Origin: an uncultured Woeseiaceae bacterium
GTDB lineage: Bacteria; Pseudomonadota; Gammaproteobacteria; Steroidobacterales; Woeseiaceae
DNA length: 64,000 nucleotides
Assembly: GCA_964615665.1 (NCBI GenBank)
Contig: CAZTQL010000001.1
Coordinates: 7,977 to 71,976, forward strand
Direction of reading: 5' to 3'
The notes under the pieces: model-generated
The model's database searches: none
Told to the model about the DNA's origin: nothing
The model's input: the letters and a program-made list of their open reading frames with translations, nothing else
Shown: one piece after another, positions 1 through 64,000 of the stretch
Numbering within the stretch: the first letter of the stretch is position 1
Layout of the letters: every line of letters starts with the position of its first letter
Made by a program: the position numbers and the translations under genes

Positions 1-169
1 ACTCGACGATACCGATGTCGAGCAGCAATGCCTCATCGACCGGCGTCTGCGCTACGACCAGCTCGGTCTCCTCGGCGACAATGACCTCATTTACCGAGCA
101 GCCGCTCCCGACCAGGCACAGCAAACCCAGTAACAATGAATTCCTGACGAAACTTCCCATCAACTCCAT
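1..169 (-). CDS. lipoprotein, N-terminal fragment (gene runs off the window start)
   Basis: Too short for the ORF track. A reverse-strand ATG at 169-167 is preceded by GAGGG. Translation is MELMGSFVRNSLLLGLLCLVGSGCSVNEV..., a signal peptide plus lipobox (LVGSGC), and the frame stays open to position 1. Confidence 0.45.
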   Translation of the reverse strand, partial: MELMGSFVRNSLLLGLLCLVGSGCSVNEVIVAEETELVVAQTPVDEALLLDIGIVE

Positions 170-178
170 GCAGCCCTC

Positions 179-1129
179 TTACATGCCTTTGTACTTACGG
201 TATTCTTCCCAAAGACGATCACGCAATTCGGGATCGTCTTCAGCCAAAGCGGCCTCGCGCAACTGTTTGGCGACAATATCGTCGTCCATCATTACCTCGA
301 TGTCATCGGGGGTTCGCTGTTCGATCTCGCCTTCGCTCATACCCGCGAGCGGATCGCTGCTCCCGCTACCGCCACCGCCGCCACCGCCGCCACCGCTGGC
401 GCCGCCACTGGCACCACCCGACATAGCGCCAGCCGACTGTTCGCCCAGGCTCACACGGCTGCCCCCGCTACCGCCGGAGCCGGTGCCATATCCTTCTGTA
501 TTGCGCCCGACGGTTTCGATCTCGCGCTGCTCTTCCATCAGCACTTCGTCGAAATCTCCGACCGACTCTTCAAGTTCTTTACCCAGCTGCTCGGCTTGCT
601 CAGCGTCGCCGCCGGGAAACTGCCCCACATCGCCGGCCTGGTCAGCCTGGTCACCCTCGCAGCCCATGCCACCGCCGATACCGCCGCCGCTGACGCCACC
701 ATCATCGCAGCTACCTTGTCCCGCAGCACCGTCGCCCGGAATCTCGACACTGTCCATCGGCCCGGTGCTGCCGGCACTGCCGCCCGAGGAGCCGCCGCCC
801 GTACTGCCTGACGAACCACCCGACGAGCCGCCTGACGAGCCGCCCTCCATGCCACCTTCCATACCGCCGGATGAACCGCCCGACGAACCGCCCGACGAGC
901 CGCCTTCCGAGCCGCCTTCCGAGCCGCCTTCCGAACCGCCCGACGAACCACCGCCAGGCATACTCACGCCACCGGGCATACTGGCGCCGCCACCGGGCAT
1001 ACCGGAGCCGCTACTGCCACCACTCATTTCCATCGAGGAACAGCCGGTGACCAAAAACACCGCAGCGACAACGACAATCATCGGGCTGGCAAATTGCGCG
1101 TTTGTTGAAATTGGCGGTGGTTGCTTCAT
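179..1129 (-). CDS. Gly/Ser-rich acidic lipoprotein of unknown function
   Basis: ORF 179..1180(-). The internal ATG at 1129 has GAGG upstream and gives MKQPPPISTNAQFASPMIVVVAAVFLVTGCSS, a signal peptide plus lipobox. About 200 aa of GGSS/GGSE/GGME low-complexity repeats and a poly-Gly run follow. The C-terminus is an acidic helical tail, DDDIVAKQLREAALAEDDPELRDRLWEEYRKYKG. Confidence 0.6.
   Translation of the reverse strand: MKQPPPISTNAQFASPMIVVVAAVFLVTGCSSMEMSGGSSGSGMPGGGASMPGGVSMPGGGSSGGSEGGSEGGSEGGSSGGSSGGSSGGMEGGMEGGSSGGSSGGSSGSTGGGSSGGSAGSTGPMDSVEIPGDGAAGQGSCDDGGVSGGGIGGGMGCEGDQADQAGDVGQFPGGDAEQAEQLGKELEESVGDFDEVLMEEQREIETVGRNTEGYGTGSGGSGGSRVSLGEQSAGAMSGGASGGASGGGGGGGGGSGSSDPLAGMSEGEIEQRTPDDIEVMMDDDIVAKQLREAALAEDDPELRDRLWEEYRKYKGM
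808..951. repeat. imperfect 12-bp tandem repeat (about 12 units) encoding the GGS(S/E) repeats
   Basis: + strand reads ctgacgaaccac / ccgacgagccgc / ctgacgagccgc / ... / cttccgagccgc x2 / cttccgaaccgc / ccgacgaaccac. The period is 12 and the repeat lies inside the lipoprotein CDS. Confidence 0.75.
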
Positions 1130-1277
1130 GTTCTTCGCCTCAGGGGACAGCATGGCAGTGAAATCAATGGGTTTCGTCAAGGTTGTCTTCGTTTGAGGCC
1201 GATTTGGCCCTTATGTTCCGTAACATCCACGATAATACGCGCCAACACGGCGATCAACACTTAAACCCTTGAAATTG

Positions 1278-2108
1278 TTAAATGTCGCGACGGTACGGTT
1301 TGCGGAAAACAATGACCGACAGGTCGTCAGGCTTGCTGGGCTCGCCCTGCTGCGCATTTAGCATACGCTGATCGGCCAGGTTGACGGCGCCCGTGGCAGC
1401 GCCCTGCAACGGCCCCTTGCGGATACATTCCACGATCTCCGCAATGTGCACATTGTCCATCAGACCGTCACTCGCGACGATGACCGTATCGCGTGGCCGC
1501 AGTTCGACGGAGGCCCCCACGTCAATCCGCATGTCGCTGGTCCCCAGGAAGTTGGACACGAGGTGTCGTTCCTTATGGTGAAGCGCCTCGCGTTCGTCGA
1601 GGAAGCCGGCCTCAACCGCAAATCCCGTCGGGGAGTGCGCCGTCGTCTGCAGCTTGATCCGACCGCGCTGACCGACAATCATCGCCTCTGAATCGCCCAC
1701 CTGGTAAGACCGCGCCTGCAGACCTTCAACCGTGATCACGGTCATGGTGGTCGCAGAACCATTGGCAAGACCCAGGACCGCGTCGTTGGCCGCCTCAATG
1801 CCGTTGAGAATCGCGGTGCGCAGCAACGTTGTTTTGTCGATGGCGGCGTGCAGCGATGCGGCGAGTGTCTCGACGGCCGTCAGCGACGCACGCTTGCCCG
1901 CCGGCAGGCCGCCCGCACCATCGGCGACCACGAGCACTCCGGCAGCGGGACCGTAGGCGATGATCGCCACCGTATCTTCATTCTCGGTCTCTTTACCCGG
2001 CGCTCTGCAAGTGTAGGCAATGGCCTGGCCGCCACCAACGTCACAGTGGATGGTCTCGGGGCCTTCGGCGCCGTCGAGCAACAGCATGTCGTCAGTTCGT
2101 TTCGTCAT
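1278..2108 (-). CDS. PP2C-family Ser/Thr protein phosphatase
   Basis: 276 aa with PP2C-like motifs: ENEDT..., VVADGAGG, VIVASDGLMDNV. It lies directly downstream of the kinase gene on the same strand. Confidence 0.85.
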   Translation of the reverse strand: MTKRTDDMLLLDGAEGPETIHCDVGGGQAIAYTCRAPGKETENEDTVAIIAYGPAAGVLVVADGAGGLPAGKRASLTAVETLAASLHAAIDKTTLLRTAILNGIEAANDAVLGLANGSATTMTVITVEGLQARSYQVGDSEAMIVGQRGRIKLQTTAHSPTGFAVEAGFLDEREALHHKERHLVSNFLGTSDMRIDVGASVELRPRDTVIVASDGLMDNVHIAEIVECIRKGPLQGAATGAVNLADQRMLNAQQGEPSKPDDLSVIVFRKPYRRDI

Positions 2109-2129
2109 CGGCAGCGCTCGGTTGGTTGG

Positions 2130-3416
2130 TTATTCACGACGCACGGGTTCCCGACACCACGCGCAGAAGTTCCAGAAGTCGTGCGCAATACCCCATCCAC
2201 AGGCCGTACAGGATTTTCTGCTGCCTGCCAGCTTCCAGGGCCGCCTGACTTTGCTTCGACACCACGGACAATATCGCATGAACGGCATCAACGGGCCCCG
2301 ACAACGCGACTTGGCGCAACGCGCCGTATAGCGTTTGTCTGGATAATGGCGACTGCTTTCCTCGACAAAACCCGGGCCATAACACCACGAACAGTAATTC
2401 CAGTCGTTCTTCACGCCGCGCTCACAACGCGGACAGCTCGATGGCATGCGAGATTCCGAACCGCGCGCCGGATTGTCAAATCCGCACCACGGGCAGGCCT
2501 GCATCGTCTCCGCCACCGGCCCTTCACATTGCCGACAATGGTGGTGCGTTTGCAGAGGTTTCTTGAATTGTCGTTGAAACTCACGCCACCGTAATTGTCG
2601 CCAGGCGCTGCCGCGTCGTTGGGTAGCTTTCGTTCGGATACGCTTCTGTCGCCGCGCATGAGTCTGGGCACGCGCGAAGTCCGCGTGCATTTGTACGGCA
2701 TCCCTGTAACGTTTACCCGGATCCAGTCGAATCGACTTTTTGAGGACCTCGATAACCTCGGGACGCACGCGCGCCCGCAGTTGATCGTCACCGGTCAGTG
2801 GCCACTCGAAGGGCCACTCGGGAAGCTTGCCGGAGAACAGGCGGTACAGCACCAGCCCCATCGAGAAGACGTCAGATTGAAATTTCGGCCGCCCCATCGC
2901 CTGCTCCGGAGCGATGTAATCGATCGTGCCGGATCCCGAAGCCTTCAGCGTTCGATACCCAAGCTTGGCGAACCCGAAATCTGCGAGCTTGAGGTGTCCG
3001 TCGGCAAACAAGATGAAATTTTCAGGCTTGATATCGCAATGAATGATTTTGTTTTCATGCGCATAAGCAAGAGCGGCGAGACCTTGCGAAGCAAGATCCA
3101 GTGCGCGCGCCGTGGAGATGCGCCGCTCAACGCGATCTGCGAGTGACTCCTCGCCAAGCTCCATTGCGATAACGAAATGATCATCGATGTAGCTGGCATT
3201 CAAGACCGACAGGATATTCGGATGCTTGAGCTTCGTCGCGACACGAACTTCGTGCAAAATCTCATCGTGATTGACGTTATCTCCGACCTTGGGGAGCTTC
3301 AACGCAACCTTGATATTTTGAATGGTATCGGCCGCCCGATAGACATCGGCCAGCGGACCCGACGCGATGCGGCCGAGAATACGGTACTTGCCGAGTTTCT
3401 GTCGTGCCCTTAACAA
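2130..3416 (-). CDS. Hanks-type Ser/Thr protein kinase with four C-terminal zinc-ribbon repeats
   Basis: Kinase motifs are VALK, HCDIKPEN, DFGFAK and GTIDYIAPEQ. The C-terminal 135 aa (about 2133-2537) holds four Cys4 units, three CxxC-x10-CxWC and one Cx4C-x10-CxWC. Confidence 0.9.
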   Translation of the reverse strand: MLRARQKLGKYRILGRIASGPLADVYRAADTIQNIKVALKLPKVGDNVNHDEILHEVRVATKLKHPNILSVLNASYIDDHFVIAMELGEESLADRVERRISTARALDLASQGLAALAYAHENKIIHCDIKPENFILFADGHLKLADFGFAKLGYRTLKASGSGTIDYIAPEQAMGRPKFQSDVFSMGLVLYRLFSGKLPEWPFEWPLTGDDQLRARVRPEVIEVLKKSIRLDPGKRYRDAVQMHADFARAQTHARRQKRIRTKATQRRGSAWRQLRWREFQRQFKKPLQTHHHCRQCEGPVAETMQACPWCGFDNPARGSESRMPSSCPRCERGVKNDWNYCSWCYGPGFVEESSRHYPDKRYTARCAKSRCRGPLMPFMRYCPWCRSKVRRPWKLAGSRKSCTACGWGIAHDFWNFCAWCREPVRRE

Positions 3417-3420
3417 CTGA

Positions 3421-4908
3421 TCATTCCTTCGTCTTTACCAAGCTCACGGCGTGCTGCCAACCGTCAAGCAACCGCCCACGCAGGGTCTCGTTCATCACCG
3501 GTTCAAATAGTGCGTCGCGCTGCCACAGGCGCGCCGCCGCTGCGGCTGAAGTCACAATACCTGTCTGCCAGGCGGCCAAATAAGCCGCGCCCAGTACCGT
3601 GGACTCAACGTTCTTTGGACGCTCCACCGGGATATCGAGAATGTCAGCAAGAAACTGCAGAAACCAGTCATTGGCAACCATGCCACCATCGACACGGATG
3701 ACGCTGGGACGGATGCCGTCTTCGGCCATCGCGTCGATCAGGTCGCGCGTCTGGTACGCCACCGACTGTAACGTCGCCGTCACGATCTGGTCGCGGCCAC
3801 TGCCGCGAGTCAGGCCCAGGATTGCGCCGCGCGCGTCAGGATCCCAGTAGGGAGCGCCGAGGCCAGCAAAGGCCGGCACGACGTGCACATCGTCAACAAC
3901 CCCGGTCGCCGCTGCAATTGCCTCAGATTCGGGCGCCGCGGCAATAATTCCAAGCTCATCGCGCAACCACTGAATCGCTGAGCCGGCAACGAACACACTG
4001 CCCTCCAGACCGTAGGTAACCTCGCCAGCCAGCCGCATCGCAACGGTTGTCAACAAGTGGTTGGCCGAAGCCAGCGCCGTGCTGCCCGTGTTGGCGATTA
4101 CGAAACAGCCTGTGCCATAGGTACTCTTGGTCATGCCGTCTTCGAACCCGGCCTGACCGATTAACGCAGCCTGCTGATCGCCGGCAATGCCGCAGACCGG
4201 AATTTCGCCGCCCAACGCCGCATCGCTCGCCATTCCGAAGTCGGCGGCACAGTCGTGAACCTCGGGGAGCAGCTGCCGCGGGATTGAGAACAGCGTCAGC
4301 AGTTCATCGTCCCACTGCTGCGTGTGAATATTGAAAAGCAACGTGCGCGATGCATTCGTCGCATCGGTTGCATGCACGCGCCCGCCCGTCAATCGCCACA
4401 ACAAGAAACTATCGATGGTCCCGAACGCCAGTTTGCCGGCGGCGGCACGCTCCCGCACACCATCAACATTCTCCAGTATCCAGCGCACTTTGGTTGCCGA
4501 AAAATACGGATCAAGCCGTAGACCGGTTTTACCGGTCACCATTGGCTCGATCCCGTCGCGCTGCAGCAACTGGCAAAATTCGGCTGTGCGGCGATCCTGC
4601 CAGACGATGGCGTTGTAGACGCACTCGCCGGTGTCACGATCCCAGATCAATGTAGTTTCGCGTTGATTCGTGATGCCGATGGCGGAAATGTCGGCAGCCG
4701 GCGCCGATGCTTTTTCAATGGCGCCGGCTGTAACCGCCGTCACCGATGCCCAGATGGCTTCCGGATCGTGCTCAACCCAGCCGGGTTGCGGATAGATTTG
4801 CGGAAACTCCTGCTGCGCGCTGCTTACGACACGCGTGTCGTGATCGTAAATCACGGTCCTGCTGCTACTGGTTCCCTGGTCGATCGCCAGCAAATATTTT
4901 CCGCTCAT
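3421..4908 (-). CDS. glpK: glycerol kinase
   Basis: 495 aa. The N-terminus YLLAIDQGTSSSR and full-length FGGY kinase similarity (ETTLIWDRDTG, GDQQAAL, YGTGCF) support the call. Confidence 0.95.
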   Translation of the reverse strand: MSGKYLLAIDQGTSSSRTVIYDHDTRVVSSAQQEFPQIYPQPGWVEHDPEAIWASVTAVTAGAIEKASAPAADISAIGITNQRETTLIWDRDTGECVYNAIVWQDRRTAEFCQLLQRDGIEPMVTGKTGLRLDPYFSATKVRWILENVDGVRERAAAGKLAFGTIDSFLLWRLTGGRVHATDATNASRTLLFNIHTQQWDDELLTLFSIPRQLLPEVHDCAADFGMASDAALGGEIPVCGIAGDQQAALIGQAGFEDGMTKSTYGTGCFVIANTGSTALASANHLLTTVAMRLAGEVTYGLEGSVFVAGSAIQWLRDELGIIAAAPESEAIAAATGVVDDVHVVPAFAGLGAPYWDPDARGAILGLTRGSGRDQIVTATLQSVAYQTRDLIDAMAEDGIRPSVIRVDGGMVANDWFLQFLADILDIPVERPKNVESTVLGAAYLAAWQTGIVTSAAAAARLWQRDALFEPVMNETLRGRLLDGWQHAVSLVKTKE

Positions 4909-4941
4909 GGATGTGGTGTCCTTTCAGTCGCCGGCATCAGC

Positions 4942-6879
4942 TTAACCTGCGCTCAGCTCGGGCACATCCCGAAAGTACTCCAGCGCCTCCGGGTTCGCGA
5001 GCGACGCCGTGTTCTTAACCGCCTCGCCGTGCACCGCGGAACGAACCGCCAGCTCGACGATCTTACCGCTGCGAGTCCGGGGAATCTCCGGCACTGCAAT
5101 AATCTTGGCGGGCACGTGACGTGGCGTCGTGTTTTTTCTGATCACGGTGCGAATCCGTTGTTGTATCTCTTCATCGAGGTGTGCGCCTGCGCGCAAAACG
5201 ACAAACAGAATGACGCGCACGTCATCGTCCCAGTCCTGCCCGATCGCGATGCTCTCAACGACCTCGTCGAGTTTCTCGACCTGCCGATAAATCTCCGCGG
5301 TGCCAATACGCACGCCGCCCGGATTCAGCACGGCGTCCGAGCGGCCGTGAATAATTACACCGCCGAGTTCAGTGAGTTCCGCAAAATCGCCATGCGCCCA
5401 GACGCCATCGAACCGTTCAAAGTAGGCCGCGCGATAACGCGCATCGCCCGCATCATTCCAGAAACCGAGCGGCGCGGATGGGAACGGCCGCGTGCAAACC
5501 AACTCGCCGTGCTCGCCGACAACCGTGTTGCCCTGCTCGTCGAAAATCTCCGTTGCCATACCGAGACCGCGACACTGCAGTTCGCCGCGCCGAACCGGCA
5601 AGATCGGATTGCCAAGTGCAAAACAGCTCAGGATGTCGGTACCACCGGAGATCGAGGCCAGCAGCAGATCACTGCCGATCGCCTCGTAAACGAAGTCGAA
5701 ACTTTCGGGCGCAAGCGGTGAACCCGTTGACAGCACTGTCCGCAGATTTGGCAGCGAGAATTCGTCGCCCGGGCGCACCGCCGCTTTCTCCAATGCGGAG
5801 AGGTACTTGGCGCTCGTGCCAAACACGGTCACACCTTCCGCTTCGGCCATCTGCCAGAGCACGCGCCCGTCGTCGAAGAACGGCGAGCCGTCGAAAAGTA
5901 CGAGCGTCGCACCGCTGGCAAGACCGCTGGCCAGCCAGTTCCACATCATCCAGCCGCAAGTCGTAAAGTAAAACAGTCGATCGGAAGGTCCAATGTCGGT
6001 GTGCAGGATGTGTTCTTTCTTGTGCTGCAACAACGTCCCGCCGTGCCCGTGAATAATGCACTTCGGAGCACCGGTGGTGCCCGACGAATACATGATGAAG
6101 AGCGGGTGGCCAAACGGCACCGGCGTGAACTCAAGACCCGCGCCGCCAACCTTGAAGTCGTCCCAGGCAAGGGCAATCGCGAGCCCGGTTGTCGGCGGCA
6201 AAGAAACTGCAAACGGCACGACGACGACGCGTTCTATGGCTGGAATTGCCGTGACAACCGTGGCAATCGTCTCGCGCGTATCGCAGACCTTGCCGTTGTA
6301 CACATAGCCGTTACACGCAAATAGCACTTTTGGCCGGATCTGGCCGAAGCGATCGATAATACCGTTACTGCCGAAATCCGGCGAGCAGGAGGACCAGACG
6401 GCACCGATACTGACCGTGGCAAGCATGCCAATGATGGCTTCCGGGCAGTTCGGAAGATAACCGGCAACGCGATCACCCTTAACAACGCCAGCCAACCTCA
6501 GGCCCGCCGCCACGGCGGCGACCTCTGCACGCAGTTGCCGACGACTGAGTTCCCGACGACTGCCGTCCTCGCCGGTGAAGACCAGCGCCGCCTGCTCGCC
6601 GTCGTGCTGCAACAGATTGGCGGCGTAATTCAGCTCCGCTCCAACGAACCAGCCAGCGCCCATGATGCTGTTCGGGCTGGTCAGTATCGTGTCAGCTTGA
6701 CGATCAAGCCGAACATCGCAGTAACCGGCGACGCTCTGCCAGAAGCCCTCCAGTTCCTCGACCGACCACCGGTACAGCGCATCATAATCATCGAATCCAC
6801 TCTGCCGCATGAATTCGAACATGGCGCTGGCCTGCGCACGCTCGAGGCTCGGTGACCAGATGATCGGATTGCTGCTCAT
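4942..6879 (-). CDS. acetoacetyl-CoA synthetase (acetoacetate-CoA ligase)
   Basis: 645 aa. The N-terminus (IWSPS...F...YDALYRWSVEELEGFWQSV) is typical of the family. The AMP-binding motif YSSGTTGAPKCI and the C-terminal SGKIVE are present. Confidence 0.88.
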   Translation of the reverse strand: MSSNPIIWSPSLERAQASAMFEFMRQSGFDDYDALYRWSVEELEGFWQSVAGYCDVRLDRQADTILTSPNSIMGAGWFVGAELNYAANLLQHDGEQAALVFTGEDGSRRELSRRQLRAEVAAVAAGLRLAGVVKGDRVAGYLPNCPEAIIGMLATVSIGAVWSSCSPDFGSNGIIDRFGQIRPKVLFACNGYVYNGKVCDTRETIATVVTAIPAIERVVVVPFAVSLPPTTGLAIALAWDDFKVGGAGLEFTPVPFGHPLFIMYSSGTTGAPKCIIHGHGGTLLQHKKEHILHTDIGPSDRLFYFTTCGWMMWNWLASGLASGATLVLFDGSPFFDDGRVLWQMAEAEGVTVFGTSAKYLSALEKAAVRPGDEFSLPNLRTVLSTGSPLAPESFDFVYEAIGSDLLLASISGGTDILSCFALGNPILPVRRGELQCRGLGMATEIFDEQGNTVVGEHGELVCTRPFPSAPLGFWNDAGDARYRAAYFERFDGVWAHGDFAELTELGGVIIHGRSDAVLNPGGVRIGTAEIYRQVEKLDEVVESIAIGQDWDDDVRVILFVVLRAGAHLDEEIQQRIRTVIRKNTTPRHVPAKIIAVPEIPRTRSGKIVELAVRSAVHGEAVKNTASLANPEALEYFRDVPELSAG

Positions 6880-6968
6880 TGCTTGTTATTGGTGTCGCAC
6901 ACTAGAGGCAGTCAGTATCCATAAATCGAACCTTGTGTCCATGCCATGGAGCAAGCGATACTCACCGC

Positions 6969-7559
6969 ATGCTTTCGACTCTCAGCATCGTCGTCATCGC
7001 CACGGCCATCGTACTTGCGGCCGGCTGGTTCTGGCTCAAGAAACGGGGCCTGCGCCGGATGCCGGCCATTCTCAAGCCTGGTTCTCCGTTGCCGGACTTT
7101 CAAGCCTGTGACGAACAGGGCAATCCGTTACGTTCCGCCGCGCTCCACGGCACACCAGCCGTTATTCTTTTCGTACGCGGCAACTGGTGCCCGTTCTGCA
7201 GCGCGCAGGTCAAGGACCTGACGAAACACTACAAGGACATCATCGACCTGGGAGCGCGGCTGCTTCTGATTACGCCAAAGCCGCTCGAAACCACCCGGCG
7301 CGTTGCGAGTTTTTTTGAAGTGGAGTTCGAGTTCTGGCTCGATGAGGATCTGGAAGTCGCTAAACGCCTCGGCCTGCTGCACGTTGCCGGTGTACCAAAA
7401 TCCTATGACAAGGAGTACGGGCGCGACACCGTCTGGCCGACGTCGCTCGTCGTCGACGCGGCGGGCATCATTCGCTACACCGAACTCTCAAAACACATTT
7501 CCGATCGCCCGGATCCCGAACTGTTGTTACGAGAGCTCCAGAGAGCGCTCAAAATCTGA
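6969..7559 (+). CDS. membrane-anchored AhpC/TSA (redoxin) family thiol peroxidase/oxidoreductase
   Basis: ATG at 6969 gives MLSTLSIVVIATAIVLAAGWFWL, a TM anchor. The redoxin motif GNWCPFCSAQ is present. The ORF's upstream TTG extension was rejected. Confidence 0.75.
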   Translation: MLSTLSIVVIATAIVLAAGWFWLKKRGLRRMPAILKPGSPLPDFQACDEQGNPLRSAALHGTPAVILFVRGNWCPFCSAQVKDLTKHYKDIIDLGARLLLITPKPLETTRRVASFFEVEFEFWLDEDLEVAKRLGLLHVAGVPKSYDKEYGRDTVWPTSLVVDAAGIIRYTELSKHISDRPDPELLLRELQRALKI

Positions 7560-8241
7560 CGCCGACAGATTTGCACAGAAAACGCATGAACGGCTCAGCC
7601 ATCCTGAACGAACTCTCGACCGTGCGTTGAAACTGCGGCTTCAGGCACGTTGCGGGATCCAGATCGCGAACAGCCATGAAGCTTTTGCGCTTGATATCGT
7701 CGATGCAAGCCTGGTCCTTGCTGAAACCTCGTGGTGGTCGCGACAGCGAGTCGCCACCCAATGCGAAATTGCGCTGAAACCGCGGGTCGCGCAGCGCCCG
7801 CTGCCATTCGGCGGGGCGTGCGGCGATACGCTCGCGGATACCGCGCAATGGCTCTGCCTCTGGTCGCCACATGCCGGCGCCGAGGAATACGCGTTGCGGT
7901 TCGATATGCAGGTAGTAACCCGGCGAATGCACATCCTTCGCCTGTTCGTGTCGAAACTGTATGCCGATGTTGGTTTTGTAAGGAGTTTTGTTTTTCGAAA
8001 AGCGCGTGTCGCGGTAAACACGCATTAGCGAGCCACCAACGCGCGTCGGCATTGCGACAAAGTGCGGGGCGATCTCGGCGAGCGGTTCCTGCATCGACTG
8101 GATGAAACGGAGCGCGACGTCCAGAACCTCTTCCTCATAGCGACTTTTGTTCTCGCCAAACCAGTCGCGATTGTTATTGGCGACCAGCTCTTCGAGAAAG
8201 CGCAGCGTCGACGGAAAAAACCTGGCGTACCGCGATGACAC
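7549..8241 (-). CDS. DUF2461 (TIGR02453) family protein
   Basis: 230 aa. LRFLEELVANNNRDWFGENKSRYE and YRDTRFSKNKTPYKT are hallmark stretches of this family. Confidence 0.75.
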   Translation of the reverse strand: MSSRYARFFPSTLRFLEELVANNNRDWFGENKSRYEEEVLDVALRFIQSMQEPLAEIAPHFVAMPTRVGGSLMRVYRDTRFSKNKTPYKTNIGIQFRHEQAKDVHSPGYYLHIEPQRVFLGAGMWRPEAEPLRGIRERIAARPAEWQRALRDPRFQRNFALGGDSLSRPPRGFSKDQACIDDIKRKSFMAVRDLDPATCLKPQFQRTVESSFRMAEPFMRFLCKSVGVRF

Positions 8242-8243
8242 GA

Positions 8244-8702
8244 CTAGCAGCTTATCTTGTCGGCTTCCGGATGCGGATACATGTCAGACTCGTCCTCGCC
8301 TTCGCGCGAGGTCAGGCAAACGAAGTCCTTTTCCACCAGAATCTGCAAGCTCTCGCCATCGTCCAGTGTCTGCTCATCCTGCATCGAAACCTGATCGGTC
8401 GTCGCCCAGGCGACAACGTCGGCTTCAGGCAGGCGAACCGTCAATGTATTGTCAGAAAATAACGCGGCCGCCCGGACGCTGGCCGGGCTGCTCTCAACCC
8501 GGTAGAGGAGCTTGCGTGAGCCCGGAAAGCTGGTGCTCGCAAAGACCTCGCCGCGCTCTCGCAGCGCGTCGACTTCGCGACGCGTCAGGCGCAACCGAAC
8601 GGAGTTATCTCTGATTCTGAGCTTCACAGTCGTCGTTGCATTGTAATTTGCTCTCGGAAATCGCTCTCGGAAATCGCTCTCGGAGGTTGCTCGGCGGCTC
8701 AT
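8244..8702 (-). CDS. hypothetical protein (possibly DUF7009-like); start uncertain
   Basis: 152-aa ORF. The conserved-looking core begins VKLRIRDNSVRLRLTRREVDAL, so a GTG at 8627 is an alternative start. The N-terminal extension overlaps a 13-bp tandem repeat. Confidence 0.5.
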   Translation of the reverse strand: MSRRATSESDFRERFPRANYNATTTVKLRIRDNSVRLRLTRREVDALRERGEVFASTSFPGSRKLLYRVESSPASVRAAALFSDNTLTVRLPEADVVAWATTDQVSMQDEQTLDDGESLQILVEKDFVCLTSREGEDESDMYPHPEADKISC

Positions 8703-8725
8703 CCGAAGAGCACGGCCCCAGCGAC

Positions 8726-8938
8726 TTAATCGGCGATGACGTTTTCAGCCTGCGGGCCCTTTTCTCCCTGGGTCACTTCCATCGTGACTTTCTGGCCTTC
8801 CTTCAGAGTCTTGAAACCTTCCATCTGAACAGTGGTGTGATGAACAAAAACATCGTCTCCACCTTCACGTTCAATAAAACCAAAACCCTTGTCATCGTTG
8901 AACCATTTGACGGTTCCTGCTACTCGTTCACCTGACAT
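8726..8938 (-). CDS. cold-shock protein (CspA family)
   Basis: 70 aa with [15 protein letters not shown] and DVFVHH, the RNP1 and RNP2 motifs. Confidence 0.95.
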
Positions 8939-9132
8939 ATCTACCTCTTAACATGCTACCCGCCGTAATGGCGGCTTATCTACCGCACCGTGGTGGCGAC
9001 GGCTACAGAAATGGTACCCGCTATTGCGATTCGCGGCAATAGCAATCGGCCGTCAACTGGCGCCTGATAGACCTCTGTATTTTCAGGCTTTTTTTGAACG
9101 ATCAGGAATCTGGCGACCGGTATACAAAGACG
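8939..9132 (-). promoter_or_regulatory. promoter plus long structured 5' leader of the cold-shock gene (putative)
   Basis: 194-bp non-coding gap upstream of csp. It contains inverted repeats ctattgc/gcaatag (9021-9042) and ccgcc/ggcgg (8960-8974). CspA-family genes classically carry long regulatory leaders. Confidence 0.3.
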
Positions 9133-10281
9133 TTAACGGCGGTGCCTGACGTAAGTTTTGTCCAATTTATTCACTGCGTCGCAGCCCAGCAATGCCATCG
9201 TGCGCTCCACTTCGATTCGCAGCAGTTGCAGCCCGCGCTCCACGCCCGCCTGGCCTCCGGCTGCCAATGGGTAGAGGTAACCACGGCCTATGCTGCAGGC
9301 GTTTGCGCCTAATGCCAGCGCTTTGACGACGTGCGTGCCACGACGGATGCCGCCGTCACAGATAATTTCGAGTCGATCGTGCAACGCGTCGGCCACGCTC
9401 GCTATGCAGTCGACCGGTGCCGGCGCCGATTCCAGCTGGCGGCCTCCATGATTCGACAACATCACGGCCGTCGCGCCTGAATTCGCGGCTCGGCGGCAGT
9501 CCTCAACCGTTTGCACACCCTTGATAACCAGCGGACCATCCCATTGGGTCGCCAGCCACTCGACATCTTTCCAGGTCAGCGAACGATCAAACTGACTATT
9601 GATGTATTCGACGACTCCGCTGTCAATTTTCGCGGCGGCCTGACTGCTGGTGATATTGACCAGATCCAGGTCCTTGCGAATAAGAGCCCGATAGAGCCAG
9701 CCCGGATGGCGCGCGTAACTGAACGCGCTGCGCCACTTGAACTTTGGCGGTGCCGACATGCCGTAGACAATGTCCCGCTCGCGGTTGCCCGCCAGCGGGG
9801 TATCGACTGTAAGACAGAGCGCTTTGTAATGTTGCTGTTTGCACCGCGCGAGAAAATCGTTGGTTAAACCGCGGTCTTTGAAAACGTAAAGCTGGAACAG
9901 CTTCGGACCATCGCTGGCCGTCGCCGCGTCCTCGATAGTCGTGGTGCCGAGAGTCGACAAGCTGTAGACCATGCCGAACTTCTCGGCGGCTCTCGCGACA
10001 GCGGGTTCACCGGCGCGGTGGAACAGTTTGGAGGCGCCGGTTGGTGCGATCATCACTGGCCAATCCACCGGTTCGCCGAATAGCGTCGACTTGAGATTGA
10101 TGTTACTGACGTCGGCCAACTGCGTCGGAAGCAATTCGTAGTCGTTAAACGCATCGGTATTGCGCCCGAGCGTCCATTCATCGTCGGCACCGCCGTCCAT
10201 ATAATGAAACACCGGAGCCGGGAGTTTGCGCCGCGCGATGCGGCGAAAATCCATAATATTATTGCAGTTCGAGATGCCCAT
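9133..10281 (-). CDS. lldD: FMN-dependent alpha-hydroxy-acid dehydrogenase (L-lactate dehydrogenase-like)
   Basis: 382 aa. Supporting stretches are IMDFRRIARRKLPAPVFHYMDGGADDE and SNHGGRQL, with a C-terminal GGIRRG. The substrate is not determinable from sequence. Confidence 0.85.
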   Translation of the reverse strand: MGISNCNNIMDFRRIARRKLPAPVFHYMDGGADDEWTLGRNTDAFNDYELLPTQLADVSNINLKSTLFGEPVDWPVMIAPTGASKLFHRAGEPAVARAAEKFGMVYSLSTLGTTTIEDAATASDGPKLFQLYVFKDRGLTNDFLARCKQQHYKALCLTVDTPLAGNRERDIVYGMSAPPKFKWRSAFSYARHPGWLYRALIRKDLDLVNITSSQAAAKIDSGVVEYINSQFDRSLTWKDVEWLATQWDGPLVIKGVQTVEDCRRAANSGATAVMLSNHGGRQLESAPAPVDCIASVADALHDRLEIICDGGIRRGTHVVKALALGANACSIGRGYLYPLAAGGQAGVERGLQLLRIEVERTMALLGCDAVNKLDKTYVRHRR

Positions 10282-10383
10282 TGAGCGAGATTAGCACGAC
10301 CGCATGGGTTGTTAAGAGCAGCCACCCCTGGTACTCCGAGCCTGTTACAATTGCGCGCCAGAATCCTGGCACCGAGGAAGCTA

Positions 10384-11439
10384 ATGCAAAACGCGTCTAC
10401 AGTCGCTGATCCCGCAGGAAACCATGCCGTCGCCCGATGGTTGTTGCTGTGCTGCGGGCTGGTATTTGCGATGGTGGTTCTTGGTGGCTTCACGCGTCTG
10501 ACCGGCTCGGGCCTGTCGATGGTGGACTGGCGCCCGATCATGGGGGTATTGCCACCACTGGGTGAGGCCGAATGGCAACGCGTCTTTGAGCTTTACCAAC
10601 AGTCGCCCGAGTTTCAAAAAGTCAATTCGCACATGGACGTCCACGCGTTCAAGAATATTTTCTGGCTCGAGTACGTGCACCGCGTGCTTGGACGCTTGAT
10701 CGGTGTTGTCTTCCTACTGCCGTTTGTTTTCTTTGTTGTGAAAGGCACTATCAAAAAACGCGAATGGCCGAAATACCTGTTGATGTTCGCTCTTGGCGGC
10801 CTGCAGGGCTTGCTCGGCTGGTACATGGTGAAAAGTGGCCTGATCGATCGGCCACACGTTAGTCAGTATCGGCTGACGGCACACCTCGTGGCCGCGCTCC
10901 TCATTTATTCCTATATGTTCTGGGTGGCACTATCACTGCTTTATCCCGCGACTACGGGCGCCGAACGACAGCCATGGTTCCGCAGAACCGTTGCTTTAAC
11001 AGGATTGATCGCCGTGACCGTCATTTCGGGCGGCTTCGTCGCAGGCCTCAAGGCCGGCAAGATCTACAACACGTTCCCGATGATGGGCGATAGCTTCGTG
11101 CCACCGGGATTGATGTCGCTGGAGCCTGGCTGGAAGAACCTGTTCGACAATGCGGTTACGGCGCAGTTCGATCACCGCTTGCTCGCACTGACGACCTTGC
11201 TGGTGGTGGTGATCTACTGGATTAAGGCCCGTAAGACCCAATTACCGCGGCGGGCCGGCGTGGGTGCTAATGCCCTATTGCATACGACCATACTGCAGGT
11301 CTTGCTCGGTATCTCGACCCTGCTACTGGCTGTACCCATGTACCTTGGCGTTGCACACCAGGCGGTCGCCATGCTGTTACTCACGATCGCCATCTTCACG
11401 ACGCATGCCCTGCGTCGGGCCGAGCAACCGCATACGTAG
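10384..11439 (+). CDS. ctaA: heme A synthase (COX15/CtaA family)
   Basis: ATG at 10384 is preceded by GAGGAAG. The product is polytopic, with GGFTRLTGSGLSMVDW and conserved His residues. The TTG start at 10309 in the ORF track is less likely. Confidence 0.85.
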   Translation: MQNASTVADPAGNHAVARWLLLCCGLVFAMVVLGGFTRLTGSGLSMVDWRPIMGVLPPLGEAEWQRVFELYQQSPEFQKVNSHMDVHAFKNIFWLEYVHRVLGRLIGVVFLLPFVFFVVKGTIKKREWPKYLLMFALGGLQGLLGWYMVKSGLIDRPHVSQYRLTAHLVAALLIYSYMFWVALSLLYPATTGAERQPWFRRTVALTGLIAVTVISGGFVAGLKAGKIYNTFPMMGDSFVPPGLMSLEPGWKNLFDNAVTAQFDHRLLALTTLLVVVIYWIKARKTQLPRRAGVGANALLHTTILQVLLGISTLLLAVPMYLGVAHQAVAMLLLTIAIFTTHALRRAEQPHT

Positions 11440-11495
11440 CGATTTCGGCAAATACCCATGGGCTCACGCACACTATTCAGAGAAAATTGCCAACT

Positions 11496-12908
11496 ATGAA
11501 AGCAGTTTCAAACAATGCAAGTGACCTGACGACCGTCTGTTTTGATACGGATCTGATCGTTCGTTACGGCGGCCGCGGGCCGCGTTATACATCCTATCCG
11601 ACAGCGCTGCAGTTCAGCGACGCTGTGACGGCAGCGGACTACAAAACCAATGCCATCGCCAGTAATGACAGCGATGTGCCGCTGTCACTGTATGTGCATA
11701 TCCCCTTTTGCCACTCGCTTTGTTATTACTGCGGCTGCAACAAGATCGTCACGCGCAACGAAGCACGCGTCGAGCGTTACATCGAGATGCTGTACCGCGA
11801 AATCGAGATGCAGTCCGAGCTTTTTGACCGCGGCCGCAAGATCGAACAGTTGCATTTCGGCGGCGGCACGCCGACCTACCTGGATAACGCACAACTCAGT
11901 GAACTGCTGGATAAGCTGCGGGGTGCATTTAATTTTGACAACAGCGATAACCGCGAATTTTCGATCGAGGTAGACCCGCGGACCGTGGACGCCGACGGCA
12001 TCCGTCATCTGTATGCGCTCGGTTTCAATCGGCTCAGCCTGGGCATCCAGGACTTCGATCCGGCTGTGCAGGACGCGGTCAATCGGCGACAAACGCCCGA
12101 AGAGGTGCGGCTGCTGATGACAAGCGCAATTGATGCCGGGTTTGGCTCGATCAGTTTCGACCTGATTTATGGCCTGCCGCACCAGACTGTCGAGAGTTTC
12201 AATCAGACGCTCGACATCGCCATCGACATGAAGCCTGACAGGCTTGCTGTTTACAATTACGCCCACCTGCCGCAACGCTTCAAGGGCCAGCGCATGATCA
12301 ACGACGGCGACATCCCGTTGCCCGAAGTCAAACTGGAGCTCCTGCACCATACAATCGACAAGCTGTGTGCGGCCGGGTACATCTACATCGGCATGGACCA
12401 TTTCGCCCTGCCCGAAGACGAGCTGGTCCGCGCTCGCCAGAACGGCACCCTGCAGCGCAACTTCCAGGGTTACTCGACACATCGCCAGTGCGACCTCGTA
12501 TCGCTCGGCGTCAGTGGTATCAGCAACATCGGCAACATGTTTGCCCAGAACTCGATCACAACGTTGGAGTACGAAACGATTATTGAAAGCGGCGAATTGC
12601 CGATTCGCAAAGGTCTGCTCGTCGACGAGGACGACCAGCTGCGCGAGGGCGTCATCCAGGCGCTAATGTGCTACGACAGCCTTTCCTTTGATGAGTATGG
12701 CGCGGAACACGGCATCGACTTTCGCGACTATTTTGCCGCTGAAATCGCGCGTCTCGAACCGCTCGCCGCGGACGATCTGATCGAACTCGACGACGCCGGT
12801 GTGTCAATCACGCAGAAAGGTCGATTGCTGCTGAGAAGTATCGCGATGATTTTCGATCGCTATATCGACCAGGCCGAAAACGACAATCGCTTCTCGAAAG
12901 CAATTTAA
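11496..12908 (+). CDS. hemN: oxygen-independent coproporphyrinogen III oxidase (radical SAM)
   Basis: Supporting motifs are GPRYTSYPTA, the radical-SAM CxxxCxxC (PFCHSLCYYCGC) and GGGTP. ATG at 11496 is preferred over TTG at 11487. Confidence 0.93.
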   Translation: MKAVSNNASDLTTVCFDTDLIVRYGGRGPRYTSYPTALQFSDAVTAADYKTNAIASNDSDVPLSLYVHIPFCHSLCYYCGCNKIVTRNEARVERYIEMLYREIEMQSELFDRGRKIEQLHFGGGTPTYLDNAQLSELLDKLRGAFNFDNSDNREFSIEVDPRTVDADGIRHLYALGFNRLSLGIQDFDPAVQDAVNRRQTPEEVRLLMTSAIDAGFGSISFDLIYGLPHQTVESFNQTLDIAIDMKPDRLAVYNYAHLPQRFKGQRMINDGDIPLPEVKLELLHHTIDKLCAAGYIYIGMDHFALPEDELVRARQNGTLQRNFQGYSTHRQCDLVSLGVSGISNIGNMFAQNSITTLEYETIIESGELPIRKGLLVDEDDQLREGVIQALMCYDSLSFDEYGAEHGIDFRDYFAAEIARLEPLAADDLIELDDAGVSITQKGRLLLRSIAMIFDRYIDQAENDNRFSKAI

Positions 12909-12912
12909 AGCG

Positions 12913-13911
12913 TTATTTTCCCCTGATTACGGTCAGCCAGCCGTGCGTGTCTTCCGCTAAACCGAACTGGATATCCTGCAGCGCTTTTTGCAGTCGCGCC
13001 GAATTGGGTCCCGGCTTGCCGTCACGAACCGGAATTTCCTCGCCGTTATAAACAAGCGCGCCAACCGGCGACATGCATGCCGCCGTGCCGGACAACACCG
13101 CCTCGAACTTCGACACACCTTCCAGCAGTTCCTGAACGGTGAAATTTCGTTCGTTAACCGTGTAACCCAGCTCTGCGCCGAGCTTCAGTATCGAATCACG
13201 TGTCATGCCGTGCAGGAACGAAGTATCGAGCGGTTTCGTAATAATCTCGTCGTCACTGATCAGCAGGAAGTTTGCCGCACCCGTTTCCTGGACATCACCG
13301 CCTGGACAGAATAGCACCTGATCGGCGCCGTACTTTGCTTTGGCCTCGAGCGTCGGTCCCAATGCCGCCGCGTAATTGCCACCCGTCTTGGTGCTGCCCA
13401 GTTGCTCCGTGGTTCGTGCTCGCTGATCATCGACCAGCAGCTTCAGTGTCGCTTTGCCACCGGCGAAATAATCGCCAACCGGTGATGCGATAACAAACAA
13501 TGTGGCTTCGTTCGACGGTGCGGCGGCGGCGCCGATGTTTTCCAGCGTTCCGATCAATGTTGGCCGCAGATACAGTGAACTCGGCGGCTCTGGAATGTCC
13601 GCGAGCTGATGCGACACCAGGTCGATCACCATACCGGCCAGCAAATCCTCTTCCGGAACCGGCAAACACATCGACCGCGCACTTTTTTGCATGCGCGCAA
13701 CGTGATCGTCAAGTCTGAAGATGCGGCCGTGACCGTCTTGCCAACGGTACGCTTTAAAGCCCTCGAAGCAGGTACTGGCATAATGAAAGACATGCGCGGC
13801 CGGGTGCATCGGCAATGGCGCAAGTGGCTCCAGCGACGGTGCCTGCCAGGCGCCGTCAACGTAACGGGTGATCACGAGGTGATCACAGAATTCTGTGCCG
13901 AACTGGCTCAT
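12913..13911 (-). CDS. ilvE: branched-chain amino acid aminotransferase (fold type IV)
   Basis: Motifs include CFEGFKAYR, YLRP, TKTGGNYA and GMTR. ATG at 13911 (MSQFG...) is preferred to the TTG at 13971. Confidence 0.85.
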   Translation of the reverse strand: MSQFGTEFCDHLVITRYVDGAWQAPSLEPLAPLPMHPAAHVFHYASTCFEGFKAYRWQDGHGRIFRLDDHVARMQKSARSMCLPVPEEDLLAGMVIDLVSHQLADIPEPPSSLYLRPTLIGTLENIGAAAAPSNEATLFVIASPVGDYFAGGKATLKLLVDDQRARTTEQLGSTKTGGNYAAALGPTLEAKAKYGADQVLFCPGGDVQETGAANFLLISDDEIITKPLDTSFLHGMTRDSILKLGAELGYTVNERNFTVQELLEGVSKFEAVLSGTAACMSPVGALVYNGEEIPVRDGKPGPNSARLQKALQDIQFGLAEDTHGWLTVIRGK

Positions 13912-13998
13912 CGGGTGTCTGCTTTTTGCGGTTCTTTCAGAGGTCCACACTTTGCCATCATTCGTTGGCAATTTGCCATACCTGAAAGCCGTTATACG

Positions 13999-14547
13999 TC
14001 AAAATGTTGGTGGTGTGCACGCGGTAATCAGCTCACACGGCTCGTTGCCGATATTGCGAAACTGGTGTGGGCGACTGCTCTTGAAGTAATACGCATCACC
14101 CTTCGCAAGCACTGCCACCTCGTCGCCAACGGTGACCTCCAATCGGCCGCTCAAGATGATGCCGCACTCCTCACCCTCGTGAGTGATTGCGTGTTTGCCG
14201 GTCCCGGCTCCAGGCTGATAGCACTCCTGGATGAGCTGAATGCTGCGATTACCGAGATTCTTGCCTACCTGGCGAAACGACACGCCGCCATCGGCAATCT
14301 CGGTCAGCTCGGAGGCCCGAAAGAACACGCGGTCCAGCGTCTCGAACTCATCACCAAAAAAGTCGCCGAGGCTGATCGGAATGCCATCGAGCACTTTCTT
14401 CAGCATACTGACCGTCGGATTCAGTTTGCCGGCCTCGATCTGTGAAATCGTCGCGTTAGCCACACCCGACTGCCGCGCCAGCTGGCGTTGTGACAGCGCC
14501 AGCCGCAGGCGAATCTGTTTCAAACGCTTGCCGATCTCACGGTCCAT
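13999..14547 (-). CDS. XRE-family HTH plus cupin transcriptional regulator
   Basis: The N-terminal HTH is LSQRQLARQSGVANATISQIEAG. The C-terminal cupin region is GKHAITHEGEECGIILSGRLEV. The gene is divergent from the aminotransferase/mmsA pair. Confidence 0.85.
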   Translation of the reverse strand: MDREIGKRLKQIRLRLALSQRQLARQSGVANATISQIEAGKLNPTVSMLKKVLDGIPISLGDFFGDEFETLDRVFFRASELTEIADGGVSFRQVGKNLGNRSIQLIQECYQPGAGTGKHAITHEGEECGIILSGRLEVTVGDEVAVLAKGDAYYFKSSRPHQFRNIGNEPCELITACTPPTF

Positions 14548-14704
14548 TGTTATCCCCGTTGGTAGTGTTCACTATTCACTAACATTCTGACTGCTCGTTC
14601 TAATAAATTCAATAGCTTAGGAATCTGCACATAACTCGTTGTTTAACAATGCTGCGCAGGCGTACACTGCGAGGACGACTGGATTATCGAGCAGAGAGAC
14701 CCTC
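14548..14704. promoter_or_regulatory. divergent promoter/operator region (putative)
   Basis: 157-bp relatively AT-rich gap between the regulator and the transaminase. It contains a direct repeat ttcact-a-ttcact and the palindrome TTGTTTAACAA (14639-14649). Confidence 0.3.
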
Positions 14705-16027
14705 ATGAGCGCCACACCTGACAAACTTGATGCCTACTGGATGCCATTTACCGCGAACCGTGATTTCAAGAAGAAACCGCGGGTCATCAATGGCGCCGCC
14801 GGTCACTACTACACCACGGCAGACGGTCGCAAACTGTACGACATGTTCTCCGGTCTGTGGACCAGCGGCGTCGGTCACTGCCATCCGAAAATTGTCGCTG
14901 CCGTGCAAAAACAGGTCGCGGAGCTCGACTATTGCATGGGGTTCCAGGTCACGAACGATAAAGCGCTCGAGCTGGCAGAACGGGTTGTCAATATGGCCCC
15001 CGAGGGGATGACGCGCTGCTTCTTTACCAACTCAGGATCCGAATCGGTCGACACCGCGCTGAAGATCGCACTGGGCTATCATCGTGCACGCGGCGAAGGC
15101 CATCGCACGCGCCTGATAGGCCGCGAACGCGGCTACCATGGTGTCAACTTCGGTGGCATGTCGGTGGGCGGCATGGTACCGAATCGTAAAGCATTCAGTG
15201 CGAACCTGATTCCGGGCGTCGATCACATCCGGCATACACTCGATCTAGAGCACAATGCATTCTGCCGCGGCCTGCCGCAGTGGGGCGCGCACCTCGCGGA
15301 TGACCTCGAGCGGCTTTGCGCCCTGCACGATGCCAGCAATATCGCAGCCGTGATCGTCGAACCGGTTGCCGGATCCACCGGCGTGTTACCGCCGCCAATC
15401 GGTTATCTCGAACGTCTGAGAGAGATCTGCGACAAGCATGGCATCCTGCTGATTTTTGACGAAGTCATTGCTGCTTTCGGGCGCCTGGCGCGGCCTTTCG
15501 GCGCGCAGCGCTTTGGTGTCACACCGGACATCATCACGACCGCCAAGGGCCTCACCAACGGTGTTATTCCAATGGGCGCAGTGTTGGTGCGCGACTCGGT
15601 CTACGATGCCTTCATGCACGGCCCCGAAAATATGATCGAACTGTTCCACGGCTACACCTATTCGGGCCACCCGGTCGCTGCGGCTGCCGGACTGGCGACG
15701 ATGAACGTGTACGATGAGGAAGGCACCTTCGAGCAGTCCGCCGCGCTCGAGCAACATTTCGAGGACCTGCTACATTCGTTCGCCGATCACAAACACGTCG
15801 TCGACGTGCGCAACATTGGCCTCATGGGTGCCATCGAGATGGCGCCGCGCGAAAGCGCGCCGGGTGCGCGCGGCGGTGAGGCGCACAAGAAGTGTTTCTG
15901 GGACGAGAATATTGTTATTCGCAATGGCATGGATATCCTGCAATTCTCACCGTTCCTCAACTCGAAGCCCGACGAGATGCAGCAGTCGTTCGAGGCACTG
16001 CGCCGCGTACTCGATAGCATCGACTAA
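14705..16027 (+). CDS. class-III (omega) aminotransferase, beta-alanine:pyruvate transaminase-like
   Basis: ATG at 14705 gives MSATPDKLDAYWMPFTANRDFKKKPR, the typical N-terminus of omega-amino-acid:pyruvate transaminases. DEVIAAFGR and the TTAKG PLP-lysine region are present. Confidence 0.85.
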   Translation: MSATPDKLDAYWMPFTANRDFKKKPRVINGAAGHYYTTADGRKLYDMFSGLWTSGVGHCHPKIVAAVQKQVAELDYCMGFQVTNDKALELAERVVNMAPEGMTRCFFTNSGSESVDTALKIALGYHRARGEGHRTRLIGRERGYHGVNFGGMSVGGMVPNRKAFSANLIPGVDHIRHTLDLEHNAFCRGLPQWGAHLADDLERLCALHDASNIAAVIVEPVAGSTGVLPPPIGYLERLREICDKHGILLIFDEVIAAFGRLARPFGAQRFGVTPDIITTAKGLTNGVIPMGAVLVRDSVYDAFMHGPENMIELFHGYTYSGHPVAAAAGLATMNVYDEEGTFEQSAALEQHFEDLLHSFADHKHVVDVRNIGLMGAIEMAPRESAPGARGGEAHKKCFWDENIVIRNGMDILQFSPFLNSKPDEMQQSFEALRRVLDSID

Positions 16028-16051
16028 GCGCTGACCACACCTGGAGAAATC

Positions 16052-17581
16052 ATGAACGCAACACCGGCCAGCAAGATCGACGCCGCCAACATCGTCGGCC
16101 ATTTCATCAATGGGGACGAAGTCAGCGACGACAATCGCCCCGAACCCATCACGAACCCCGCGACCGGCAAGGTAACGCGACACGTAGCCATGGCGTCGAA
16201 AGCCACGGTCGAAGATGCGATCGCCGCTGCAGAGGCGGCTTTCCCGGCCTGGCGAAATACGCCGCCGGCGAAACGTGCTCGCATCATGTTCCGTTTCAAA
16301 CAGCTGCTGGAAGAACATGCGGATGAAATCGCGGCAGCGATTACCGACGAGCATGGCAAGGTGCTCGATGATGCAATGGGCGAGTTCGGCCGCGGCGTCG
16401 AAGTTGTCGACTACGCCTGCGGAATTCCCGAACTGCTCAAGGGCGAGTACTCGCGCAATGTCGGCCCCGGCATCGATAGCTGGTCCGATCACCAGCCCCT
16501 GGGCGTCGTTGCCGGCATTACGCCGTTCAATTTTCCCGCGATGGTACCAATGTGGATGTACCCGATGGCCATTGCTTGCGGCAACACGTTTGTACTGAAA
16601 CCGTCTGAAAAGGATCCGTCGGCGCCGATGCTTGTTGCCCGCCTCCTTAAGCAGGCGGGACTGCCAGACGGAGTTTTCAACCTGGTCAATGGCGACAAGG
16701 AAGCCGTGGATACTTTACTTCATGACGAGCGGGTGCAGGCAATCAGCTTCGTTGGCTCGACGCCGATCGCTGAATATATCTACACAACCGGTACCAGGAA
16801 CGGCAAGCGCGTGCAGGCACTCGGCGGCGCCAAGAACCATGCAATCGTTATGCCCGATGCCGACCTGGACAACGCGGTCAGCGCCCTGATGGGCGCAGCC
16901 TTTGGCTCCTGCGGCGAACGCTGCATGGCGATCGCGGTCGCTGTGTGTGTCGGTGACGACACCGCCGACACGATAGTCGGCAAGCTCACAGAGCAAATCG
17001 CCAGTCTGAAAGTCGGCGCCGGCACCGACAACGCCAACAACATGGGGCCGCTCGTGACACAGGCGCATTTTGAAAAGGTGCGCGGGTACGTAGACCTCGG
17101 CGTGGAGGAAGGCGCAGACCTGGTTGTCGACGGCCGCGGACTGGTCGTGGCGGATCACGAGGACGGTTTCTTTCTTGGCCCCTGCCTGTTCGACAAGGTC
17201 ACCGCCGACATGCGCATTTACCAGGACGAGATATTCGGCCCGGTGCTGTGCGTCGTGCGCGCCGAATCCGAGGAACAGGCCATGCAATTGATCGACAACC
17301 ACGAGTATGGCAATGGCACCTGTATCTTCACGCGCGACGGTGAGGCGGCGCGCTATTTCGCGGACAACATCAAGGTCGGCATGGTCGGTATTAACGTGCC
17401 GCTGCCGGTACCGGTTGCCTATCACAGCTTTGGCGGCTGGAAGCGCTCACTATTTGGCGACCTGTACGCCTACGGGCCCGACAGCGTGCGTTTTTACACA
17501 CGCCGCAAGACCATCACACAACGCTGGCCCTCCGGCGGCGTTCGCGAAACGGCGCAGTTTTCCTTTCCCGGACGGCAGTAG
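16052..17581 (+). CDS. mmsA: CoA-acylating methylmalonate/malonate-semialdehyde dehydrogenase
   Basis: 509-aa aldehyde dehydrogenase family protein. Motifs include FPAMVPMWM, VLKPSEKDP and GERCMA. The tail (FYTRRKTITQRWP) is typical of MmsA. Confidence 0.9.
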   Translation: MNATPASKIDAANIVGHFINGDEVSDDNRPEPITNPATGKVTRHVAMASKATVEDAIAAAEAAFPAWRNTPPAKRARIMFRFKQLLEEHADEIAAAITDEHGKVLDDAMGEFGRGVEVVDYACGIPELLKGEYSRNVGPGIDSWSDHQPLGVVAGITPFNFPAMVPMWMYPMAIACGNTFVLKPSEKDPSAPMLVARLLKQAGLPDGVFNLVNGDKEAVDTLLHDERVQAISFVGSTPIAEYIYTTGTRNGKRVQALGGAKNHAIVMPDADLDNAVSALMGAAFGSCGERCMAIAVAVCVGDDTADTIVGKLTEQIASLKVGAGTDNANNMGPLVTQAHFEKVRGYVDLGVEEGADLVVDGRGLVVADHEDGFFLGPCLFDKVTADMRIYQDEIFGPVLCVVRAESEEQAMQLIDNHEYGNGTCIFTRDGEAARYFADNIKVGMVGINVPLPVPVAYHSFGGWKRSLFGDLYAYGPDSVRFYTRRKTITQRWPSGGVRETAQFSFPGRQ

Positions 17582-17652
17582 TCCTACAGGCGACGGGCAC
17601 GATCGCCTCATCGAAGGTACAATCGCCGGCTTAAGCTGACCGGAGACTTTTG

Positions 17653-18519
17653 ATGAAAAGACTTGCCCTGCTATTACTTGCGCTGGCCCCAGCGGCCCCG
17701 GCGCAGGACTTTGCCATATCGTTCAAGTCCACTGAGGTTACGGACGGCTTCTATATGCTCGACGGTGTGGAAGGCTTCGGCGGCGGCAACGTCGGCCTGT
17801 TGGTCGGCGATGAATATATCGTACTGATCGACGACGCGATGGTCCCGACCGCGCCTGCGCTGCTCAACGCCGCCTTGGAGCTTGCGGGCCGACCGATTGA
17901 CTTCGTGATCAATACGCATGTGCACGCCGACCATGTCGGTGGCAACGAACTGATGGCGAAAGATGGCGCGATCATTGTCGCGCACGACAATATCCGCAAG
18001 CGCATGCAGGGTGATCCGAAACTCGAGACGGGCCCCGGCGCACTGCCGGTGCTGACCTTCTCGGATGCGGTGACGTTTCACGTAAACGGCAACGAAGCAT
18101 ATGTCTTTCACATTGAGAGCGCGCACACCGATGGCGACGCGGCCATCCAGTTCCGCAACGTCAACGTCATCTTTGCCGGTGATGTCATGTTCAATGGTCT
18201 GTTCCCGTTTATTGATCTGGACAACGGCGGCTCCGTTGACGGTTATATCGCCGGGCAGCAGCAGTTGTTGGCAATGGCCGATGACGCGACAAAAATCGTC
18301 CCCGGCCACGGCCCCGTCGCGAACAAGGCCGACCTGCAGCGCAACCTTGATGTTTTGATCGCCGCGCAGGCGCTGGTGGAGCCGTTGGTCGAAAAAGGCA
18401 TGAGCACCGACGACATCGTCGCCGCGAACCCGCTTGAGCCTTACGAGAGTTACAGCTGGGAATTCATCACCACGGAGCGCATGACGCGCACGCTCGTACG
18501 TTCACTGACACCGGAATAA
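17653..18519 (+). CDS. secreted MBL-fold metallo-hydrolase
   Basis: Signal peptide MKRLALLLLALAPAAPAQ. The HxHxDH motif is NTHVHADHVGGN. GGAG lies upstream of the ATG at 17653. Confidence 0.8.
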   Translation: MKRLALLLLALAPAAPAQDFAISFKSTEVTDGFYMLDGVEGFGGGNVGLLVGDEYIVLIDDAMVPTAPALLNAALELAGRPIDFVINTHVHADHVGGNELMAKDGAIIVAHDNIRKRMQGDPKLETGPGALPVLTFSDAVTFHVNGNEAYVFHIESAHTDGDAAIQFRNVNVIFAGDVMFNGLFPFIDLDNGGSVDGYIAGQQQLLAMADDATKIVPGHGPVANKADLQRNLDVLIAAQALVEPLVEKGMSTDDIVAANPLEPYESYSWEFITTERMTRTLVRSLTPE

Positions 18520-18527
18520 GCAAGCCT

Positions 18528-19934
18528 ATGAACACGCAAAAAAGCGCGGATTTTGTAAACGCCATGTGGGACGACTCGATCATCCCGGAAATCGCCGAGT
18601 ACATTAAGGTCCCGAACAAGTCGCCACATTTCGATCCCGACTGGGAGCAGAACGGGCACATGGAAGAGGCGGTCGAGATGCTCGAAACCTGGTGCCGGAA
18701 ACAGCCGATCAAGGATATACAGGTCGAGGTTGTGCGGCTTCCAGGCCGCACACCGGTGCTCTTTATTGAAATTCCCGGACAGTCCGACGATGTCGTCCTG
18801 CTGTATGGCCACTATGACAAGCAGCCCGAGTTCAGCGGATGGGATGAAGACCTGGATCCATGGACCCCGGTCATCAAGGACGGCAAACTTTACGGGCGAG
18901 GTGGTGCCGACGACGGCTACGCGACCTTTGGATCGCTGACCGCCATTCGCGCCCTGCAGGAACAAGGTATTCCCCACGCAAACTGCGTGGTCATCGTTGA
19001 AGGCTGTGAAGAGAGCGGCAGCTTCGACCTGCCGTTTTACATTGACCTGCTCGAAGACCGTATTGGCTCTCCGGACCTGGTCGTTTGTCTCGACGCCGAG
19101 TGTGGCAACTACGATCAGCTTTGGTGTACGACGTCGCTACGCGGCAATCTGACAGGCACTTTGCGAGTCGACGTTCTAACCGAGGGCGTGCATTCCGGCA
19201 CCGCAAGCGGAGTCGTACCGTCGAGTTTTCGAATCGCACGGCAGTTAATCAGTCGCATCGAGGACGAGTCAAACGGACAGATCTTGCTTGATGACCTGCA
19301 CGTCGACATTCCGGAGCAGCGACTGCAGCAGGCGAGTCTCGCGGCCGAGACTCTTCAGGCTTCCGTTTACGAGAAGTTCCCATGGGCCGTCGATGCGCCC
19401 TCGCCGGGTGAGTCCCACACGGAGCTCTTGCTGAATAACACCTGGCGGCCCACGCTGGCGGTAACCGGTGCCGATGGTATGCCGGCGCTCGTCGATGCCG
19501 GCAATGTCCTGCTGCCATACACAACGTTAAAGCTGTCCTTCCGATTGCCGCCAACTTGCGATGCTGACAAAGCGGCGGACGCGGTGAAGCAGGTGATCGA
19601 AGCGGATACTCCGCCGTTGACCAGCGTTTCTTTCGACGTGGAATCCACGATGGCTGGCTGGAACGCGCCGGCCGTCGCCGAGTGGCTCGAGGCGTCAATG
19701 CACAAAGCGTCCAATCAGTTCTTCGGCGAACCTTCGATGTACATGGGTACCGGCGGCACGATCCCGTTCATGGGAATGCTCGGAGAGCGCTTCCCGGAGG
19801 CACAGTTTCTTATTACCGGATTACTGGGACCGAAATCGAACGCGCACGGGCCGAATGAATTCCTGCACATCGAAACCGGGAAGCGTCTGACGGCCTGCGT
19901 GGCGCAGGTCCTTGAGGATCACTACACTCGCTGA
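18528..19934 (+). CDS. M20-family dipeptidase/metallopeptidase
   Basis: 468 aa with LLYGHYDKQP and GRGGADDGY, plus M20 catalytic and dimerisation domain layout. Confidence 0.8.
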   Translation: MNTQKSADFVNAMWDDSIIPEIAEYIKVPNKSPHFDPDWEQNGHMEEAVEMLETWCRKQPIKDIQVEVVRLPGRTPVLFIEIPGQSDDVVLLYGHYDKQPEFSGWDEDLDPWTPVIKDGKLYGRGGADDGYATFGSLTAIRALQEQGIPHANCVVIVEGCEESGSFDLPFYIDLLEDRIGSPDLVVCLDAECGNYDQLWCTTSLRGNLTGTLRVDVLTEGVHSGTASGVVPSSFRIARQLISRIEDESNGQILLDDLHVDIPEQRLQQASLAAETLQASVYEKFPWAVDAPSPGESHTELLLNNTWRPTLAVTGADGMPALVDAGNVLLPYTTLKLSFRLPPTCDADKAADAVKQVIEADTPPLTSVSFDVESTMAGWNAPAVAEWLEASMHKASNQFFGEPSMYMGTGGTIPFMGMLGERFPEAQFLITGLLGPKSNAHGPNEFLHIETGKRLTACVAQVLEDHYTR

Positions 19935-20003
19935 GCACGCGGCGCCTCGGCAACAATGTGGCTTCAGCAAAGCATCCCGTTAACGACCATGCACTCGCGC
20001 CTA

Positions 20004-20852
20004 TCAGGACTTGCTATAGGTCAGCGCAGTAATTTGCTCGGAGATCAGGCCGATGAGGAAGACAATGACCGACGCGCTGAACAGCAGCATGCTCATGTTG
20101 GTGAAGCGCCCTATCGTCGCAAACGTGTACGCATACCAGCCCGCGCCACTTAAGAAAAACGCTGCAGCGACCGGCAGGAATATCTTTAGCGGCGAATACA
20201 AGGTCGCGATCTTGAAAATAATCGCCAGAAAACGCGTTCCATCCCGCAACGGACGGATATGACTCTTGCCGATGCGTCTGGACGCGGTAATTGGCTCAAA
20301 GATAATCGGGTAACCATTCCGCAGGAATGCCATCGTGATCGTCGTCGGATATGAGAACCCATTAGGTAGCAGGTACAGGAACTGCCTGAACTTGTCTGCA
20401 CGAACCACGCGGAAACCCGACGTAAGATCCGGAATTTTGCGACCGCTGAGTACAGATGCGATAGCGTTGTACAGCCCATTAGCGAATAACCGCCCGACGT
20501 TGGCGTGCGACCCGGTATCGCGCGCGCCGATGACCATGTCGTAGCCGTTCTCAAGTCGTTCCAGCAGCGGCGCAAGCTCTTTCGCATCATGCTGTCCGTC
20601 GCCATCCATCAATGCAATGATGTCGCCCGTGGTCGCGCGCGCACCCGTCTTCACTGCCGCACCGTTCCCCAGGCTCTCCGGGTGCGTGATAACTGTGGCG
20701 CCCGCGCCTGCCGCGACTGCCGCAGTGTCGTCAGTCGAGCCGTCATTCACGACGATGATCTCTGCATCGGGATAGCAATCGCGTGCCGCGCTCACGACAG
20801 CACCGATCGCGTTACTCTCGTTTTTGGCAGGGATTACTATGGATAATTGCAT
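20004..20852 (-). CDS. GT2 polyprenyl-phosphate glycosyltransferase (GtrB/ArnC/Dpm1-like)
   Basis: The N-terminus is LSIVIPAKNES..VVNDGSTDDT, followed by a DGDGQHD motif and two C-terminal TM helices. The ATG at 20852 overlaps the upstream gene's TGA (ATGA). Confidence 0.85.
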   Translation of the reverse strand: MQLSIVIPAKNESNAIGAVVSAARDCYPDAEIIVVNDGSTDDTAAVAAGAGATVITHPESLGNGAAVKTGARATTGDIIALMDGDGQHDAKELAPLLERLENGYDMVIGARDTGSHANVGRLFANGLYNAIASVLSGRKIPDLTSGFRVVRADKFRQFLYLLPNGFSYPTTITMAFLRNGYPIIFEPITASRRIGKSHIRPLRDGTRFLAIIFKIATLYSPLKIFLPVAAAFFLSGAGWYAYTFATIGRFTNMSMLLFSASVIVFLIGLISEQITALTYSKS

Positions 20853-22756
20853 CAATGGCTTTCCGATATTTCCATCTCAGTTGAATCAACGTAATCATAC
20901 AGCCTGTTTATTAACCGTCGCCAGCGTATCGCTTTGATTGGGTTTACAGGCTCGTCGCTCGCTGCCCTATCAAGAAACTCCCGTGCGCCAGCTATATCGC
21001 CGGACGGTGCGAGCGTCACCGTTATCATTAGTACTACGTCCTCGCTCGGGAGGAACTCGTACGCTTTGCGCAAATGCGCTACCGCCGCCACTTCGTCGTC
21101 AAGCCGTTGCTGCATCGATGCCAGCAGCATGTAATGGACCATGTTGTACCTTGGGTGCCCCGCATATTTCGGATTATTGCGTAATTCCTCGGCCATCTGC
21201 ATGACAGTTCCTGGCGAAACAGCGGGGCATTTTACTTCGCTTGCCGTTGAATACAGCTCCATCAACATTTGCAAAGCCACGAAAAAGAGATGGCTCTCGG
21301 CCAGTTGTGCACGTACATTGTCGACCCTGCCCGGCTGCAGCTCTTCAGGCCGGGTCATGCACATGAGATTCAACTCCTGAATACGCAGCGTCGCGTATTC
21401 CGGATGGCGGCGCGTAAAATCCCTGATCGTTTCTATGGCTCGATCAGTACTCTCTTCGGTCAACTGATACTTCAGCAGGTTAGTGACAGCACGGACCGAA
21501 TCAGGGTACTTGATGACCCAGTAGCGTGCGGCCAGCTGTGGTTCGCCCTGCAACGATGCGAAACTGTACAGGAACCCGGCATTGACAAGGACAACCAGTG
21601 GGATCACTCGGAGCGCAATCGTCCTCACCCGATCGGAATGCAGGATTAAGAGCGCTGCCAAAGCCATGATCGGCCCGACGATCGGCAAGTAATTCCTGTG
21701 TTCGAAATATAGCTCCAGCGGCACAACCGTTGACTCCAGCGAATGGCCCGCCAGGTACCAAAGCACGGCCAACGCGAACAGCGGGTATCGGCGCCTCCAT
21801 GCGACAGCACCGAGCGCGAGAACAAGCCAGCCCGTCACGGCAAGCAGCACCAAAGGAGACCAAAGGCTGCGGACAACCTCGACGTCACCTTGGTAAACCC
21901 CAAGGCGGCCGGACAAGCCAACCAGCGCTTTCGACAGATACACCCACAAGAGCTGCGCTTCGGTCAGCAGCCGCTCCACCGCGTCGAATCCGCGAAACTG
22001 GATCATGTAATCGGGATAGTTGAATATGCTGACCAGATAAGCGATCACAATCAGCGCGGGCAGCCACAGAACAACGACCGTCCAGTTGCGCCAGGTCGTA
22101 CGGGAAACACTGTCCGGTCTTTGTAGCAACGTTGACTCAATAACCAGAACATATACTGGCAGCAATATGCCGGATTCTTTCGCGAGCGTTGCCAGTATGG
22201 ATGCAGCGGTCAGGCTGACTGCCATGAGCAACAGCCCCTTGCGCGGAGCGCGCACGACCAGCGCACGCGCAACAACATAGGCCGCGAGCCCGGCCAACAT
22301 GAAGAAAGCGCTCAATGTGGTCATACGCTGAACGACCAGCATCGTCGCCGTTGCAATCAGGGGCAACGTCACCCAAATGCTGGCAGCAGCTGTGCCTATC
22401 AGCATGGCCGATCGCCGCCCGTCGCCGCGAATGATGAATAAATGACGCACGACGAAGGCCAGCAGCAGCGCATTCAACAGGTGAATCGCGATATTGACGC
22501 GCAGGAATGCATCCGGACCCTGCCGCCATTGGTCGGCCTGCAATGCGAACGTCAGCAGCGATAACGGACGGCCCAAAGGCCCGGCCGTTCCGCCCAGAAT
22601 GAAATCGATGGTCGAGGTGCGATCGGAAACCGTCTCCAGGCTACCGAGATTCGCCTCATCGTCGAGCTGGAAGTCCGAGCCTAGAGAGGCGCTGTAGCCA
22701 ATCCCCGCCAGTATCAGAGCCGCCGCAAGCGCTAGCAGAGGCAGCCTCTTTGTCAC
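20852..22756 (-). CDS. GT-C-fold membrane glycosyltransferase-like protein with C-terminal TPR-like domain (TMTC/PMT_2-like)
   Basis: 634 aa. There are about 11 or more TM segments, and the first periplasmic loop carries FQLDDEANL, a DD motif typical of GT-C enzymes. The soluble C-terminal third is helical-repeat. The GTG start overlaps the oadB stop (GTGA). Confidence 0.6.
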
Positions 22757-23889
22757 GACGCGAACATAATCATGATTCCGGCGGCGACCGCAGAGCCGAT
22801 CACGCCGGCAACATTCGGGCCCATGGCATGCATCAGCAAAATGTTCTGCGGATTGGCTTCCAGCCCTACCTTATTCGCGACGCGCGACGCCATCGGGACG
22901 GCCGAAACGCCAGCAGCACCGATCAAAGGATTGATCGGCTGGCTGGATATCTTGTTAAGTGCCTTGCCCATCAACACTCCGCTGGCCGTGCCAATCGCGA
23001 AGGCGACCATGCCGAGGACCAGAATTCCGAGCGTGCTTGGAACGAGAAACTGCTCGGCGCTTAATTTCGAGCCGACCGCGAGCCCAAGAAAAATCGTCAC
23101 GATATTGATGAGCGCGTTCTGCGTCGTGTGCGACAGCCGCTCGACCACACCGCATTCGCGCATCAGATTACCGAACGCCAGCATGCCGAGCAGCGGCGCC
23201 GCGGACGGCAGCAACAGTGCCACCAGCAGAAGCAGCAGCAACGGAAAAATAATGCGCTCCGCCTTCGACACTTCACGAAGTTGCACCATCTCGATACGCC
23301 GTTCCGCTTTCGTCGTCAGCAACCTCATGATCGGCGGTTGAATCAAAGGCACCAGCGCCATGTATGAGTACGCGGCAACGGCAATTGGTCCCAGCAGATC
23401 GGGAGCGAGCTGACCGGCCACATAGATAGCAGTAGGACCGTCCGCACCGCCAATGATGCCGATCGCTGCGGCCTCGCGCAGCGTGAAATCCATCCAGCCG
23501 AGCGACGTCAGCCCGAGCGCGCCCAGCAGCGTTGCGAAAATGCCGAATTGCGCCGCGGCACCGAGAAACAGGGTGCGTGGATTCGCCAACAGCGGACCAA
23601 AGTCGGTCAGCGCACCGACGCCCATAAAAATAATCAATGGAAAGGCACCGGTCTCGATACCGACCACGTAAGAGAGATGCAGCAAGCCGTCGCCGGTCGC
23701 AATTTCGACGCCGGGTATGTTGCTGAGAAGACCTCCAAAACCGATGGTCACGAGCAGCAGCGGCTCGAATTTGCGCACGATGCCGAGGTACAGCAACGCT
23801 AAGCAAACGACGAGCATGATAATTTGCCCGCCAGTGATCTGGTAAAGACCGGACCCCGTCCAGATTTGCTCAATCAGATCCATCAACAC
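22753..23889 (-). CDS. oadB: Na+-translocating oxaloacetate decarboxylase beta subunit
   Basis: The polytopic protein contains [21 protein letters not shown] and the family's C-terminal half. An ATG at 23883 is an alternative to the GTG at 23889. Confidence 0.9.
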
Positions 23890-23897
23890 CGCCGTAA

Positions 23898-25673
23898 TCA
23901 GCCAATCGCCACGAGGGCGTCGCCAACAGCAACGTTGTCACCCTCATTGACGTAGACATCAGTGATCGTGCCCGAGCGCGGCGCGCTTACGACGGTCTCC
24001 ATCTTCATGGCCTCTACGACGAGTAAGGGATCTCCCTCGCTGACCGTCGCGCCCACGGTCGCATGCACTTTGAAAATATTTCCGGCTAGCACCGCCTTCA
24101 CTGCCTCTCCTGAGGCCGGCGCCGCCGCAGCGGGCTGAGACGCAGCACCGACGTCGGCCAGCTGGCCGCTCTCCGCCACTTCTACGGTGAATGCCTTCCC
24201 GTTAACTCGCACGGAATAGACGCCGGTGCCAGAACTCGGTGCCGCAGGCGCCGGCGGCGCCGGCGGCGCCACGATCTCACCGGTCGGGACCGGCTCGAAT
24301 GCGTCCGGGTTATCGCGGTTCTCCAGAAACTTGGTGCCGATTTGCGGAAACAGTGCATACGTCAGTACATCATCGACAACGGCGTCCGCCAGGCGGATGC
24401 CACGTTCCCTGGCAAGGCTCGTGAGCTCGCCAGTCTGATTTTCCAACTCGGGTTCCAGCAGGTCAGCTGGGCGACAGGTTATGGGCTCCGCGCCGTCGAG
24501 AACCTGCGCCTGCAGCTCGGCATTCATCGGTGCCGGTGTCGCCCCGTACTCGCCTTTGAGAATACCGGCAGTCTCTTTCGTGATATTCGAATAACGCGCA
24601 CCAGACATCGCATTGATGACGGCTTGCGTACCAACGATCTGTGATGTCGGTGTCACCAACGGCAGCATGCCAAGGTCCTTGCGGACCCGTGGGATTTCCT
24701 CCAGCACTTCGTCGAGTTTGTCCGTTGCGTTCTGCTCGCGCAGCTGACTCTCCAGGTTGGTCAGCATGCCGCCCGGTACCTGAGCGACCAGGATGCGCGA
24801 GTCGACGCCTTTGAGCGAGCCTTCGAATTTCGCGTACTTCTTGCGCACCTCGCGAAAATACGTGGCGATTTCCTCGAGCAGGTTGATATCAAGGCCGGTG
24901 TCGCGATCGGTTCCCTCGAGAATCGCCACCAGCGATTCTGTCGGCGAATGGCCGTAAGTCATGCTCATCGACGACACGGCTGTGTCGATATTGTCGATCC
25001 CGGCTTCGACAGCTTTCACGCAGGTTGCGGTAGAGAGACCGGTGGTCGCATGACACTGCATGTGAATCGGAATATCGACCGCTTGCTTCAGACGGCTGAC
25101 AAGCTCGAAAGCAACGTACGGCCGCAGCAGGCCTGCCATGTCCTTAATGCAGATCGAATGCGCACCCATGTCTTCAATGCGGCGACCCAGATCAACCCAC
25201 AGATCAACAGTATGTACTTCACTAACCGTGTAAGAAATCGTCCCTTGCGCGTGCTTGCCAACGGCGAGCGTCGCTTTCACCGCTGTCTCAAGATTTCTGA
25301 GGTCGTTCAGGGCATCGAAAATACGAAACACATCGACGCCATTTACAGCACAGCGCTCGACGAATTTCTCAACGAGGTCGTCAGCGTAATGTCGATAGCC
25401 CAGTATGTTCTGACCGCGAAACAACATTTGCTGCGGCGTATTCGGCATGGCTGCTTTCAAGCGTCGAATGCGCTCCCAGGGATCCTCACCCAGGTAGCGA
25501 ATACACGCATCGAAGGTTGCACCGCCCCACGACTCGATTGACCAGAAGCCAACCTGATCCAGCTTGCTCGCGATCGGCAGCATATCGTCGATTCGCATGC
25601 GGGTTGCCAACAAGCTTTGGTGCGCGTCTCGCAGCGCCAGTTCGGTAATACCGAGAGGATTCTTATTGCTCAT
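23898..25673 (-). CDS. oadA: oxaloacetate decarboxylase alpha subunit (carboxyltransferase plus biotin carrier)
   Basis: 591 aa. The N-terminal carboxyltransferase region is [14 protein letters not shown] Pro/Ala linker follows. The C-terminal biotinyl domain carries EAMKMET. Confidence 0.95.
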
Positions 25674-25699
25674 CGTTGCTTGTCTTTTGGTTGCAGAAA

Positions 25700-25921
25700 T
25701 TAGTGCGTTGAAGTTCGCGCCTTGCGGTGCTGGTTGATGGCCGCCGTGATCGCAGCAACCTCTTCATCCGTGGCGCCGGCAGTCTCGGCAGCCGGAGTCA
25801 GCTGCTTCACGACCAGCGCCATGAGGGATATCGCTGCAACCAGAATGGTCAGGAATAAGAACACGGTTCCCATGCCAACGAGCATGAGTGTTAGTCCCTG
25901 ATCAAGCAGAGTGGGTTGCAT
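25700..25921 (-). CDS. oadG: oxaloacetate decarboxylase gamma subunit
   Basis: ATG at 25921 gives [28 protein letters not shown], a single TM helix typical of OadG. The gene sits directly upstream of oadA. Confidence 0.7.
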
Positions 25922-26011
25922 CGAGGCTCCAGAGGAAAGCTGAGAGCGCTTGATTATACTGAAACTGCCGTTCCAACATAGCGTCCTCGGCAATTGAGAT
26001 CGCGGCAGGCC

Positions 26012-26719
26012 CTAAAGCCCGATCAATGTTATTGCCAGGCCACACGCCGCAACAGACGCGCCGGCAACCGCGTGCTCCCAGCGCCCGATTGCTGGCAGCT
26101 TCAGCTTGTCGAGGCCAATGCGGGTAACGGCGACAGCCGCCAGCATGGTGGCGAGCGTCACGACACTAAACACCAGCGCAACCCACAAGACCAGCGCACC
26201 GCTCTGCCGGGCCGCCGGATACATGAAAAGCGGTATCAGCGCCTCGCAGGGGCCAAGCACGAAAATGATAAAAATCGCCCATGGAGTAAGCGAGCCTCGC
26301 TTATTAAGGTCGTGCACGTGAGTGTGCTCGTCGTGGTGATCATGCTGATGTTCGTGGACAACATCGTCATGGACATGGACGTGCGAGTGCGTGTGTGCAC
26401 GACCCGCTTTGCGCAGTCCCCAAGCGAAATACATCAAACCGAACGCCAGCAAGGCCCAGCCCGCCAGCCCGCCGCGCAGGCTGTCTAATGCGACCATTGA
26501 CGCAAGCTCCGCCCCGAGCAGCAAGCCCAATACTCCCAGGACCAGCGAACCCAGCACGTGTCCGACGCCGCAGAAAAACGTGATTCTCAGCGTCTTTGCA
26601 AGGCTCCAGCGGCGCGCCTTCCCCATTACCGTAAATACGACGTAATGATCCGGCCCAAACACGGTGTGCAGGAACCCGACGGCCGCCGCGGTAAGCAGCA
26701 GAATCTGCGCTTCAGTCAT
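26012..26719 (-). CDS. His-rich-loop metal (Ni/Co-type) transporter-like membrane protein
   Basis: 235 aa with about 6 TM segments. It has an HTVFGPDH motif in TM1, which resembles NicO/UreH-like transporters. The central loop is GRAHTHSHVHVHDDVVHEHQHDHHDEHTHVHD. Confidence 0.55.
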   Translation of the reverse strand: MTEAQILLLTAAAVGFLHTVFGPDHYVVFTVMGKARRWSLAKTLRITFFCGVGHVLGSLVLGVLGLLLGAELASMVALDSLRGGLAGWALLAFGLMYFAWGLRKAGRAHTHSHVHVHDDVVHEHQHDHHDEHTHVHDLNKRGSLTPWAIFIIFVLGPCEALIPLFMYPAARQSGALVLWVALVFSVVTLATMLAAVAVTRIGLDKLKLPAIGRWEHAVAGASVAACGLAITLIGL

Positions 26720-26860
26720 CGTGTCAGAGTAGCCCGGGCGATGACCGGGACGCGATACGTACTTACCTTTAGCGCGAATCCCTGTAAATCAACAGCTTAT
26801 TCGGATAATTAAGGGCAAATCGCTGTTTGAGCAGCCTGCAATCAGGCAAGATGGTCCCTT

Positions 26861-27637
26861 ATGAAAGGCTTCGACACACGACCTGCCCTGCTCGCGGTGC
26901 TCTGCACGAGCTTGATGGCGGCGTGCGCCAGCGCGCCACGGACGCAGCTAGTAACGGTCGCCGAAAGCCGCGACTGCGTTGTGCTGCTGCACGGCCTGAA
27001 TCGCAGCTGGCGTGCGATGCGGCCGATGGCCGATGCTCTGCAGGCGTCCGGATTCACGACGGCGAACGTGGATTACCCGTCACAAGCCGGCCCGATTGAG
27101 GAGATCGCGCCACTCGCCGTTAGCACCGGATTAGCCGAGTGTCGGGCTGCCAACGCGGAACGCATTCACTTCGTTACACATTCGATCGGCGGCATCTTGT
27201 TGCGATTCGAGAACGAACGTGAGCCGATCACTGATCTGGGACGCGTTGTGATGCTCGGCCCGCCCAATCAGGGCAGTGAAATAGTCGACAAGACCCGGAA
27301 CTGGCCGGGCGCCGAGACGATCAGCGGCGCCGCCGGCCTGCAGCTGGGCACGACCGGCACGGACAGTATTCCGTCGCGGCTCGGCCCCGTTGATTTCGAA
27401 CTGGGTGTCATCGCGGGCACCGGCACCATCAATATTCTGACGTCGGCGATGCTACCAAACCCCGATGACGGCAAAGTGTCAGTCGCGGCCACCCGGGTCG
27501 ACGGGATGGATGATTTTCTCGTCGTCGGGAATTCGCACCGCTACATCACGAGCAGCGATATTGTCCTGCGAAATGTGGTGTCGTTTCTGCGTGATGGGCA
27601 CTTCATCTACGAGGATAAGGCGTCGCACGATCTTTGA
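26861..27637 (+). CDS. alpha/beta-hydrolase lipoprotein (lipase/esterase-like)
   Basis: Lipobox LMAAC, HG oxyanion motif LLHGL and nucleophile elbow THSIGG. Confidence 0.7.
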   Translation: MKGFDTRPALLAVLCTSLMAACASAPRTQLVTVAESRDCVVLLHGLNRSWRAMRPMADALQASGFTTANVDYPSQAGPIEEIAPLAVSTGLAECRAANAERIHFVTHSIGGILLRFENEREPITDLGRVVMLGPPNQGSEIVDKTRNWPGAETISGAAGLQLGTTGTDSIPSRLGPVDFELGVIAGTGTINILTSAMLPNPDDGKVSVAATRVDGMDDFLVVGNSHRYITSSDIVLRNVVSFLRDGHFIYEDKASHDL

Positions 27638-28808
27638 GTGCGTCTTCCACCGCGCGATAAAGCGCACTTTGCAGTTCCCGGTCGCTGTCGACACTGGCCT
27701 GGGCTCGCGCACTGTGGATCGCGATCACCAGGTTATTGGCCGGGCTGATATAAATACCCTGGCCGAAAATACCGGACGCCGCGTACGCCCCGTCGCCTTG
27801 CAGCCACCATAAGTAACCGTAATTCTCGTAGCCCTTTGACGGAGCCGTCGATGCCTGCATCCAACCATCGGGAAGCACCTTGTCGCCGTTTTTCAACACA
27901 CCTTCGCGCAGCGCGAATAAACCAATGCGTGCGTAGTCGCGCAGCGTCGCGTTCAAACTGCTGCCGCCGAACTCGCCACCGCCAGGCTCGCTCAGTACCC
28001 AGTAGGCGTCATGCTCCATGCCGAATGGACGCCAGATTTTCTCACTGAGATAGGTCGAGAGATTATTGCCGATCGCCGAACGCAACAACGTGCCAACCAG
28101 GTTCGTCTCGGCAGTGTTGTAGTTAAAGACCTCGCCCGGAGCTGCCGATCTCGGCTTGTTTCGCAAGTATTCGTACAAGCTCACGGTCGGCCAGGTCACC
28201 TGATTGATATCGGATTCCGGGTCCGCATAGTCTTCGTCCCACTCCACGCCGGACGCCATTTGCAGGAGATCGCGAATGGATGACTCCGCATAGGATGAGT
28301 TCTTGAGCCGTGGCAGATAATCGGTCACTGCCTCGTCAACACTCTGAATGTAGCCGTCATTTAGCGCCGCACCGACCAGCAGCGACGTCACCGACTTGGC
28401 CACTGAATAGGACAGCCAGCGGGACTCCGCAGTGTTGCCGAGCTCATAACGCTCGTAGACTATCGTGTCATTCTTGACGACGATCAGTCCCGTCACGTTC
28501 TGTTTTTCGACGTACTCATCGACCGTCATTGCGACATCGTCGGTCGCAATCTCAACGACACCCAGATCGATTTCCTCGGTGGCCAATGGATATGGATTAC
28601 CACCAGCAACAACACGTCGCGTCGGGCTGATCTTGTCCATGTTGCGGTAGCCGGCAAGCTGCTCTCGCGGCGTCCAGAACAGTTCTCGCTCGGGATCACC
28701 GAAGTACCTGGCGTCGTCGGCAGGATCATTGCGCGGTGCTTCCGCCGACACAGCGCACGCGGTGGTCAGCAACGTCAAAGCAAGGCAAGTCAGGTTTGCG
28801 ATTTTCAC
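27603..28808 (-). CDS. serine hydrolase (class C beta-lactamase / PBP-like family)
   Basis: Signal peptide present. The SxxK motif is SVAK within YSVAKSVTSLLVG. The length (401 aa) is typical. The 3' end overlaps the convergent hydrolase gene by 35 bp. Confidence 0.8.
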   Translation of the reverse strand: MKIANLTCLALTLLTTACAVSAEAPRNDPADDARYFGDPERELFWTPREQLAGYRNMDKISPTRRVVAGGNPYPLATEEIDLGVVEIATDDVAMTVDEYVEKQNVTGLIVVKNDTIVYERYELGNTAESRWLSYSVAKSVTSLLVGAALNDGYIQSVDEAVTDYLPRLKNSSYAESSIRDLLQMASGVEWDEDYADPESDINQVTWPTVSLYEYLRNKPRSAAPGEVFNYNTAETNLVGTLLRSAIGNNLSTYLSEKIWRPFGMEHDAYWVLSEPGGGEFGGSSLNATLRDYARIGLFALREGVLKNGDKVLPDGWMQASTAPSKGYENYGYLWWLQGDGAYAASGIFGQGIYISPANNLVIAIHSARAQASVDSDRELQSALYRAVEDALKDRATPYPRR

Positions 28809-28821
28809 AGGGTTATAACTC

Positions 28822-30714
28822 TCATTCGCTGTCCGGGTAGAGGGTGCTCGTCAGCCAGTTGGTCACCTGTGGATGGTAGTTACCACGCACCTTTTCGAAG
28901 ATGGCTTGTGCTCGCTCGAGATCGACACCGTTTTTGGCTAGCGCCGAATACACCGGGGTAATCAGGCGGCCGCGGCCATGGCGCGCAACGTGCGCCTCAA
29001 GCTGCGAATACGCGGGCGTATAGCGCCGCTCCGCAACTTGTATGAACCAGGTTCGCGCAATCTCTGCATTGTTCGTGTCGCTTAACCCGAAGGCGGCGTC
29101 CAGTTCGCTCAGGCGATCGTTACTGAGGTCGGGGGGCAGATTGTTTATGAAGTGAATGAGCGCCTGCGGACTCCAGTCAGCGACCGGAACTTCCCCGATG
29201 GCAACCTCACCGACGGCCCAGCCACCAGCCAGACGCGCGGCGGCATCGAGGGTCGCCGAACTCGGCACCGGTGCGTCGTCCGGGAGCCCCGGCTGGTATA
29301 TCCACTGCTCGACCTGCTCGCGACTGACCTTCGCATTCGCTCCACTTAGCAGGTTTGCGTCAAGGTAATCGAGAAAGTGCTCGGTTGTGATTGTCTTAAA
29401 AGTGAAGTGCTTGAAGTAACCGAATAGAAACTCATCAAACGTGTCACGGCCGAATGCGTTCTCGAGGTACTGTAGAAACAGCTGGCCTTTGTGATAGTGA
29501 ATGGTGCCCTGAAAATCGTCCGGGTCGCCGCTGTCGAGCCGCGGCGCCAGCGCCTGCATCGGTAACGGCACATTCTCAAAGTCGAGGAGCAACTCCTCGT
29601 ACGATATAACGCGCTCTTCGTCGGCGCGGTCTTTATCGTAAATAACCTCCATCAGCCGCGATTCGAGGTAGCTTGTAACGCCTTCGTTCAGCCAACCGTC
29701 ACGCCAGGTAGCGTTGGTCACGAGGTTTCCGGACCACGAGTGCGCCAGTTCGTGGGCGATCACCGCAACAAGACTGCGATCCCCTGCAAGCAAACTCGGC
29801 GTAATAAACGACAGCCGCGGGTTCTCCATGCCGCCGTAGGGGAAACTGGGTGGTAACACGAGCAAGTCGTAGCGACCCCACTCATACGGCCCGAATAACT
29901 CTTCCGCCTGCTCGAGCATGTCTTGAGTGTCGGCGAATTCGTAGACCGAGGCTTCCAGGAGCTCGGGCTCGGCATAGACGCCGGTTTGCGCACCTAACGG
30001 TGCGAAATAGATATTGCCAACAGCAATAGCCAACAGGTAGGAAGGAATCGGTTGCGGCATCTCGAACAGGTAGCTGCCATCACGGGGCGCCAGCGGATCG
30101 TTATCGGCACTCATCACAGCCAGCAAGTTCTCAGCTGTCGTTATCGTGGCCTCGTAAGTCATTCTGACCGCCGGCGTATCCTGCAGGGGCACCCAGCTGC
30201 GCGCATGAATGGCCTGTGACTGCGAGAACATCATTGGGTGATTGCCACCGGCCGTTAGCTCGGGCGGCAACCATTGCAACGCAGTGGATTGCGGGCTGGT
30301 CGCGTAGGCGATCTCGAGACTAAACGCATCGGCACTCGCCATGTTATCCGGCAACTGGATGACAAGCGGCGTGCCAATTATCGTGTCGGCGTTGCCAAAT
30401 CGATACTTCGCAGGCAGCGGTGAGTTTTCCGACGAAAATGCCAGGACGCTCGTGATGCTGAGATCACGTGTGTCCAGAATAACTTCCGTAGCGTCCGGAT
30501 CTAGCCTGCGTAGATCCAGACGCGCCTTGCCCAGCAGCCGTCGCGACTCGAAATCAACCACCAAATCGAGTACCAGGTGATCGGTGACAAACTGCCCCGT
30601 GTTCGCAAACGAGAAATAGTCACGCGCCGGATCGTAGCCATCGCTGGTCGGCTCATCGCGTGCGCAGGCCGACGTCAGCAACAGTGTGGCAATCAATAGT
30701 CCGAAACGACTCAA
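28822..30714 (-). CDS. M1-family zinc aminopeptidase (leukotriene A4 hydrolase-like), lipoprotein
   Basis: Lipobox LLTSAC, GGMEN exopeptidase motif, and HELAHSWSGN...WLNEG (HExxH-x18-E). Confidence 0.88.
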   Translation of the reverse strand: MSRFGLLIATLLLTSACARDEPTSDGYDPARDYFSFANTGQFVTDHLVLDLVVDFESRRLLGKARLDLRRLDPDATEVILDTRDLSITSVLAFSSENSPLPAKYRFGNADTIIGTPLVIQLPDNMASADAFSLEIAYATSPQSTALQWLPPELTAGGNHPMMFSQSQAIHARSWVPLQDTPAVRMTYEATITTAENLLAVMSADNDPLAPRDGSYLFEMPQPIPSYLLAIAVGNIYFAPLGAQTGVYAEPELLEASVYEFADTQDMLEQAEELFGPYEWGRYDLLVLPPSFPYGGMENPRLSFITPSLLAGDRSLVAVIAHELAHSWSGNLVTNATWRDGWLNEGVTSYLESRLMEVIYDKDRADEERVISYEELLLDFENVPLPMQALAPRLDSGDPDDFQGTIHYHKGQLFLQYLENAFGRDTFDEFLFGYFKHFTFKTITTEHFLDYLDANLLSGANAKVSREQVEQWIYQPGLPDDAPVPSSATLDAAARLAGGWAVGEVAIGEVPVADWSPQALIHFINNLPPDLSNDRLSELDAAFGLSDTNNAEIARTWFIQVAERRYTPAYSQLEAHVARHGRGRLITPVYSALAKNGVDLERAQAIFEKVRGNYHPQVTNWLTSTLYPDSE

Positions 30715-30716
30715 TC

Positions 30717-32891
30717 TCAGGTCGTCCCGTCATCCTCGGTAACCGCGAACCCCCGGCCCTCAAGCAGTGGCTCGATGCTGGGATCCCGGCCGCGGAAATT
30801 GCGATACAGCTCATCAGCTTCAAGCGATGCGCCTGCTTCATAGACCCATTTCCTCAGCCGCGCCGCTGTCTCCGGATCGAATATGTCCTCCGCCTGTTTG
30901 AAAGCGGCAAATCCGTCCGAATCCAGGATTTCAGACCACAGGTAGGCGTAGTAGCCAGCCGAGTAGCCGCCGGCAAAAATGTGGCTGAAGTACTGTGACC
31001 GATAGCGAGGCTCGATCTCGTCGATCAGGCCGTATTCACTCAGTACTTCTTGCTCGAAGGCACGTGCATCGGTGAGTTCAGCCGCTTCAGCCGATGTGAG
31101 CATGTGCCAGCGCAGATCGAGCAACGATGCCGCAATGTATTCGGTAGTCTTGAAGCCCTGGTTGAAGTTCGCTGCAACTCGCATACGCTCGACAAGTGCC
31201 GTCGGGATCACGTCGCCGGTCGCGTAATGTCGTGCATAGATTGCAAGCATCTCCGGCTCGGCCGTCCAATGCTCCATTATCTGCGACGGAAACTCTATGT
31301 AATCACGCGGACCGCCGCTGGTACCGGCGAACATCGAGTAATCAGCCTGAGTCATGAGACCGTGCAGACCGTGCCCGAACTCGTGGAACAGCGTCTCCAC
31401 TTCTGAGAAACGCATCAACGTCGGATCGCCTTCCGGAGGCGTGGGCAGATTCAGGTTGTTAGTCACGATGGGCCGGATGTTCTCGTCATTGACATTCGAT
31501 GCATTGCGATAGCTGCTCATCCATGCACCGCCGCGTTTCGAATCACGGGCGTACATATCTGCCATGAAAAGGCCGAGGTGCTCGCCATCGGCGTCTTTCA
31601 CCTCGTACGATGTAACGACCGGATTCCAACCCTGCACATCGACCGGTTCGAACGTCAGGCCGAACAAGCGGTTCGCAACCTCAAAAGCACCGGCACGCAC
31701 GGCCTCGAGAGCGAAATACGGCTTGGTCGCATTTTCGTCCAGATCGAAACGCGCTTTCCTGACCATTTCCGCGTAATGCCACCAATCGTGGCCCGCGATT
31801 TTGAATTCGTCACCGACCAGGTCCTGCATATCGGCCAGCTCTTCATTGGCTCGCGCCAATCCCGGGCGCCAAACACGCAGCAGGAAGTCTTCAGCCGCCT
31901 GGGGCGTTTTCGCCATGCGTGTTTCGAGTTGGTAGTGCGCGTGCGACTTATAGCCCATGAGCTCGGCGCGCTTCGCCCGCAGCTGGGCAAGCTTGATCGC
32001 GATCGCACCGTTATCGTAGTCGCCGGACGACGCACGCAAGCGATAACCGTCGAACAGCTGCTGCCGCAGTTCCCGCACTTCCGATTGCGTCATGAACGTC
32101 TCGTACGAGGATCGGCTCAAACCGACAACCCACGCCCCCTCTTCCCCGTTCCAGACTGCCGCTTTGAAATCATCGCTCAGGCCAGCCGTCTGCGCCTCGT
32201 CCGTAATTTTGAGTTTGAAGGCGTTCGTCGCGGCGAGGAGATTCTGGCCAAACTCTGTGGTTAGTACGGAAATTTCTGAGTTGATGTTCGCGATCTGTGC
32301 TTTGACCTCAGGATCGAGCGCGGCGCCGGCACGCACGAAACTGCGATGCTGAAGCTCGAGCAAGCGCGCGTCCTGCTCATTCAGGTCGAGGCTGTCCCGC
32401 TGCTCGTAGACGCTTCGAATCCGCTCAAACAACGTCGCATTCAGTGTGATCGCGTCATATTCACGGGTCAGCAGCGGATAAATTTCGGTTTCCAGTGCGC
32501 GCAATTCATCATCGAGCTCGGTGCCAGTGATATTGCCAAAAGTCGTCGAAACCCGTTCCAGCGTTTTGCCGGCAAGCTCCTGCGCGACGATCGTGTTCTC
32601 GAAAGTTGGCGGCTCGGGATTCTCCGCAATCGCCTTAATTTCCTCTCGAAGCTCAAGAATGCCCTTTTTGATAGCCGGCATGTAATGGGTATTTTCGATT
32701 TCGCTAAACGGCGGAACCCCGTACGGTGTATCCCACTCCATCATGAACGGATTGCCGCTCAGCTCCGCATCGGTCACCACAATTACATCATCCGCCACGG
32801 TCGCCTCGCCGGTCTTTTCGCTCTCATTACTGCCGCAAGCGCCAAGCGCCGCGAACACGAGTGAGAGCCAGAACAACTTGCTGATTTTCAT
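30717..32891 (-). CDS. dcp: M3-family peptidyl-dipeptidase (Dcp-like), lipoprotein
   Basis: 724 aa. Lipobox ALGAC and an HEFGH zinc motif, with full-length M3A similarity. Confidence 0.88.
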   Translation of the reverse strand: MKISKLFWLSLVFAALGACGSNESEKTGEATVADDVIVVTDAELSGNPFMMEWDTPYGVPPFSEIENTHYMPAIKKGILELREEIKAIAENPEPPTFENTIVAQELAGKTLERVSTTFGNITGTELDDELRALETEIYPLLTREYDAITLNATLFERIRSVYEQRDSLDLNEQDARLLELQHRSFVRAGAALDPEVKAQIANINSEISVLTTEFGQNLLAATNAFKLKITDEAQTAGLSDDFKAAVWNGEEGAWVVGLSRSSYETFMTQSEVRELRQQLFDGYRLRASSGDYDNGAIAIKLAQLRAKRAELMGYKSHAHYQLETRMAKTPQAAEDFLLRVWRPGLARANEELADMQDLVGDEFKIAGHDWWHYAEMVRKARFDLDENATKPYFALEAVRAGAFEVANRLFGLTFEPVDVQGWNPVVTSYEVKDADGEHLGLFMADMYARDSKRGGAWMSSYRNASNVNDENIRPIVTNNLNLPTPPEGDPTLMRFSEVETLFHEFGHGLHGLMTQADYSMFAGTSGGPRDYIEFPSQIMEHWTAEPEMLAIYARHYATGDVIPTALVERMRVAANFNQGFKTTEYIAASLLDLRWHMLTSAEAAELTDARAFEQEVLSEYGLIDEIEPRYRSQYFSHIFAGGYSAGYYAYLWSEILDSDGFAAFKQAEDIFDPETAARLRKWVYEAGASLEADELYRNFRGRDPSIEPLLEGRGFAVTEDDGTT

Positions 32892-33108
32892 AGCCCTACA
32901 TCCTCAATCAAGAATAGCGGCCAGAGCGCTTCTACCGCGCCCGCATCCGCACACAGCAGCCAATTGTACAAGGTCTCGAGGGGTGAAACCTAGTCACACA
33001 CTCTTATCGGAAAGCGCGTATGTAACTCTGGGTTTTTTCCGGTATAACTGGGCCCCGGTAACGAACCTGCGGCTGCCGTCCAGCCGCCAATTAACGCAGG
33101 AATGCACG

Positions 33109-34089
33109 ATGGCTCAAGATACGACCCGACCGATGGATCCGGTAGCGGAGGATTTCGCCGGCGAATCGTTGTCGAAAGCCTTGAAGCGTTCTTTCCACGC
33201 GACCCGCCCAAAATTCTTCCCGGCCTCTGTTTTGCCCGTTCTGGCCGGGACCGCCTGGGGTGTCATGGTCACGGGCCGCATCGATATTCTCGTTTTTTTG
33301 CTGGCGCTGCTGGCAACCGTCTGTGTGCATGCCGCGAGTAATGTCCTGAATGACGTCGGTGATGAAATCATCGGCACCGACCGGCGTAATGACAAGCGGA
33401 TTTATCCCTATACGGGCGGCTCGCGGTTCATTCAGACCGGCATCCTGTCGCAGTCGCGGATGGCACGCCTCGGCACGGCACTGCTTGTTGTCGCATCGCT
33501 GGCGGGCATCGCCCTGTTCGTCCAAAAAGGTCCGGTCGTATTGCTATTCGGTCTCGCCGGTATCGCGCTTGCCGTGTTGTATTCCCTTGGACCGGTAAAA
33601 TTAAGCGCGCTGGGTCTTGGTGAGATGTCTATTGTTGTCGCCTTCGGCGTTTTGCCGGTCAGTGGCGCAGCGTGGCTGCAGGGCGCGACTATCGACACCG
33701 CGCTGCTGTTATTTTCGTTGCCGGTCGGCATCTGGGTATCCGCCATTCTCCTGATCAACGAGGTACCGGATATAGAAGCTGACGGTGCTTGCGGCAAGAA
33801 CACGTTGCCGGTGCGGATGGGCTTGGCCAAGACGGCGAATCTGTACTTATTTATGCATATTGCCGCGGCGGCCATCGTCGTCTGGTTGGCAATACGAGGG
33901 TTCTTGCCGATGTTCACGCCGGTCGTGCCGATCCTGTTATTGGTCCTGGCCTGGCGCGCGTCGGCGGGTATTCGTGTCGGCGTTGAGAATCGCGAGTCCA
34001 TGACTCAGGCGATCGAATCGACACTAGCCATTCAAACGGTGGGCTGCCTTTGGCTCGTCGGTTGTTCCCTTTTTGCCTTGTGGTGGTAA
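33109..34089 (+). CDS. menA: 1,4-dihydroxy-2-naphthoate polyprenyltransferase (menaquinone biosynthesis)
   Basis: ATG at 33109. Three stretches parallel E. coli MenA motifs as I recall them: NVLNDVGDEIIGTD (NLANDYGDAVKGSD), GLGEMSIVVAFG (GLGDISVLVFFG) and DIEADGACGKNTLPVRMG (DINSDRENGKNTLVVRLG). The upstream 122 codons of the ORF overlap dcp and were rejected. Confidence 0.8.
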   Translation: MAQDTTRPMDPVAEDFAGESLSKALKRSFHATRPKFFPASVLPVLAGTAWGVMVTGRIDILVFLLALLATVCVHAASNVLNDVGDEIIGTDRRNDKRIYPYTGGSRFIQTGILSQSRMARLGTALLVVASLAGIALFVQKGPVVLLFGLAGIALAVLYSLGPVKLSALGLGEMSIVVAFGVLPVSGAAWLQGATIDTALLLFSLPVGIWVSAILLINEVPDIEADGACGKNTLPVRMGLAKTANLYLFMHIAAAAIVVWLAIRGFLPMFTPVVPILLLVLAWRASAGIRVGVENRESMTQAIESTLAIQTVGCLWLVGCSLFALWW

Positions 34090-34109
34090 GCAACCAGTAG
34101 CGATTTCCT

Positions 34110-35456
34110 ATGCTGTTCAAAATAAAGAAAGGCCTGAATATTCCCCTGGCCGGGGCGCCCGAACAGAGCATCAGCGAGGGGGCAACAATCGGCTCCGTTG
34201 CCTTGCTCGGTCCAAGTACCAACGACCTCAAGCCGGGCATGCTGGTGCGCGAGGGAGACCACGTCAAACTCGGCCAGCCCCTGTTTCATGACAAACAGAA
34301 TCCGGGCGTACGATTCACATCGCCTGGCAGCGGTGTAGTCGCGGCGATCAATCGCGGTGAGCGCCGCGTACTGCAGTCTGTCGTGGTTCGACTGGAAGGT
34401 GACGACGAAGAGGTCTTTGACCGTTACGAGAGTTCGAAACTCGAGTCTCTGAGCGACGCCGACGTCCGCAAGAATCTGCTTGAATCGGGCTTGTGGACCG
34501 CGCTTCGGACGCGACCATACACCAAGATCCCGGCGCCCGATGCGGTTGCTGCTGCCGTGTTCGTCACTGCAATAGACACGCGACCGCTGGCGGCCGACCC
34601 GGCAGTGATCATCGAGTTCGACAAGGATGCTTTTGCACAGGGCTTGACAATCCTGTCGAAACTGACGGAGGGGTCTGTGTACGTCTGCACGGCTCCGAAC
34701 TCCGGAATAGAGTGCCCATCCAGCGAACCGTTCAAACACGCCGAGTTCGCCGGGCCGCACCCGGCAGGGCTGGCCGGCACACATATTCATCTGCTGGAAC
34801 CGGTCAGCGAATCAAAATCTGTCTGGCACATCGGCTACCAGGAAGTCATCGCGGTCGGCAAGTTGTTCGCGACCGGCCGGCTGCCGGTAGAGCGTGTGAT
34901 CGCGTTATGCGGGCCAAAGATCCTGAAGCCAAGGTTGATAACGACACGCCTCGGCGCGAGCACCAGCGACATTATTCGCGGCGAAACCGCCAGCGGCAAC
35001 GTGCGTGTTGTGGGCGGTTCGGTACTCGGTGGACATCGCGCCGCCGGCTGGGCAGGCTACCTGGGCCGGTACGAATACCAGGTATCGGTTCTACAGGAAG
35101 GCAATCCGCGTGAATTCCTGTCATTCATGCGACCGGGTATCGGTAAGTTTTCGCTGTCGCGCGCGTTCTTCGGCAAAGTTTTCAGCAAAGGCGGCTACCG
35201 CATCACTACGTCACAGAACGGCAGCCCCCGCGCCATGGTATCGACCGGCAGCTTCGAGCAGGTCATGCCGCTCGACATCCTGCCCACTCCACTACTGAAA
35301 GCACTGCTGGTACGCGATACGGATGGCGCGCGTGACCTTGGCTGCCTGGAACTTGACGAAGAAGATCTCTCACTATGCTCTTTTGTTTGCAACGGCAAGT
35401 ACCAGTATGGCACGCACTTGCGCAAGACTCTGCATGAGATCGAGGTGAACGGCTGA
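34110..35456 (+). CDS. nqrA: Na+-translocating NADH:quinone oxidoreductase subunit A
   Basis: The N-terminus MLFKIKKGLNIPLAGAP is canonical NqrA. It is the first gene of a six-gene nqr operon. Confidence 0.95.
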   Translation: MLFKIKKGLNIPLAGAPEQSISEGATIGSVALLGPSTNDLKPGMLVREGDHVKLGQPLFHDKQNPGVRFTSPGSGVVAAINRGERRVLQSVVVRLEGDDEEVFDRYESSKLESLSDADVRKNLLESGLWTALRTRPYTKIPAPDAVAAAVFVTAIDTRPLAADPAVIIEFDKDAFAQGLTILSKLTEGSVYVCTAPNSGIECPSSEPFKHAEFAGPHPAGLAGTHIHLLEPVSESKSVWHIGYQEVIAVGKLFATGRLPVERVIALCGPKILKPRLITTRLGASTSDIIRGETASGNVRVVGGSVLGGHRAAGWAGYLGRYEYQVSVLQEGNPREFLSFMRPGIGKFSLSRAFFGKVFSKGGYRITTSQNGSPRAMVSTGSFEQVMPLDILPTPLLKALLVRDTDGARDLGCLELDEEDLSLCSFVCNGKYQYGTHLRKTLHEIEVNG

Positions 35457-36664
35457 TGAAAAGACTGCGCTCATTCCTCGACCGACTTGAACCTCTGTTT
35501 ACGAAGGGCGGCCGATTCGAACAACTGCACGCGCTCTTCGAGGCGGTCGATACTTTCTTCTACTCACCACCGGACCTGGCTCGTGGTGCGCCGCACGTGC
35601 GCGACGCAATCGACCTGAAGCGCGTCATGATCCTCGTCGTGATCGCATCGGCACCGGCAGCACTGATCGGCATGTGGAACGTCGGCTTCCAGGCAAATAC
35701 GGCGCTGCAGGGAATGGGACTCATCAGCATCGACGGCTGGCGCGGCATGCTGTTGCCGCTGCTGGGCGCCGGTTACGACCCGGCGAGTGTCTACGACTGT
35801 TTCGTGCACGGCCTGCTGTACTTCCTGCCCATTTACGTCGTGACGATGGTCGTGGGCCTGTCCTGGGAAGTTCTGTTCGCAGGTGTGCGCAACCATGAAG
35901 TCAACGAGGGTTTCTTCGTAACAGGCTGGCTGTTCGCGCTGATCGTGCCGGCGACGATTCCTTTGTGGCAGGTCGCGGTGGGTATCAGCTTCGGCGTCAT
36001 CCTCGGTAAAGAAGTCTTCGGCGGTACTGGCAAGAACTTCCTTAATCCGGCGCTGGTCGCGCGCGCATTTCTGTATTTTGCCTACCCGGCGCAGCTGTCG
36101 GGCGATGCGGTCTGGACCGCAGTCGACGGTTTTAGCGGCGCAACCGCGCTTGGCATCAGTGCCATCGACGGTATGGCCGGCATCGCCGGCATCGGCCTCA
36201 CCTGGACGCAGGCGTTTGTCGGTCAGATGCAAGGCTCGCTCGGCGAAACGTCAGCGCTGGCCTGTTTGTTGGGTGCGGTGTTCCTGATTTACACGCGCAT
36301 CGCATCATGGCGGATCATTGTCGCTGTGTTCGCGGGCCTGATCATTCCGACGCTGTTATTCAGCAATCCTGACAGCGGCAATCCGATGATGTCGATGCCC
36401 TGGCACTGGCACATAGTGCTTGGCGGCTTTGCATTCGGTGCGGTATTTATGGCCACTGACCCGGTCAGCGCGGCACAGACGAATGCCGGCAAGTGGGCGT
36501 TCGGCCTGCTCATTGGATTCATGACCTGGCTCATTCGGGTGGTCAACCCGGCCTTTCCCGAAGGCATCATGCTCGCCATTCTCTTCGCCAATATTTTCGC
36601 GCCCGTTATCGATCACTTTGTGATTCGGGCGAACGTCAAACGGAGGCTGAAACGCAGTGTCTGA
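35456..36664 (+). CDS. nqrB: Na+-NQR subunit B
   Basis: Polytopic protein with the FMN-attachment region GFSGATALG and operon position. Confidence 0.95.
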   Translation: MKRLRSFLDRLEPLFTKGGRFEQLHALFEAVDTFFYSPPDLARGAPHVRDAIDLKRVMILVVIASAPAALIGMWNVGFQANTALQGMGLISIDGWRGMLLPLLGAGYDPASVYDCFVHGLLYFLPIYVVTMVVGLSWEVLFAGVRNHEVNEGFFVTGWLFALIVPATIPLWQVAVGISFGVILGKEVFGGTGKNFLNPALVARAFLYFAYPAQLSGDAVWTAVDGFSGATALGISAIDGMAGIAGIGLTWTQAFVGQMQGSLGETSALACLLGAVFLIYTRIASWRIIVAVFAGLIIPTLLFSNPDSGNPMMSMPWHWHIVLGGFAFGAVFMATDPVSAAQTNAGKWAFGLLIGFMTWLIRVVNPAFPEGIMLAILFANIFAPVIDHFVIRANVKRRLKRSV

Positions 36665-37448
36665 AGAACGTCAGTTTGATCGCGACAGCATTTCAAACAC
36701 GCTGATCGTCGCTATTGGATTAAGTCTCGTTTGTTCGATTATTGTGGCGAGCGCGGCCGTTGTGTTGAAGCCCATACAGGTCAAGAACGAAGAGGAGTTC
36801 CGGCAAAAGATCATCCTCGAAGTTGCTGGACTGATGCAACCTGGCGGCGACATCAATGAACTGTTCGGTGCCATTGAAACGCGCATGGTTGAACTCGAGA
36901 GCGGCACCTATACCGAAGCGATTGATGCCGGCAGTTTCGATGCACTGATGGCGGCCAGTGATCCTGCCCTGGGGCTGTCCATACCAGAGGAACTGGATAT
37001 CGCCGGCATTCGAAAACGAGCAAAATATGCGCCGGTATACCTGGTGCGTAACAACGGCGATCTCGAGCAAATCATTCTGCCGGTCTACGGCAAGGGCTTA
37101 TGGTCGACCATGCTCGGCTACCTGTCGCTCGCCAGCGACGGCACGACGATCAAAGGCTTGCGCTTTTACGCACACGCCGAAACACCGGGCCTTGGCGACC
37201 AGATCGACAAACCCGAGTGGCGCGATCAATGGATCGGCAAGCAGGTCTTTGAGCTCGGCGACATGCCGAAGATCGAGGTGATCCGGGGTCCCGTACCAGC
37301 TGATTCGCCGGACATCGACTACCAGATTGATGGCCTCTCGGGCGCGACGCTGACCGGCCGCGGAGTTACCTACCTGGTGCAGTACTGGACGGGGCCGCAT
37401 GGCTTCGGACCCTACCTGAAAACGTATCGTGAAGCAGAGGCCGGCTGA
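36657..37448 (+). CDS. nqrC: Na+-NQR subunit C
   Basis: GTG start with GGAGG upstream, a single TM helix and the FMN-attachment motif [12 protein letters not shown]. Confidence 0.93.
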
Positions 37449-37450
37449 CC

Positions 37451-38110
37451 ATGAGTGAAGTACGCAAAGTCATCATCGACCCGCTCGTCGACAACAACCC
37501 CGTAACGTTGCAGATGCTTGGCATCTGCTCGGCTCTCGCCGTCACAACGTCGTTGCTGCCGGCACTGCTGATGTGCATCGCGCTGACCAGCGTCGCCGCG
37601 TTATCAGGTGCGGCCATCAGCGCCCTGCGTCACCGTATCCCGAACAATATTCGCATCATCGTGCACATGACGATCATCGCTTCGCTCGTCATCCTGACCG
37701 ACCAGTTGCTCAAAGCGTATGCGTTCGAGACCAGCAAGCAGCTGTCCGTATTCGTCGGCCTGATTATCACGAACTGTATCGTGCTGGGCCGCGCGGAAGC
37801 CTTTGCCATGAAGAACGGCGTCGTCATGAGTTTCCTGGACGGGCTCGGTAACGGCCTCGGCTACAGTGTGATACTGATCGCTGTCGCTACGATTCGCGAA
37901 TTGCTGGGCGCCGGCACCTTGCTCGGCTACCCGATACTGCCACTGACATCGAACGGCGGCTGGTACGAAGCGAACGGCATGATGCTGCTACCGCCGAGTG
38001 CGTTTTTTGTCATCGGCGTATTGATCTGGGTCATTCGTACCTGGCGTAAGCAGCAGGTCGAGAAACCAGATTATCAAATTCACGAAGTACATCGAACGGA
38101 CGTTTACTGA
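37451..38110 (+). CDS. nqrD: Na+-NQR subunit D
   Basis: [18 protein letters not shown] is typical of the NqrD/RnfE family; operon position agrees. Confidence 0.95.
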
Positions 38111-38718
38111 TGGAAGCCTACGTCAATCTATTTATCACAGCGGCCTTCGTCGAGAACCTGGCACTCGCCTTCTTCCTCGGCATGTGCACGTTCCTCGCCA
38201 TCTCGAAACGCGTGGAAACCGCCGTGGGTCTGGGTGTCGCGGTCGTGGCCGTGCAAACGATCACGGTTCCCGTCAATCACCTGATCTTCAAATACCTGCT
38301 CGCTGACGGCGCGCTTGCCTGGGCAGGGTTGCCCGATGTCGACCTGAGTTTCTTAGGATTAGTCAGTTACATCGGCGTTATCGCCGCGCTGGTGCAAATC
38401 CTCGAGATGACGCTCGACCGATACGTCCCCAAACTCTACAACGCGCTGGGTATTTTCCTGCCGCTGATCACCGTCAACTGCGCCATCCTCGGCGGCACGC
38501 TGTTCATGGTGGAGCGGCAGTACGACTTGGGACAGAGCGTCGTCTATGGCATCGGCAGCGGCGCCGGCTGGGCCATCGCGTTGATCGCGCTTGCCGGCAT
38601 TCGCGAGAAACTGAAGTACAGCGACGTGCCGGACGGGCTGCAGGGACTCGGTATTACTTTCATCATCGTCGGCCTCATGTCGCTCGGCTTCATGGGCTTC
38701 TCGGGTATTCAGTTGTGA
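38110..38718 (+). CDS. nqrE: Na+-NQR subunit E
   Basis: [16 protein letters not shown] is typical of the NqrE/RnfA family; operon position agrees. Confidence 0.95.
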
Positions 38719-39959
38719 ACATAGATTCTGCAGTTATCACCCAGGTCTTGCTTGGCGTTGGTCTGTTTACGACCATCGTCCTTGTACTGGTGTTCGTCAT
38801 CCTGGCTGCACGCAGCAAACTCGTTGCGGTTGGCGACGTCACGGTAACGGTCAATGATGAGCTGAAGCTTGGCATTCCGGTCGGCTCAAAACTGATGCAG
38901 GGCCTCGCTGACGCCGACCTGTTCGTGCCCTCCGCCTGTGGCGGCGGCGGTTCCTGTGGGCAGTGCCGCGTACGCGTCCTGTCGGGCGGCGGTGCGATCC
39001 TGCCGACGGAACTCTCCGTCATTAACAAGCGCGATGCCGCGGACCACTACCGCCTGTCGTGCCAGGTCGCGGTCAAACAGGACATGGAAGTGCAAGTGCC
39101 GGACGAGGTTTTCGGCGTCAAACGTTACGACTGCACGGTTGTTTCCAACGGTAACGTCGCGAGCTTCATCAAGGAGCTGGTGGTCGCGCTGCCCGAGGGT
39201 GAAGAGCTTGAGTTTCGGGCCGGCGGTTACATCCAGATCGAATGCCCGCCGCACCACCTCAAATACAGTGACTTCGACATTGATGAGCAGTTTCGCGACG
39301 AATGGGATCGTTACAACCTGTGGCGCTTCGAGTCGCACGTGAAGAAACCCGAAATACGCGCGTACTCAATGGCGAGTTATCCGGAAGAAAAAACCGTCAT
39401 AAAACTCAACGTGCGTATCGCGACACCTCCGCCTGGTGCAGACGACTCGATTCCGCCCGGCGTCATGTCATCGTACATTTTCAACCTGAAGCCTGGCGAT
39501 CACACGGTTATTTCGGGCCCTTATGGCGAGTTCTTTGCCAAGGAAACGGACAACGAGATGGTCTTCATCGGCGGTGGCGCCGGCATGGCGCCGATGCGGG
39601 CACATATCTTCGACCAGCTGAAGCGACGCCACAGCAAGCGCAAGATGACTTTCTGGTATGGCGCACGCAGTCTCAAGGAGATGTTCTACAAAGAAGAGTT
39701 CGACGAACTCGACGAACTCAACGACAACTTCAAGTGGCACCTGGCCCTGTCTGAGCCGCAGCCTGAAGATAACTGGGACGGGCTCACCGGTTTCATCCAT
39801 CAGGTACTGCTCGACGAGTACCTCAGCGAGCACTCGGCACCCGAGGACTGCGAATACTATCTCTGCGGACCGCCGATGATGAACAGCGCCGTCGTCAAAA
39901 TGCTGGACAGCCTGGGCGTGCCGAAGGAAAACATTCTGCTCGACGACTTTGGCGGATAG
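38715..39959 (+). CDS. nqrF: Na+-NQR subunit F (2Fe-2S, FAD, NADH-binding)
   Basis: N-terminal TM helix, ferredoxin motif [12 protein letters not shown], the RAYSMAS FAD motif and a [11 protein letters not shown]-binding site. Confidence 0.95.
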
Positions 39960-39965
39960 CCTCGC

Positions 39966-40985
39966 GTGAGCTCGACGCTTCGTTATTGCGTGCCGTTGCT
40001 CACATTGTTGCTGGCTGCCTGCGGCGGCGAGGAGCGTCTGCCCGAGTACCGGTTAACCGGCAGCACGATGGGCACGACGTACAGCGTGAAGCTAATAGCG
40101 CCGGGCGACAGCATCGACAAAGACGACCTGCAATCACGCATTACTGAGACGCTGGCGGCTGTCGACAAGCTGACGTCAACGTGGCGCGACGATTCAGAGC
40201 TCTCGCAGTTCAATGCCAATCAGAGTACCGGTTGGATCGATGTCTCTGCCGGGTTCTGCATCGCAATCGAAAGTGCCCTCGCCATCAGCCGCGCGAGCGA
40301 CGGCGCATTCGATATCACGGTCGGGCCGCTGGTTAACCTCTGGGGTTTCGGGCCGGACGGCGAACGTCAGGAACCACCGGACACCGACGTCCTTGAGGGC
40401 GTGATGGCTGATGTCGGCTTTGAAGGTATAGAACCGGGCTGCGACCGGCCCGCCGTCCGTAAGCGTAGCGGCGGCATGTACATCGACCTGTCCGGCTGGG
40501 CGAAGGGCTACGGCGTTGATCAGGTCGCCGCGGTACTCGACGACTACGCGCTAAAGGACTATCTTGTTGAAATCGGCGGTGAATTGCGGATGCGCGGCCA
40601 AAATGCCGAAGGCAGAAAATGGGCCATCGCGATCGAAACGCCGTCAACAACGACGCGCCAACCGCAGTCAGTGCTGCGCCTGACCGATACGAGCGTGGCG
40701 ACATCCGGTGATTACAGGAACTACTTTGAGCATGACGGCAAGCATTATTCCCACACGATCGACGCGCGCACCGGGCGCCCCGTCACTCACGACCTGGCGG
40801 CAGTCACGGTGATTAGCGAAACGGCCGCTTACGCCGACGCAATGGCCACCGCGCTGCTGGTGCTTGGCCCGGACAACGGACTGACGCTTGCAGAAGATCT
40901 TGGCATCGCCGGGTATTTTCTGGTACGCAACAAAACTGGCATTAAAGAAATAACAACTTCGAGCTTTGACCTTATGGGAAACTGA
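39966..40985 (+). CDS. apbE: FAD:protein FMN transferase (flavin-trafficking lipoprotein)
   Basis: Lipobox LLAAC. ApbE family motifs include MGTTYSVK, GAFDITVGPLVNLWGFG, WAKGY and SGDY. Confidence 0.92.
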   Translation: MSSTLRYCVPLLTLLLAACGGEERLPEYRLTGSTMGTTYSVKLIAPGDSIDKDDLQSRITETLAAVDKLTSTWRDDSELSQFNANQSTGWIDVSAGFCIAIESALAISRASDGAFDITVGPLVNLWGFGPDGERQEPPDTDVLEGVMADVGFEGIEPGCDRPAVRKRSGGMYIDLSGWAKGYGVDQVAAVLDDYALKDYLVEIGGELRMRGQNAEGRKWAIAIETPSTTTRQPQSVLRLTDTSVATSGDYRNYFEHDGKHYSHTIDARTGRPVTHDLAAVTVISETAAYADAMATALLVLGPDNGLTLAEDLGIAGYFLVRNKTGIKEITTSSFDLMGN

Positions 40986-41197
40986 TGACCACTGTTGTAA
41001 CCACTTTGATATTGAGTTTCCTGGTAATCCTGCTGGTCATTACCGGCATGAGCATCGGAGTTATGAACGGTCGCCGCGCCATCAGCGGTAGCTGTGGCGG
41101 CTTGAATAACGGCCGTTGCGAGCTGTGTAGCGGCGATGGTAACTGCCGCAAGAAACGCGCGCAGTCGCGCGAACAATCGGACGGAGAATCCGCATGA
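40985..41197 (+). CDS. nqrM: (Na+)-NQR maturation factor NqrM
   Basis: 70 aa with a single TM helix and the Cys-rich motif SGSCGGLNNGRCELCSGDGNC. The ATG overlaps the apbE stop. Confidence 0.85.
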   Translation: MTTVVTTLILSFLVILLVITGMSIGVMNGRRAISGSCGGLNNGRCELCSGDGNCRKKRAQSREQSDGESA

Positions 41198-41598
41198 TTA
41201 TGAAATCCTGTGTGGTTAAGGACTACATGGCGCGAACGCTTGTGACCTTCAAACCGGAAACTGAAGTACTGGACGCAATACACGAGTTGGTCAAACACCG
41301 TATTGCCGGTGCACCGGTTGTTGATGACGAAGGCAACCTCCTCGGCATGCTATCGGAACTCGACTGCATGAAGGTCGCGTTGAATGCCGGCTATCACGGC
41401 AACTCGGGCGGACCCGTGCGTGACTTCATGAGCGATGGTGTCAAAACCGTGGACGCGGAGATGAGCATCATCGACCTCGCGCAGCTGTTCATTAACTCTC
41501 GGTTTCGGCGTTTTCCGGTCATTCAGAAAACCCGGCTGGTCGGGCAGATCAGTCGCCGCGATGTGTTACGCGCGCTGGAGTCCCTGACGCAGAGTTAG
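41194..41598 (+). CDS. CBS-domain pair protein
   Basis: 134 aa with two CBS repeats (HRIAGAPVVDDEGNLLGMLSE and RFRRFPVIQKTRLVGQISRRDV). Confidence 0.85.
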   Translation: MIMKSCVVKDYMARTLVTFKPETEVLDAIHELVKHRIAGAPVVDDEGNLLGMLSELDCMKVALNAGYHGNSGGPVRDFMSDGVKTVDAEMSIIDLAQLFINSRFRRFPVIQKTRLVGQISRRDVLRALESLTQS

Positions 41599-41606
41599 CC
41601 TGATCG

Positions 41607-42362
41607 CTAGCTACTCTTGGCCAGAAAACGGGCACCCAGCGTACGTCGCCTGAGGTAGGCATAAACTTCCAGGAGCGGTAGTTCCTTCGGGCAAACGTCG
41701 GCGCAGGCCATCATGCCGAGACACCCAAACACGCCCTGCTCGCCGGCAACCACATCAAACCACTCGGCATCGGAACGCTGATCTCTCGGGTCCATCATGA
41801 AACGTGCAACCCGGTTCATGCCGGCGCCGGCCAGGAATTCGTCGTCAAGGTTCGCGACGCCGCAGGAGGCGACGCAGCAGCCACATTCGATGCAGCGGTC
41901 GCCTTCGTAGATCGCCTCGGCAATGTCGTCGCTCATGCGCTCCTCGGTCGCCTCAGGATCGAATGGCAGCTGTTCATGAATCCAGGCTTCGGTGCGCTCG
42001 GCCATCTCACGGAACCAGGTCCCGGTATCGACGGACAGGTCACCGATCAGCTTGAACGCCGGTAGCGGATACAGCTGGATGTTCTCCGGCAGGTCCGAGG
42101 TCAGCGTGCGGCACGCCAGCGCCGGCCGACCGTTCACCATCATGCCGCAAGATCCGCAAATGGCCGAGCGGCAGGCGAAGTCGAACTGCAACCCCGGGTC
42201 CAGCGTTTCACGGATCTTGCTGAGCGCGATATACAGCGACATGGACGGTGTTTCGTCGATCTCGAAAATGTCCGTGTGCGGTTCGGAATTTTCGTCTTCG
42301 GGGTTGTACCGAAAAATCTCGAACTTCAGTCGACGCGACGCTGTGCTGTGTTCCTGGGTCAT
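41607..42362 (-). CDS. sdhB: succinate dehydrogenase/fumarate reductase iron-sulfur subunit
   Basis: Three Fe-S cluster motifs: CRSAICGSCGMMVNG, CIECGCCVASC and CADVCP. Confidence 0.92.
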   Translation of the reverse strand: MTQEHSTASRRLKFEIFRYNPEDENSEPHTDIFEIDETPSMSLYIALSKIRETLDPGLQFDFACRSAICGSCGMMVNGRPALACRTLTSDLPENIQLYPLPAFKLIGDLSVDTGTWFREMAERTEAWIHEQLPFDPEATEERMSDDIAEAIYEGDRCIECGCCVASCGVANLDDEFLAGAGMNRVARFMMDPRDQRSDAEWFDVVAGEQGVFGCLGMMACADVCPKELPLLEVYAYLRRRTLGARFLAKSS

Positions 42363-42387
42363 TCCCTAAATCCTTTATTGCTGTCCC

Positions 42388-44340
42388 TTACTGCGAATAC
42401 GCTTGCCAGGCACCGCGTTTGAGTCGACTACCCATTTCTTCGCTGCTCGGCAGGCGACCATGCTGCGTCTGTTCGTGCACCACCGTCTCGTTGTAACTAT
42501 CGATCGACTGCTGCATTTCGATGCGCTCGTCGCTGCCGTAACCACGATGCCCCGGCGGCAGATCGATGAGACCGGTTGGCTCGTAGCTGAACGACGGTTC
42601 GCTTTCGTCCATGGCCCAACGGACCAGCGTGCGATTCAGCCACTCTTCGTCGTTTCGCAGCGGAAAGTCGCTGCGAAAATGTGCGCCCCGACTCTCTGTT
42701 CGAGCCCGCGCACCCATCGCAACGGTCATCGCCAATCGCAACATGCCTTTCAGGCGCAACGCAAAACCGAGCTCCGGATTCACTCCGGGATCCTTGCAAC
42801 GGAGCGCAGCGTTGTCGCAATCATCGAGCAAATGACCGATCTCGGCCACGGCTTCATTCAGTTCGTCGCCCGTTCGAAAGATCCCGACCTTGCCCATCAT
42901 GATTTCGCCGAGCGCGTCACGAATCTCGTACACGTTGCGGCCGCTGCCGCCGCCGCTGCGCGCCAACCAGTTCGCCGCCCGATCTTCAGCCGCTTTCAGT
43001 GCGTCAAACGCGATACCGGTATCGGCACGGAGTGACACCCCTGCGGCATGCTCAGCCACACGTCGGCCGACGATCCGCCCTGATACGAGTGTTTCAGCCA
43101 GGCTGTTGCCACCCAGCCGGTTGAAGCCGTGCATATCCCAGCAGGCCGCTTCGCCAACGGCGAACAGCCCGGCGAGCCCGTAAGCTTCGCCATCTTTATT
43201 CACGCGAATGCCGCCCATCGAATAATGCTGTGTCGGGCGTACCGGAATGAGTGCCTTGGCCGGGTTCAGTCCCGCGAAGTCACGGCAAATGTCCCAGACT
43301 TCCAGCAGCTTGGTACGCAGGTGTTTTTCACCCAGGTGGCGGATATCAAGCCACAGGTGCGGGCCATACGGCGAATCCGCGCCGTTGCCGTCACGCATCG
43401 TCTGCTGCATATGCCGCGACACGACGTCACGACTGGCGAGTTCCTGCTTGGCGGGCTCTTTCTCCACCATGAATCGATGCATGTTCTTGTCGAGCAGATA
43501 ACCGCCGTCACCGCGACAACCTTCGGTAACCAGGATGCCGCTCGGCGAAAGCGTGGTGGGATGGAACTGTACGGCTTCCATGTTGCCCATTGGCACAACG
43601 CCAGTATCAAGCGCAATCGACGCACCGGTACCTTCATTGATTGTTGCGTTGCTCGTGTACTGCCCGTAAATGCGCCCGTAGCCACCTGTCGCAATCACCG
43701 TGGCTTTGGCCAGCACAGCGAAGTGCTTGCCGGTGCGCAGGCAGCGCACCACGGCGCCGAGGCAGCGGCCGCCGTCGTGAATCAGCGCCACAGCTTCCGT
43801 GCGGTCGCGTACCGTGATACCGAGACGAACCACCTCGCTGTCAACGGCATAGAGTGCGGCGTGCCCCGTGCCTGCAGCCGCGTAACACGCGCGCCATTTG
43901 GCCGTGCCGCCAAAGTCTCGCTGCCCGATCAGCCCATCGTTCTCGAGGGCCTCATCGATCTCGACATGCTCGCCCTTGATAAAATACTGGTTCTTGCCGC
44001 CCTGCACGCGGCTCCAGGGCACGCCGAAATGAGCGAGCTCGCGCACTGCGATCGGCGCCTCGTCGGCGAAGATATTCGCGACTTCCTGGTCCGCACCCCA
44101 GTCCGAACCGCGAACGGTATCGAGGAAGTGCACCGTGGGATCATCACCTTCGGCCTTGGCGCAATTGCCGAGCGATGCCTGCATACCGCCCTGAGCAGCA
44201 CAGCTGTGGCTGCGTCGCGGTGGCACCAGGGACAGGATCAATGCTTCGTGTCCGGCGGCCGCCGCTTCGATGGCACAGCGCTCGCCGGCAAGACCCCCGC
44301 CGATGACCAGAACGTCGGTAGTAACCAGGGGACCCGTCAT
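42388..44340 (-). CDS. sdhA: succinate dehydrogenase/fumarate reductase flavoprotein subunit
   Basis: 650 aa. The FAD-binding N-terminus is DVLVIGGGLAGERCA. The covalent-FAD His context RSHSCAAQGGM is present, along with a HPT...GCRGDGG catalytic region. It is a long-form FrdA, as in type-B enzymes. Confidence 0.93.
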   Translation of the reverse strand: MTGPLVTTDVLVIGGGLAGERCAIEAAAAGHEALILSLVPPRRSHSCAAQGGMQASLGNCAKAEGDDPTVHFLDTVRGSDWGADQEVANIFADEAPIAVRELAHFGVPWSRVQGGKNQYFIKGEHVEIDEALENDGLIGQRDFGGTAKWRACYAAAGTGHAALYAVDSEVVRLGITVRDRTEAVALIHDGGRCLGAVVRCLRTGKHFAVLAKATVIATGGYGRIYGQYTSNATINEGTGASIALDTGVVPMGNMEAVQFHPTTLSPSGILVTEGCRGDGGYLLDKNMHRFMVEKEPAKQELASRDVVSRHMQQTMRDGNGADSPYGPHLWLDIRHLGEKHLRTKLLEVWDICRDFAGLNPAKALIPVRPTQHYSMGGIRVNKDGEAYGLAGLFAVGEAACWDMHGFNRLGGNSLAETLVSGRIVGRRVAEHAAGVSLRADTGIAFDALKAAEDRAANWLARSGGGSGRNVYEIRDALGEIMMGKVGIFRTGDELNEAVAEIGHLLDDCDNAALRCKDPGVNPELGFALRLKGMLRLAMTVAMGARARTESRGAHFRSDFPLRNDEEWLNRTLVRWAMDESEPSFSYEPTGLIDLPPGHRGYGSDERIEMQQSIDSYNETVVHEQTQHGRLPSSEEMGSRLKRGAWQAYSQ

Positions 44341-45119
44341 GACGCACCGCCTTCGAGCAAGAATGCCAGCGGCGGATCCATCCAGCCTGCCAGCACGATC
44401 AGCGTGACTCCGCCGAGCACGAGAACCAGCCAGAAAATGACCTGCTCAATGCGATGCATGGTCTGGCGCGACAACCAAAGGTCGGCGCCCCATTTGATCG
44501 CCAGCCGGTACAGGCCGACGCTTGCATGAAACTCGACACACAACAGCAGCACAGCGTACGGCAGCCAGAGGCCGGCGCTGACTCTTGCCGTTGATGTCGA
44601 TGACTCGATGCCGGCAATATCACCATACAGCGGCGTGAATATATCCATGCCCAGCAACACCAGGTGAAAGCTGCCAAGTACGAGCATGATCATTCCGGTG
44701 CGCACCTGCCAAATCCACAACAGCGACTCAACATGCGGCCGGAACGGCGAGTACTCGGTTCGAGTCGCTACCTTCTCGCGGCCGGACTGACTAAGCCCTT
44801 TGGCAAGCTGCAGAATCTGTTTGCGTTGGCGTAACTGCGACGGGATCTTGCGTGCAGCAAACACCGCATGTACCAGGAACAACGTAAAGATAGCAAACAC
44901 GGTCGGCTGGGCGATGTAGTAGTCCTCCAGCATCGTCGCCATCCAGTCGAAGCCACGCTCACCGGTCAGGATGGAGCCAACCAGGACAACGTGTCCCCAC
45001 ATGAACAGCGCCAGCAGTAAGCCACTACCGCCGCTGACTACCTCATAGGCCAGTTCGCGACGCGCGGCCGTCGTCGCAGTGGAGTGTGCATTTCGAACCG
45101 ACGATGCCTTGGTGTTCAT
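44337..45119 (-). CDS. sdhC: type-B single-subunit diheme cytochrome b membrane anchor of SQR/QFR
   Basis: The ATG at 45119 abuts the upstream stop at 45122. About 260 aa with five TM helices and four candidate heme-ligand His (WGHVV, LVHAV, SFHLV, EFHAS). The layout resembles the Wolinella/Bacillus/Geobacter FrdC/SdhC class. Confidence 0.8.
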   Translation of the reverse strand: MNTKASSVRNAHSTATTAARRELAYEVVSGGSGLLLALFMWGHVVLVGSILTGERGFDWMATMLEDYYIAQPTVFAIFTLFLVHAVFAARKIPSQLRQRKQILQLAKGLSQSGREKVATRTEYSPFRPHVESLLWIWQVRTGMIMLVLGSFHLVLLGMDIFTPLYGDIAGIESSTSTARVSAGLWLPYAVLLLCVEFHASVGLYRLAIKWGADLWLSRQTMHRIEQVIFWLVLVLGGVTLIVLAGWMDPPLAFLLEGGAS

Positions 45120-45121
45120 CT

Positions 45122-46525
45122 CTAGGGATTCAACTGTGTCAGGATTTCTGGATTCTCCTCGCGCTCGGCGAGGATCGAGTGGCAGGTATCGCAATCACGG
45201 GAAATCGTCTCTCTTTCCTTGGTCCGCAGTCGCTTGCCGTGGCAGCGATAACAACCGTCGGATCGTTCATGACCGATATGTTCGGGATAGGTGTTCCACC
45301 ACACTTTCATTTGCGGGAAGACGTTGACCGAATAAATATCTCCGAGTGTCACGGCGGCGGCCGATATATCGTCGGCCCTTGCGTTTGCAACGTCGGGGTA
45401 ATTTTCCTGGTAATACTGATTCAGCTCGGCCGTGATGACCTCGCGAGCTTCCTCGTGCGAGGCATATTCGGCATCGATAATTCGCAACGCTTCACGTCTC
45501 ACATAAGGCAGCGTTCTGTCGATCAGCCCATCACGAATTGCGACATCAATTTCTGAATCCGGCGCCTGATAATTATGGCTGGGCCGATTGTGACAATCGA
45601 CACAATCCATTTGCCGCCACACGCCGCCGTCTTCCGGAGCCTTTCTATCAGCATACAGCTTGACCTCGCCCTCTTCGTTGGCGTATTCGACTTCGTAAAT
45701 CTCTTCTCGCGTGTCATCTGATCGGTAGCGAATGCTGACGCCAGGATCGACATGCCAGTGTATTCCCGACGACTTCTTACCGGCCTCGCCGCCGACTCTC
45801 AACAACAGAGCCGTCGTCAACTCCGTGTTGGCCTCGTCTTCTTCGTAATGTTTCTTGATCTTCAGCTTGTCGCCCACAAAGCGAGTTGGCCAATGGCACT
45901 GCTCGCAAGTATCGCGCGCCGGGCGCAAATCATGCAGTGGTGTTGGGATCGGTCGCGGATAGAGGTCGAACGCCACTGACACCAGCTGCCAGGCACCATC
46001 CAGTTTCGACTTCACAAACCAGTCCGCACCAGGACCGATATGGCAATCGGCACACAACAACCGCGAGTGCGACGAACGTTGGAACGCCGTGTGTTCAGGT
46101 TCCATCACAGAATGGCAGGCAAGCCCACAAAACTCGACCGACTCCATTACCTCGACGCCTTTGTAGGTTGCACCGGCCACGATGACTACGTTGACCATCG
46201 TTGCACCGAGCAGTATCAGCATCCAGTTACGTGTCTTCGGCTTGTTGAGGTCGAAGATCGGCAACAACGGCATCGACTCGCCACCTGGCGACCGGCGAAT
46301 CCTGCGCCGGTATAACAACGTTCCCAGAGGAATCAGTATCAGCCCGACGACAAAGATCATCGGCAATATCAGAAACGTGATAATGCCGAGATAGGGCCCG
46401 CCCTCGAAGCCAACCTGTGTCATAAAAATCAGGCTGAAGATAAGCACCAGGGCCGCGATTGCAAGCCCGGTGCCGAACAGACTCAGACCGTTCCGGGTAA
46501 TCGACGCTAGAAAACTCTTAAACAC
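45122..46525 (-). CDS. membrane-anchored NapC/NirT-type multiheme cytochrome c (ImcH-like), 5 CXXCH plus 1 CX3CH
   Basis: 467 aa with three N-terminal TM helices. The heme sites are CGLACH (CX3CH, verified on DNA at 46112-46129), CADCH, CEQCH, CVDCH, CYRCH and CDTCH. Confidence 0.8.
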   Translation of the reverse strand: MFKSFLASITRNGLSLFGTGLAIAALVLIFSLIFMTQVGFEGGPYLGIITFLILPMIFVVGLILIPLGTLLYRRRIRRSPGGESMPLLPIFDLNKPKTRNWMLILLGATMVNVVIVAGATYKGVEVMESVEFCGLACHSVMEPEHTAFQRSSHSRLLCADCHIGPGADWFVKSKLDGAWQLVSVAFDLYPRPIPTPLHDLRPARDTCEQCHWPTRFVGDKLKIKKHYEEDEANTELTTALLLRVGGEAGKKSSGIHWHVDPGVSIRYRSDDTREEIYEVEYANEEGEVKLYADRKAPEDGGVWRQMDCVDCHNRPSHNYQAPDSEIDVAIRDGLIDRTLPYVRREALRIIDAEYASHEEAREVITAELNQYYQENYPDVANARADDISAAAVTLGDIYSVNVFPQMKVWWNTYPEHIGHERSDGCYRCHGKRLRTKERETISRDCDTCHSILAEREENPEILTQLNP

Positions 46526-46556
46526 AAATTACCCTCTGATGAGTACCTGCCCGTTT

Positions 46557-48428
46557 TCAGGGCCGGTTTTCCTGTTGCTCGGTTGGTTCATCATAAACGA
46601 CCTCGCCGCGTTCTTCTGCCCTTGAGAACGGCGGTTTACCGGTCCGCCAGGTCGTATCCATCGGATACACCGCTGGATCGAAGATGACAAAGTAGAAGTG
46701 CCAGATGAGGATAGCGAGGGTAGCCAGGATCGCCTCCAGGAAATGCAGCACGGTGGCAGCCTCGGGCACCCAGCCCGGCAGCCAGGTCAGCGTGAAGTTC
46801 TCGAACCACAACACCAGCCCCGTGAGTGCCGTGACGAAGGTACCCCATAGCGCGGCCCAGTATTCGACCTTCTCCACATAGCCGACGCGCACGGGCGCGG
46901 GTGGCTCGGGACGGCGCCCGAGGTTGTAGCCTATCCGGTGGATAAACTCCTTGAAATCGACAAGACCAGGAAGGAACGCCGCGATCTGGTGCCGAGCACT
47001 GGCACTGATTGCAAGATGGCCGAAGTGGAAGAAGCAGGCGCCCATCAGACCGACGGCCGCTATGCGATGAATCAGGCCGCGGAATTCGCCACTGCCAATC
47101 TGCACGAGCTCTGCCCACCAGCTCTCGGGGTATTTCAAAGCAAAACCGCTGACTACCAGTACCATAAAGCTCACAGCCGCTATAACGTGCGCGATCCGAA
47201 ATGGCTTCGACATGCGTTCTTTGATCATGCAGTTTTCCGGGGGCCTGCGCAGGCGCGGCGCCGGATCACGTGCCTTCTTGTTCAGATCGAGCAGGTTGTG
47301 CAACAGCATGCCGATGACCGTGACCCAGATCAGCGGGATATAAATGAGCCGGATCCAGTACGCGACAATGTTGGGTGGCTGGTCGGCCAACATGTGCACG
47401 GGGCCGAGCTCGAAACGGCTGCCCGCTCCCAGGTGACATTGGCCGCAGGTCTCCGCCAGGTTGTCCGGATGAATGTGAGAGCCGGGGTCGCTGGAAGGCA
47501 GGATGTAATGTACACCGTGACAGCTCGCACAATTCGCGACCTTTTGCACGCCTCCGCGTGCAGCAAGCCCATGGAAGCTGTCCTCATAGGAAGGGACCTG
47601 CTCAGCATCCAGTCCGTATTTCTCGCCCAGGCGCAAATCCGAATGGCAGGGGCCACAGACACGGATCGGAATGTTGGTCGCCGATACCGGTGAGCCCTCC
47701 GCGGCCACGGCCAGAATTCGATGCTCGCCATGACAATCCGTGCAGACGGGCGAGTCATCGATGCCGTTGGCGGCGGCCAGGCCATGAATACTCTGCTCGA
47801 ACTTGGCAGTGATCTCAGCATGACAGGTACCGCAGGTGCCTGGCACATTTGAACGGTGGATCGAAGAAGCAGGGTCTGCGGCCGGAAGCGGCGAGTGAGC
47901 GGAATGGCAATCGCTGCAGCCCGCGCCATGCTCGCCATTGATCACTGCGGCGGCATGCACACTGGCGGTATAGGCTTCTATCGGGCGAATCGTGCGAACG
48001 CCCGCGGGTGCCGGCTGCCCGGAGCCATGGCAGGCCCCGCAGGTCTCTCCCTGACGGCTGGCGTGTACGGGAGAGGATCGCTCAGTCGCTAGCGTCATGG
48101 CATGTATTTCGCCATGACAACTCGAACATGAGGGAAGCTCCAGGTCAGACATGCGTTGCCGGCCCTCCGATCCATGCACGCTCACACTCTGTTCGTCGAC
48201 AGCCTCCGCATGACAACCCGCACAGCCGACCGGATCGAGCCCGCGCCTGTGCCGACGTTCCCCGCCAACATGGCAATCAAGGCATTCCGTGGCGCCGTGC
48301 GGGGTGCTCTCAAAGAGCGCCACATCGACTTCGTGGCAATCGTTGCAGGGATGTTCATCCTCCTCGGCGTCGACCGTCTGAAACACGAACAGCAGGCAGG
48401 GAACCAGGATGGTTAGCAGTTTGCGCAT
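46557..48428 (-). CDS. fusion protein: periplasmic 11-heme cytochrome c plus C-terminal membrane diheme cytochrome b domain (CbcL-like)
   Basis: 623 aa with a signal peptide. The 11 CXXCH sites are CNDCH, CLDCH, CAGCH, CSSCH, CGACH, CSDCH, CGTCH, CTDCH, CGPCH, CASCH and CGQCH. About 5 TM helices follow, with conserved His (IAHVI, LIHRIAAV, LHFLEA...IWHFYF). Confidence 0.85.
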   Translation of the reverse strand: MRKLLTILVPCLLFVFQTVDAEEDEHPCNDCHEVDVALFESTPHGATECLDCHVGGERRHRRGLDPVGCAGCHAEAVDEQSVSVHGSEGRQRMSDLELPSCSSCHGEIHAMTLATERSSPVHASRQGETCGACHGSGQPAPAGVRTIRPIEAYTASVHAAAVINGEHGAGCSDCHSAHSPLPAADPASSIHRSNVPGTCGTCHAEITAKFEQSIHGLAAANGIDDSPVCTDCHGEHRILAVAAEGSPVSATNIPIRVCGPCHSDLRLGEKYGLDAEQVPSYEDSFHGLAARGGVQKVANCASCHGVHYILPSSDPGSHIHPDNLAETCGQCHLGAGSRFELGPVHMLADQPPNIVAYWIRLIYIPLIWVTVIGMLLHNLLDLNKKARDPAPRLRRPPENCMIKERMSKPFRIAHVIAAVSFMVLVVSGFALKYPESWWAELVQIGSGEFRGLIHRIAAVGLMGACFFHFGHLAISASARHQIAAFLPGLVDFKEFIHRIGYNLGRRPEPPAPVRVGYVEKVEYWAALWGTFVTALTGLVLWFENFTLTWLPGWVPEAATVLHFLEAILATLAILIWHFYFVIFDPAVYPMDTTWRTGKPPFSRAEERGEVVYDEPTEQQENRP

Positions 48429-48462
48429 TGGAATAATCTCAGGTCTTCGTTTAGCCCGACCT

Positions 48463-51318
48463 CTAACGGTAACCGAACAGCATCGTGTAAATGATCAGGC
48501 TCAGCAGAACCAGCCCGAAGGCGAGTGCCGCGAAGCCGAATATCCTCACGCCGCGTTCTTTACCCTCTGGGAAGGCTTTCACGAGATGATTCTCCAGCTC
48601 ACCGGATTTCACCATCGCTTCGTACTCGCCAGGCTTATCGTATTTCAGCTCTTCCACGGATATCCGCCCACTGAATATCACGGGATCCATGGGGAACTTG
48701 TCGGGCCGGAAGTGTGTGTTGAAGAAATGAATCGTAAATATGAAACCGACCGCGAGCAGCGCCTCGTCACTGTGGATGATCGTCGCCACGTTGACGGCCC
48801 AGCCAGGAACGATGTAGGTGAACGTTTCGGGGAACCACAGGACCAACCCTGTCGTACCAATTATGGCCACACCCCAGGCAACCGCGAAGTAGTCGAACTT
48901 CTCCCAATACGTGTAACGACCGTAACTGGGGCGGGGGCCCATGCCGAAGAACCACTTGATGGACTGGATGAACTCCTTGAGGTCGCGGCCGTTGAAAATG
49001 ATGGAATCCGGTCCGGTAATGATCTGCAACCAGGTGTGCCCCGTGGTCTTCTTGTGACGAAGCACATCGATCACGTGCGCAATGAAGACGCCGATCAACA
49101 CAACCGCACCGACGCGATGCAGGAATCCCATACTATCGAACCCGCCGAGGACCCTGGAGGTCAACTGTGCCCAGAACATATACGAAAATTTCAATGCCAT
49201 GCCCGTCAACGCCAGCGTGAAGAAGCTGAGCATCATTACGACATGCATGGTGCGCTGGTAGCGACTGAATCGACGGTAGAATTTCTGGTCTTTGTTGCGG
49301 GCAATAGCCTTATGCGCCTTCCACTCTTCGCGGTTCAGCAATAGGCGTACAACCCAGGCCAGCGTATGCAGCAGCGCAAACGACAGCGTACCGACCAGCA
49401 ACGCGGTCATGCCCCAGAAGGACCAGAACAACCACGGGTAGGTCGCGCGATCGTGGTGCGTCGCGTGTGTCAGGTAGCCGGCAAAACGCCGGTGCGATCC
49501 TTCGTGACACTGGCCACAAGTCTCAACCACGTTGTCGCGGCTAAGCCGCGAGGCAGGGTCGGCGGGACTGAGAATATCGTGCGTGCCATGACAGTCGTAA
49601 CACTTGGCAACGCCCTCTGCGCCGAGGCGCGAGACCTTGCCGTGAAACGTGTCAAAGTAGGTCTCAGTCTGGTCTTCGTGACAGCGGCCGCACTGCTCCA
49701 TCATCTCTGTGCGGAATCCCACATCTTCGGTGCGAGAGATCGTGTGCGAAGCGTGACAGTCCTCGCAGGTGGGATACTCTTTGTCGGGATCCGGGTCGTC
49801 AGACCAGTGGACGCTGGCGCGGAACGTCTCCTCTACCCCGTGGTGGCAGGTACCGCAGGTGCCAGCGATATTTTGTGGACTCACGGGGGACTCCGGATCC
49901 TCCGGAGGACGCTCGGAGTGTGCGCCATGACAATCGGCGCAGGTTGCCGACACGATGAGGCCGGCATTCAAGGCTCGACCATGAACGCTGTCTTCATAGC
50001 TGCCCACGATATCGTCCACTTTGGCGTGGATCCGGGTCGCGGCCTGTTCACCGACGCGATGACACTCTCCGCATAGCGCGGGGACGTTACGCGGATAGGT
50101 AGGCGACACGGGAAGTTCACTGCCGAGTGTGGCGTGTTTGGCATGGCAGTCCCGGCAGATCGGTGCATCCGGATCGTCTTGCGCATGCAGGGTTCCGTGC
50201 GCACTGCCCTGGTACTCGGTGACCTGTTCGGCATGGCAGATGCTGCAATCCACGGGTGACTGCACAGTTTCGCAGGCGCGTTCCTGGGCGACCGTCACAT
50301 CCGTGTGACATTGAGCGCAGGCGGTGTCTGCATGCATCGAGCCCTCGTAGGCCTGCTCGTCAACGTACAGACTGACGGTTTCTCCATCGCGAGTCATCGC
50401 CAGATCCGTCTGGCTATGGCAGGTCAGGCAATCCTTGTCGGCCAGACCGTCAGGGTAGAAAACGGCGCGAATCTTGTGTGGGGCATGGCAGTCGACGCAG
50501 GCCGGAATCTTGCCCGGATTTTCCTCCCACAGATTGCCTTCGATCACCTTGCGATGAACGCGCTCAATCTGCCCATGGCAGGTAGTGCACATCGTAGCGA
50601 CATTGTCCGGGTGGATGCTCGACCGAGGATCGGTATGCGGAAGGATGTCATGAGACGTGTGACAGGAAGTACAGACGGCTGTGACGGTGAGGCCTTGCTG
50701 GAACAGGCCCTCGCCGTGAATACTCATCGAGTAATTCTCGATGATGTTGTCCTGGGAGATCTCGTGAGTTCGCGATACGGGAGCGCCCTCGCGGTGACAA
50801 CTGCCGCAGAGCAGCGGCACGTTCATTATCGCTGTCGACGCGTCCGGATCCGAGGCTGACAGGACTTCGTGCTTGCCGTGGCAGTCGGCACAATTCGGTG
50901 CCATCGGATCGCCGTTTTTTGCGGCCGTGCCATGCAGGCTGCCGCCATGCGCTCTCGCCTGGGACTTGTGGCAATCACCACAATCGACAGGCTCCAGGTC
51001 CTCAGCGTGCCGCCGACGTTTTGACCCGGCAAGGTCCTTGTGACAATCCACACAGGCAGTACCGGCGTGCACGGAAGTGGCGCCCGCTTTCGCGGCAACA
51101 TAGACCGAAATCTCCTCATCTCCGCGGTAACCGGTAAGCTCCGGGTCGTCATGACACTTGAGGCATCTGCTGTCCTCCTGCGCCAATGCGGGCGTTCCTG
51201 CGAACCAGAGAATCGCGGTCGCCGCGACGAACCAAAAGGTTCGGCGACTACTTGGGAGGAGTCGGTGGCCGGGCGAGCGGCCACGCGAAAGACGCGCGAG
51301 GAGAGCGACCTTTGTCAT
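48463..51318 (-). CDS. fusion protein: periplasmic 19-heme cytochrome c plus C-terminal membrane diheme cytochrome b domain (CbcL-like, expanded)
   Basis: 951 aa with a signal peptide ending ALAQE and 19 CXXCH motifs. About 6 TM helices follow, with His positions matching the paralog (TMHVV, FLHRVGAV, IIHSDEA...TIHFF). Confidence 0.85.
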   Translation of the reverse strand: MTKVALLARLSRGRSPGHRLLPSSRRTFWFVAATAILWFAGTPALAQEDSRCLKCHDDPELTGYRGDEEISVYVAAKAGATSVHAGTACVDCHKDLAGSKRRRHAEDLEPVDCGDCHKSQARAHGGSLHGTAAKNGDPMAPNCADCHGKHEVLSASDPDASTAIMNVPLLCGSCHREGAPVSRTHEISQDNIIENYSMSIHGEGLFQQGLTVTAVCTSCHTSHDILPHTDPRSSIHPDNVATMCTTCHGQIERVHRKVIEGNLWEENPGKIPACVDCHAPHKIRAVFYPDGLADKDCLTCHSQTDLAMTRDGETVSLYVDEQAYEGSMHADTACAQCHTDVTVAQERACETVQSPVDCSICHAEQVTEYQGSAHGTLHAQDDPDAPICRDCHAKHATLGSELPVSPTYPRNVPALCGECHRVGEQAATRIHAKVDDIVGSYEDSVHGRALNAGLIVSATCADCHGAHSERPPEDPESPVSPQNIAGTCGTCHHGVEETFRASVHWSDDPDPDKEYPTCEDCHASHTISRTEDVGFRTEMMEQCGRCHEDQTETYFDTFHGKVSRLGAEGVAKCYDCHGTHDILSPADPASRLSRDNVVETCGQCHEGSHRRFAGYLTHATHHDRATYPWLFWSFWGMTALLVGTLSFALLHTLAWVVRLLLNREEWKAHKAIARNKDQKFYRRFSRYQRTMHVVMMLSFFTLALTGMALKFSYMFWAQLTSRVLGGFDSMGFLHRVGAVVLIGVFIAHVIDVLRHKKTTGHTWLQIITGPDSIIFNGRDLKEFIQSIKWFFGMGPRPSYGRYTYWEKFDYFAVAWGVAIIGTTGLVLWFPETFTYIVPGWAVNVATIIHSDEALLAVGFIFTIHFFNTHFRPDKFPMDPVIFSGRISVEELKYDKPGEYEAMVKSGELENHLVKAFPEGKERGVRIFGFAALAFGLVLLSLIIYTMLFGYR

Positions 51319-51330
51319 CTTTTTGTTTTT

Positions 51331-51383
51331 CCCTGATGCCAGAGTCCCTAGTTAAGGTAATAAGACACTGTTTGGTATCAGGG
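51331..51383 (-). promoter_or_regulatory. imperfect inverted repeat (11-nt arms, about 31-nt loop) in the leader of the 19-heme gene
   Basis: ccctgatgcca (51331-51341) pairs with tggtatcaggg (51373-51383) with one mismatch. On the minus-strand RNA the 3' arm overlaps the AGGGA Shine-Dalgarno-like element about 13 nt before the ATG at 51318. Confidence 0.3.
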
Positions 51384-51420
51384 ATTTCCGAGGGCGGCCT
51401 TTCGTTACCGCGCGGCGGCG

Positions 51421-51795
51421 TCAGGCGGCATACAGCGGACTGATGTCCATGTAGATCTTGTAGTGCGCGATCAATTCGCCGTCGACCTCAAAAATGTCGG
51501 TAAACGGCAGCGTAATCTCGGTACCGTCCGACCGGGTATAAGTCACCTCACCCTCGATGAGTTGCGTCGACCCATCCACGACGACCTTCGCAATAGCATG
51601 AGATAAGCCGGCGATTGTGCCGAAGAACCCGTCGACGGCCGCCGCAACGGCGTCACGTCCCTGCACAGGCGGAGCAGAACCAAAACGAAACACGGCGTCG
51701 TCGCTCAGGAAGCCGACGAACGCCGTGGTGTCTTGCCGATCAATGGCGGCAAAAACGCCGCCAGTATCAAAACTGGCGGCGGGTGCCTCTGTCAT
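51421..51795 (-). CDS. NTF2/SnoaL-like fold protein
   Basis: 124 aa with no signal peptide. The pattern (FLSDDAVFRFG...GRDAV...F..I....H, C-terminal IAHYKIYMD) is typical of SnoaL-like small proteins. The ATG overlaps the upstream stop (ATGA). Confidence 0.6.
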   Translation of the reverse strand: MTEAPAASFDTGGVFAAIDRQDTTAFVGFLSDDAVFRFGSAPPVQGRDAVAAAVDGFFGTIAGLSHAIAKVVVDGSTQLIEGEVTYTRSDGTEITLPFTDIFEVDGELIAHYKIYMDISPLYAA

Positions 51796-52403
51796 TGAAC
51801 GCTGCCGTAGTAATGAACCAAAGCTGTTACGTCATCTGCGGACAACATAGCCACTTTTTCTTTCATTTTCTTCGGTTGATCGCGCGAGCCGTCAACGAAC
51901 TGCGCCATGGTGGTTTCCAGATAGCCCATCATCTGTCCACCCATCATGCCGGCTTCGTCTTCGGCATTGGTGCCAGCATCTGAATGACACTTGTCGCAGT
52001 GCTCGTCGTGCAGAGCCTTGCCTGCGTCAACCAGACCGGCATCAAAGTCCTGTTTTACTTTCACATAGTCGAGCTCGGCGTACGCTAAAGCGATCGCGTC
52101 GATATCGTCCTCGCTCAACTCTGCCGCTATCGCGCACATCGTCGTGGCAGGTTTGCCCGTATCGCCATGCCGATATTCAGATTCCGCACAGGGCCGGCCT
52201 TCTTCCTGGTAAACATACAGCGCATCGACGTGCACGAACTCGGGAAAACCGGCTAGCGTCGGTACGTCGCTCGATTCACTGACGCCACCGGGGCCATGGC
52301 AGCTATTACAGTCAGCCATCATCGACTCTACGTCGCCTGCATTGGCGGAAGTGGCAGCGAGCGCCAGCAAGGCTGCTGCTGTGGAAAAAATTAGTCGTTT
52401 CAT
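51792..52403 (-). CDS. periplasmic diheme class-I cytochrome c (c4-like)
   Basis: The ATG at 52403 is preceded by GGAG and gives signal peptide MKRLIFSTAAALLALAATSANA. Two CXXCH motifs (CNSCH, CDKCH) sit in two domains of about 90 aa each. The upstream 36 codons of the ORF were rejected. Confidence 0.8.
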   Translation of the reverse strand: MKRLIFSTAAALLALAATSANAGDVESMMADCNSCHGPGGVSESSDVPTLAGFPEFVHVDALYVYQEEGRPCAESEYRHGDTGKPATTMCAIAAELSEDDIDAIALAYAELDYVKVKQDFDAGLVDAGKALHDEHCDKCHSDAGTNAEDEAGMMGGQMMGYLETTMAQFVDGSRDQPKKMKEKVAMLSADDVTALVHYYGSVQ

Positions 52404-52670
52404 GTCGTCTCCTCGGAGTTCCGATCTCTTGCGGGTTATTACCACGATTATCGTTGCTGCAATCTGAATACACCCTGAACGAGGGCGCGTTTCGACTGCG
52501 GGGTTTAGCATATTATCAGGCCGCCTCCAAGCGACAACCAGTAGGTAGATGCCGTGATATCATCTACAGACGTATTTGTTACAACACATACCTTGAATTT
52601 ATAACGATTCTAAACGGGGCAACTGGTTAAGAATCAATCACTTACAACATCGACCTTCTGAGGGAACGAC
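52404..52670. promoter_or_regulatory. divergent promoter/control region between the two cytochrome operons
   Basis: 267-bp, visibly AT-richer non-coding gap. A candidate sigma70-like element for mtrC is TTGTTA (52576-52581), 17 nt, TTATAA (52599-52604). The palindrome TGATATCA lies at 52555-52562. Confidence 0.4.
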
Positions 52671-54926
52671 ATGAGCCGTCCATTCGACCCCCGATCTAAA
52701 ATTTTGAGCCTTCTATGCGCATCCGCATTACTGTTCGCATGCAGTGGAGATACGGGCCCGACGGGCCCGGCCGGAGCGTCTGGTTCAACCGGTTCGACCG
52801 GACCCGGCGGATCCACCGGCTCGACAGGCGGCACCGTGTCCGCTTTGGTACCGATCCAGTCGGTGGAAAAAATCAACGTGTCGTACGACAGCGTAGCGAT
52901 TGAGGCCGGCGGCCAGGCTCCCGACATCTTAATGCGCCTGACGGACGATTTCGGCTTCGGGATCACCGGTCTGCCGGCGGCAAGCGTGGGCTTTACGTTG
53001 GCACAGCTTTCGCCAGGCCAGGACGGTGGTTCGAGCGAATGGCAGTCATACGTGACGCGCAACAGCGCCGGAATTGAGAACGCGCAGGCAACAACGGAAT
53101 CGGCCGGCGCAGGCAGCTTCACGGATAACGGCGACGGCACCTATACCTATGTCTTCGCACAGAACCTGCCCGACTATGCGGGCGGCCCCACATTCGACGC
53201 CAACAAGATTCACCGTCTCGGCGTGGAGATTCGCACCGATCGCGGCGGCTTCCTGCCCGAGAACATCCCGGCGAACAACGCACCGTTTGATTTTGTGCCG
53301 GCCGGCGGCAGCCCCGCCGATCTGGAGCAGCGACTTATTGTCAACAACGACGCCTGCAATGCCTGTCATGACAACCTCGAACTGCACGGTGAAGCGCGCT
53401 TCGATGTCGAGTATTGCGTGACCTGCCATAACCCCTACTCCGTCGATGGCGATACCGCCGACGAGCCGTGGGGCGGCTCGGTTGATATGACAGTGATGAT
53501 CCACAAGATTCACTTTGGCGTGAATCTGACCAACGGTTACCGAGTTGTTGGGTACGGTGGCTTTGAGCACGACTACTCCGACGTCGAATTTCCGCAGGAC
53601 GTACGCAACTGCACAACCTGCCACCAGGAATCGAACGACGCGGTACCGCAAGCCAGCAACTGGCGCACCGTGCAGAACCGCGCCGCCTGTGGCACCTGCC
53701 ATGACGACATCGACTGGGAAGGCGGCACGCATCCGGGTGGCTTTGTCTTCACAGACGACCTGCAATGTCAGGATTGTCACGATGACACCGCTCCGGCGAC
53801 TGAGGCTAAACTCCGGGTCTCCGAAGCGCATGCCCAGCCCAATCGCGAGGCTAGCGAACGATTCGCTTACAACATCCTGGATATCAGTGAGACCGACGTC
53901 GGAGACTTCCCGGTGATCCAGTACTCGGTCACCGACCCAACCAACGGCGACGCGCCTTACGATCTTCTAGGCGATCCGGAATGGACCGTTTGTGGCCCGG
54001 CCCGACTGGCTGTAGGCATTGCCTGGGATACGGCCGACTATCACAATAACGATAGCGGCAACGCCCCGGGCCTGGGCGTATCGATGAACGCGATCAACTG
54101 TTTCGGTGGTTCTCCTGCCGACCTCGGTGCCGGTGTGTTTAGCGTCACTTCACCGGTTGCCGTACCTGCCACCGCCGGTGGGTCGCTCGCGGTAACCATT
54201 GACGGGCATCCCGCGGTCGATATCGGCGGCACGCTCGAGCGGATCGCCGTGACCAATGCCGTGGCCTATGCGGCAATAACGGACGCCACAGCCAAGCCAC
54301 GCCGCAACGCGGTCGCCATTGAAAAGTGCGACGACTGCCATAGTCAGCTGGCGATACATGGCAATAACCGCACGGACAACATCGAGGTTTGTGTGACCTG
54401 TCATGCGCCGAATGCCACCGATGTCAACCAACGTGGCGGCGACTGCGAAACTGACCTTGGTCTCGATGATTCGTCGATTGACATGAAGTACATGATCCAT
54501 GCGATCCACGCGTCTGGGACCATTGAAGTTCCTTACGAGGTTTGCGGATTCGGCAACTCAACCCACGTGTATGACTTTGTTTACCCGGGCAAGCTGAACA
54601 ATTGCGAAGGCTGCCATGTCCCGGGCGGCTATTACCCGGTTGATCCGAGCAATGTACTTGGCACGACCGTCGATACTGGCCCGGACAAGACCACGCCAAT
54701 GGATGACAAGGTCGTATCGCCGAACTCGTCTGTCTGCTCGTCCTGTCATACGAGCACGCTTGCGGCGAATCACATGACCCAGAACGGTGGTGACTTCGAT
54801 GCGAGAAAATCCGCGGACAGCACGCTGATATCGTCCGGCGCAGAGACCTGCGAACTCTGCCACGGAGAAGGCCGTCAGTCGGATGTCAAGGTAGTGCACG
54901 GTATCGAAGCGTTCGAGTTCAACTAA
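52671..54926 (+). CDS. mtrC: OmcA/MtrC-family outer-surface decaheme cytochrome c lipoprotein
   Basis: 751 aa with lipobox LLFACSG and 10 CXXCH motifs in a 5+5 arrangement split by a heme-free region of about 180 aa. The overall layout (heme-free N-terminal domain, pentaheme, heme-free, pentaheme) matches MtrC. It is followed by mtrA and mtrB. Confidence 0.88.
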   Translation: MSRPFDPRSKILSLLCASALLFACSGDTGPTGPAGASGSTGSTGPGGSTGSTGGTVSALVPIQSVEKINVSYDSVAIEAGGQAPDILMRLTDDFGFGITGLPAASVGFTLAQLSPGQDGGSSEWQSYVTRNSAGIENAQATTESAGAGSFTDNGDGTYTYVFAQNLPDYAGGPTFDANKIHRLGVEIRTDRGGFLPENIPANNAPFDFVPAGGSPADLEQRLIVNNDACNACHDNLELHGEARFDVEYCVTCHNPYSVDGDTADEPWGGSVDMTVMIHKIHFGVNLTNGYRVVGYGGFEHDYSDVEFPQDVRNCTTCHQESNDAVPQASNWRTVQNRAACGTCHDDIDWEGGTHPGGFVFTDDLQCQDCHDDTAPATEAKLRVSEAHAQPNREASERFAYNILDISETDVGDFPVIQYSVTDPTNGDAPYDLLGDPEWTVCGPARLAVGIAWDTADYHNNDSGNAPGLGVSMNAINCFGGSPADLGAGVFSVTSPVAVPATAGGSLAVTIDGHPAVDIGGTLERIAVTNAVAYAAITDATAKPRRNAVAIEKCDDCHSQLAIHGNNRTDNIEVCVTCHAPNATDVNQRGGDCETDLGLDDSSIDMKYMIHAIHASGTIEVPYEVCGFGNSTHVYDFVYPGKLNNCEGCHVPGGYYPVDPSNVLGTTVDTGPDKTTPMDDKVVSPNSSVCSSCHTSTLAANHMTQNGGDFDARKSADSTLISSGAETCELCHGEGRQSDVKVVHGIEAFEFN

Positions 54927-55879
54927 TGGCGACATTAGTTACTCGTCGCGGCTGGCTTAGCCTGCCCGTGCTGATGATGGCTCTCGTGGCCATCGCAGCG
55001 CCGGCCACGTCGTTGGCCCAGGATGACGAAGCGCCAAGCTATAGTAAGGAAGGCGCGGACACCTGCTTCAAATGCCATGACGATCAAGTCGTGTTGGGCG
55101 TATTTCGCACCAAGCATGCGGTACCGACGGATCCAAACTCCCCGTTTGGGCACGGCCAGTTGCAGTGCGAAGCGTGCCACGGTCCTGGCGGCGACCACTC
55201 CGGGCGCGTGCGCCGCGGTAAGGAACGGCCGGTTATGGTGCGCTTTGGCTCCGATAGCGGCACGCCGGTGCCCGAGCAGAACTCATACTGCCTGGACTGT
55301 CATTTGCCCGATGCCGGGTTCGCCTGGCACGGGAGCGCTCACGACGACAACACGGTCGCCTGCGCCGACTGCCATGACAGCCACGTCGAACGTGACCCGG
55401 TCCTCGCAACAACGACTCAGGCCGAGGTTTGCTTCGACTGCCATCAGCAGCAACGCACCGCGTCGATGAAACCGTACGCGCACCCACTGCGTGACGGCAA
55501 AATGACATGCACCGGCTGCCACAACACGCATGGCGATACGACCGAGCTGCTGCTGGCCCGCACAACCACCAATCAGACCTGCTTCGACTGTCACGCAGAA
55601 AAACGCGGGCCCTACCTCTGGGAACATGCGCCTGCTGCCGAGGACTGCGGCAACTGTCACGATCCGCACGGCTCCAACCATCCGGGCATGCTGTCGAAGC
55701 GCGCTCCGCTACTCTGCCAGAGCTGCCATTCACAGGACGGCCATCCGAGCCTGCCGCAGGATGAACGTGGCCTGCCATCCGGCACGGCCTCTCGATTCCT
55801 GCTGGGTCAGAGCTGTCTCAACTGCCATGAACAGGTGCACGGATCGAACCATCCGTCCGGCACCAAGCTAATGCGCTAG
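54926..55879 (+). CDS. mtrA: MtrA/DmsE-family periplasmic decaheme cytochrome c
   Basis: 317 aa with a signal peptide and 10 CXXCH motifs at high density (CFKCH, CEACH, CLDCH, CADCH, CFDCH, CTGCH, CFDCH, CGNCH, CQSCH, CLNCH). The ATG overlaps the mtrC stop (TAATG). Confidence 0.92.
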   Translation: MATLVTRRGWLSLPVLMMALVAIAAPATSLAQDDEAPSYSKEGADTCFKCHDDQVVLGVFRTKHAVPTDPNSPFGHGQLQCEACHGPGGDHSGRVRRGKERPVMVRFGSDSGTPVPEQNSYCLDCHLPDAGFAWHGSAHDDNTVACADCHDSHVERDPVLATTTQAEVCFDCHQQQRTASMKPYAHPLRDGKMTCTGCHNTHGDTTELLLARTTTNQTCFDCHAEKRGPYLWEHAPAAEDCGNCHDPHGSNHPGMLSKRAPLLCQSCHSQDGHPSLPQDERGLPSGTASRFLLGQSCLNCHEQVHGSNHPSGTKLMR

Positions 55880-55891
55880 GAGCGTCGTGCG

Positions 55892-58012
55892 ATGTTGAAT
55901 AGAACGAACCGATTCACTCCTGCTCTCTTCGCGCTGTTGCCGCTTCTGGCGCCGGGCATTGGCATCGCCGAAGTCGACACCAGCGACTGGAAGTGTGAGT
56001 CGTGCCCGTTTGATGACGGCTACCGGGCCAATGTCAGCGCGGGCGCTACCTACGTCGGCGAGGATGGCGCTATTCGCTTCGGCAGCGCCACCGGGTATGA
56101 CGACAAGGGCGGCTACGCCAATGTCGACGGCCAGGGACGCTACGTCAGCGACGGCTACCGGCTCGACTGGACCCTCGAAGATCTTGGCCTCGACTCGCGC
56201 GTCTTCACTCTGGACGCCGGTCGTCAAGGTAGCTTCGGCGTGCACGTGGGTTATCGAGAGCTGCCCTACTGGCAATTCGATTCGACGCGGACTGTTTTCA
56301 ATTCCTCCACGTCCGACACGCTCACATTACCCTCCGACTGGGTGCCGGCAGGCCTGACCTCGGACATGACGCGGCTGTCATCGTCGCTGCGTCGACAAAA
56401 CATTGGCAGCGACCGGCAGATCATGGACATTGGGGGGGACTGGCAGCCGGCTGAGGCCTTCCGACTGTACGCCGACTTCCAACGCCAGAATCGGGATGGC
56501 ATCGACATTACCGCCGGCTCGAGCTACACGCAGGCGTCTCTGCTGCCGCGCTGGATCGATTACGAGACCGACCAGATCGACGCTGGCATCCGGTATGGCA
56601 CAGCTCGCTCAAGTCTGACGCTGGCGTATTTCGGCTCGTCTTTTACGAACCAGAACCCATCGATCACCTGGGACACGCCGTTTACCTCCGGCCCCGGCAC
56701 TGAGCAGCTGCGGGCAGCAACAGCGCCGGAAAACGAGTTCCAGCAGATCTCGCTGTCGGGTGCGTACCGCGCAACGATGTGGGACACCGTCCTTGCCTTC
56801 TCACTGGCGTCCGGCACCGGCAAACAAAACGAGACTTTCCTGCCTTACACGATCAACCCGAACGTGGGCGCGGGCGCGCTGCCGAAGAACTCTCTCGACG
56901 GCAAAGTCGACACGAGCAACTATGCGCTGACCGTAACGTCACGACCGTTTCCGAAGGCCCGGGTAAAACTCTCTTACCGCTATGACGACCGCGACAACAA
57001 GACGCCGCAGTCCGAATGGAACCGTGTCGTCGTCGACGTTTTCCAGGTCACAGATACCGAGCAGAATATACCTTACAGTTTCGAACGCTCGGCATTCTCG
57101 CTGAGTGGCGAGCTGTTGGTCTGGAAAGGCATTCGCGTTTCTGGTGGCTGGGATCGCAAAGAACTGAATCGCGATTATCAGGAGGTAGCGGAACAGACGA
57201 CTGACGCCGGCTGGGGACAGGCGAGCTGGAAACCGCTGGCGTGGCTCGACCTGCGCATTAAAGGCGGCGCGTCAGAACGTGACATTGATCGCTATAACGA
57301 AACACTTGCCGTCAGCTTCGGCCAGAACCCGCTGATGCGGAAATACAATCTGGCGTATCGCTACCGCAGCTACGGAGAGTTGAACGCGTCCATCACACCG
57401 GTTGAATCGCCGATCTCCCTCAGCACAACGGTTCTGTATGCCGACGATCGCTACAACCGATCCCAGCTGGGCATGACTGACAGCGAAGAGGTACGAGCAA
57501 CGGCTGACTTGAACTGGGCCGTCACTGACAACACCAGTTTTTTCCTGATGTACGGCTATGAAGACATCGATGCGCTGCAGCTTGGTTCCGAGCAAAACGG
57601 CTACTGGGATTGGAGCGCAAAACATGAAGACAGCTTCGACCATGTGGGCGGTGGTTTTCGCTGGCGCCAGGCCGAAGGCAAGCTCGATCTGCGCGTCGAC
57701 TTCAACCGCGGCAGTGGCAAGACGACGGTCGATCTCTTTAGTGTGAGTGGTGGAGAAAGCCGCCTGCCAGACCTGGAATCGACGCTCGACTCAGCGCGCG
57801 TCGAAGCGCGCTATCGCTGGAGCGAGCGTGTCGACGCTACGTTCGACTTGCGCTACGAGAGCTTTGAGGTTGACGACTACGCGCTGGTATCGCCCTCGAC
57901 AGTATCAACCGTGCTGACTCTGGGCGCCGAGCCCTACGACTACAAGGTATGGGCGGTGGGTTTCGGGATACGCTACAGCTTTGGCGGCGGTGAGATTACG
58001 TTAGCCGAATAG
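55892..58012 (+). CDS. mtrB: MtrB/PioB-family outer-membrane beta-barrel porin
   Basis: 706 aa with a signal peptide and the N-terminal CxxC motif (DWKCESCPF) known from Shewanella MtrB. The rest has an alternating beta-strand pattern rich in Y/W/D/R, with a C-terminal aromatic residue four positions from the end (...YSFGGGEITLAE). Confidence 0.88.
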   Translation: MLNRTNRFTPALFALLPLLAPGIGIAEVDTSDWKCESCPFDDGYRANVSAGATYVGEDGAIRFGSATGYDDKGGYANVDGQGRYVSDGYRLDWTLEDLGLDSRVFTLDAGRQGSFGVHVGYRELPYWQFDSTRTVFNSSTSDTLTLPSDWVPAGLTSDMTRLSSSLRRQNIGSDRQIMDIGGDWQPAEAFRLYADFQRQNRDGIDITAGSSYTQASLLPRWIDYETDQIDAGIRYGTARSSLTLAYFGSSFTNQNPSITWDTPFTSGPGTEQLRAATAPENEFQQISLSGAYRATMWDTVLAFSLASGTGKQNETFLPYTINPNVGAGALPKNSLDGKVDTSNYALTVTSRPFPKARVKLSYRYDDRDNKTPQSEWNRVVVDVFQVTDTEQNIPYSFERSAFSLSGELLVWKGIRVSGGWDRKELNRDYQEVAEQTTDAGWGQASWKPLAWLDLRIKGGASERDIDRYNETLAVSFGQNPLMRKYNLAYRYRSYGELNASITPVESPISLSTTVLYADDRYNRSQLGMTDSEEVRATADLNWAVTDNTSFFLMYGYEDIDALQLGSEQNGYWDWSAKHEDSFDHVGGGFRWRQAEGKLDLRVDFNRGSGKTTVDLFSVSGGESRLPDLESTLDSARVEARYRWSERVDATFDLRYESFEVDDYALVSPSTVSTVLTLGAEPYDYKVWAVGFGIRYSFGGGEITLAE

Positions 58013-58136
58013 GCCGGGCTTCGAACCCCGCACCTGAATCTACCGGGCCCCTTTCCTTTCAATATCTTGCGACGGCGGCGATTGGTGGAGTTTTACGGAA
58101 GATCAGTCCTTTCACTAACAGCATTCGGAGAAACAA

Positions 58137-58424
58137 ATGGCGAACGAGGGCTATCACGAACCAATTCAAGAACTCTCAGATGAGACGCGAGACATGCACC
58201 GAGCCATCACTTCTCTGATGGAGGAGCTGGAGGCCGTCGATTGGTATAACCAGAGAGTTGAAGCCTGTAAGGACAAGAACCTTAAAGCCATCCTTGCTCA
58301 CAATCGCGATGAAGAAAAGGAACACGCGGCCATGGTGTTGGAATGGATTCGCCGCAGTGACCCAACGTTTGACAAGGAATTGAAGGATTATCTTTTTACG
58401 GATAAACCTATCGTTCACGTGTAG
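58137..58424 (+). CDS. encapsulated-ferritin-fold (EncFtn-like) protein lacking a cargo-targeting tail
   Basis: 95 aa. HEPIQELSDETRDMHRAITSLMEELEAVDWYNQRV...ILAHNRDEEKEHAAMVLEWIRR closely parallels the EncFtn core. That core is recalled from the Rhodospirillum rubrum protein, with ferroxidase ligands in the EELEA and EEKEH motifs. The protein ends right after the core. Confidence 0.8.
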   Translation: MANEGYHEPIQELSDETRDMHRAITSLMEELEAVDWYNQRVEACKDKNLKAILAHNRDEEKEHAAMVLEWIRRSDPTFDKELKDYLFTDKPIVHV

Positions 58425-58592
58425 CTTAGAAAATGGCCGCTTATGGCTGCCTATCAAAGCGATGAATATTGCGGCACGTGAACGGCCGCTCTTGGTGAGA
58501 GCAGACGTTAGCCTTTTGCTCGATGGCTTAGCGAAAACGTAGCGATTGTACAAAGCTTGGCGGGTTTGGGTCGAATTTCTACTGTTACTTCT

Positions 58593-59636
58593 TCAAGCCT
58601 GCATGGCATCGCCGGGTGCCCGCCGGGCGATGTTCAGTTTCTTCTCCAGGAATTTCCTGAATGCCGGTTTCGCTGTGGGATCAATGATGTTGATGCCGCG
58701 CAGACCGGTGAGCTTCCAGACCAATTCAACGGCTGCCGACGTCGTGGTCGCAGGGCCGGTCACCAGATCCGGCGTCAGACCAAAGGCTCTTTGTACGCCA
58801 ACGACAGCATACGGATCAGACGCGCAAAGGATCGTACACACGACGTTATCGCCAAGCTCGTCCATCAGCGCCGCGCCATTGTACGGCTCAAGTGGTGACG
58901 CGCCCGCTTCGACAACGAGCAGGTCCGGCGCGCGTTCGTTAATGTGGTTTAACAGTGGCCGAATGGCGCGACGAAACTCCTCCTCCGGCACGATCGTTGA
59001 CGGTAACCCGGCGTCGACAAAATCGTAGATTTCTCTGGCGCCGGTTTTTGAATAACTGAGAATATCCCGGTAGCGGCCGGCGCCAGTAAGTTTGGTACCG
59101 ATGACAAACAACCCCGCACGATCCAGCTCTTTACAAACCCGTCGGCCGGCGGTTGTCTTGCCCGCCGACATCGATGTACCCACAAGCAGCAACGTGGGTA
59201 CGGCAAACTCGTGCGACGTTGCCGTTATCGCGAAGTCGCGCATACGAATCTTGGCGCCCTGCCGACACAGATGCCCTCGGTAGATCAATCCCAGGGGTTC
59301 CGGATACAATGTCGAATATGACGTGAAGCGCGCCATCAGTCCGGCGCTGGTCAGCGCGTGCATCTGGCCATCGTCACCGATCTTGCGCCAACTGCCGACT
59401 CCCTCGAGGGTTGCCGCGCGATCACCAAGAGCACCGACGACCCAATCGCCAGGTTCCACCTTGACCATATGACCCTGCCGATCCTCGATTTTGTAGAGGT
59501 CGGTCGGAATTCCCGCGACTTCTCCTTCCACATAGTCGCCCGTTGCCCATTTCGACCGATCAAGCTTTACAATGTCGAAGTTGCTGTTCGCAAAGTCCGC
59601 AATTCTCGACAGCGATCCGTAAACGCGGCTACTCAT
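58593..59636 (-). CDS. P-loop (Walker A) protein of unknown function, possibly DUF1611-like
   Basis: 347 aa with a central Walker A motif LLVGTSMSAGKTTAG. The N-terminal 150 aa are not recognisable. The stop overlaps the start of nothing, and its start overlaps the upstream M20 gene stop by 4 bp. Confidence 0.45.
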   Translation of the reverse strand: MSSRVYGSLSRIADFANSNFDIVKLDRSKWATGDYVEGEVAGIPTDLYKIEDRQGHMVKVEPGDWVVGALGDRAATLEGVGSWRKIGDDGQMHALTSAGLMARFTSYSTLYPEPLGLIYRGHLCRQGAKIRMRDFAITATSHEFAVPTLLLVGTSMSAGKTTAGRRVCKELDRAGLFVIGTKLTGAGRYRDILSYSKTGAREIYDFVDAGLPSTIVPEEEFRRAIRPLLNHINERAPDLLVVEAGASPLEPYNGAALMDELGDNVVCTILCASDPYAVVGVQRAFGLTPDLVTGPATTTSAAVELVWKLTGLRGINIIDPTAKPAFRKFLEKKLNIARRAPGDAMQA

Positions 59637-60811
59637 GACTGGCCTCCGTGATTGCCAAGCGGCGGCTCGATTAACAACATCGTCAACAATGCAGCACGCT
59701 CGAGTGTCTTACCGATCAGCAGGTGTTCGTGCGCGGCATGCGCGCCATCGCCAACCGGCCCGAGACCATCGAGTGTTGCGGTGTACTGGCTCGTTGTGTT
59801 GCCGTCGGAACCACCCCCGGTACGGACCTCGGTCAGGTCGAGCCCGAGTGCGGCGCCGCTCTCTTTCGCGATCTCCCAAAGCCGGCGATTGCGCGGCGTT
59901 GCTTCCATCGACGGACGGCCGATTGCACCGTCGATGTGGAGGCGTACGTTGGGCGTTGCCGGCTTCAGGCTATGGATACGACGTTCGATTTCTGCGCCGG
60001 CAGCAAGCGTCGGCACCCTGACGTCGACCACGGCTTTGCTGTGCGGTGCAATCACGTTCGGCTGAATGCCACCATCAATGGTGCCCACGTTTACCGTGAC
60101 CCCTTTTTTCACATCGTTCATGGTAAATAGCGCCTGAATGACGTGCGCCAGTTCGAGAATGGCGCTGGCTCCGGCTTCGGGATCCAGTCCGGCATGGGCC
60201 GCCTTGCCATGCACCGTGATGGTGAAACGACCGATGCCTTTGCGCTCCGTTTTCAATGCACCCTGTGCGCCGAGCGCCGGCTCCATAACCAGCGCCCGAT
60301 CAGCGCGTGAGGCGAGTCGTCGAATGTAGCGCGTTGAGCTGCGACTACCGATCTCCTCGTCGCAATTAACAAACACGACGGGCACGACCGGCGTTGCGAG
60401 CTCGAGATCGCGAATCGTGCGCAGCGCAAGAACTATCTGCGCAAGTCCGCCCTTCATATCGAAGGACCCCGGTCCATGAATAATGTCACCGTCGACAGTG
60501 AACGGCCGCGTGGCCAAAGTTCCAACCGGCCAGACCGTGTCGTAGTGGCCAATCAATAGCTGCAACGGTTGGCCTCGGGTCCTTTCAGCGGGCCGGGCAA
60601 ACACGTGGCGAGCTGTGTCCGCAAAACCCGTTTCGCGCGACTCATAGCCAGCCGCTGCCAGCGCCAGCCGCAGGATACGACGCGCTTCGTCGTGCGTCTC
60701 GGGATGCGCTGAAGGTGATTCCGCTTCGACGAGGTCCTTGATCAGACCAATCAGCGACGCTCTTTGCCCGTGGACGTACTCGAGAACCCTGGTCGCGGTG
60801 TTTGTAAGCAT
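59633..60811 (-). CDS. M20-family metallopeptidase (carboxypeptidase G2 / glutamate carboxypeptidase-like)
   Basis: 392 aa. Motifs LLIGHYDTVWP, GPGSFDMKGG and NCDEEIGS are M20 metal-ligand and catalytic motifs. Confidence 0.82.
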   Translation of the reverse strand: MLTNTATRVLEYVHGQRASLIGLIKDLVEAESPSAHPETHDEARRILRLALAAAGYESRETGFADTARHVFARPAERTRGQPLQLLIGHYDTVWPVGTLATRPFTVDGDIIHGPGSFDMKGGLAQIVLALRTIRDLELATPVVPVVFVNCDEEIGSRSSTRYIRRLASRADRALVMEPALGAQGALKTERKGIGRFTITVHGKAAHAGLDPEAGASAILELAHVIQALFTMNDVKKGVTVNVGTIDGGIQPNVIAPHSKAVVDVRVPTLAAGAEIERRIHSLKPATPNVRLHIDGAIGRPSMEATPRNRRLWEIAKESGAALGLDLTEVRTGGGSDGNTTSQYTATLDGLGPVGDGAHAAHEHLLIGKTLERAALLTMLLIEPPLGNHGGQS

Positions 60812-60818
60812 GCCGACA

Positions 60819-61451
60819 CTACTTCTTCATCGACTCCGGAAATGGGAAGGAATTCGAACGACTGATCTCAGCAAAGCGGCCCGGCGCCAGGTAGGCGATG
60901 AGTGGCGATGCATGGATGGTCTCCTGATCATCACCCTCGGCATGGCGCAGGAATTTATCATCGCCGTAGGCCGCAACGATCTCTCCGGTGATCAGGCAGT
61001 TTTCGCCAAAGCCATCGATCGTGCGGAAGTGTCGGCACTCAAAGTACAGGTAGCCGTCTTCGATGAACTGGCCGTCGATCTTACGCGCCGGGAAGGTCTT
61101 GAAATAATCGATGACCGGCTTGTCGCCGTGCGCCTGTCTCGGCGACGCCGCGAGACTGGTCATCAGAAGCTGCGAGGGCTTCGGGTAACTGACCGTAAAA
61201 ACACCGTCGCGCTCGATATTCTGGCAGGTGCTATGCCGCGGCGTACAGACGAAGCCGAAATAGTTCTGCCACCCCATTGGCGTCACCATATGCTTGGGCG
61301 CCAGATCGAGTGAACCATCCTCGTCGTAGGTGCCAATCAAGACCAGCGGCGCTACCGTAAAGAACTGTTCCCATACGGGCACACTGGTATCGATCTCGAC
61401 GATGTTCCTGCCCGTTGAAGATCCGTGCATGGCAATACCTGCTGCAATCAC
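60819..61451 (-). CDS. flavin reductase-like (FMN-binding split-barrel) protein
   Basis: 210 aa. The stretch FTVAPLVLIGTYDEDGSLDLAPKHMVTPMG...FGFVCTPRHSTCQNIERDGVFTVS is typical of the flavin-reductase domain. The start may be the internal MHGSS. Confidence 0.65.
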   Translation of the reverse strand: MIAAGIAMHGSSTGRNIVEIDTSVPVWEQFFTVAPLVLIGTYDEDGSLDLAPKHMVTPMGWQNYFGFVCTPRHSTCQNIERDGVFTVSYPKPSQLLMTSLAASPRQAHGDKPVIDYFKTFPARKIDGQFIEDGYLYFECRHFRTIDGFGENCLITGEIVAAYGDDKFLRHAEGDDQETIHASPLIAYLAPGRFAEISRSNSFPFPESMKK

Positions 61452-61551
61452 ACGCCTGACTTCACGCTAGTCCCCGTAAGCATTGATGCAAATAGGTAAT
61501 TGTCCTACTCTGCGTCGCTCTAGACGCAGCAAATCATTTTCAGGAGTAACA

Positions 61552-61980
61552 ATGGGTCAGGCGAAATCAGGCGACACAGTACGAATTCATTACACCGGTA
61601 CGTTGGACGACGGCACACAATTTGACAGCTCCAGCGGCCGTGATCCGCTCGAGTTTGCGCTCGGCGGGGGCCAGGTCATTCCGGGTTTTGACGCTGCCGT
61701 CAGCGGCATGAGCGTTGGTGAAAGCAAGTCGGTCACGATTGCGCCGGGGGATGCTTACGGCGAACGTCACGAAAAGCTCGTGCAGCAGGTTCCGCGCGAC
61801 ATCCTCCCAGAAGATATGGATCCCGCCGTGGGCATGCAGTTGCAAAGCCAGTCACCAGACGGCCAGGTCATGAATCTCGTGATTGCCGAGGTCGCCGACG
61901 ATACGATTACCGTGGATGCCAACCATCCGCTGGCGGGCTTCGCCCTGACCTTCGCGATCGAGCTCGTCGAAATTGTCTGA
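61552..61980 (+). CDS. slyD: SlyD-type FKBP peptidyl-prolyl cis-trans isomerase (no His-rich tail)
   Basis: The ATG at 61552 is preceded by AGGAG. VRIHYTGTLDDGTQFDSS...LEFALGGGQVIPGFD...ANHPLAG marks an FKBP domain with an IF-chaperone insertion. Confidence 0.85.
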   Translation: MGQAKSGDTVRIHYTGTLDDGTQFDSSSGRDPLEFALGGGQVIPGFDAAVSGMSVGESKSVTIAPGDAYGERHEKLVQQVPRDILPEDMDPAVGMQLQSQSPDGQVMNLVIAEVADDTITVDANHPLAGFALTFAIELVEIV

Positions 61981-62037
61981 GAGGGAAATCGTCTGACAGG
62001 CTGGCGCACCGTTAAGTCGCTGCCGAGGGATATCAGG

Positions 62038-63039
62038 TCAGCAGATTCGCGGCAGTGGATCGTCTTCGAGTTCTTCCAGAAAACGCTCGCCACCGAGCGG
62101 GGTTTCCAGAATGACGCGCTGCATCGCCGAGGTTATTCGACCCATGCGTGCTGCGTCTTTGCCCGCCGGAATGGCGCGCCAGATGGACAACGCCTCGTCG
62201 ACCTGATCTTCGGCGATGACCGCGACGACACGCCCTTCGCAAGCCAGGTAGTAGGGATCGTAGCCGAGCATCTCGCAGACCGACTGCACCTGCTCGCGGA
62301 CGGGAATGGTCGCTTCAAAGCGCACGCCGAGCCCCGTGGCTTTGACAATCTCGTGACCGATCGAGGCAATGCCACCGCGTGTCGGGTCGCGCATAAAACG
62401 CAATCCGTCGAGTGCCAGCAACGGCTCGGTCAACTCCATCACCGAGGCAGCGTCCGACACCAGGTCACCACGCAGGCCGAATTCTTCACGCGCCAGCATC
62501 ACGGCTGTGCCGTGATCGCCGACCGGACCGCTTACGATCATGGCATCGCCGTCCTGAATATGGCGCATCGCCGGGCGAACGCCCGGCAAGCGCACACCGA
62601 CACCGGTCGTTGCCAGGTAAATGCCGCCGCCCTCGCCGCGAGGCAACACCTTGGTGTCGCCCGCACTGATCCTTACGCCTGCCGCCTCGGCGGCTGCGGC
62701 AAGACTCCCAACGATACGTACCAGGCGCTCCATCTCGAAACCCTCCTCGATAAAGGCGTTCAGGGTCAGGTACATGGGCCGCGCGCCGGCCACCGCAAGA
62801 TCGTTGGTCGTGCCATGCACGGCAAGCGAACCAATATTGCCGCCAGGGAATTCCAATGGCTGAACGGTGAAGCCATCCGTGGTGATCATGACTTCCCCAC
62901 CGGCAAGATCGATCGGCACCGCATCGGCCTGCACATCGAGCTCACTCGCCGCCAGCTGGTGAGCGAAAACTTCCTCGATGAGCTCGCGCATGAAGCGCCC
63001 GCCGTTGCCGTGAGCCAGAGAAATACGGTCATCTTCCAT
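62038..63039 (-). CDS. hypE: [NiFe]-hydrogenase maturation protein HypE
   Basis: The ATG at 63039 (GGGAG upstream) gives MEDDRISLAHGNGGRFMRELI. The AIR-synthase-like fold and the invariant C-terminal PRIC support the call. Confidence 0.92.
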   Translation of the reverse strand: MEDDRISLAHGNGGRFMRELIEEVFAHQLAASELDVQADAVPIDLAGGEVMITTDGFTVQPLEFPGGNIGSLAVHGTTNDLAVAGARPMYLTLNAFIEEGFEMERLVRIVGSLAAAAEAAGVRISAGDTKVLPRGEGGGIYLATTGVGVRLPGVRPAMRHIQDGDAMIVSGPVGDHGTAVMLAREEFGLRGDLVSDAASVMELTEPLLALDGLRFMRDPTRGGIASIGHEIVKATGLGVRFEATIPVREQVQSVCEMLGYDPYYLACEGRVVAVIAEDQVDEALSIWRAIPAGKDAARMGRITSAMQRVILETPLGGERFLEELEDDPLPRIC

Positions 63040-63043
63040 TACG

Positions 63044-64000
63044 TCATGCTCCCACCGAACGAGCGGCAATTTCTGCCGCCTGACCAAAACTGAGTGCAGC
63101 ATCGTTGCAGGGTAACTGCTCCGGAATACAGACATGAAAACCCGCGTTCGTAAGCCGCTGCAGCGCCTGCTCGGTCAGCACGCGATTCTGAAACACGCCG
63201 CCGCACAAGCCAATCTGCTTGAAGTCGTATTGCTCACGCACAACGAGTGCTTGCCGACAGATCGCATCAGCAACGCTGCTGTGAAAAATCTCGGCGCGCT
63301 CGGCCGGACTGACGCTTTCGTCGGTCAGCAGTTCCAGCAACGGCTGCCAGTCACAGCGAAGCACGCCGGCGTCGTCAGGTTGAATGGGTAATTCAATAGG
63401 AGTTCTCACCTGGCGACATAAGGACTCGAGAACCATCGGCCCCTGTGCCTCAAAACTGGTCTGCGACAGATCACAAACCAGCGCTGCCGCTGCGTCAAAC
63501 AGCCGGCCAGCGGCGCTCGTCATGGGTGCGTTAATCTGCTGGCGCCACGCCGCTTCGGCCAGTCCATCACTATCCGGGGCCGCCTTCCAGGGTAATCCAG
63601 CCTCCCAATGCAGTGCCGCAGCGCTACGCCACGGTTCGCGGCCGGCCCGTTCGCCACCGGGCAAGCGAAACGTCCTCAAGCTCGCGACCCGATTCCAGCA
63701 ACCTGCGACTCCGTGCAACGCTTCACCGCCCCAGAGCGTGCCGTCATCCCCAAGCCCGACACCATCCCAGGCGAACATCAGCCAGTTTCCCGGCCGCTCG
63801 TATTCGGCGGCGACGGCACTGGCGTGCGCCGCGTGATGCCAGACTTCGTCGACCGGCAAATCCGCTTGCTGCCGCGCCCACTTGCTGGTCGTGTAGCCGG
63901 CATGCGCGTCGCAGACAATACGCTCAGCGCGCACGCCGTAGAGCGACTGCAGATCGCGGGCTAGCTGCTCGAAAACGGTCAGGCTTCTCGGGCTATCCAT
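63044..64000 (-). CDS. hypF: carbamoyltransferase HypF, C-terminal part (5' end beyond the window)
   Basis: 318 aa open to the window edge. It shows a Kae1/YrdC-like C-terminal region of HypF (GLCGGVFQNRVL..., NDAALSFGQA) and lies immediately upstream of hypE. Confidence 0.85.
   Translation of the reverse strand: MDSPRSLTVFEQLARDLQSLYGVRAERIVCDAHAGYTTSKWARQQADLPVDEVWHHAAHASAVAAEYERPGNWLMFAWDGVGLGDDGTLWGGEALHGVAGCWNRVASLRTFRLPGGERAGREPWRSAAALHWEAGLPWKAAPDSDGLAEAAWRQQINAPMTSAAGRLFDAAAALVCDLSQTSFEAQGPMVLESLCRQVRTPIELPIQPDDAGVLRCDWQPLLELLTDESVSPAERAEIFHSSVADAICRQALVVREQYDFKQIGLCGGVFQNRVLTEQALQRLTNAGFHVCIPEQLPCNDAALSFGQAAEIAARSVGA

Follow-up and report, generated by a model that had tools for sequence, protein, structure and literature searches.

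A family-conserved Woeseiaceae gene island with MtrCAB, CbcL-type and ImcH-type inner-membrane cytochromes and a fumarate reductase

Layout of the locus and the MtrCAB conduit

The DNA analysed here (the window) is a 64-kb stretch from an uncultured Woeseiaceae bacterium, and the locus of interest occupies positions 41607-58012. ORF listing and translation placed 11 genes exactly where they were originally predicted, and returned the same 58 c-heme motifs (2+19+11+6+10+10). The genes mtrC, mtrA and mtrB are on the plus strand, and the minus strand carries eight genes instead of the nine first counted. The two divergent units share an intergenic region of 267 bp (52404..52670), as had been claimed, which is bounded by mtrC and a pdsA-like gene. 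From the pdsA-like gene to frdB the gaps are −4, 102, 34, 31, 2, −4 and 25 bp, in line with the predicted maximum of 102 bp and the overlapping stop and start codons. Start codons of both mtrC and the pdsA-like gene are backed by Shine-Dalgarno-like sequences. Within the 267-bp region no promoter match exceeded the shuffle expectation, and a search for a motif common to relatives found none.

In sets of 24-81 homologs every cysteine and histidine of the heme motifs is fully or almost fully conserved, and the motifs are therefore not a chance pattern. No further ORF with two or more heme motifs is present in the 64-kb window, which thus holds no CymA-like tetraheme; a single-TM tetraheme quinol dehydrogenase of that kind had also been missed by the original reading of the locus.

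The conduit genes are contiguous, with mtrC and mtrA overlapping by 1 nt and mtrA and mtrB separated by 12 bp. All three products score above the curated profile cut-offs, and motifs and profiles alike agree with the proposed Shewanella-type arrangement of a 10-heme lipoprotein, a 10-heme MtrA and a CXXC-bearing MtrB. The surface decaheme lipoprotein MtrC (OmcA/MtrC family; 52671..54926, plus strand) has 10 CXXCH motifs, scores 479.7 bits against TIGR03507 (cut-off 209.3) and matches the MtrF structure 3PMQ with an E value of 2.4e-49. Its gene is preceded by the Shine-Dalgarno-like GAGGGA, and the protein carries the lipobox LFAC with ten G-X-Y triplets following the lipidated Cys24; both lipobox and G-X-Y linker are kept in relatives. 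MtrA (54926..55879, plus strand), the periplasmic decaheme cytochrome predicted to insert into the porin, also has 10 CXXCH motifs and scores 282.4 bits against TIGR03508 (cut-off 192.2). MtrB (55892..58012, plus strand), the outer-membrane beta-barrel sheath, scores 377.3 bits against TIGR03509 (cut-off 240) and 433.8 bits against Pfam MtrB_PioB. These two proteins match chains A and B of the Shewanella baltica complex 6R2Q, with E values of 5.2e-82 and 9.5e-73 respectively. The N-terminal CXXC of MtrB reads C34-E-S-C37, and DTSDWKCESCPFD is kept in relatives; such a motif reportedly marks the MtrB of metal-reducing Gammaproteobacteria (Wee 2014, as cited in PMC12175506).

Genes of the minus strand

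Facing mtrC is the gene of a periplasmic diheme cytochrome c (51792..52403, minus strand) with 2 CXXCH motifs, a signal peptide and no TM helix. A longer ORF extends to 52511, but it is the ATG at 52403 that combines a GGAG Shine-Dalgarno sequence before it with the signal peptide after it. Against the NCBIfam PdsA model NF049874 the protein scores 169.3 bits, below the cut-off of 330, with an E value of 8.8e-50 over 190 of the 198 profile positions, and it is classed here as a distant PdsA relative and not a strict family member. The gene adjoins mtrC in five related loci in which mtrC falls within the fetched flank (L002, L003, L004, L006 and L007) and in the related Woeseiaceae genome L086, and is divergent from mtrC here and in relatives. 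Its stop codon overlaps the start (ATGA) of a gene for a SnoaL_2/NTF2-like protein without a signal peptide (51421..51795, minus strand; Pfam SnoaL_2, 65.3 bits), which is present in six of eight Woeseiaceae-like loci and in L086.

The next two genes encode fusions of multi-heme c domains to a diheme cytochrome b, one with 19 CXXCH motifs (48463..51318, minus strand; Ni_hydr_CYTB and DmsE/MtrA-like modules) and one with 11 (46557..48428, minus strand; Ni_hydr_CYTB, 41.8 bits), in both cases behind a signal peptide. The heme domain of the 19-heme protein arose from an 8-heme unit repeated twice in tandem (internal duplication E 1e-54). A hydropathy scan gave five TM helices for each protein, one of those in the 11-heme protein being the signal peptide; a further helix was recognised by inspection only in each (~842-866 in the 19-heme and ~520 in the 11-heme protein). 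Histidines 692, 734, 849 and 864 of the 19-heme protein, and 414, 454, 562 and 577 of the 11-heme protein, align with the heme-b ligands H18, H57, H155 and H169 of E. coli FdnI and are invariant in homologs. FdnI (1KQF_C) is also the best Foldseek fold match of the AF2 model of the 19-heme protein (TMt 0.74). The cytochrome b domains of the two proteins share 33% identity (E 6e-33). Eleven hemes are found in 30 of 38 homologs of the shorter protein, and relatives of the longer one number at least 593 in species genomes. The CbcL family is defined by an N-terminal periplasmic domain with 3-23 CXXCH motifs, a length of up to 1034 aa and a C-terminal membrane domain of ~6 TM helices (PMC6295460); both fusions fall within the range of motif numbers and lengths. 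By these features, the FdnI ligands and the fold, they are assigned as paralogous CbcL/MtrH/MtoC-type proteins. In one metagenomic protein (P0121) a 13-heme and a 19-heme bc unit are joined in a single chain.

The six-heme protein that follows (45122..46525, minus strand) has TM helices at 16-34, 47-65 and 102-120, a CX3CH motif at 133 with a conserved M141, and five CXXCH motifs at 158, 207, 308, 425 and 445. The CX3CH is invariant in 24 homologs. The protein scores 35.6 bits against Pfam Cytochrom_NNT (PF03264; cut-off 24.1) and matches NrfH TIGR03153 (E 3.5e-12) and the NrfH structure 2J7A_C (E 0.0023); among its more than 7,900 relatives the closest is annotated as 'NapC/NirT family cytochrome c [Woeseiaceae bacterium]'. 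The protein matched no ImcH model in NCBIfam or Pfam, and the assignment to the ImcH type uses the published family signature of three N-terminal TM helices, one atypical CX3CH beside the TM domain, 5-9 CXXCH motifs and NapC/NirT homology (PMC6295460). The original description as a 3-TM NapC/NirT-type hexaheme was thus correct in its helices, its six motifs and its homology, but the defining features are those of ImcH.

As predicted, the minus-strand string ends in a type-B frdCAB. The flavoprotein subunit FrdA (42388..44340, minus strand; NF006383, 938.4 bits, cut-off 663) and the iron-sulfur subunit FrdB (41607..42362, minus strand; NF010071, 368.5 bits, cut-off 264) exceed their cut-offs. 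The cytochrome b anchor FrdC (44337..45119, minus strand) scores 115.7 bits against NF010072, below the cut-off of 187, and matches the Wolinella quinol:fumarate reductase subunit 2BS2_C (E 5.3e-17), with the equivalents of His44, His143, His182 and Glu180 aligned and a fourth histidine in TM2. On these matches FrdCAB is classed as a Wolinella-type diheme-b quinol:fumarate/succinate:quinone reductase with a single anchor subunit. Possibly relevant is a menA-like gene for a 1,4-dihydroxy-2-naphthoate prenyltransferase (32743..34089, plus strand; TIGR00751, 120.2 bits, cut-off 102.15) located 7.5 kb upstream of the island; the gene probably begins further downstream than the ORF does. L086 also has a menA-like gene, flanking apbE beside the island. 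From this one gene and family precedent, the quinone used is probably menaquinone.

Relatives of the island and origin of its modules

The closest relatives of the proteins in the window are from Woeseiaceae MAGs, and the synteny survey that had been proposed showed that several of these have the genes at a matching position in the chromosome, with apbE/CBS on one side and orf347/M20/flavin reductase on the other. Co-location is kept among MAGs that are 20-50% apart in protein sequence. There are rearrangements: the 11-heme gene is inverted in four related genomes and the ImcH-like gene is moved in one, so a single obligatory operon is not conserved and the originally proposed 'fused' operon holds as a gene cluster only. 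One related genome is without a true 19-heme gene, and L086 has an NrfBCD/NetBCD-like trio inside the island. As relatives have the island at a corresponding chromosomal site, it is inherited and not a recent mosaic. Judged by sequence, the island is real and conserved in the family, and it unites MtrCAB with three inner-membrane multi-heme proteins of quinol-oxidase type, a small cytochrome of the periplasm and a fumarate reductase.

Outside the family, 72 loci with the 19-heme gene were compared; 37 of them have an 11-heme paralog and 18 have an ImcH-like gene, alone or together. Within 10 kb of the 19-heme gene none has mtrC, mtrB, pdsA or frd, and three have an MtrA-like decaheme; linkage to frd was seen in Woeseiaceae loci only. 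The inner-membrane cytochrome cassette is widespread in Acidobacteriota and Gemmatimonadota, and since loci of other phyla have it without Mtr, it is not tied to Mtr by its nature. The island therefore looks to have been assembled from three modules, a gammaproteobacterial pdsA-mtrCAB, the inner-membrane cytochrome cassette and frdCAB, and to have been inherited vertically within Woeseiaceae after assembly.

Predicted electron path and known systems

The locus is probably a chromosomal anaerobic-respiration island of a marine-sediment bacterium that would carry electrons from the inner-membrane quinol pool to extracellular acceptors. The components of the path are encoded here, and we infer the order in which they act. 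Three multi-heme dehydrogenases could each oxidise quinol, probably menaquinol, at the membrane. Two are the paralogous CbcL/MtrH-type fusions, in which an FdnI-like diheme cytochrome b is joined to a chain of bis-His c-hemes (19 or 11) in the periplasm; the third is the ImcH-type 3-TM six-heme protein, whose first heme is NrfH-like. Electrons would then pass to the soluble diheme PdsA-like cytochrome and from there, or possibly straight from the long 19-heme chain, to MtrA within the MtrB barrel. The lipoprotein MtrC would receive them last and may pass them to Fe(III)/Mn(IV) oxides or to other oxidants outside the cell. Through FrdCAB the fumarate/succinate couple would be tied to this quinone pool. 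The enzyme could be a second anaerobic outlet or a menaquinone-linked succinate dehydrogenase, and is probably co-expressed with the rest of the island under anoxia. That the three oxidases are used potential-specifically, as in Geobacter, would be pure analogy.

Outward flow is favoured by the presence of MtrC, the retained CXXC of MtrB, and the ImcH-type protein, homologs of which are known from reducers only (PMC6295460). The case against it is that sequence cannot show the direction of flow, and that MtoC, of the CbcL family, also occurs in Fe(II) oxidisers. It is conceivable, though unlikely, that flow is inward or bidirectional, with partner cells, Fe(II) or reduced minerals as donors to MtrCAB, a CbcL-type protein acting as a quinone reductase like MtoC, and the sink being either FrdCAB or oxidases or denitrification encoded at other places in the genome. 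MtoC is found in the mto clusters of Fe(II) oxidisers and its family is considered reversible (PMC6295460), and Baker et al. proposed that frd beside mtr could serve extracellular electron transfer in both directions (PMC8805035). Two paralogous bc fusions could work in opposite directions. Woeseiaceae include lithotrophs, and hypE/hypF at the end of the window point to lithotrophic potential. MtrC, the MtrB CXXC and ImcH, however, go with reducers, and the pdsA-mtrCAB layout is like that of the metal-reducing Aeromonas/Vibrio-type pdsA clusters (Baker et al., PMC8805035).

There is a small chance that the genes are neighbours only, clustered through anaerobic co-regulation, with the inner-membrane cytochromes feeding other periplasmic or soluble acceptors and FrdCAB simply serving the cell in anaerobic fumarate reduction or as a menaquinone-linked succinate dehydrogenase. 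This would fit the cassettes of other phyla that lack MtrC and MtrB, the differing gene order and orientation among Woeseiaceae, the restriction of the frd linkage to this family and the intergenic region without a conserved motif, but it sits poorly with the single chromosomal site kept across divergent MAGs, the translational coupling along the gene string, the window's want of another quinol dehydrogenase for Mtr, and the functional partnership of CymA and NetBCD with the mtr clusters beside which they have been published.

A bolder form of the outward reading is speculative and rather improbable, namely that a menaquinone-based anaerobic chain, complete in itself, has been added to a sediment bacterium that is otherwise aerobic or denitrifying, with a near-continuous wire of ~40 hemes from quinol site to surface. 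If the 19-heme chain of MtrA/NrfB-like modules is linear like MtrA, it would be ~2x the length of MtrA and span most of the periplasm, which would permit direct hand-over to MtrA and so form the wire. The other two dehydrogenases, of 11-heme and ImcH type, would then be potential-tuned alternatives, and the joined bc units of P0121 hint that the paralogs may act as one complex.

Elements of this arrangement are known. Publications of 2012 and 2018 placed the CbcL homologs MtrH and MtoC next to mtrAB(C) (Shi 2012; Zhong & Shi 2018, PMC6295460), pdsA and frdABCD beside mtrCAB followed in 2022 (Baker et al., PMC8805035), and MAG surveys of 2024-2026 reported mtrCAB in Woeseiaceae (PMC11442690, PMC12175321). 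The original view that the locus combines two designs thus stands in that MtrCAB is joined with proteins of CbcL and ImcH type, both families first defined in Geobacter, but the principle was already published (PMC6295460, PMC8805035). In the mtr cluster of Rhodoferax ferrireducens (mtrH, cymA) and the mtoAB clusters of Dechloromonas and Gallionella (mtoC), a CbcL-family fusion likewise lies beside mtrAB(C) as presumed quinol/quinone partner (PMC6295460), whereas here there are two paralogs and an ImcH-type protein without CymA, with the PdsA-like gene and FrdCAB in the string, in a gammaproteobacterial sediment host. A fumarate reductase and a CbcL-type gene also accompany the Group 4 betaproteobacterial mtrCAB (mtoC/mtoD, frdABCD; PMC8805035), those clusters having the four-subunit FrdABCD and MtoD where this one has a three-subunit Wolinella/Geobacter-type FrdCAB and a PdsA-like carrier. 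The pdsA-mtrCAB clusters of Aeromonas and Vibrio, with NetBCD or CymA, share the diheme shuttle gene directly beside mtrCAB and a quinol dehydrogenase that is not Shewanella CymA (Conley 2018, as summarised in PMC8805035); as far as that summary goes, they differ in that PdsA here reaches about half the family cut-off and the dehydrogenases are of CbcL and ImcH type. Geobacter sulfurreducens has several alternative quinol oxidases (ImcH, CbcL, CbcBA) of the same two architectures, with a menaquinone-type chain and a diheme-b FrdCAB (PMC5322298, PMC9129911), but its genes are scattered, its CbcL has 9 hemes, and they feed Ppc triheme carriers and non-Mtr porin-cytochrome conduits; here the cytochrome genes, with 19, 11 and 6 hemes, are clustered with MtrCAB. 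A 2018 survey explicitly did not find ImcH beside mtr genes (PMC6295460). Neither that placing nor the full gene combination was found in the searchable literature, against which both remain new. The island is a variant of a known modular design and not a new kind of system.

Woeseiaceae are common in marine sediments, and in MAG surveys the family has been credited with iron reduction from mtrCAB marker hits only. The locus indicates what could back the conduit, namely two CbcL-type proteins and one of ImcH type, a PdsA-like shuttle and a diheme-b fumarate reductase. A claim based on marker genes thereby becomes a complete pathway open to test. The locus is also an example of ImcH-type genes linked to mtr genes, and draws notice to a 19-heme/11-heme/ImcH cassette common to uncultured Acidobacteriota, Gemmatimonadota and others. 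Current models are not overturned; rather, the known modularity of Mtr systems is extended. Were the near-continuous wire to prove real, the cassette, which at least 593 species-level genomes of many phyla carry, would give sediments and soils a major route of mineral respiration that has gone unrecognised.

Gene content and layout of the island

The island (41607-58012) consists of two divergent units, and each of the genes in the original prediction was confirmed at its locus by ORF listing and translation. The feature is real and had been described accurately, the sole error of observation being the number of minus-strand genes, which is eight and not nine. The forward strand carries mtrC (52671-54926; 10 CXXCH motifs and the lipobox LFAC), mtrA (54926-55879; 10 CXXCH) and mtrB (55892-58012; C-E-S-C near the N-terminus). 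The minus strand carries a pdsA-like diheme cytochrome gene (51792-52403), a gene for a SnoaL/NTF2-like protein (51421-51795), a 19-CXXCH/cytochrome b fusion (48463-51318), an 11-CXXCH/cytochrome b fusion (46557-48428), an ImcH-type gene (45122-46525; three TM helices, one CX3CH and five CXXCH), frdC (44337-45119), frdA (42388-44340) and frdB (41607-42362). The gaps between these eight genes (-4, 102, 34, 31, 2, -4 and 25 bp) are as tight as had been claimed, the predicted total of 58 heme motifs was recovered, and the divergent control region measures the predicted 267 bp when the starts backed by Shine-Dalgarno sequences are used. Apart from the island genes, every ORF in the window has at most one heme motif, and a CymA-like tetraheme is therefore absent there, as predicted.

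Scanning 41000-58800 for promoter and terminator consensus sequences returned fewer sites than in shuffled controls, and FNR/CRP-like palindromes occurred at chance level. Seven genomes compared by alignment and by k-mers have no motif in common in the divergent intergenic region. No regulator can be proposed. Within the SnoaL-like gene, right past the pdsA-like stop codon, a 10-bp G+C-rich hairpin is followed by TTTTT (51756-51781, minus strand); this might attenuate transcription past the shuttle gene, with the overall terminator count not above that of the shuffles. The SnoaL_2/NTF2-like protein itself (51421-51795, minus strand), a cytoplasmic protein encoded amid envelope cytochromes, has no signal peptide, and its gene shows ATGA translational coupling to the pdsA-like gene and is kept in most relatives.

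Components of the predicted electron-transfer chain

MtrC, MtrA and MtrB passed the curated cut-offs of TIGR03507, TIGR03508 and TIGR03509 respectively, and matched solved Shewanella structures (MtrA to 6R2Q_A, E 5e-82; MtrB to 6R2Q_B, E 1e-72; MtrC to MtrF, E 2e-49). Ten Gly-X-Y triplets follow directly after the lipidated cysteine of MtrC (residues ~26-55; window 52746-52835), forming a collagen-like tether, and the MtrC proteins of relatives carry (GPA)n-type runs of comparable or greater length. Past mtrB, at a distance of 124 bp and on the same strand, is an EncFtn-like (encapsulated-ferritin-type) gene (58137-58424, +) with no adjoining encapsulin shell gene; it was also found in two near-identical contigs (L081 and L083) and was absent from the related locus L004.

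The 19-heme and 11-heme fusions are paralogous, with 33% identity between the two cytochrome b domains (E 6e-33), and the heme domain of the former contains an eight-heme unit duplicated in tandem (E 1e-54). Both have a signal peptide and a periplasmic all-CXXCH domain with approximately one conserved distal histidine per heme. Their membrane domains match Pfam Ni_hydr_CYTB, and the four histidines that bind heme b in E. coli FdnI (H18, H57, H155 and H169) align to invariant histidines in both. When the 19-heme protein was modelled with AlphaFold2 (pLDDT 74, pTM 0.48), the cytochrome b domain alone had a clear fold match, the top solved structure being FdnI (1KQF_C, TMt 0.74), and a PDB sequence search found no solved relative of CbcL or ImcH type. 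From their sequences, both fusions appear to have the architecture of the CbcL/MtrH/MtoC family, which is defined by 3-23 hemes, a length of up to 1034 aa and about six TM helices (PMC6295460).

In three Bacteroidota/Ignavibacteriota loci the 19-heme gene (L071:10001-12853, L075:10001-12859 and L079:6368-9217) contains one or more stop codons at about residue 647-667, exactly at the boundary of the heme-c and cytochrome b domains, so the fusion is split into two genes in these lineages. A metagenomic relative from outside the window, P0121 (1636 aa, 32 CXXCH), resembles 13-heme and 19-heme bc units in one polypeptide, which hints that the two paralogs may act as one complex, barring a gene-calling artefact.

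The gene predicted to encode a NapC/NirT-type hexaheme does have NapC/NirT homology and three TM helices, and its closest relatives are named 'NapC/NirT family cytochrome c [Woeseiaceae bacterium]'. Its motifs, TM helices and Pfam match correspond exactly, however, to the published ImcH signature of three N-terminal TM helices, an adjoining atypical CX3CH, 5-9 CXXCH and NapC/NirT homology (PMC6295460). The diheme cytochrome scored 169 bits across nearly the whole PdsA profile (cut-off 330) and is a distant relative of PdsA. FrdA and FrdB passed fumarate-reductase equivalog models. FrdC aligned with the Wolinella QFR diheme cytochrome b at E 5e-17 and retains the ligand histidines covered by that alignment as well as a counterpart of Glu180.

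Distribution and relation to known Mtr clusters

With one genome searched per species, the 19-heme protein has at least 593 relatives, the closest (74-81% identity) being from marine-sediment MAGs of Woeseiaceae and unclassified Gammaproteobacteria. In these genomes mtrBAC is divergent from pdsA-like, SnoaL, 19-heme, 11-heme, ImcH-like and frdCAB genes, in an unchanged slot with apbE/CBS genes on one side and orf347, an M20 peptidase and a flavin reductase on the other. The window contains no tRNA genes, Rfam families or G+C anomaly and, by these measures, nothing that points to a recent mobile element. The shared content and slot, together with these results, indicate an inherited family trait rather than a recent mosaic.

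The predicted operon is plausible in this window but is not conserved, as the island is rearranged among relatives: the 11-heme gene has the opposite orientation in four related genomes, the ImcH-like gene is relocated in one, pdsA is duplicated in some, and a 3.2-Mb contig from a related Woeseiaceae (L086) has no true 19-heme gene. The L086 island also includes a radical-SAM gene (L086:6894-7865), frdA and frdB that are split, probably by long-read errors, and, past frdB (L086:15152-19382), a trio resembling the NrfBCD/NetBCD quinol dehydrogenase (small cytochrome, 4Fe-4S protein and NrfD-like protein) with a 562-aa unknown protein.

None of the 72 loci from outside Woeseiaceae has mtrC, mtrB, pdsA or frd within 10 kb, and in 48 of them a 19-23-heme gene is accompanied by an 11-13-heme paralog, an ImcH-like gene or both, which argues that the inner-membrane trio (both bc fusions and the ImcH-like gene) is a pre-existing cassette. 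It is common to Acidobacteriota, Gemmatimonadota, Bacteroidota/Ignavibacteriota and others.

The idea of a Shewanella/Geobacter hybrid holds as a description, but its principle was already known. CbcL homologs, like the bc fusions of the island, adjoin mtrAB(C) in Rhodoferax, Dechloromonas, Gallionella and others (PMC6295460); pdsA beside mtrCAB is typical of groups 2 and 3 of Baker et al., whose group 4 clusters are often flanked by frdABCD (PMC8805035); and marker-gene surveys have reported mtrCAB from sediment Woeseiaceae (PMC11442690, PMC12175321). The 2018 survey recorded no mtrAB/mtoAB adjacent to imcH (PMC6295460). The searchable literature yielded neither the particular gene combination of the island, nor two CbcL-type paralogs and an ImcH-type gene beside mtr genes, a three-subunit diheme-b Frd in an mtr context or the cross-phylum 19-heme/11-heme/ImcH cassette; a peat-cytochrome preprint and the Carthagonibacter paper do not mention this cassette.

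Proposed function and neighbouring genes

By homology, the three membrane proteins would act as quinol dehydrogenases, the diheme protein as a periplasmic carrier and MtrCAB as the conduit across the outer membrane. This order, the kind of quinone used and any specialisation of the three dehydrogenases by potential are our inferences. Outward flow, to metal-oxide reduction, is favoured because MtrC is present, because the MtrB CXXC, which is kept in relatives, is reported to mark metal-reducing Gammaproteobacteria (Wee 2014, as cited in PMC12175506), and because ImcH homologs are recorded from reducers only (PMC6295460). Inward or bidirectional flow seems unlikely, although MtoC, of the CbcL family, is found in Fe(II) oxidisers and the possibility was raised for frd by Baker et al. 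(PMC8805035). That the anaerobic genes are merely co-located is quite improbable.

A menA-like gene that scores above its cut-off sits 7.5 kb upstream, and L086 has one next to its island; this fits a menaquinol-fed chain like those of Shewanella and Geobacter. On the same quinone pool, FrdCAB may provide another anaerobic outlet or else work as a menaquinone-linked succinate dehydrogenase, the role proposed in Geobacter.

The stretch immediately upstream of the island (32743-40985, +) contains the menA-like prenyltransferase gene, the nqrA-F operon for the Na+-translocating NADH:quinone reductase, and apbE; relatives also have flanking apbE and, in L086, the menA-like gene. Elsewhere in the window, further genes hint at anaerobic life or sodium energetics: those for HemN, the oxygen-independent coproporphyrinogen oxidase (11487-12908, +), for the alpha and beta subunits of a Na+-pumping oxaloacetate decarboxylase (22753-25673, -), and for the hydrogenase maturation proteins HypE and HypF (62038-64000, -).

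The original interpretation is thus partly supported. A specialist would not find the island surprising; it is a variant within the known modular Mtr gene clusters, ecologically relevant and open to direct testing.

Follow-up and report, generated by a model that had tools for sequence, protein, structure and literature searches.

The ImcH family comprises membrane cytochromes that relay quinone-pool electrons in the direction of extracellular metals. In the paper that named the protein (Levar et al. 2014, mBio, PMC4251993), the legend to Fig. 1B gives CXXXCH as the first heme motif of Geobacter ImcH. A survey of 71 ImcH homologs from 12 phyla found that nearly all of them harbor three TM helices, an atypical CX3CH motif, and five to nine CX2CH motifs (Zhong & Shi 2018, Front Microbiol, PMC6295460). 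In a preprint (bioRxiv 10.1101/2023.05.03.539133), recombinant G. sulfurreducens ImcH has an MTLRKT N-terminus and the residues E127, H137, K173, Q179, and Y188, and Geobacter ImcH is described as oxidizing menaquinol with electroneutral proton release.

The only solved structure in the NapC/NirT family, and the one closest to the protein described here, is that of NrfH from Desulfovibrio vulgaris (2J7A, 2VR0). NrfH has a single TM helix and four hemes, carries a canonical CXXCH-x-M at its first site, and forms a complex with NrfA. According to the same preprint, the methionine of the CXXCHXM sequence is the proximal ligand of its heme 1. CymA from Shewanella oneidensis likewise combines a single TM helix with four hemes and is the quinol oxidase that feeds the MtrCAB conduit, a role analogous to the one considered below. 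In Rhodoferax ferrireducens, two CymA homologs reportedly carry an atypical CX3CH adjacent to the TM domain (Zhong & Shi 2018, PMC6295460).

Architecture and family membership

The protein considered here is encoded on the minus strand of the window, i.e., the whole 64,000-nucleotide stretch of Woeseiaceae DNA that was analyzed. As read from the sequence, its open reading frame is intact. The gene, its ribosome binding site, and the predicted membrane segments are as follows.

45122..46525, minus strand: imcH-like gene, 467 aa, GTG start, six heme motifs (ORF list and sequence)
46532..46536, minus strand: Shine-Dalgarno GAGGG, 6 nt upstream of the GTG start (read from the sequence)
46415..46489, minus strand: TM helix 1, residues ~13–37 (hydropathy 14–35 and AlphaFold2 helix 13–37)
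46316..46399, minus strand: TM helix 2, residues ~43–70 (hydropathy 45–70 and AlphaFold2 helix 43–77)
46163..46225, minus strand: TM helix 3, residues ~101–121 (hydropathy, AlphaFold2 helix 96–127, and NrfH alignment)

Hydropathy of the window protein gives three hydrophobic segments (residues ~14–35, 45–70, and 101–121), and its AlphaFold2 model (mean pLDDT 80.5, pTM 0.72) has helices at residues 13–37, 43–77, and 96–127. The two agree on three N-terminal TM helices, as published for ImcH, and bear out the earlier note, which had counted three helices instead of one. The loop between TM2 and TM3 (residues 71–101) has a net charge of +6, so that, by the positive-inside rule, the N-terminus is predicted to be cytoplasmic and the heme domain periplasmic.

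The homology to NapC/NirT proteins covers TM3 and the first hemes. The Pfam model Cytochrom_NNT (PF03264) matches residues 99–177 with 35.6 bits (cut-off 24.1). In the HMMER alignment, which starts at residue 102, FCGLACHSVM is paired with FCT-SCH-IM of NrfH, which places the CX3CH motif where proteins of the NapC/NirT fold have their first heme. NrfH (2j7a_C) is also the best PDB match, with a Foldseek probability of 1.00 and a target TM-score of 0.51 over 109 columns; its E value of 0.048 is weak. There is no structure of an ImcH in the PDB, where this weak NrfH match was the sole one, and no PDB relative was found for the β-rich and helical parts beyond residue ~230. TM3 is the equivalent of the one helix that anchors NrfH, heme site 1 lies at the membrane surface in both proteins, and a methionine follows shortly after the motif in both. 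In contrast to NrfH, the window protein has three TM helices, six heme motifs, and a CX3CH at the first site.

The described subfamilies of NapC/NirT proteins do not accommodate the window protein, which combines three TM helices with six motifs. Its scores fall below the equivalog cut-offs for NrfH (46.5 bits against 134.2), NapC/NirT (16.6 against 310.6), and TorC (28.3 against 455). Membership in CymA is rejected because of the three helices and six hemes, as opposed to one and four. Apart from the window ImcH, the organism's own genome (84% complete) has no CymA- or NapC-type protein above the Pfam cut-off. None of the curated NCBIfam models caught the window protein, and it is deposited under the names "NapC/NirT family cytochrome c" or "hypothetical protein".

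The comparison with Geobacter was made with a locus (L148) that lies 3.57 Mb into a one-contig genome of 3,814,128 bp, encoding a 507-aa protein that starts with MTLRKT, contains E127, H137, K173, Q179, and Y188, and has one CX3CH (CGELCH) and six CXXCH motifs. It is referred to as GSU3259-type because its N-terminus, residue numbers, and motif count match published ImcH; the assignment is based on the published N-terminus and numbering and not on an accession number. No protein starting with MTLRKT was present among the 150 best cluster representatives, and the genome-contig scan returned no Geobacter locus, its matches coming from Bacteroidota, Ignavibacteriota, Acidobacteriota, and similar groups.

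BLASTP aligns the window protein with the L148 protein over 453 aa at 41% identity (E 9e-132), with all six motifs in register. Queried with the window protein, the Geobacter-type genome returns L148 as the best match (E 6.5e-120, with the runner-up at 4.9e-8), and the organism's own genome returns the window gene as the single match. Thus, both the full-length homology to GSU3259 and the best-match relationship were obtained with the window protein as the query. The published pocket residues E127, K173, Q179, and Y188 correspond to E128, K174, Q180, and Y189, such that the Glu, Lys, Gln, and Tyr of the pocket are shared by the two proteins, as are the three N-terminal TM helices, the NapC/NirT-like region, and the CX3CH directly after TM3. 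The window protein can be named ImcH with confidence. The earlier note had identified it as an ImcH-family, three-TM, NapC/NirT-related multiheme cytochrome and candidate quinol oxidase, and was right to do so on the evidence of Pfam, sequence identity, and best match.

There are several differences between the two proteins. The window protein has six motifs and Geobacter ImcH has seven, since the window protein lacks the C-terminal ~40 residues that include the last CXXCH; in seven-heme forms, a further CXXCH lies ~40 residues past the sixth motif, whereas the window protein stops 18 residues past it. In the tree described below, a large six-heme clade contains the window protein, and Geobacter ImcH groups with sequences of seven or more hemes. 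In the model of Geobacter ImcH, the seventh heme is proposed to be one of two solvent-exposed hemes. As the window protein is without this heme, the docking of its partners may differ from that of Geobacter ImcH. The hosts differ as well, the present one being a gammaproteobacterium of the Woeseiaceae.

The CX3CH motif at heme site 1

The six heme sites of the window protein are listed below, with conservation counts from the distant alignment of 151 rows, i.e., the window protein and the 150 best representatives of 50%-identity clusters (~34–60% identity).

46112..46129, minus strand: heme site 1, CGLACH, residues 133–138, within the signature F-C-G-x-x-C-H-x-V-M-x-P-E
46040..46054, minus strand: heme site 2, CADCH, residue 158, Cys and His positions invariant (alignment A2)
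45893..45907, minus strand: heme site 3, CEQCH, residue 207, CXXCH in 151/151
45590..45604, minus strand: heme site 4, CVDCH, residue 308, CXXCH in 148/151
45239..45253, minus strand: heme site 5, CYRCH, residue 425, CXXCH in 138/151
45179..45193, minus strand: heme site 6, CDTCH, residue 445, the last site, as the protein ends 18 residues later

The codons at 46129–46112 are TGT GGG CTT GCC TGC CAT, i.e., C-G-L-A-C-H at residues 133–138, which reproduces the reading of the earlier note on the minus strand. The motif follows immediately after the TM domain, as in described ImcH proteins. The five canonical CXXCH motifs that the note had placed after it are also present and bring the protein to the lower end of the published range of five to nine.

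The CX3CH spacing is conserved at every distance sampled. Each of the 120 closest database clusters (72–97% identity) contains one CX3CH and five CXXCH (120/120), with a first-motif consensus of CG[LMTQEA][AV]CH. In the distant alignment, CX3CH occupies the aligned position in 145 of the 151 rows, CXXCH in five, and one row is misaligned or truncated. F132, C133, C137, H138, and M141 are each conserved in 150/151 rows, P143 in 151/151, and G134 in 135/151. Among named genomes, F-C-G-x-x-C-H-x-[VI]-M was found at all 79 loci where the gene could be parsed; these span many phyla and include Melioribacter, Calditrichota, Bacteroidota, Acidobacteriota, and Gemmatimonadota.

A 3-nt assembly or sequencing artifact, or a strain-specific insertion, in what would otherwise be a CXXCH protein has nothing in its favor except the departure from CXXCH. 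It is vanishingly improbable, as the same spacing recurs in all 120 of the independent close homologs, which come from many assemblies, and across phyla; the motif is neither a chance occurrence nor a sequencing indel, and the latter is ruled out by the conserved spacing.

In a midpoint-rooted FastTree tree, canonical CXXCH appears at six separate places (the five representatives and one locus, L111, from a Desulfobacterota sample), each amid CX3CH sequences. The scatter of these six variants suggests, at the level of sequence, that CX3CH is ancestral in the ImcH family and that CXXCH is secondary, having arisen several times.

Since it is both published and almost universally conserved, the CX3CH of the window protein is a documented hallmark of the ImcH family and no anomaly. 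The earlier note erred in presenting it as a peculiarity that might set the protein apart from ImcH, whose published first motif it is; the conservation among ImcH homologs on which the note had made its finding hinge is what the alignments contain. As a flagged feature, the motif adds nothing new to the ImcH literature, where it has been present since 2014 and was surveyed in 2018.

Occupancy, ligation, and maturation of heme 1

Three residues near heme site 1 are relevant to its occupancy and ligation.

46103..46105, minus strand: Met141, conserved in 150/151, close to where NrfH has the methionine of CXXCHXM
46004..46006, minus strand: Lys174 (published ImcH K173), conserved in 151/151
45986..45988, minus strand: Gln180 (published ImcH Q179, proposed distal ligand of heme 1), conserved in 141/151

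Recombinant ImcH produced in S. oneidensis contains, according to the preprint (bioRxiv 10.1101/2023.05.03.539133), 6.6 Fe per protein, compared to seven motifs including the CX3CH. Because of this total iron content, and by analogy with the 41%-identical Geobacter protein, the CX3CH site of the window protein almost certainly binds heme. The same preprint describes a partly high-spin EPR signal attributed to heme 1, which is modeled with His137/Gln179 ligation at the proposed menaquinol site. The earlier note had suggested that site 1 may bind heme atypically or not at all. The iron stoichiometry speaks against the second possibility, while atypical binding is still reasonable in view of the published His/Gln ligation proposal and the partly high-spin heme 1.

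The alternative is a five-heme cytochrome whose quinol site lies elsewhere and whose CX3CH is a disulfide, a metal site, or the vestige of a heme motif. Such a reading would draw on the non-canonical motif and on the observation in the preprint that menadiol left all but about two of Geobacter ImcH's seven hemes unreduced; moreover, a peptide-level mapping of heme attachment was not found in the accessible parts of published ImcH work. It is nonetheless very improbable. The constraint on both cysteines, the histidine, and the flanking F132, M141, and P143 would be unexpected of a vestigial site, and 6.6 Fe fits seven hemes rather than six. In addition, its aligned counterpart in NrfH is heme 1, the heme of the quinol site, and the presence of a canonical CXXCH at the same place in six lineages favors heme binding. 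A vestigial motif is rejected on the basis of conservation and Fe stoichiometry.

Granted a heme at this site, its iron could be ligated by Met141 of the C-x3-C-H-x-x-M sequence, as in NrfH, instead of by His138/Gln180. Met141 is as conserved as the motif histidine, and in NrfH, the closest solved structure, heme 1 uses the methionine of CXXCHXM in place of the motif His. The published His/Gln assignment derives from an AlphaFold-based model with hemes fitted by hand, and the partly high-spin EPR signal would also be compatible with Met141. However, the spacing is H-x-x-M in place of the H-x-M of NrfH, Gln180 is highly conserved too, and a spectroscopic sign of Met ligation is not reported for ImcH in the accessible part of the preprint. 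Methionine ligation is, on balance, unlikely; His138/Gln180 is the pair proposed by the preprint's model.

Exactly five histidines outside the heme motifs are invariant or nearly so in the ImcH-family alignments, namely H153, H256, H258, H317, and H419. These would suffice for bis-His ligation of hemes 2–6 and leave none for heme 1, a count consistent with heme 1 either having an unusual sixth ligand or being open at that position. The ligation question is a matter for the whole ImcH family and is not specific to the window gene; the family-wide signature, the scattered CXXCH variants, and the five spare histidines could guide work on it.

The earlier note also raised the possibility of additional CcmF-type heme lyases, and none are apparent in same-genus genomes. 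All 12 of these, imcH carriers included, have a single CcmF, with the gene split over two contigs in one case. In the organism's own genome, an assembly that is 84% complete and in which ccmF was not assembled, there was no match to CcmF_C or ResB and only two CcmC/CcsA-type matches, one of them on a 2.4-kb contig. Given one CcmF per same-genus genome and the maturation of Geobacter ImcH in a heterologous host, the general Ccm system (System I) probably matures the CX3CH site.

Gene neighborhood and the proposed electron transfer route

imcH is part of an electron-transfer island of the Woeseiaceae, whose other genes are listed here together with menA.

46557..48428, minus strand: 11-heme cytochrome c/cytochrome b fusion, CbcL-like, upstream of imcH at a distance of 31 nt (Pfam and NCBIfam)
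48463..51318, minus strand: 19-heme cytochrome c/cytochrome b fusion, long CbcL-type (Pfam and NCBIfam, motif count)
41607..45119, minus strand: frdCAB-type succinate:quinone/quinol:fumarate oxidoreductase, in the order frdC, frdA, frdB
52671..58012, plus strand: mtrC-, mtrA-, and mtrB-like genes (outer-membrane conduit), divergent (Mtrc-MtrF_II-IV_dom, Paired_CXXCH, MtrB_PioB)
32743–34089: MenA homolog, above the TIGR00751 cut-off

The 19-heme fusion, the CbcL-like gene, imcH, and frdCAB form an operon-like array on the minus strand, with spacing that ranges from a 4-nt overlap to 34 nt. The ATG of frdC lies 2 nt beyond the imcH stop, a translational proximity that distinguishes the window gene from that of Geobacter. 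The MtrC-like and MtrA-like proteins have 10 CXXCH motifs each, and the cluster also encodes a class-I diheme cytochrome c. A CbcL-type cytochrome that adjoins or co-occurs with ImcH is common to the window and Geobacter; in the Geobacter-type genome, the CbcL-like fusion has its best match at 283 kb, with an identity of 33% and an E value of 7e-54.

In two same-genus genomes the genes likewise run mtrBAC, diheme c, cbcL-like, imcH, and one of the two has frdCAB as well; the adjacency of imcH and mtrCAB is counted as conserved in three genomes of the genus. The distribution of imcH is patchy, with the gene present in 5/12 same-genus genomes and 0/8 genomes from other families of the order. At loci from other phyla, a CbcL-like gene lies within 6 kb of imcH in 37 of 80 cases, and MtrB in none (0/80). 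The 2018 survey saw no mtrAB or mtoAB adjacent to imcH (Zhong & Shi 2018, PMC6295460), in contrast to the window gene, which adjoins mtrCAB. A 2025 metagenomics paper on Woeseiaceae reports mtrCAB and nowhere mentions ImcH. On these three grounds, the adjacency of imcH and mtrCAB is the one mildly new point here, and a modest one.

Taken together, the window protein is very probably a six-heme inner-membrane cytochrome c of the ImcH family that would oxidize quinol at heme 1 and pass the electrons to an MtrCAB-type conduit. It would be anchored by its three N-terminal helices, the N-terminus facing the cytoplasm and the heme domain the periplasm. Directly after TM3, at C-G-x-x-C-H, heme 1 would be attached at the membrane surface, where Lys174, Gln180, and Tyr189 beside it would form the (mena)quinol-oxidizing pocket, as at heme 1 of NrfH. 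From there, the electrons would move along the five bis-His hemes, reach periplasmic carriers, and enter the adjoining outer-membrane conduit, while the protons would be released to the periplasm. By analogy, the chemistry in this organism would be the same as that of Geobacter ImcH, with MtrCAB as the presumed downstream partner. In G. sulfurreducens, ImcH is required for the reduction of high-potential extracellular acceptors; this "high-potential branch" role was defined by a mutant phenotype in Geobacter and is not transferable from sequence alone.

Operation in reverse, with the protein reducing quinone in an Mto-like pathway that oxidizes Fe(II) or Mn(II), would be in keeping with the bidirectionality of Mtr/Mto conduits and CbcL/MtoC-type proteins (Zhong & Shi 2018, PMC6295460) and with the class-I diheme cytochrome c in the cluster. 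Yet this direction is distinctly improbable, as the cluster encodes an MtrC-type extracellular decaheme, ImcH homologs were until 2018 found only in Fe(III) reducers (Zhong & Shi 2018, PMC6295460), and Woeseiaceae papers interpret mtrCAB as dissimilatory iron reduction.

Returning to quinol oxidation, a fuller proposal can be put forward only tentatively, namely that in a marine-sediment Woeseiaceae a six-heme ImcH acts as the quinol gate feeding a Shewanella-type MtrCAB and is co-transcribed with a type-B succinate/fumarate oxidoreductase. If true, a Geobacter-type inner-membrane module would be wired to an Mtr outer-membrane module. The Woeseiaceae are very abundant in marine sediments, and published work on the family reported only mtrCAB; naming the protein ImcH supports the view that its benthic members have every step needed to move electrons out of the quinone pool and onto extracellular Fe/Mn oxides. 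As to context for a quinol oxidase, the window contains MenA, the CbcL-like gene, and mtrCAB.

Composition of heme site 1

The first heme site of ImcH, the six-heme cytochrome encoded at 45122-46525 (-), is a CX3CH motif and is followed by Met141 (46103-46105), three residues past the motif histidine (C-x3-C-H-x-x-M), which is present in 150 of the 151 cluster representatives of the ImcH alignment. No discussion of this methionine was found in the consulted sections of the preprint on Geobacter ImcH (bioRxiv 10.1101/2023.05.03.539133), which describes the Met of CXXCHXM as the heme-1 ligand in NrfH. Site 1 is a canonical CXXCH in six lineages (P0138, P0165, P0207, P0232, P0264, and L111, a Desulfobacterota locus), which are dispersed over the ImcH tree, each amid CX3CH sequences. 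These are natural one-residue-deletion variants and may serve as ready-made controls.

In the genome harboring the window, an 84%-complete MAG (G000), neither ccmF nor resB is assembled. Its ccm operon seems to be fragmented in the assembly (contigs C97 and C67), as one contig of 2.4 kb ends in a CcmC-like gene.

Genomic neighborhood and quinone pool

The junction between imcH and frdC is defined by:
45124-45122 (-), imcH stop codon
45119 (-), frdC ATG, 2 nt past the imcH stop

Because only 2 nt separate stop and start, the arrangement suggests that the quinol oxidase gene and those of a type-B succinate/fumarate oxidoreductase are co-transcribed or translationally coupled. Among same-genus genomes, G388 shares this arrangement, and G398 lacks it.

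A MenA-type prenyltransferase is encoded at 32743-34089; its TIGR00751 score is 120 bits, with the cut-off at 102. This match begins only at approximately residue 145 of the listed 448-aa ORF; therefore, the real start is probably further downstream. The gene implies a naphthoquinone pool in this gammaproteobacterium, in keeping with ImcH and FrdCAB.

A divergent mtrCAB cluster lies ~6 kb from imcH (within 41607-58012), a proximity kept in two same-genus genomes (L162 and L163). In the survey of Zhong & Shi 2018 (PMC6295460), imcH had no mtrAB next to it, and MtrB occurs within 6 kb of imcH in 0 of 80 loci from other phyla.

C-terminal extensions

Long extensions at the C-terminus occur in many proteins of the ImcH family, which have at least 12 heme motifs and reach lengths of about 600-1170 aa:
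L095, L098, L102, L105, L107-L109, L115, extended proteins of the Desulfobacterota sample
P0158, P0168, P0211, plus others, extended cluster representatives

Additional multiheme modules are thus often joined to the ImcH core.

Follow-up and report, generated by a model that had tools for sequence, protein, structure and literature searches.

The CbcL/MtrH/MtoC family was defined by Zhong and Shi (2018; PMC6295460) as proteins of 416–1034 amino acids (aa) with 3–23 CX2CH motifs, distributed over 15 phyla and showing pairwise identities of 28.6–100%. Most members possess six helices, including a C-terminal one, and a few have four or five (PMC6295460). One of them, CbcL (GSU0274) of Geobacter sulfurreducens, is a menaquinol oxidase required for low-potential extracellular acceptors, and some genomes of Desulfuromonadales and Syntrophus have imcH homologs adjoining cbcL homologs. 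MtoC/MtrH of Dechloromonas, Gallionella and Rhodoferax have been proposed to be quinone reductases in Fe(II) oxidisers, and no imcH has been reported adjoining their genes. In G. sulfurreducens, quinol oxidation near the thermodynamic limit is attributed to CbcBA.

The Woeseiaceae, or JTB255 group, occur worldwide and are among the most abundant marine-sediment bacteria. The occurrence of mtrCAB in sediment Woeseiaceae was reported only recently (PMC12175321), and a literature search for CbcL-like and ImcH-like genes and Woeseia extracellular electron transfer returned no description of such inner-membrane genes in Woeseiaceae. The window analysed here, a stretch of 64,000 nt of the chromosome of a marine-sediment Woeseiaceae bacterium (Gammaproteobacteria), contains a complete and compact candidate pathway whose parts are known from different model organisms: a Geobacter-type ImcH with two CbcL-family cytochromes, a Vibrio/Aeromonas-type PdsA-like shuttle and a Shewanella-type MtrCAB, with menA nearby (12.5 kb away). 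The gene row reads pdsA-like, snoaL, 19-heme cbcL, 11-heme cbcL, imcH and frdCAB, with mtrCAB divergent. The same-strand gaps are 34 nt between the two cbcL-type genes, 31 nt between the 11-heme gene and imcH, and 2 nt between imcH and frd.

The 11-heme protein (A623) is encoded by a 623-aa ATG open reading frame at 46557..48428 on the minus strand and combines 11 c hemes with an FdnI-like di-heme b domain, a layout designated A-type below. The earlier note had described a signal peptide, a multiheme c domain, a transmembrane helix and a b-type domain with 11 CXXCH motifs, and both the architecture and the motif count were confirmed. A motif scan located CXXCH at residues 28, 49, 69, 101, 130, 171, 199, 229, 258, 300 and 328, against a chance expectation of about 0.06 from the protein's own composition (25 Cys, 37 His). 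Paired heme modules, which that note had put at three, are indeed present, but the spacing gives four, the partners lying 28–29 residues apart (101/130, 171/199, 229/258 and 300/328). The signal peptide (residues 1–21, 48366..48428, minus strand; MRKLLTILVPCLLFVFQTVDA) is a hydrophobic segment with a helix at residues 2–15 in the AF2 model, and we infer that cleavage occurs after VDA. The periplasmic multiheme c domain comprises residues 22–345 (47394..48365, minus strand) and includes all 11 CXXCH motifs. In 35 orthologs (63–88% identical), the 11 motifs and 10 distal non-motif His were invariant, and two further non-motif His in this domain were nearly so; the non-motif His are sufficient in number for bis-His ligation of all 11 hemes.

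The membrane domain (residues 346–623, 46560..47393, minus strand) consists of TM0, which is the linker helix (residues 354–387), a K/R-rich cytoplasmic loop and four FdnI-like helices. The Ni_hydr_CYTB profile (PF01292) matched residues 405–586 with 41.8 bits (cutoff 30.1). A Foldseek search with the AF2 model, which is of moderate confidence (pLDDT 70), gave FdnI (1kqf_C) as the best match (E 1.7e-4, probability 1.00, target TM-score 0.68) and HyaC (4gd3_A) as the second; searching the PDB by sequence turned up no close relative of known structure for A623, its 19-heme neighbour or the ImcH homolog. H414, H454, H562 and H577 of A623 align with the FdnI heme ligands H18, H57, H155 and H169, and these four ligands are at least 98% conserved among 193 A-like and 16 B-type (19-heme neighbour type) sequences. 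Additional conserved His are H345, H377 in the linker helix and H468 in TM2. A623 thus shares with FdnI (the gamma subunit of formate dehydrogenase-N) and HyaC of E. coli the four-helix fold, all four heme-b ligands and presumably a quinone site on the cytoplasmic side. However, FdnI and HyaC are stand-alone subunits docking onto FeS subunits, show 17–19% identity, and lack the linker helix, the c-heme domain and counterparts of H377 and H468. Decay of one of the two bc-cytochrome genes was also considered and ruled out, as no heme motif or b-heme ligand varies among the orthologs.

The N-terminal multi-CX2CH region, the HydC/FdnI-type b region and the conserved b-heme His suggest that A623 is a member of the CbcL/MtrH/MtoC family, the link being made via its 19-heme neighbour (33% identity) and the published motif and helix table. 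A623 has five helices after the signal peptide, with only 18 residues beyond the b domain, rather than the six of most members; because the published family tolerates four or five, this marks a subgroup and not an exclusion. The family itself has already been described, and A623 adds a member to it. Like A623, CbcL consists of a periplasmic multiheme c domain, one helix and a HydC/FdnI-like di-heme b domain, and the two are close in size (619 aa for CbcL, 623 aa for A623) and in their membrane-proximal heme spacing in the published table (28, 43, 28 for CbcL; 29, 42, 28 for A623). They differ in that CbcL has nine hemes and a sixth, C-terminal helix (589–611), which is absent from A623 and all 193 A-like sequences, and in that CbcL has been characterised experimentally whereas A623 is known from sequence alone. 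MtoC/MtrH share with A623 the fusion architecture and the association with an MtrAB-type conduit (mtoAB/mtrAB clusters), but have nine hemes and six helices. CbcBA likewise comprises a membrane protein with two b hemes and a multiheme c protein; unlike in A623, these are two separate subunits and not a fusion, with seven hemes and a c subunit held by its own C-terminal helix.

The gene next downstream of A623 (45122..46525, minus strand) encodes a 467-aa ImcH-family protein. It has three N-terminal helices (16–34, 47–65 and 102–120), an atypical CX3CH motif (CGLACH) at 133 and five CXXCH motifs at 158, 207, 308, 425 and 445, and it matched the NapC/NirT-like profile PF03264 above cutoff. Its E128, K174, Q180 and Y189 correspond, with a uniform offset of +1, to the published E127, K173, Q179 and Y188 around heme 1, and its layout matches the A. 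dehalogenans ImcH homolog of Table S3 (468 aa; motifs at 134, 158, 207, 309, 425 and 445). The predicted protein therefore shows every defining feature of ImcH, a family for which 5–9 CX2CH motifs and a CX3CH beside the third helix are published. The parallel with Geobacter drawn previously is accordingly more than an analogy, since both bc-cytochromes have the CbcL/MtrH/MtoC layout and the downstream gene has ImcH features.

Directly after imcH lies frdCAB/sdhCAB (41607..45119, minus strand), which encodes a di-heme cytochrome b subunit, a flavoprotein and an iron-sulfur subunit; its downstream position is kept in Woeseiaceae loci. At the other end of the row, a periplasmic diheme cytochrome with two CXXCH motifs and a likely start at MKRLIFS (51792..52403, minus strand) matched NCBIfam NF049874 over positions 9–198 of 198 with 169 bits, and because this is under the cutoff of 330 it is labelled PdsA-like only. 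Between it and the 19-heme gene is a gene for a 124-aa SnoaL-like protein (51421..51795, minus strand), whose position is also conserved in Woeseiaceae loci. The divergent mtrCAB genes (52671..58012, plus strand) are predicted to encode an outer-membrane electron conduit: an OmcA/MtrC decaheme cytochrome (mtrC, 52671–54926; TIGR03507, 479.7 bits, cutoff 209; 10 CXXCH), an MtrA/DmsE decaheme cytochrome (mtrA, 54926–55879; TIGR03508, 282.4 bits, cutoff 192; 10 CXXCH) and an MtrB/PioB porin (mtrB, 55892–58012; TIGR03509, 377.3 bits, cutoff 240; 0 CXXCH). Promoter and terminator scans of 41000–58600 gave fewer sites than shuffled controls and hence were uninformative on transcription units. Scanning the complete window with Rfam and for tRNAs gave no match, and so no riboswitch and no tRNA-flanked island boundary.

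The upstream neighbour of A623 (B951; 48463..51318, minus strand) is a 951-aa protein with 19 CXXCH motifs; its b domain is FdnI-like, as in A623, and is followed by a sixth helix at the C-terminus, a layout designated B-type. Table S2 of PMC6295460 includes 19-heme members of 951–952 aa in which motifs and helices lie within a few residues of those of B951. Its counterparts Cabys_319 of Caldithrix abyssi, OGU58019.1 of Ignavibacteria and MAF27600.1 are about 920–952 aa long, with 19 near-identical motif positions and six helices. A623 differs from these 19-heme members in lacking the sixth helix and the second copy of the 8-heme block and in having a b domain of another clade. The last heme spacings of B951 (25, 30, 28) are common to MtoC/MtrH. 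The c-heme region of B951 consists of an 8-heme block present twice, followed by three hemes. Hemes 1–8 are 40% identical to hemes 9–16 of the same protein (E 1e-54) and only 28% identical to A623. The gain of heme modules proposed earlier was thus borne out, with the extra eight hemes evidently arising by internal duplication within the B lineage.

The homology of the pair extends over the whole length of A623, whose counterpart is the C-terminal two thirds of B951 (BLASTP, A623 34–619 with B951 319–900, 33% identity, E 2e-89). The shared blocks quoted before were all found (LIHRIAAV/FLHRVGAV, GLVLWFENFT/GLVLWFPETF and FDPAVYPMD/FRPDKFPMDP), together with CASCHGVHYILPSSDPGSHIHPDNLAETCGQCH. 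At the DNA level, comparison of the two genes revealed no similarity. The earlier note had read the pair as a tandem duplication and had named, as the observation that would speak against it, b domains that are not each other's closest relatives. This is what was found: the A623 b domain matched B951 with 97 bits, whereas its best 150 representatives of 50%-identity clusters all scored at least 143 bits, and 227 clusters matched it at E≤1e-30. At least 150 such clusters, and probably about 227 or more, are therefore nearer to the A623 b domain than B951 is. In the b-domain tree, the B-type domains formed a separate clade (bootstrap 100/100), and the rooting with E. coli FdnI and HyaC (17–19% identity) was unstable, the outgroup pair receiving 64/100 and A-like monophyly 1/100.

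Orthologs of both types are found in other phyla, B951 being 64% identical to Thermoanaerobaculia orthologs and A623 50–53% identical to Acidobacteriota orthologs. In Acidobacteriota, Calditrichia and Ignavibacteria, A-type and B-type genes adjoin, in most cases accompanied by an imcH homolog, and the order 19-heme gene, 11-heme gene, imcH is common to the first two of these groups. All eight Woeseiaceae loci (8/8) contain the A-type gene, the B-type gene and imcH. Across many phyla, an imcH homolog lies within 3 kb of the A-type gene in 52 of 79 loci, and a B-type gene is adjacent in 24 of the 79. Duplication at this locus is contradicted by the separate b-domain clades, the lack of DNA similarity and the adjacency of both ortholog types in other phyla, and A623 and B951 are evidently ancient paralogs, each from a separate orthologous group with a wide distribution. 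The main result is thus a corrective one: the pair appears to be an old, conserved two-paralog module and not a fresh duplication. Independent acquisition of the two genes, which had been named as the consequence of distant b domains, is not implied by them; together with imcH, the two seem to form a long-standing module. Most likely, the block of 19-heme gene, 11-heme gene and imcH was inherited or transferred as a unit and not created at the locus. The cluster genes match housekeeping genes in GC and GC3, which gives no hint that they were acquired recently.

Taken as a whole, the locus suggests that A623 is probably an inner-membrane bc-cytochrome of the CbcL/MtrH/MtoC family and an ancient paralog of B951, acting as one of three quinol oxidases that feed the Mtr conduit. 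The mechanism outlined here is modelled on FdnI and on published CbcL work. The c domain, with 11 hemes that are probably all bis-His ligated, is tethered by the linker helix to the four-helix FdnI/HyaC-type domain. (Mena)quinol would be oxidised near the cytoplasmic b heme, with protons released to the cytoplasm; electrons would cross the membrane via the two b hemes, helped by the membrane potential, and would then be carried into the periplasm by the c-heme chain. From there they may pass to the PdsA-like diheme carrier and/or MtrA and exit via MtrCAB to Fe(III)/Mn(IV) minerals. Of the three putative quinol oxidases in the row (19-heme CbcL-type, 11-heme type and ImcH), ImcH would represent a P-side, pmf-sparing branch and the two bc-cytochromes N-side, potential-assisted branches. 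If, as in Geobacter, the three are used at different acceptor potentials, a branching of extracellular respiration by potential would be general and not a Geobacter peculiarity, and it would be shared horizontally across Acidobacteriota, Calditrichia, Ignavibacteria and Gammaproteobacteria.

Because the CbcL family extends to Fe(II) oxidisers (MtoC), electrons could also flow in reverse, and Fe(III) reducers and Fe(II) oxidisers are not distinguished by any sequence feature of the family. The bc-cytochromes would then act as MtoC-like quinone reductases, with electrons from Fe(II), metal sulfides or other reduced solids entering via MtrCAB and PdsA, reaching the quinone pool and perhaps passing on to fumarate via the adjacent FrdCAB. 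This direction would suit the description of Woeseiaceae as sulfur-oxidising autotrophs that possibly use extracellular electron transfer with metal sulfides, the conserved placement of frdCAB directly downstream, and the native direction of FdnI, which runs from the periplasm to quinone. However, ImcH homologs are so far known only from reducers, as quinol oxidases, MtrC-containing MtrCAB clusters with pdsA are typical of reducers, and genome surveys read Woeseiaceae mtrCAB as iron reduction. We therefore regard inward electron flow as rather unlikely.

A broader proposal is that the five-helix A-types with 11 or 13 hemes form a distinct, undescribed subfamily which, with ImcH, may work as one unit, e.g., a proton-motive redox loop whose quinone sites lie on opposite membrane faces. 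The additional invariant H377 and H468 would then belong to a third cofactor or a new type of quinone site, and in Woeseiaceae this unit, together with the 19-heme CbcL and MtrCAB, would provide a so far unrecognised major pathway for benthic Fe/Mn reduction. The A-type layout is absent from all entries of the 2018 family table, and ImcH adjoins the A-type in about two thirds of loci in at least six phyla. As a whole, we consider it doubtful.

In a specific form of such coupling, the A-type would reduce quinone at the N side, electrogenically as in Fdn-N and with low-potential periplasmic cytochromes as donors, and ImcH would re-oxidise the quinol at the P side and pass the electrons to higher-potential acceptors, so that the two would be coupled and not parallel exits. 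The more frequent proximity of the A-type gene to imcH than to a B-type gene (52 versus 24 of the 79 loci) and the predicted position of the two quinone sites on opposite membrane faces would fit. However, this scheme derives purely from synteny and topology, ImcH and CbcL of Geobacter are genetically separable and used at different potentials, and the cluster encodes no periplasmic low-potential donor system, making it very improbable. A local duplication in the Woeseiaceae lineage that produced one of the two genes from the other, in either direction, with later loss or gain of heme modules can practically be dismissed: the genes lie side by side in the same orientation with a 34-nt gap and are homologous end to end, but they share 33% protein identity and no nucleotide similarity, each has orthologs at 50–64% identity in other phyla, often mutually adjacent, their b domains fall into separate clades (100/100), only one of which has the sixth helix, more than 150 cluster representatives are nearer to the A623 b domain than B951 is, and the extra eight hemes come from hemes 9–16 of B951 and not from A623.

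The C-terminal helix of B951, at residues 926–944, is a difference overlooked in the earlier note and has no counterpart in A623. A hydrophobic-tail check found such a sixth helix in 15 of 15 B-type sequences, compared with 0 of 193 A-like sequences.

The ORF at 46557-48428 (minus strand), which starts with ATG and comprises 623 codons, encodes a protein, designated A623, with 11 CXXCH motifs (residues 28, 49, 69, 101, 130, 171, 199, 229, 258, 300 and 328); a motif scan of the whole protein found no variant heme motifs. About 0.06 CXXCH would be expected by chance in a protein of this length with 25 Cys and 37 His, indicating that the heme signal is not fortuitous. The protein consists, in order, of a hydrophobic N-terminus ending in VDA, the heme region, a helix (354-387) and a b domain, and its C-terminus lies only 18 residues past the b domain. 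Residues 405-586 matched PF01292 (Pfam) above the gathering score, the entry for the prokaryotic cytochrome b561 (FdnI/HyaC) family. The results confirmed the architecture described in the earlier note (a 623-aa ORF with a signal-like N-terminus, 11 CXXCH, a helix and a b domain), but showed four paired CXXCH modules by motif spacing instead of the three claimed there.

An AlphaFold2 model of A623, of moderate confidence (pLDDT 70, pTM 0.48), predicted five long helices C-terminal to the c domain. The top structural match in the PDB was 1kqf_C (E 1.7e-4, probability 1.00; TM-score 0.68 on the target, 213/216 residues), FdnI of Escherichia coli formate dehydrogenase-N; HyaC (4gd3_A), ranked third, was the sole further b-cytochrome among the top matches. 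The heme-b ligands of FdnI in the 1KQF structure (H18, H57, H155 and H169) align with H414, H454, H562 and H577 of A623 and with H692, H734, H849 and H864 of the upstream neighbour B951, and the four ligand His are kept at 98-100% in both the A623-like (A-type) and the B951-like (B-type) clades. A Lys/Arg-rich loop joins the linker helix of A623 to the first FdnI-like helix, which fits a cytoplasmic loop and a periplasmic c domain. All 11 CXXCH are invariant in 35 A623 orthologs (63-88% identity) and B951; in the same proteins ten non-motif His of the c domain are invariant and two more nearly so, a number that would suffice for bis-His ligation of all A623 c hemes. Three further His, 92-100% conserved in both clades, have no counterparts in FdnI: H345, H377 in the linker helix and H468 in the second FdnI-like helix (approximately 47025-47396, minus strand), equivalent to H618, H651 and H748 of B951. 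H468 sits 14 residues past the TM2 ligand, where FdnI has Met. These three residues could have a role in a quinone site or in binding a third cofactor.

The gene for B951 (48463-51318, minus strand) encodes 951 aa with 19 CXXCH and, as the earlier note had it, the same b domain as A623; the sequence blocks quoted there as shared are all present in both proteins. BLASTP aligned A623 34-619 with B951 319-900 (33% identity, E 2e-89), so that the claim of an identical architecture stands as far as end-to-end homology goes, but it missed a strongly hydrophobic C-terminal helix of B951 (926-944) that is absent from A623. The heme spacings of B951 are 37, 24, 30, 28, 45, 28, 30 and 23, followed by 37, 24, 30, 28, 44, 28, 30, 25, 30 and 28, and its residues 1-292 are 40% identical to its own 285-615 (E 1e-54) and only 28% identical to A623. 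This repeat indicates that the 19-heme chain arose by duplication of an 8-heme block within the B lineage, plus three hemes, in agreement with the proposed gain of heme modules. The N-terminus of B951 also contains SRRTFWF (residues 26-33, window 51219-51242), which resembles a twin-arginine motif. Twin-arginine export would be unusual for a c-type cytochrome, a class normally exported via Sec; this region is probably an ordinary Sec signal.

The earlier note had read the two genes as a tandem duplication. The b domain of A623 scored 97 bits against B951 (E 1e-22), whereas the best 150 representatives all scored at least 143 bits. When 209 complete b domains were placed in a neighbour-joining tree (100 bootstrap replicates), the B951-like domains formed one bipartition in 100/100 replicates, with distances of at most 0.87 within the group and a smallest distance to any A-like domain of 1.24. 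B951 shares 64% identity with proteins of Thermoanaerobaculia (L010 and L015, numbered loci of other genomes), its b domain grouping with that of L010 in 91/100 replicates, and A623 shares 50-53% with proteins of Acidobacteriota. A tail of approximately 60 residues with the sixth helix was present in 15/15 B-type and 0/193 A-like proteins, and no match longer than 20 nt was found between the two genes at the nucleotide level. With closer relatives elsewhere, a fully supported clade split, cross-phylum orthologs, a clade-specific sixth helix, no DNA similarity and self-derived extra hemes in B951, tandem duplication at this locus is rejected. Motif number varies in both clades (9-19 in A-like proteins; 11, 19 or 21 in B-type proteins). 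With FdnI and HyaC of E. coli as outgroup, the root was too unstable to decide on a sister relationship of the A and B clades. The A623 and B951 b domains are not each other's nearest relatives, an outcome that the earlier note had named as refuting its reading; the alternative given there, independent acquisition, does not follow.

Proteins of the CbcL/MtrH/MtoC family, known from 15 phyla and often encoded beside mtrAB/mtoAB, are 416-1034 residues long. Their N-terminal part is multiheme (3-23 CX2CH), most have six helices, and they carry conserved His and a membrane region similar to HydC/FdnI (Zhong and Shi, 2018; PMC6295460). By its architecture and its identity to a B-type member, A623 is a predicted, uncharacterised new member of this known family, and comparison with CbcL, MtoC and MtrH through the published tables places it in a subgroup lacking the sixth helix. 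In Table S2 of that survey (PMC6295460), Geobacter sulfurreducens CbcL (GSU0274) is a 619-aa protein with nine motifs and six helices. The table also contains many proteins with 19 hemes and 906-952 aa, which come from Caldithrix abyssi, Ignavibacteria, Omnitrophica and, at 951 aa, a "Gemmatimonadetes" MAG. B951 corresponds to these 19-heme proteins, motif and helix positions coinciding within a few residues. No entry with the A623 layout (approximately 620 aa, five helices) was found in Table S2, whose 11-heme entries, at 649-761 aa and with six helices, share the layout of L026, the sole 11-heme B-type protein in our set, and not that of A623. As a weak lead only, the membrane-proximal heme spacing of A623 (29, 42, 28) resembles that of CbcL (28, 43, 28), and that of B951 (25, 30, 28) equals that of MtoC/MtrH.

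The nearest relatives of A623 (more than 100 metagenome clusters, 63-88% identity) come, where named, from Woeseiaceae or Gammaproteobacteria MAGs and bear only generic names ("cytochrome c3 family protein", "cytochrome b subunit of formate dehydrogenase"). When each GTDB species was represented by a single genome, Woeseiaceae-like loci took the first eight places (72-85% identity), followed by Thermoanaerobaculia and other Acidobacteriota (approximately 50%) and, at 34-47%, by Terriglobia, Vicinamibacteria, Calditrichia, Ignavibacteria, Omnitrophota, Latescibacterota and others. Among 1.84 billion cluster representatives, the membrane domain of A623 matched 1897 clusters at E ≤ 1e-3, of which 227 reached E ≤ 1e-30. 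Judged from these sequences, the A623-type family is large and old.

Within 3 kb of 79 A-type loci, a B-type gene was found in 24, an ImcH-type gene in 52 and both in 16, including 8/8 Woeseiaceae loci. The same-strand order B-type, A-type, imcH seen in the window also occurs in Acidobacteriota (L016, L017) and Calditrichia (L048). These genes appear to form an old module of three that moves together, and this conservation across phyla of imcH with an 11/13-heme and a 19/21-heme gene is itself of interest. The cluster agrees with housekeeping genes in both GC and GC3, implying that any transfer into the lineage was not recent. In three Woeseiaceae loci (L004, 11851-13185; L005, 11845-13176; L008, 3120-4451) the 11-heme gene has the opposite orientation to imcH and the 19-heme gene, and an ORF of approximately 443 aa separates it from the latter, indicating that the module was rearranged within Woeseiaceae.

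The gene downstream of A623 (45122-46525, minus strand; 467 aa) encodes a predicted ImcH carrying every published ImcH-defining feature: three N-terminal helices, an atypical CX3CH (CGLACH at 133) beside the third helix, five CXXCH (158, 207, 308, 425 and 445), NapC/NirT similarity above cutoff, motif positions matching those of the Anaeromyxobacter dehalogenans homolog (Table S3, PMC6295460), and the Geobacter ImcH heme-1 residues E127, K173, Q179 and Y188 at a uniform +1 offset. Next to it, frdCAB/sdhCAB (41607-45119, minus strand), with a di-heme b subunit, begins 2 nt past the imcH stop codon. The arrangement is kept in Woeseiaceae L001-L005 and absent in other phyla; frdCAB may connect the quinone pool used by these enzymes with succinate/fumarate, or the proximity may be coincidental. 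Same-strand gaps of 34, 31 and 2 nt in the cytochrome/imcH/frd cluster are compatible with co-transcription; promoter and terminator consensus scans (41000-58600) gave no information on transcription units. A PdsA-like diheme cytochrome is encoded on the minus strand upstream of B951, spanning the whole NF049874 profile yet scoring 169 bits against a cutoff of 330, and mtrC, mtrA and mtrB, all above NCBIfam cutoffs, are divergent from the cytochrome genes. The same cluster including mtrCAB is present in Woeseiaceae L004-L006 and L008. A previous study described MtrCAB in sediment Woeseiaceae (PMC12175321); the Mtr-cluster survey of Baker et al. (2022) makes no mention of CbcL, ImcH or Woeseia. 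Zhong and Shi (2018) found no mtrAB beside imcH (PMC6295460), but genes for an MtrA-like decaheme cytochrome and an MtrB-like porin occur at a distance of a few kb from imcH/A-type genes in Thermoanaerobaculia (L009, L012, L013, L038) and many other loci. The main interest is that a lineage ecologically dominant in sediments carries a complete, hybrid gene cluster for predicted extracellular electron transfer.

With the architecture, heme-binding residues, FdnI-like fold, topology signals and gene context of A623 established, an electron path can be proposed from FdnI and published discussion of CbcL and ImcH. Quinol would be oxidised near the cytoplasmic b heme, releasing protons to the cytoplasm, and electrons would cross the membrane via the two b hemes, aided by the membrane potential. 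The quinol is probably menaquinol, which Geobacter ImcH and CbcL use as their substrate; menA (32743-34089, plus strand; TIGR00751, 120 bits against a cutoff of 102; true start probably near 33200) lies approximately 12.5 kb from the A623 gene, which would imply menaquinone synthesis, and is followed directly by nqrABCDEF (34110-39959) and apbE (39966-40985). The 11 c hemes would then pass electrons to the PdsA-like periplasmic carrier, or to MtrA directly, for exit via MtrCAB. ImcH would offer an alternative exit with a P-side quinol site, electroneutral and sparing the proton-motive force. The proposed Geobacter parallel proved literal, given the CbcL-family layout and the downstream ImcH-like gene, and three predicted quinol oxidases in a row would fit potential-dependent branching as in Geobacter. 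It is also possible that A623 works in the reverse direction, as has been proposed for MtoC, and reduces quinone while electrons are taken up. [quoted passage not shown]

Downstream of mtrB, two minus-strand ORFs have no Pfam or NCBIfam match: 58593-59636 (347 aa), with a Walker-A-like GTSMSAGKT, and 58176-58553 (125 aa), which looks spurious. A SnoaL-like gene (51421-51795, minus strand; 124 aa; no NCBIfam match) lies between the pdsA-like and 19-heme genes, a position kept in Woeseiaceae L001, L002, L004-L006 and L008. Its first codons contain a strong hairpin (51756-51781, minus strand; 10-bp stem, 8 G-C pairs, then TTTTT) directly 3′ of the pdsA-like stop codon, which could be an internal terminator, an attenuator or a chance occurrence.

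Follow-up and report, generated by a model that had tools for sequence, protein, structure and literature searches.

A predicted 19-heme, long-form member of the CbcL/MtrH/MtoC family encoded beside mtrCAB in an uncultured Woeseiaceae bacterium

The 64,000-nucleotide stretch of DNA analysed here (the window), from an uncultured Woeseiaceae bacterium (GCA_964615665.1, CAZTQL010000001.1:7977-71976), carries a gene for a 951-residue protein which, judged from its sequence, is real and intact and belongs, as a long form, to a family of electron gateways to the quinone pool that is already known. The 19-heme form is not new because it was listed in the 2018 survey of the CbcL/MtrH/MtoC family (Zhong & Shi 2018, PMC6295460) and is present in hundreds of species. 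We place the protein, with moderate confidence, as a gateway of this family in the inner membrane, between the quinone pool and the periplasm; its most likely activity would be that of a quinol:periplasmic-cytochrome oxidoreductase, probably a reversible one. The reading frame given in the original prediction is present, on the minus strand, and its translation begins with a Sec signal peptide and comprises 19 CXXCH motifs as well as six transmembrane (TM) helices:

48463..51318, minus strand: whole ORF, 951 aa, 19-heme c domain joined to a diheme cytochrome b (CbcL/MtrH/MtoC type; ORF list, translation, motif count, full-length homologs)
51181..51318, minus strand: signal peptide, residues 1-46, with long n-region, hydrophobic core and ALA|QE cleavage site (sequence; homolog N-termini)

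The hydrophobic core of the signal peptide is FWFVAATAILWFAG, followed by ALA|QE, and the N-termini of homologs have the h-region and A-x-A|Q(E/D) in common but not an RR motif; a Sec signal had also been proposed originally. Export by the Tat route (motif S/T-R-R-x-F-L-K) was considered, and the stretch 'SRRTFWF' looks Tat-like here but is missing from most orthologs; the signal is assigned to Sec because 'SRRTF' is not conserved. Maturation of c-type cytochromes follows Sec export. The signal is thus predicted to export the 19-heme domain, which the C-terminal six-helix domain would tether to the membrane. A scan for promoters and terminators gave counts not above those of shuffles and was uninformative.

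Heme numbers in CbcL/MtrH/MtoC homologs range from 3 to 23, mostly with six TM helices and with 28.6-100% identity to CbcL, MtoC or MtrH across the full protein (PMC6295460). Table S2 of that survey contains about 20 proteins with 19 hemes, 906-952 aa in length and with the same motif spacing, including a protein of the cultured Caldithrix abyssi, so that the 'much longer' version of CbcL suggested by the original prediction is not new, having been tabulated in 2018. The CbcL architecture it proposed, a periplasmic multiheme c domain followed by an FdnI-type diheme b domain with six TM helices, is otherwise what was found. The protein has the signal peptide of the family, 19 CXXCH motifs and six TM helices at the places of those in the 19-heme entries. 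A 626-aa representative with CbcL heme spacing (P0202), used as proxy for GSU0274, matches residues 333-929 with 34% identity (E 7e-93), and a profile of the b domain matches 880 representatives at E<=1e-30.

It is scarcely conceivable that the fusion was created by a frameshift or mis-assembly from two genes, one for a multiheme cytochrome and one for a cytochrome b. Other Cbc complexes do have separate c and b subunits, and no support for such an artefact was found in this case. The identical 951-aa protein is recorded in other assemblies, and the fusion is found full length in >120 protein clusters (at least 120 are listed at 62-100% identity, mostly full-length proteins of 920-1000 aa). 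An ortholog with 48-76% identity, nearly always across almost all 951 residues, occurs at 80 species loci, and published examples of this architecture come from many genomes, an isolate included (PMC6295460). An artefactual fusion, the pitfall named in the original prediction, is excluded because of this full-length conservation across clusters, species and assemblies.

The exported part contains the following features:

50323..51180, minus strand: heme-domain repeat 1, residues 47-332, hemes 1-9 (motif positions, conservation, 40% identity to repeat 2)
49483..50322, minus strand: heme-domain repeat 2, residues 333-612, hemes 10-19 (BLAST against the paralog, BLAST against P0202, MAFFT)
50272..50274, minus strand: C349, lone Cys outside the heme motifs (conserved in 68/74 long family members; repeat alignment)

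The predicted number of 19 CXXCH motifs is exact. They lie within residues 52-605 and start at 52, 89, 113, 143, 171, 216, 244, 274, 297, 334, 358, 388, 416, 460, 488, 518, 543, 573 and 601, and no CX3-4CH motif was found in the protein. Among 20,000 shuffles of the protein sequence the mean was 0.097 CXXCH and the maximum 3. Of the five paired modules described originally, four fit the DP pattern (143-175, 216-248, 460-492 and 573-605), while the fifth (388-420) has LP for DP; the spacing given as CxxCH-x-H is actually CxxCH-x2-H.

Clues on the origin of this long heme domain came from a MAFFT alignment of its two halves with the 11-heme paralog encoded nearby and the MtrA of the window, in which repeats 1 and 2 are 40% identical. 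Repeat 2 corresponds to the unit common to the paralog (37% identity, BLAST) and to 9-heme CbcL-type proteins. By this sequence comparison the 19-heme domain arose through tandem duplication of the 9-10-heme unit that ordinary members of the family have; duplication of the heme domain was not analysed in PMC6295460. Such a duplication might extend the reach of the protein in the periplasm, store charge or gate the flow of electrons. Across 70 homologs no variation was seen in any CXXCH motif, in 18 additional His of the c domain or in the TM His, and across 74 long members from many phyla there is almost none. Nine of the conserved non-motif His (84, 104, 129, 150, 201, 223, 228, 255 and 281) belong to repeat 1. 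The protein has 39 Cys, of which C349 is the sole one outside a CXXCH motif; situated early in repeat 2, in the linker between hemes 10 and 11, it occupies the position at which the repeat alignment places the invariant H104 of repeat 1 and H60 of the paralog. No catalytic-type heme (e.g. CXXCK or an absent distal ligand) was evident in the c domain, and the conserved His together with C349 and H618 provide enough ligands for six-coordinate hemes.

The membrane-associated part follows directly:

49450..49476, minus strand: juxtamembrane motif YLTHATHHD, residues 615-623, on the periplasmic face ahead of TM0 (invariant columns)
49336..49437, minus strand: TM0, residues 628-661, an extra helix taking the chain from periplasm to cytoplasm, with conserved H651 (AlphaFold2, hydropathy, positively charged loop 658-690)
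48709..49275, minus strand: FdnI-type four-helix cytochrome b core, residues 682-870 (profile against 1kqf_C, Foldseek, TIGR01583)
48889..48918, minus strand: RYTYWEKFDY (invariant), residues 801-810, where TM3 starts on the cytoplasmic side (alignment, invariance)
48472..48567, minus strand: TM5, residues 918-949, the C-terminal sixth helix (hydropathy, AlphaFold2, comparison with the paralog)

Hydropathy and AlphaFold2 agree on six TM helices (628-661, 686-710, 727-759, 804-828, 838-870 and 918-949), where about six had been proposed. The predicted heme-b ligands are H692 in TM1, H734 in TM2 and H849 and H864 in TM4; these four His, already noticed in the original prediction, are invariant in the 70 homologs and conserved in the neighbouring paralog. 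A search of the PDB with the b domain as a single sequence gave no match; a match was obtained only with a profile built from 22 diverse b domains. With this profile FdnI (1kqf_C) was the sole match (E 6.6e-12), and H692, H734, H849 and H864 align with FdnI H18, H57, H155 and H169, so that the domain does align with a b-type cytochrome in all four heme-b His, a point on which the original reading could have failed. The predicted b core thus has, on helices 1, 2 and 4, equivalents of the four His by which FdnI binds its two stacked b hemes. The four-helix FdnI fold was also recovered in the predicted structure (pLDDT 70-85 in the TM region), for which the best Foldseek match was 1kqf_C (probability 1.00, target TM-score 0.73, rmsd 4.4 Å over 234 columns). 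The profile match and the fold match are stronger evidence for a b-type domain than the family models: PF01292 (Ni_hydr_CYTB) just passes its cut-off (31.6 bits, cut-off 30.1), the match covering residues 614-769 out of register with the FdnI alignment, and TIGR01583, which matches residues 682-866, stays below its own (30.7 bits, cut-off 115.85).

The invariant RYTYWEKFDY aligns with the FdnI loop K108-F117, N110-Q113 included, and this loop before helix 3 of FdnI reportedly has a role in quinone binding. H618 of the motif YLTHATHHD is conserved in 74/74 long family members. TM5 is present in CbcL-type proteins and missing from the 11-heme paralog; GSU0274 is also laid out with six TM helices (PMC6295460 Table S2). 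Two further His, H651 in TM0 and H748 in TM2, are conserved in 74/74 members of the long subfamily and also in the paralog. A third b heme on this pair was considered and is not claimed, H748 not being conserved in the wider family.

The gene lies within an island of electron-transfer genes:

45122..46525, minus strand: ImcH-type inner-membrane cytochrome, 467 aa, 3 TM helices, one CX3CH and five CXXCH (motif and TM layout)
46557..48428, minus strand: paralog of 623 aa with 11 CXXCH, an FdnI-type b domain and 5 TM helices (translation, motif count, alignment)
51792..52511, minus strand: PdsA-like periplasmic diheme cytochrome c (NF049874 match, conserved position)
52671..58012, plus strand: mtrC (52671-54926), mtrA (54926-55879) and mtrB (55892-58012) (Pfam and NCBIfam above cut-offs)

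The layout of the ImcH-type protein is that of the six-motif ImcH homologs in Table S3 of PMC6295460. The PdsA-like product matches NF049874 at E 8.8e-50 with 169 bits, under the 330-bit cut-off; its gene is the second one upstream of the 19-heme gene, only a small SnoaL-like ORF separating the two. The mtrCAB genes are divergent from the cytochrome array, and the order pdsA-snoaL-19-heme gene, divergent from mtrCAB, is kept in other Woeseiaceae. The distance from the 19-heme gene to mtrC is about 1.4 kb, here and in two other Woeseiaceae.

Mtr genes lie within 10 kb of the ortholog at about 3 of the 80 species loci and are absent at about 75, and an obligatory linkage to mtrCAB was accordingly rejected. 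Because most orthologs have no Mtr genes nearby and one Woeseiaceae ortholog, 76% identical, is a stand-alone gene, the Mtr link may be lineage-specific. In PMC6295460, linkage to mtrAB or mtoAB is a feature of the short forms (MtrH/MtoC) and is not given for those with 19 hemes. Orthologs are found in at least 596 species genomes of about 15 phyla, usually lacking Mtr within 10 kb, and their neighbours are variable except for multiheme cytochromes, a second c/b fusion (38/83 loci) and an ImcH-like gene (21/83); no non-cytochrome neighbour conserved across phyla was found in the 10 kb flanks. This distribution, the stand-alone ortholog included, would fit a function independent of Mtr, in which the long heme domain itself stores electrons in the periplasm or reduces acceptors, soluble or colloidal, that enter this compartment, the adjacency to mtrCAB being secondary. 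We consider this unlikely: the count covers 10 kb flanks and conduits may be encoded elsewhere in the genomes, and the c domain, with ligands sufficient for six-coordinate hemes throughout, has no evident heme of the catalytic type.

The original prediction held that the heme domain may be long enough to span much of the periplasm and contact MtrA directly. In its strongest form this makes of the domain a rigid trans-periplasmic rod docked on MtrA, by which the quinone pool is hard-wired without diffusible carriers. The duplication of the domain is in line with this, as are the proximity of the gene to mtrC and the weakly MtrA-like character of the two halves (24-28% identity); the DmsE/MtrA model TIGR03508 matches at E 3.5e-25. 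The 10 hemes of MtrA span 80 Å, and two such units of about 80 Å each could reach about 160 Å. This value is an upper bound, however, and falls short of the roughly 215 Å that separate the inner membrane from heme A1 of MtrA, taking a periplasm of 235 Å, assumed as in Shewanella, with heme A1 about 20 Å inside. Moreover, the gene for a PdsA-like shuttle is conserved two genes upstream, most orthologous loci have no Mtr genes nearby, and the score for the DmsE model (88.9 bits) is far below its cut-off of 192.2. Structural comparison likewise gave no match to MtrA: of the AlphaFold2 models, which are of low to medium confidence, the full-length one (pTM 0.47) gave matches to its membrane domain only, and that of repeat 2 alone (pLDDT 76, pTM 0.68) gave only weak HAO matches (TM-score <=0.34). 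By sequence, the heme domain had only weak matches in the PDB, to NrfB, MtrF and one 'cytochrome c' entry. The span and direct contact are thus unsupported, and we regard a static wire as decidedly improbable. Very doubtful, too, is a rigid wire of about 15 nm leading to MtrA, alone or with a single bound PdsA, in which C349 would provide a His/Cys-ligated 'gate' heme of very low potential that switches the wire with redox potential.

In the quinone-pool gateway that we favour, quinol would be oxidised at a site near the b heme on the cytoplasmic side, and electrons would cross the membrane via the b-heme pair and reach the c hemes close to YLTHATHHD, from where they would pass along a chain of mostly bis-His hemes. 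In this Woeseiaceae bacterium the next acceptors would be soluble carriers, for example the PdsA-like diheme cytochrome, followed by MtrA and MtrCAB. With FdnI-type geometry, outward flow would consume membrane potential; this would be appropriate for low-potential acceptors, an argument already made for CbcL. Energy would be conserved when electrons flow inward, and the enzyme is therefore probably reversible. The ImcH-like and 11-heme proteins encoded next to it may represent alternative gateways tuned to other potentials, as in Geobacter. Published roles exist for CbcL, for ImcH and for PdsA as a shuttle to MtrA, as does the argument for a cytoplasmic-side quinone site; for the protein described here we infer heme-b binding, quinone type, direction of flow and partners.

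The same arrangement could work mainly in the opposite sense, as a MtoC-like quinone reductase that is supplied through MtrCAB with electrons of Fe(II), reduced minerals or partner cells, with energy conservation of the kind known from formate dehydrogenase-N. The FdnI arrangement of the b domain is energy-conserving in the inward direction in Fdn-N. Members of the MtoC type are found in mtoAB clusters of Fe(II) oxidisers, and the family has been proposed to be bidirectional (PMC6295460). Against this stand the make-up of the cluster, which resembles that of the metal reducers Aeromonas and Vibrio in encoding a PdsA-like protein and a complete extracellular MtrC, the adjacent gene of the ImcH type, a family so far tied only to reducers (PMC6295460), and the interpretation in the literature of sediment Woeseiaceae with mtrCAB as iron reducers. 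Mainly inward uptake appears to us a minority possibility; these points are compatible with a reversible enzyme.

In marine sediments Woeseiaceae rank among the most abundant bacteria; that they have mtrCAB genes was noted only recently. The island described here points to what are probably the inner-membrane feeders of MtrCAB, namely an ImcH-type protein and two CbcL-type proteins, one of them with 19 hemes, along with a PdsA-like shuttle, and offers concrete targets for tests of metal respiration or electron uptake in this group. Beyond it, long CbcL-type proteins with 17-23 hemes occur in hundreds of species from many phyla.

The closest known counterparts are the 19-heme entries of PMC6295460, such as MAF27600.1 of a Gemmatimonadetes bacterium (951 aa), Cabys_319 of Caldithrix abyssi (920 aa) and KKN60529.1 from a marine sediment metagenome (924 aa). 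These are of the same length class, with near-identical CXXCH positions (in MAF27600.1 at 53, 90, 113, 143, 171, 216, 244, 274, 297, 333, 357, 387, 415, 460, 488, 520, 545, 575 and 603) and six TM helices at the same places. Unlike them, the copy described here belongs to Woeseiaceae (Gammaproteobacteria) and lies in an island with mtrCAB, PdsA-like and ImcH-like genes and an 11-heme paralog. With Geobacter sulfurreducens CbcL (GSU0274) the protein has in common, in a single chain, a signal peptide, a multiheme c domain, one connecting TM helix, a diheme b core of the FdnI/HydC type and a sixth TM helix. CbcL, however, has 9 hemes in 619 aa, against 19 in 951 aa reached by tandem duplication of the heme unit, and its partners are PpcA-type triheme carriers and Pcc/Ext conduits, where the neighbours here are PdsA-like and MtrCAB.

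Escherichia coli FdnI (1KQF chain C) shares the four-helix diheme b core and the placement of the four His ligands (helices 1, 2 and 4), and at the place of its quinone-site loop a conserved loop is also found here ahead of helix 3; the spacing of the two His in helix 4 is 15 residues here and 14 in FdnI. FdnI forms a subunit of its own (217 aa) and receives electrons from an Fe-S subunit that packs a TM helix against it, whereas here TM0 and TM5 belong to the same polypeptide and the fused multiheme c domain acts as electron partner. The c domain, finally, recalls MtrA/DmsE and NrfB in its roughly 30 residues per heme and its paired CXXCH modules, the heme motifs of both halves being in register with those of the window's MtrA, and its profile matches NrfB (2ozy) at E 9e-6. 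Membership of MtrA/DmsE was rejected on model score and structure, leaving a resemblance only; in contrast to MtrA, this c domain lacks a porin partner and is tethered to the inner membrane instead of being sheathed in MtrB.

The original prediction described a single polypeptide joining 19 c-type hemes to a membrane diheme cytochrome b. Its coordinates for the ORF were correct, but the gene lies on the minus strand:

48463-51318, minus strand: gene of the 19-heme protein, ATG start, 951-aa product

The predicted length, 19 CXXCH motifs and approximately six transmembrane helices were borne out by motif count, hydropathy and AlphaFold2. All 19 motifs, and exactly 19, lie within residues 52-605, with no CX3-4CH anywhere in the 951 aa; shuffled versions of the protein (20,000 trials) contain a mean of 0.097 CXXCH and a maximum of 3. 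C349 is the sole one of the 39 cysteines outside a heme motif. The N-terminus features a hydrophobic core followed by a cleavage site between ALA and QE. A Tat-like motif in the signal region (SRRTF) was rejected, as orthologs do not conserve it. Hydropathy and AlphaFold2 concordantly place the membrane helices TM0 to TM5 at residues 628-661, 686-710, 727-759, 804-828, 838-870 and 918-949. Five paired heme modules with a DP pattern had been proposed; four carry it, LP replaces DP in the fifth (388-420), and the modules are spaced CxxCH-x2-H, not CxxCH-x-H. The observation is confirmed, and its interpretation is partly supported.

Could a frameshift or an assembly artefact have produced the fusion? 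This is excluded by conservation of the full-length protein in homologs, across both clusters and species. An identical sequence is recorded from other assemblies, and the 120 listed clusters at 62-100% identity, whose named members are Woeseiaceae or Gammaproteobacteria, are mostly full-length (920-1000 aa). When 70 of the cluster proteins are aligned, every heme motif is invariant, as are 18 more histidines of the heme domain and the membrane histidines. Scanning a single genome for each species gave no fewer than 596 relatives. The top 80, at 48-76% identity over almost the whole length in nearly all cases, belong to Woeseiaceae, Acidobacteriota, Gemmatimonadota, Zixibacteria, Ignavibacteria, Bacteroidota, Planctomycetota, Eisenbacteria, Omnitrophota, Myxococcota and others.

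The protein belongs to a known, already catalogued kind. A survey by Zhong & Shi (Front Microbiol 2018, PMC6295460) lists 138 "CbcL/MtrH/MtoC homologs" from 15 phyla, with 416-1034 aa, 3-23 CX2CH motifs, mostly six transmembrane helices, conserved membrane histidines, and mtrAB or mtoAB often in the cluster. Its Table S2 contains one 23-heme protein and about 20 proteins with 19 motifs (906-952 aa), among them MAF27600.1 (951 aa), one from a marine-sediment metagenome, and Cabys_319 from an isolate, Caldithrix abyssi, whose motif and helix positions nearly coincide with those of the protein studied here. The "much longer" heme wire of the original prediction is therefore not novel, and CbcL itself (GSU0274; 619 aa, 9 hemes) has the same six-helix layout (PMC6295460). 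The proposed census of heme numbers agrees with that survey: a b-domain profile matched 3258 representatives of 50%-identity clusters, the top 150 of at least 550 aa carry 5 to 22 hemes (modes 9 and 11; 19 hemes in three), and 54 of 74 long members have 19 hemes, the rest 17-23. Longer relatives include a 21-heme subgroup (proteins P0080-P0120, 62-64% identical), members with 23 hemes at some loci, and P0138 (22 hemes, 1005 aa), in which the heme unit seems to have been duplicated once more. In P0196 (1126 aa) a sigma-54-activator-like N-terminus precedes an 11-heme c/b protein, probably because gene calling fused the two. Literature searches found no paper connecting Woeseia with CbcL, and none proposing a CbcL that spans the periplasm.

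The heme domain is a tandem duplication, in which 19 hemes arose as 9 plus 10: residues 40-332 and 318-612 share 40% identity, their heme motifs and distal histidines align in register, and the second half is the unit common to 9-heme CbcL-type proteins. Against the heme domain of the 11-heme paralog next door each half shows 32-40% identity, and against the MtrA encoded in the window 24-28%. Sequence comparison points to a real but weak resemblance to MtrA/DmsE: TIGR03508 scores 88.9 bits (cut-off 192.2), and PDB matches to NrfB and MtrF are marginal. Structural searches with the full model and a separate model of the second half, repeat 2 (pLDDT 76, pTM 0.68), returned no MtrA and no convincing relative of the heme domain. 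C349 (50272-50274, minus strand) is conserved in 68/74 long members from many phyla, at the position of invariant H104 in repeat 1 and H60 in the 11-heme paralog. It may serve as distal ligand, giving a His/Cys heme; alternatively, H618 could fill this role.

The membrane part is predicted to be an FdnI-type diheme cytochrome b. As a single sequence the b domain gave no PDB match; a profile built from 22 diverse b domains had E. coli FdnI (1kqf_C) as its sole match (E 6.6e-12). H692, H734, H849 and H864, the four histidines named originally, all align with FdnI H18, H57, H155 and H169, which ligate hemes bC and bP. The AlphaFold2 model (pLDDT 68.7 overall, 70-85 in the membrane part; pTM 0.47) likewise has 1kqf_C as top structural match (probability 1.00, TM-score 0.73). 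An invariant RYTYWEKFDY ahead of helix 3 corresponds in the alignment to FdnI residues 108-117, which include a loop reported to belong to the menaquinone/HQNO site (Jormakka 2002). Weaker evidence comes from PF01292, barely above cut-off and out of register. TM0, followed by a strongly positive loop, crosses from the periplasm to the cytoplasmic side, where the FdnI-like core begins. Two extra histidines near the cytoplasmic side, H651 in TM0 (49366-49368, minus strand) and H748 in TM2 (49075-49077, minus strand), are conserved in 74/74 long members and the 11-heme paralog; in the wider family H651 is at least 90% conserved but H748 is not. Their role could be to line the quinone site or to bind an additional cofactor.

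The gene lies within a tight minus-strand array (PdsA-like, SnoaL-like, 19-heme, 11-heme/b paralog, ImcH-like, frdCAB) divergent from mtrC, mtrA and mtrB, and sodium-bioenergetics genes flank this cytochrome island:

51792-52511, minus strand: PdsA-like diheme cytochrome
51756-51781, minus strand: strong hairpin of terminator type, its 10-bp stem (8 G-C pairs) followed by TTTTT
51421-51795, minus strand: SnoaL/NTF2-like protein, 124 aa, between the PdsA-like and 19-heme genes
46557-48428, minus strand: 11-heme/b paralog
45122-46525, minus strand: ImcH-like protein, 467 aa, three N-terminal transmembrane helices, one CX3CH and five CXXCH
41607-45194, minus strand: frdCAB/sdhCAB operon with diheme, Wolinella-type cytochrome b subunit, directly after the cytochrome genes
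34110-40985, plus strand: nqrA-F with apbE
32743-34089, plus strand: UbiA-family prenyltransferase
22753-25673, minus strand: Na+-translocating oxaloacetate decarboxylase subunits

No signal peptide was found in the SnoaL-like protein. The hairpin sits just past the PdsA-like stop, inside the first codons of the called SnoaL ORF, so that SnoaL may really start at a later codon and transcription of pdsA may be partly insulated; terminator-like sites overall were no richer than in shuffles. The b domains of the paralog and the 19-heme protein share only 31% identity, and TM5 is missing from the paralog. The ImcH-like protein, publicly annotated as "NapC/NirT family cytochrome c", has CGLACH at 133 and CXXCH at 158, 207, 308, 425 and 445, the layout of six-motif ImcH homologs such as that of Anaeromyxobacter (468 aa; 134, 158, 207, 309, 425, 445). 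Its gene is about 6 kb from mtrC, unlike the imcH loci of the 2018 survey, where mtrAB was never found adjacent to imcH (PMC6295460). Operons of frd type also adjoin mtrCAB in Baker et al. 2022, without firm explanation.

The pdsA-snoaL-19-heme order, divergent from mtrCAB, is kept at three other Woeseiaceae loci (L004, L006, L028); one Woeseiaceae ortholog (76% identity) stands alone. Among 80 species loci, MtrB or MtrC within 10 kb is confined to Woeseiaceae, bar two weak cases. At 38/83 loci across phyla a second, shorter c/b fusion lies no more than 10 kb from the long one, and at 21/83 an ImcH-like gene is nearby, making these three a recurrent triad; no other conserved neighbours were found across the species loci.

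The heme wire was originally proposed to reach MtrA directly. MtrA holds ten hemes over 80 Å, its first about 20 Å into a periplasm that is about 235 Å wide in Shewanella. Two collinear MtrA-like units would reach at most about 160 Å across an estimated gap of about 215 Å, given the Shewanella width. Direct contact is unlikely on this estimate, and also in view of the conservation of the PdsA-like gene and the rarity of Mtr linkage. Homology with CbcL and FdnI suggests that the protein links the quinone pool with periplasmic cytochromes; electrons would leave a quinone site close to the cytoplasmic b heme, pass the two b hemes and enter the c-heme chain. The most economical reading would have three alternative quinone-pool gateways, probably reversible, feeding PdsA and MtrCAB. 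Points worth following are the duplication, the conservation of C349 and the Woeseiaceae island with ImcH, CbcL, PdsA and Mtr genes. In Geobacter, ImcH is the quinol oxidase for high-potential and CbcL that for low-potential acceptors, and FdnI-type geometry has been argued to render CbcL non-energy-conserving. Desulfuromonas growing on electrodes expresses ImcH and CbcL homologs that are encoded side by side, and in Aeromonas and Vibrio electrons reach MtrA via PdsA.
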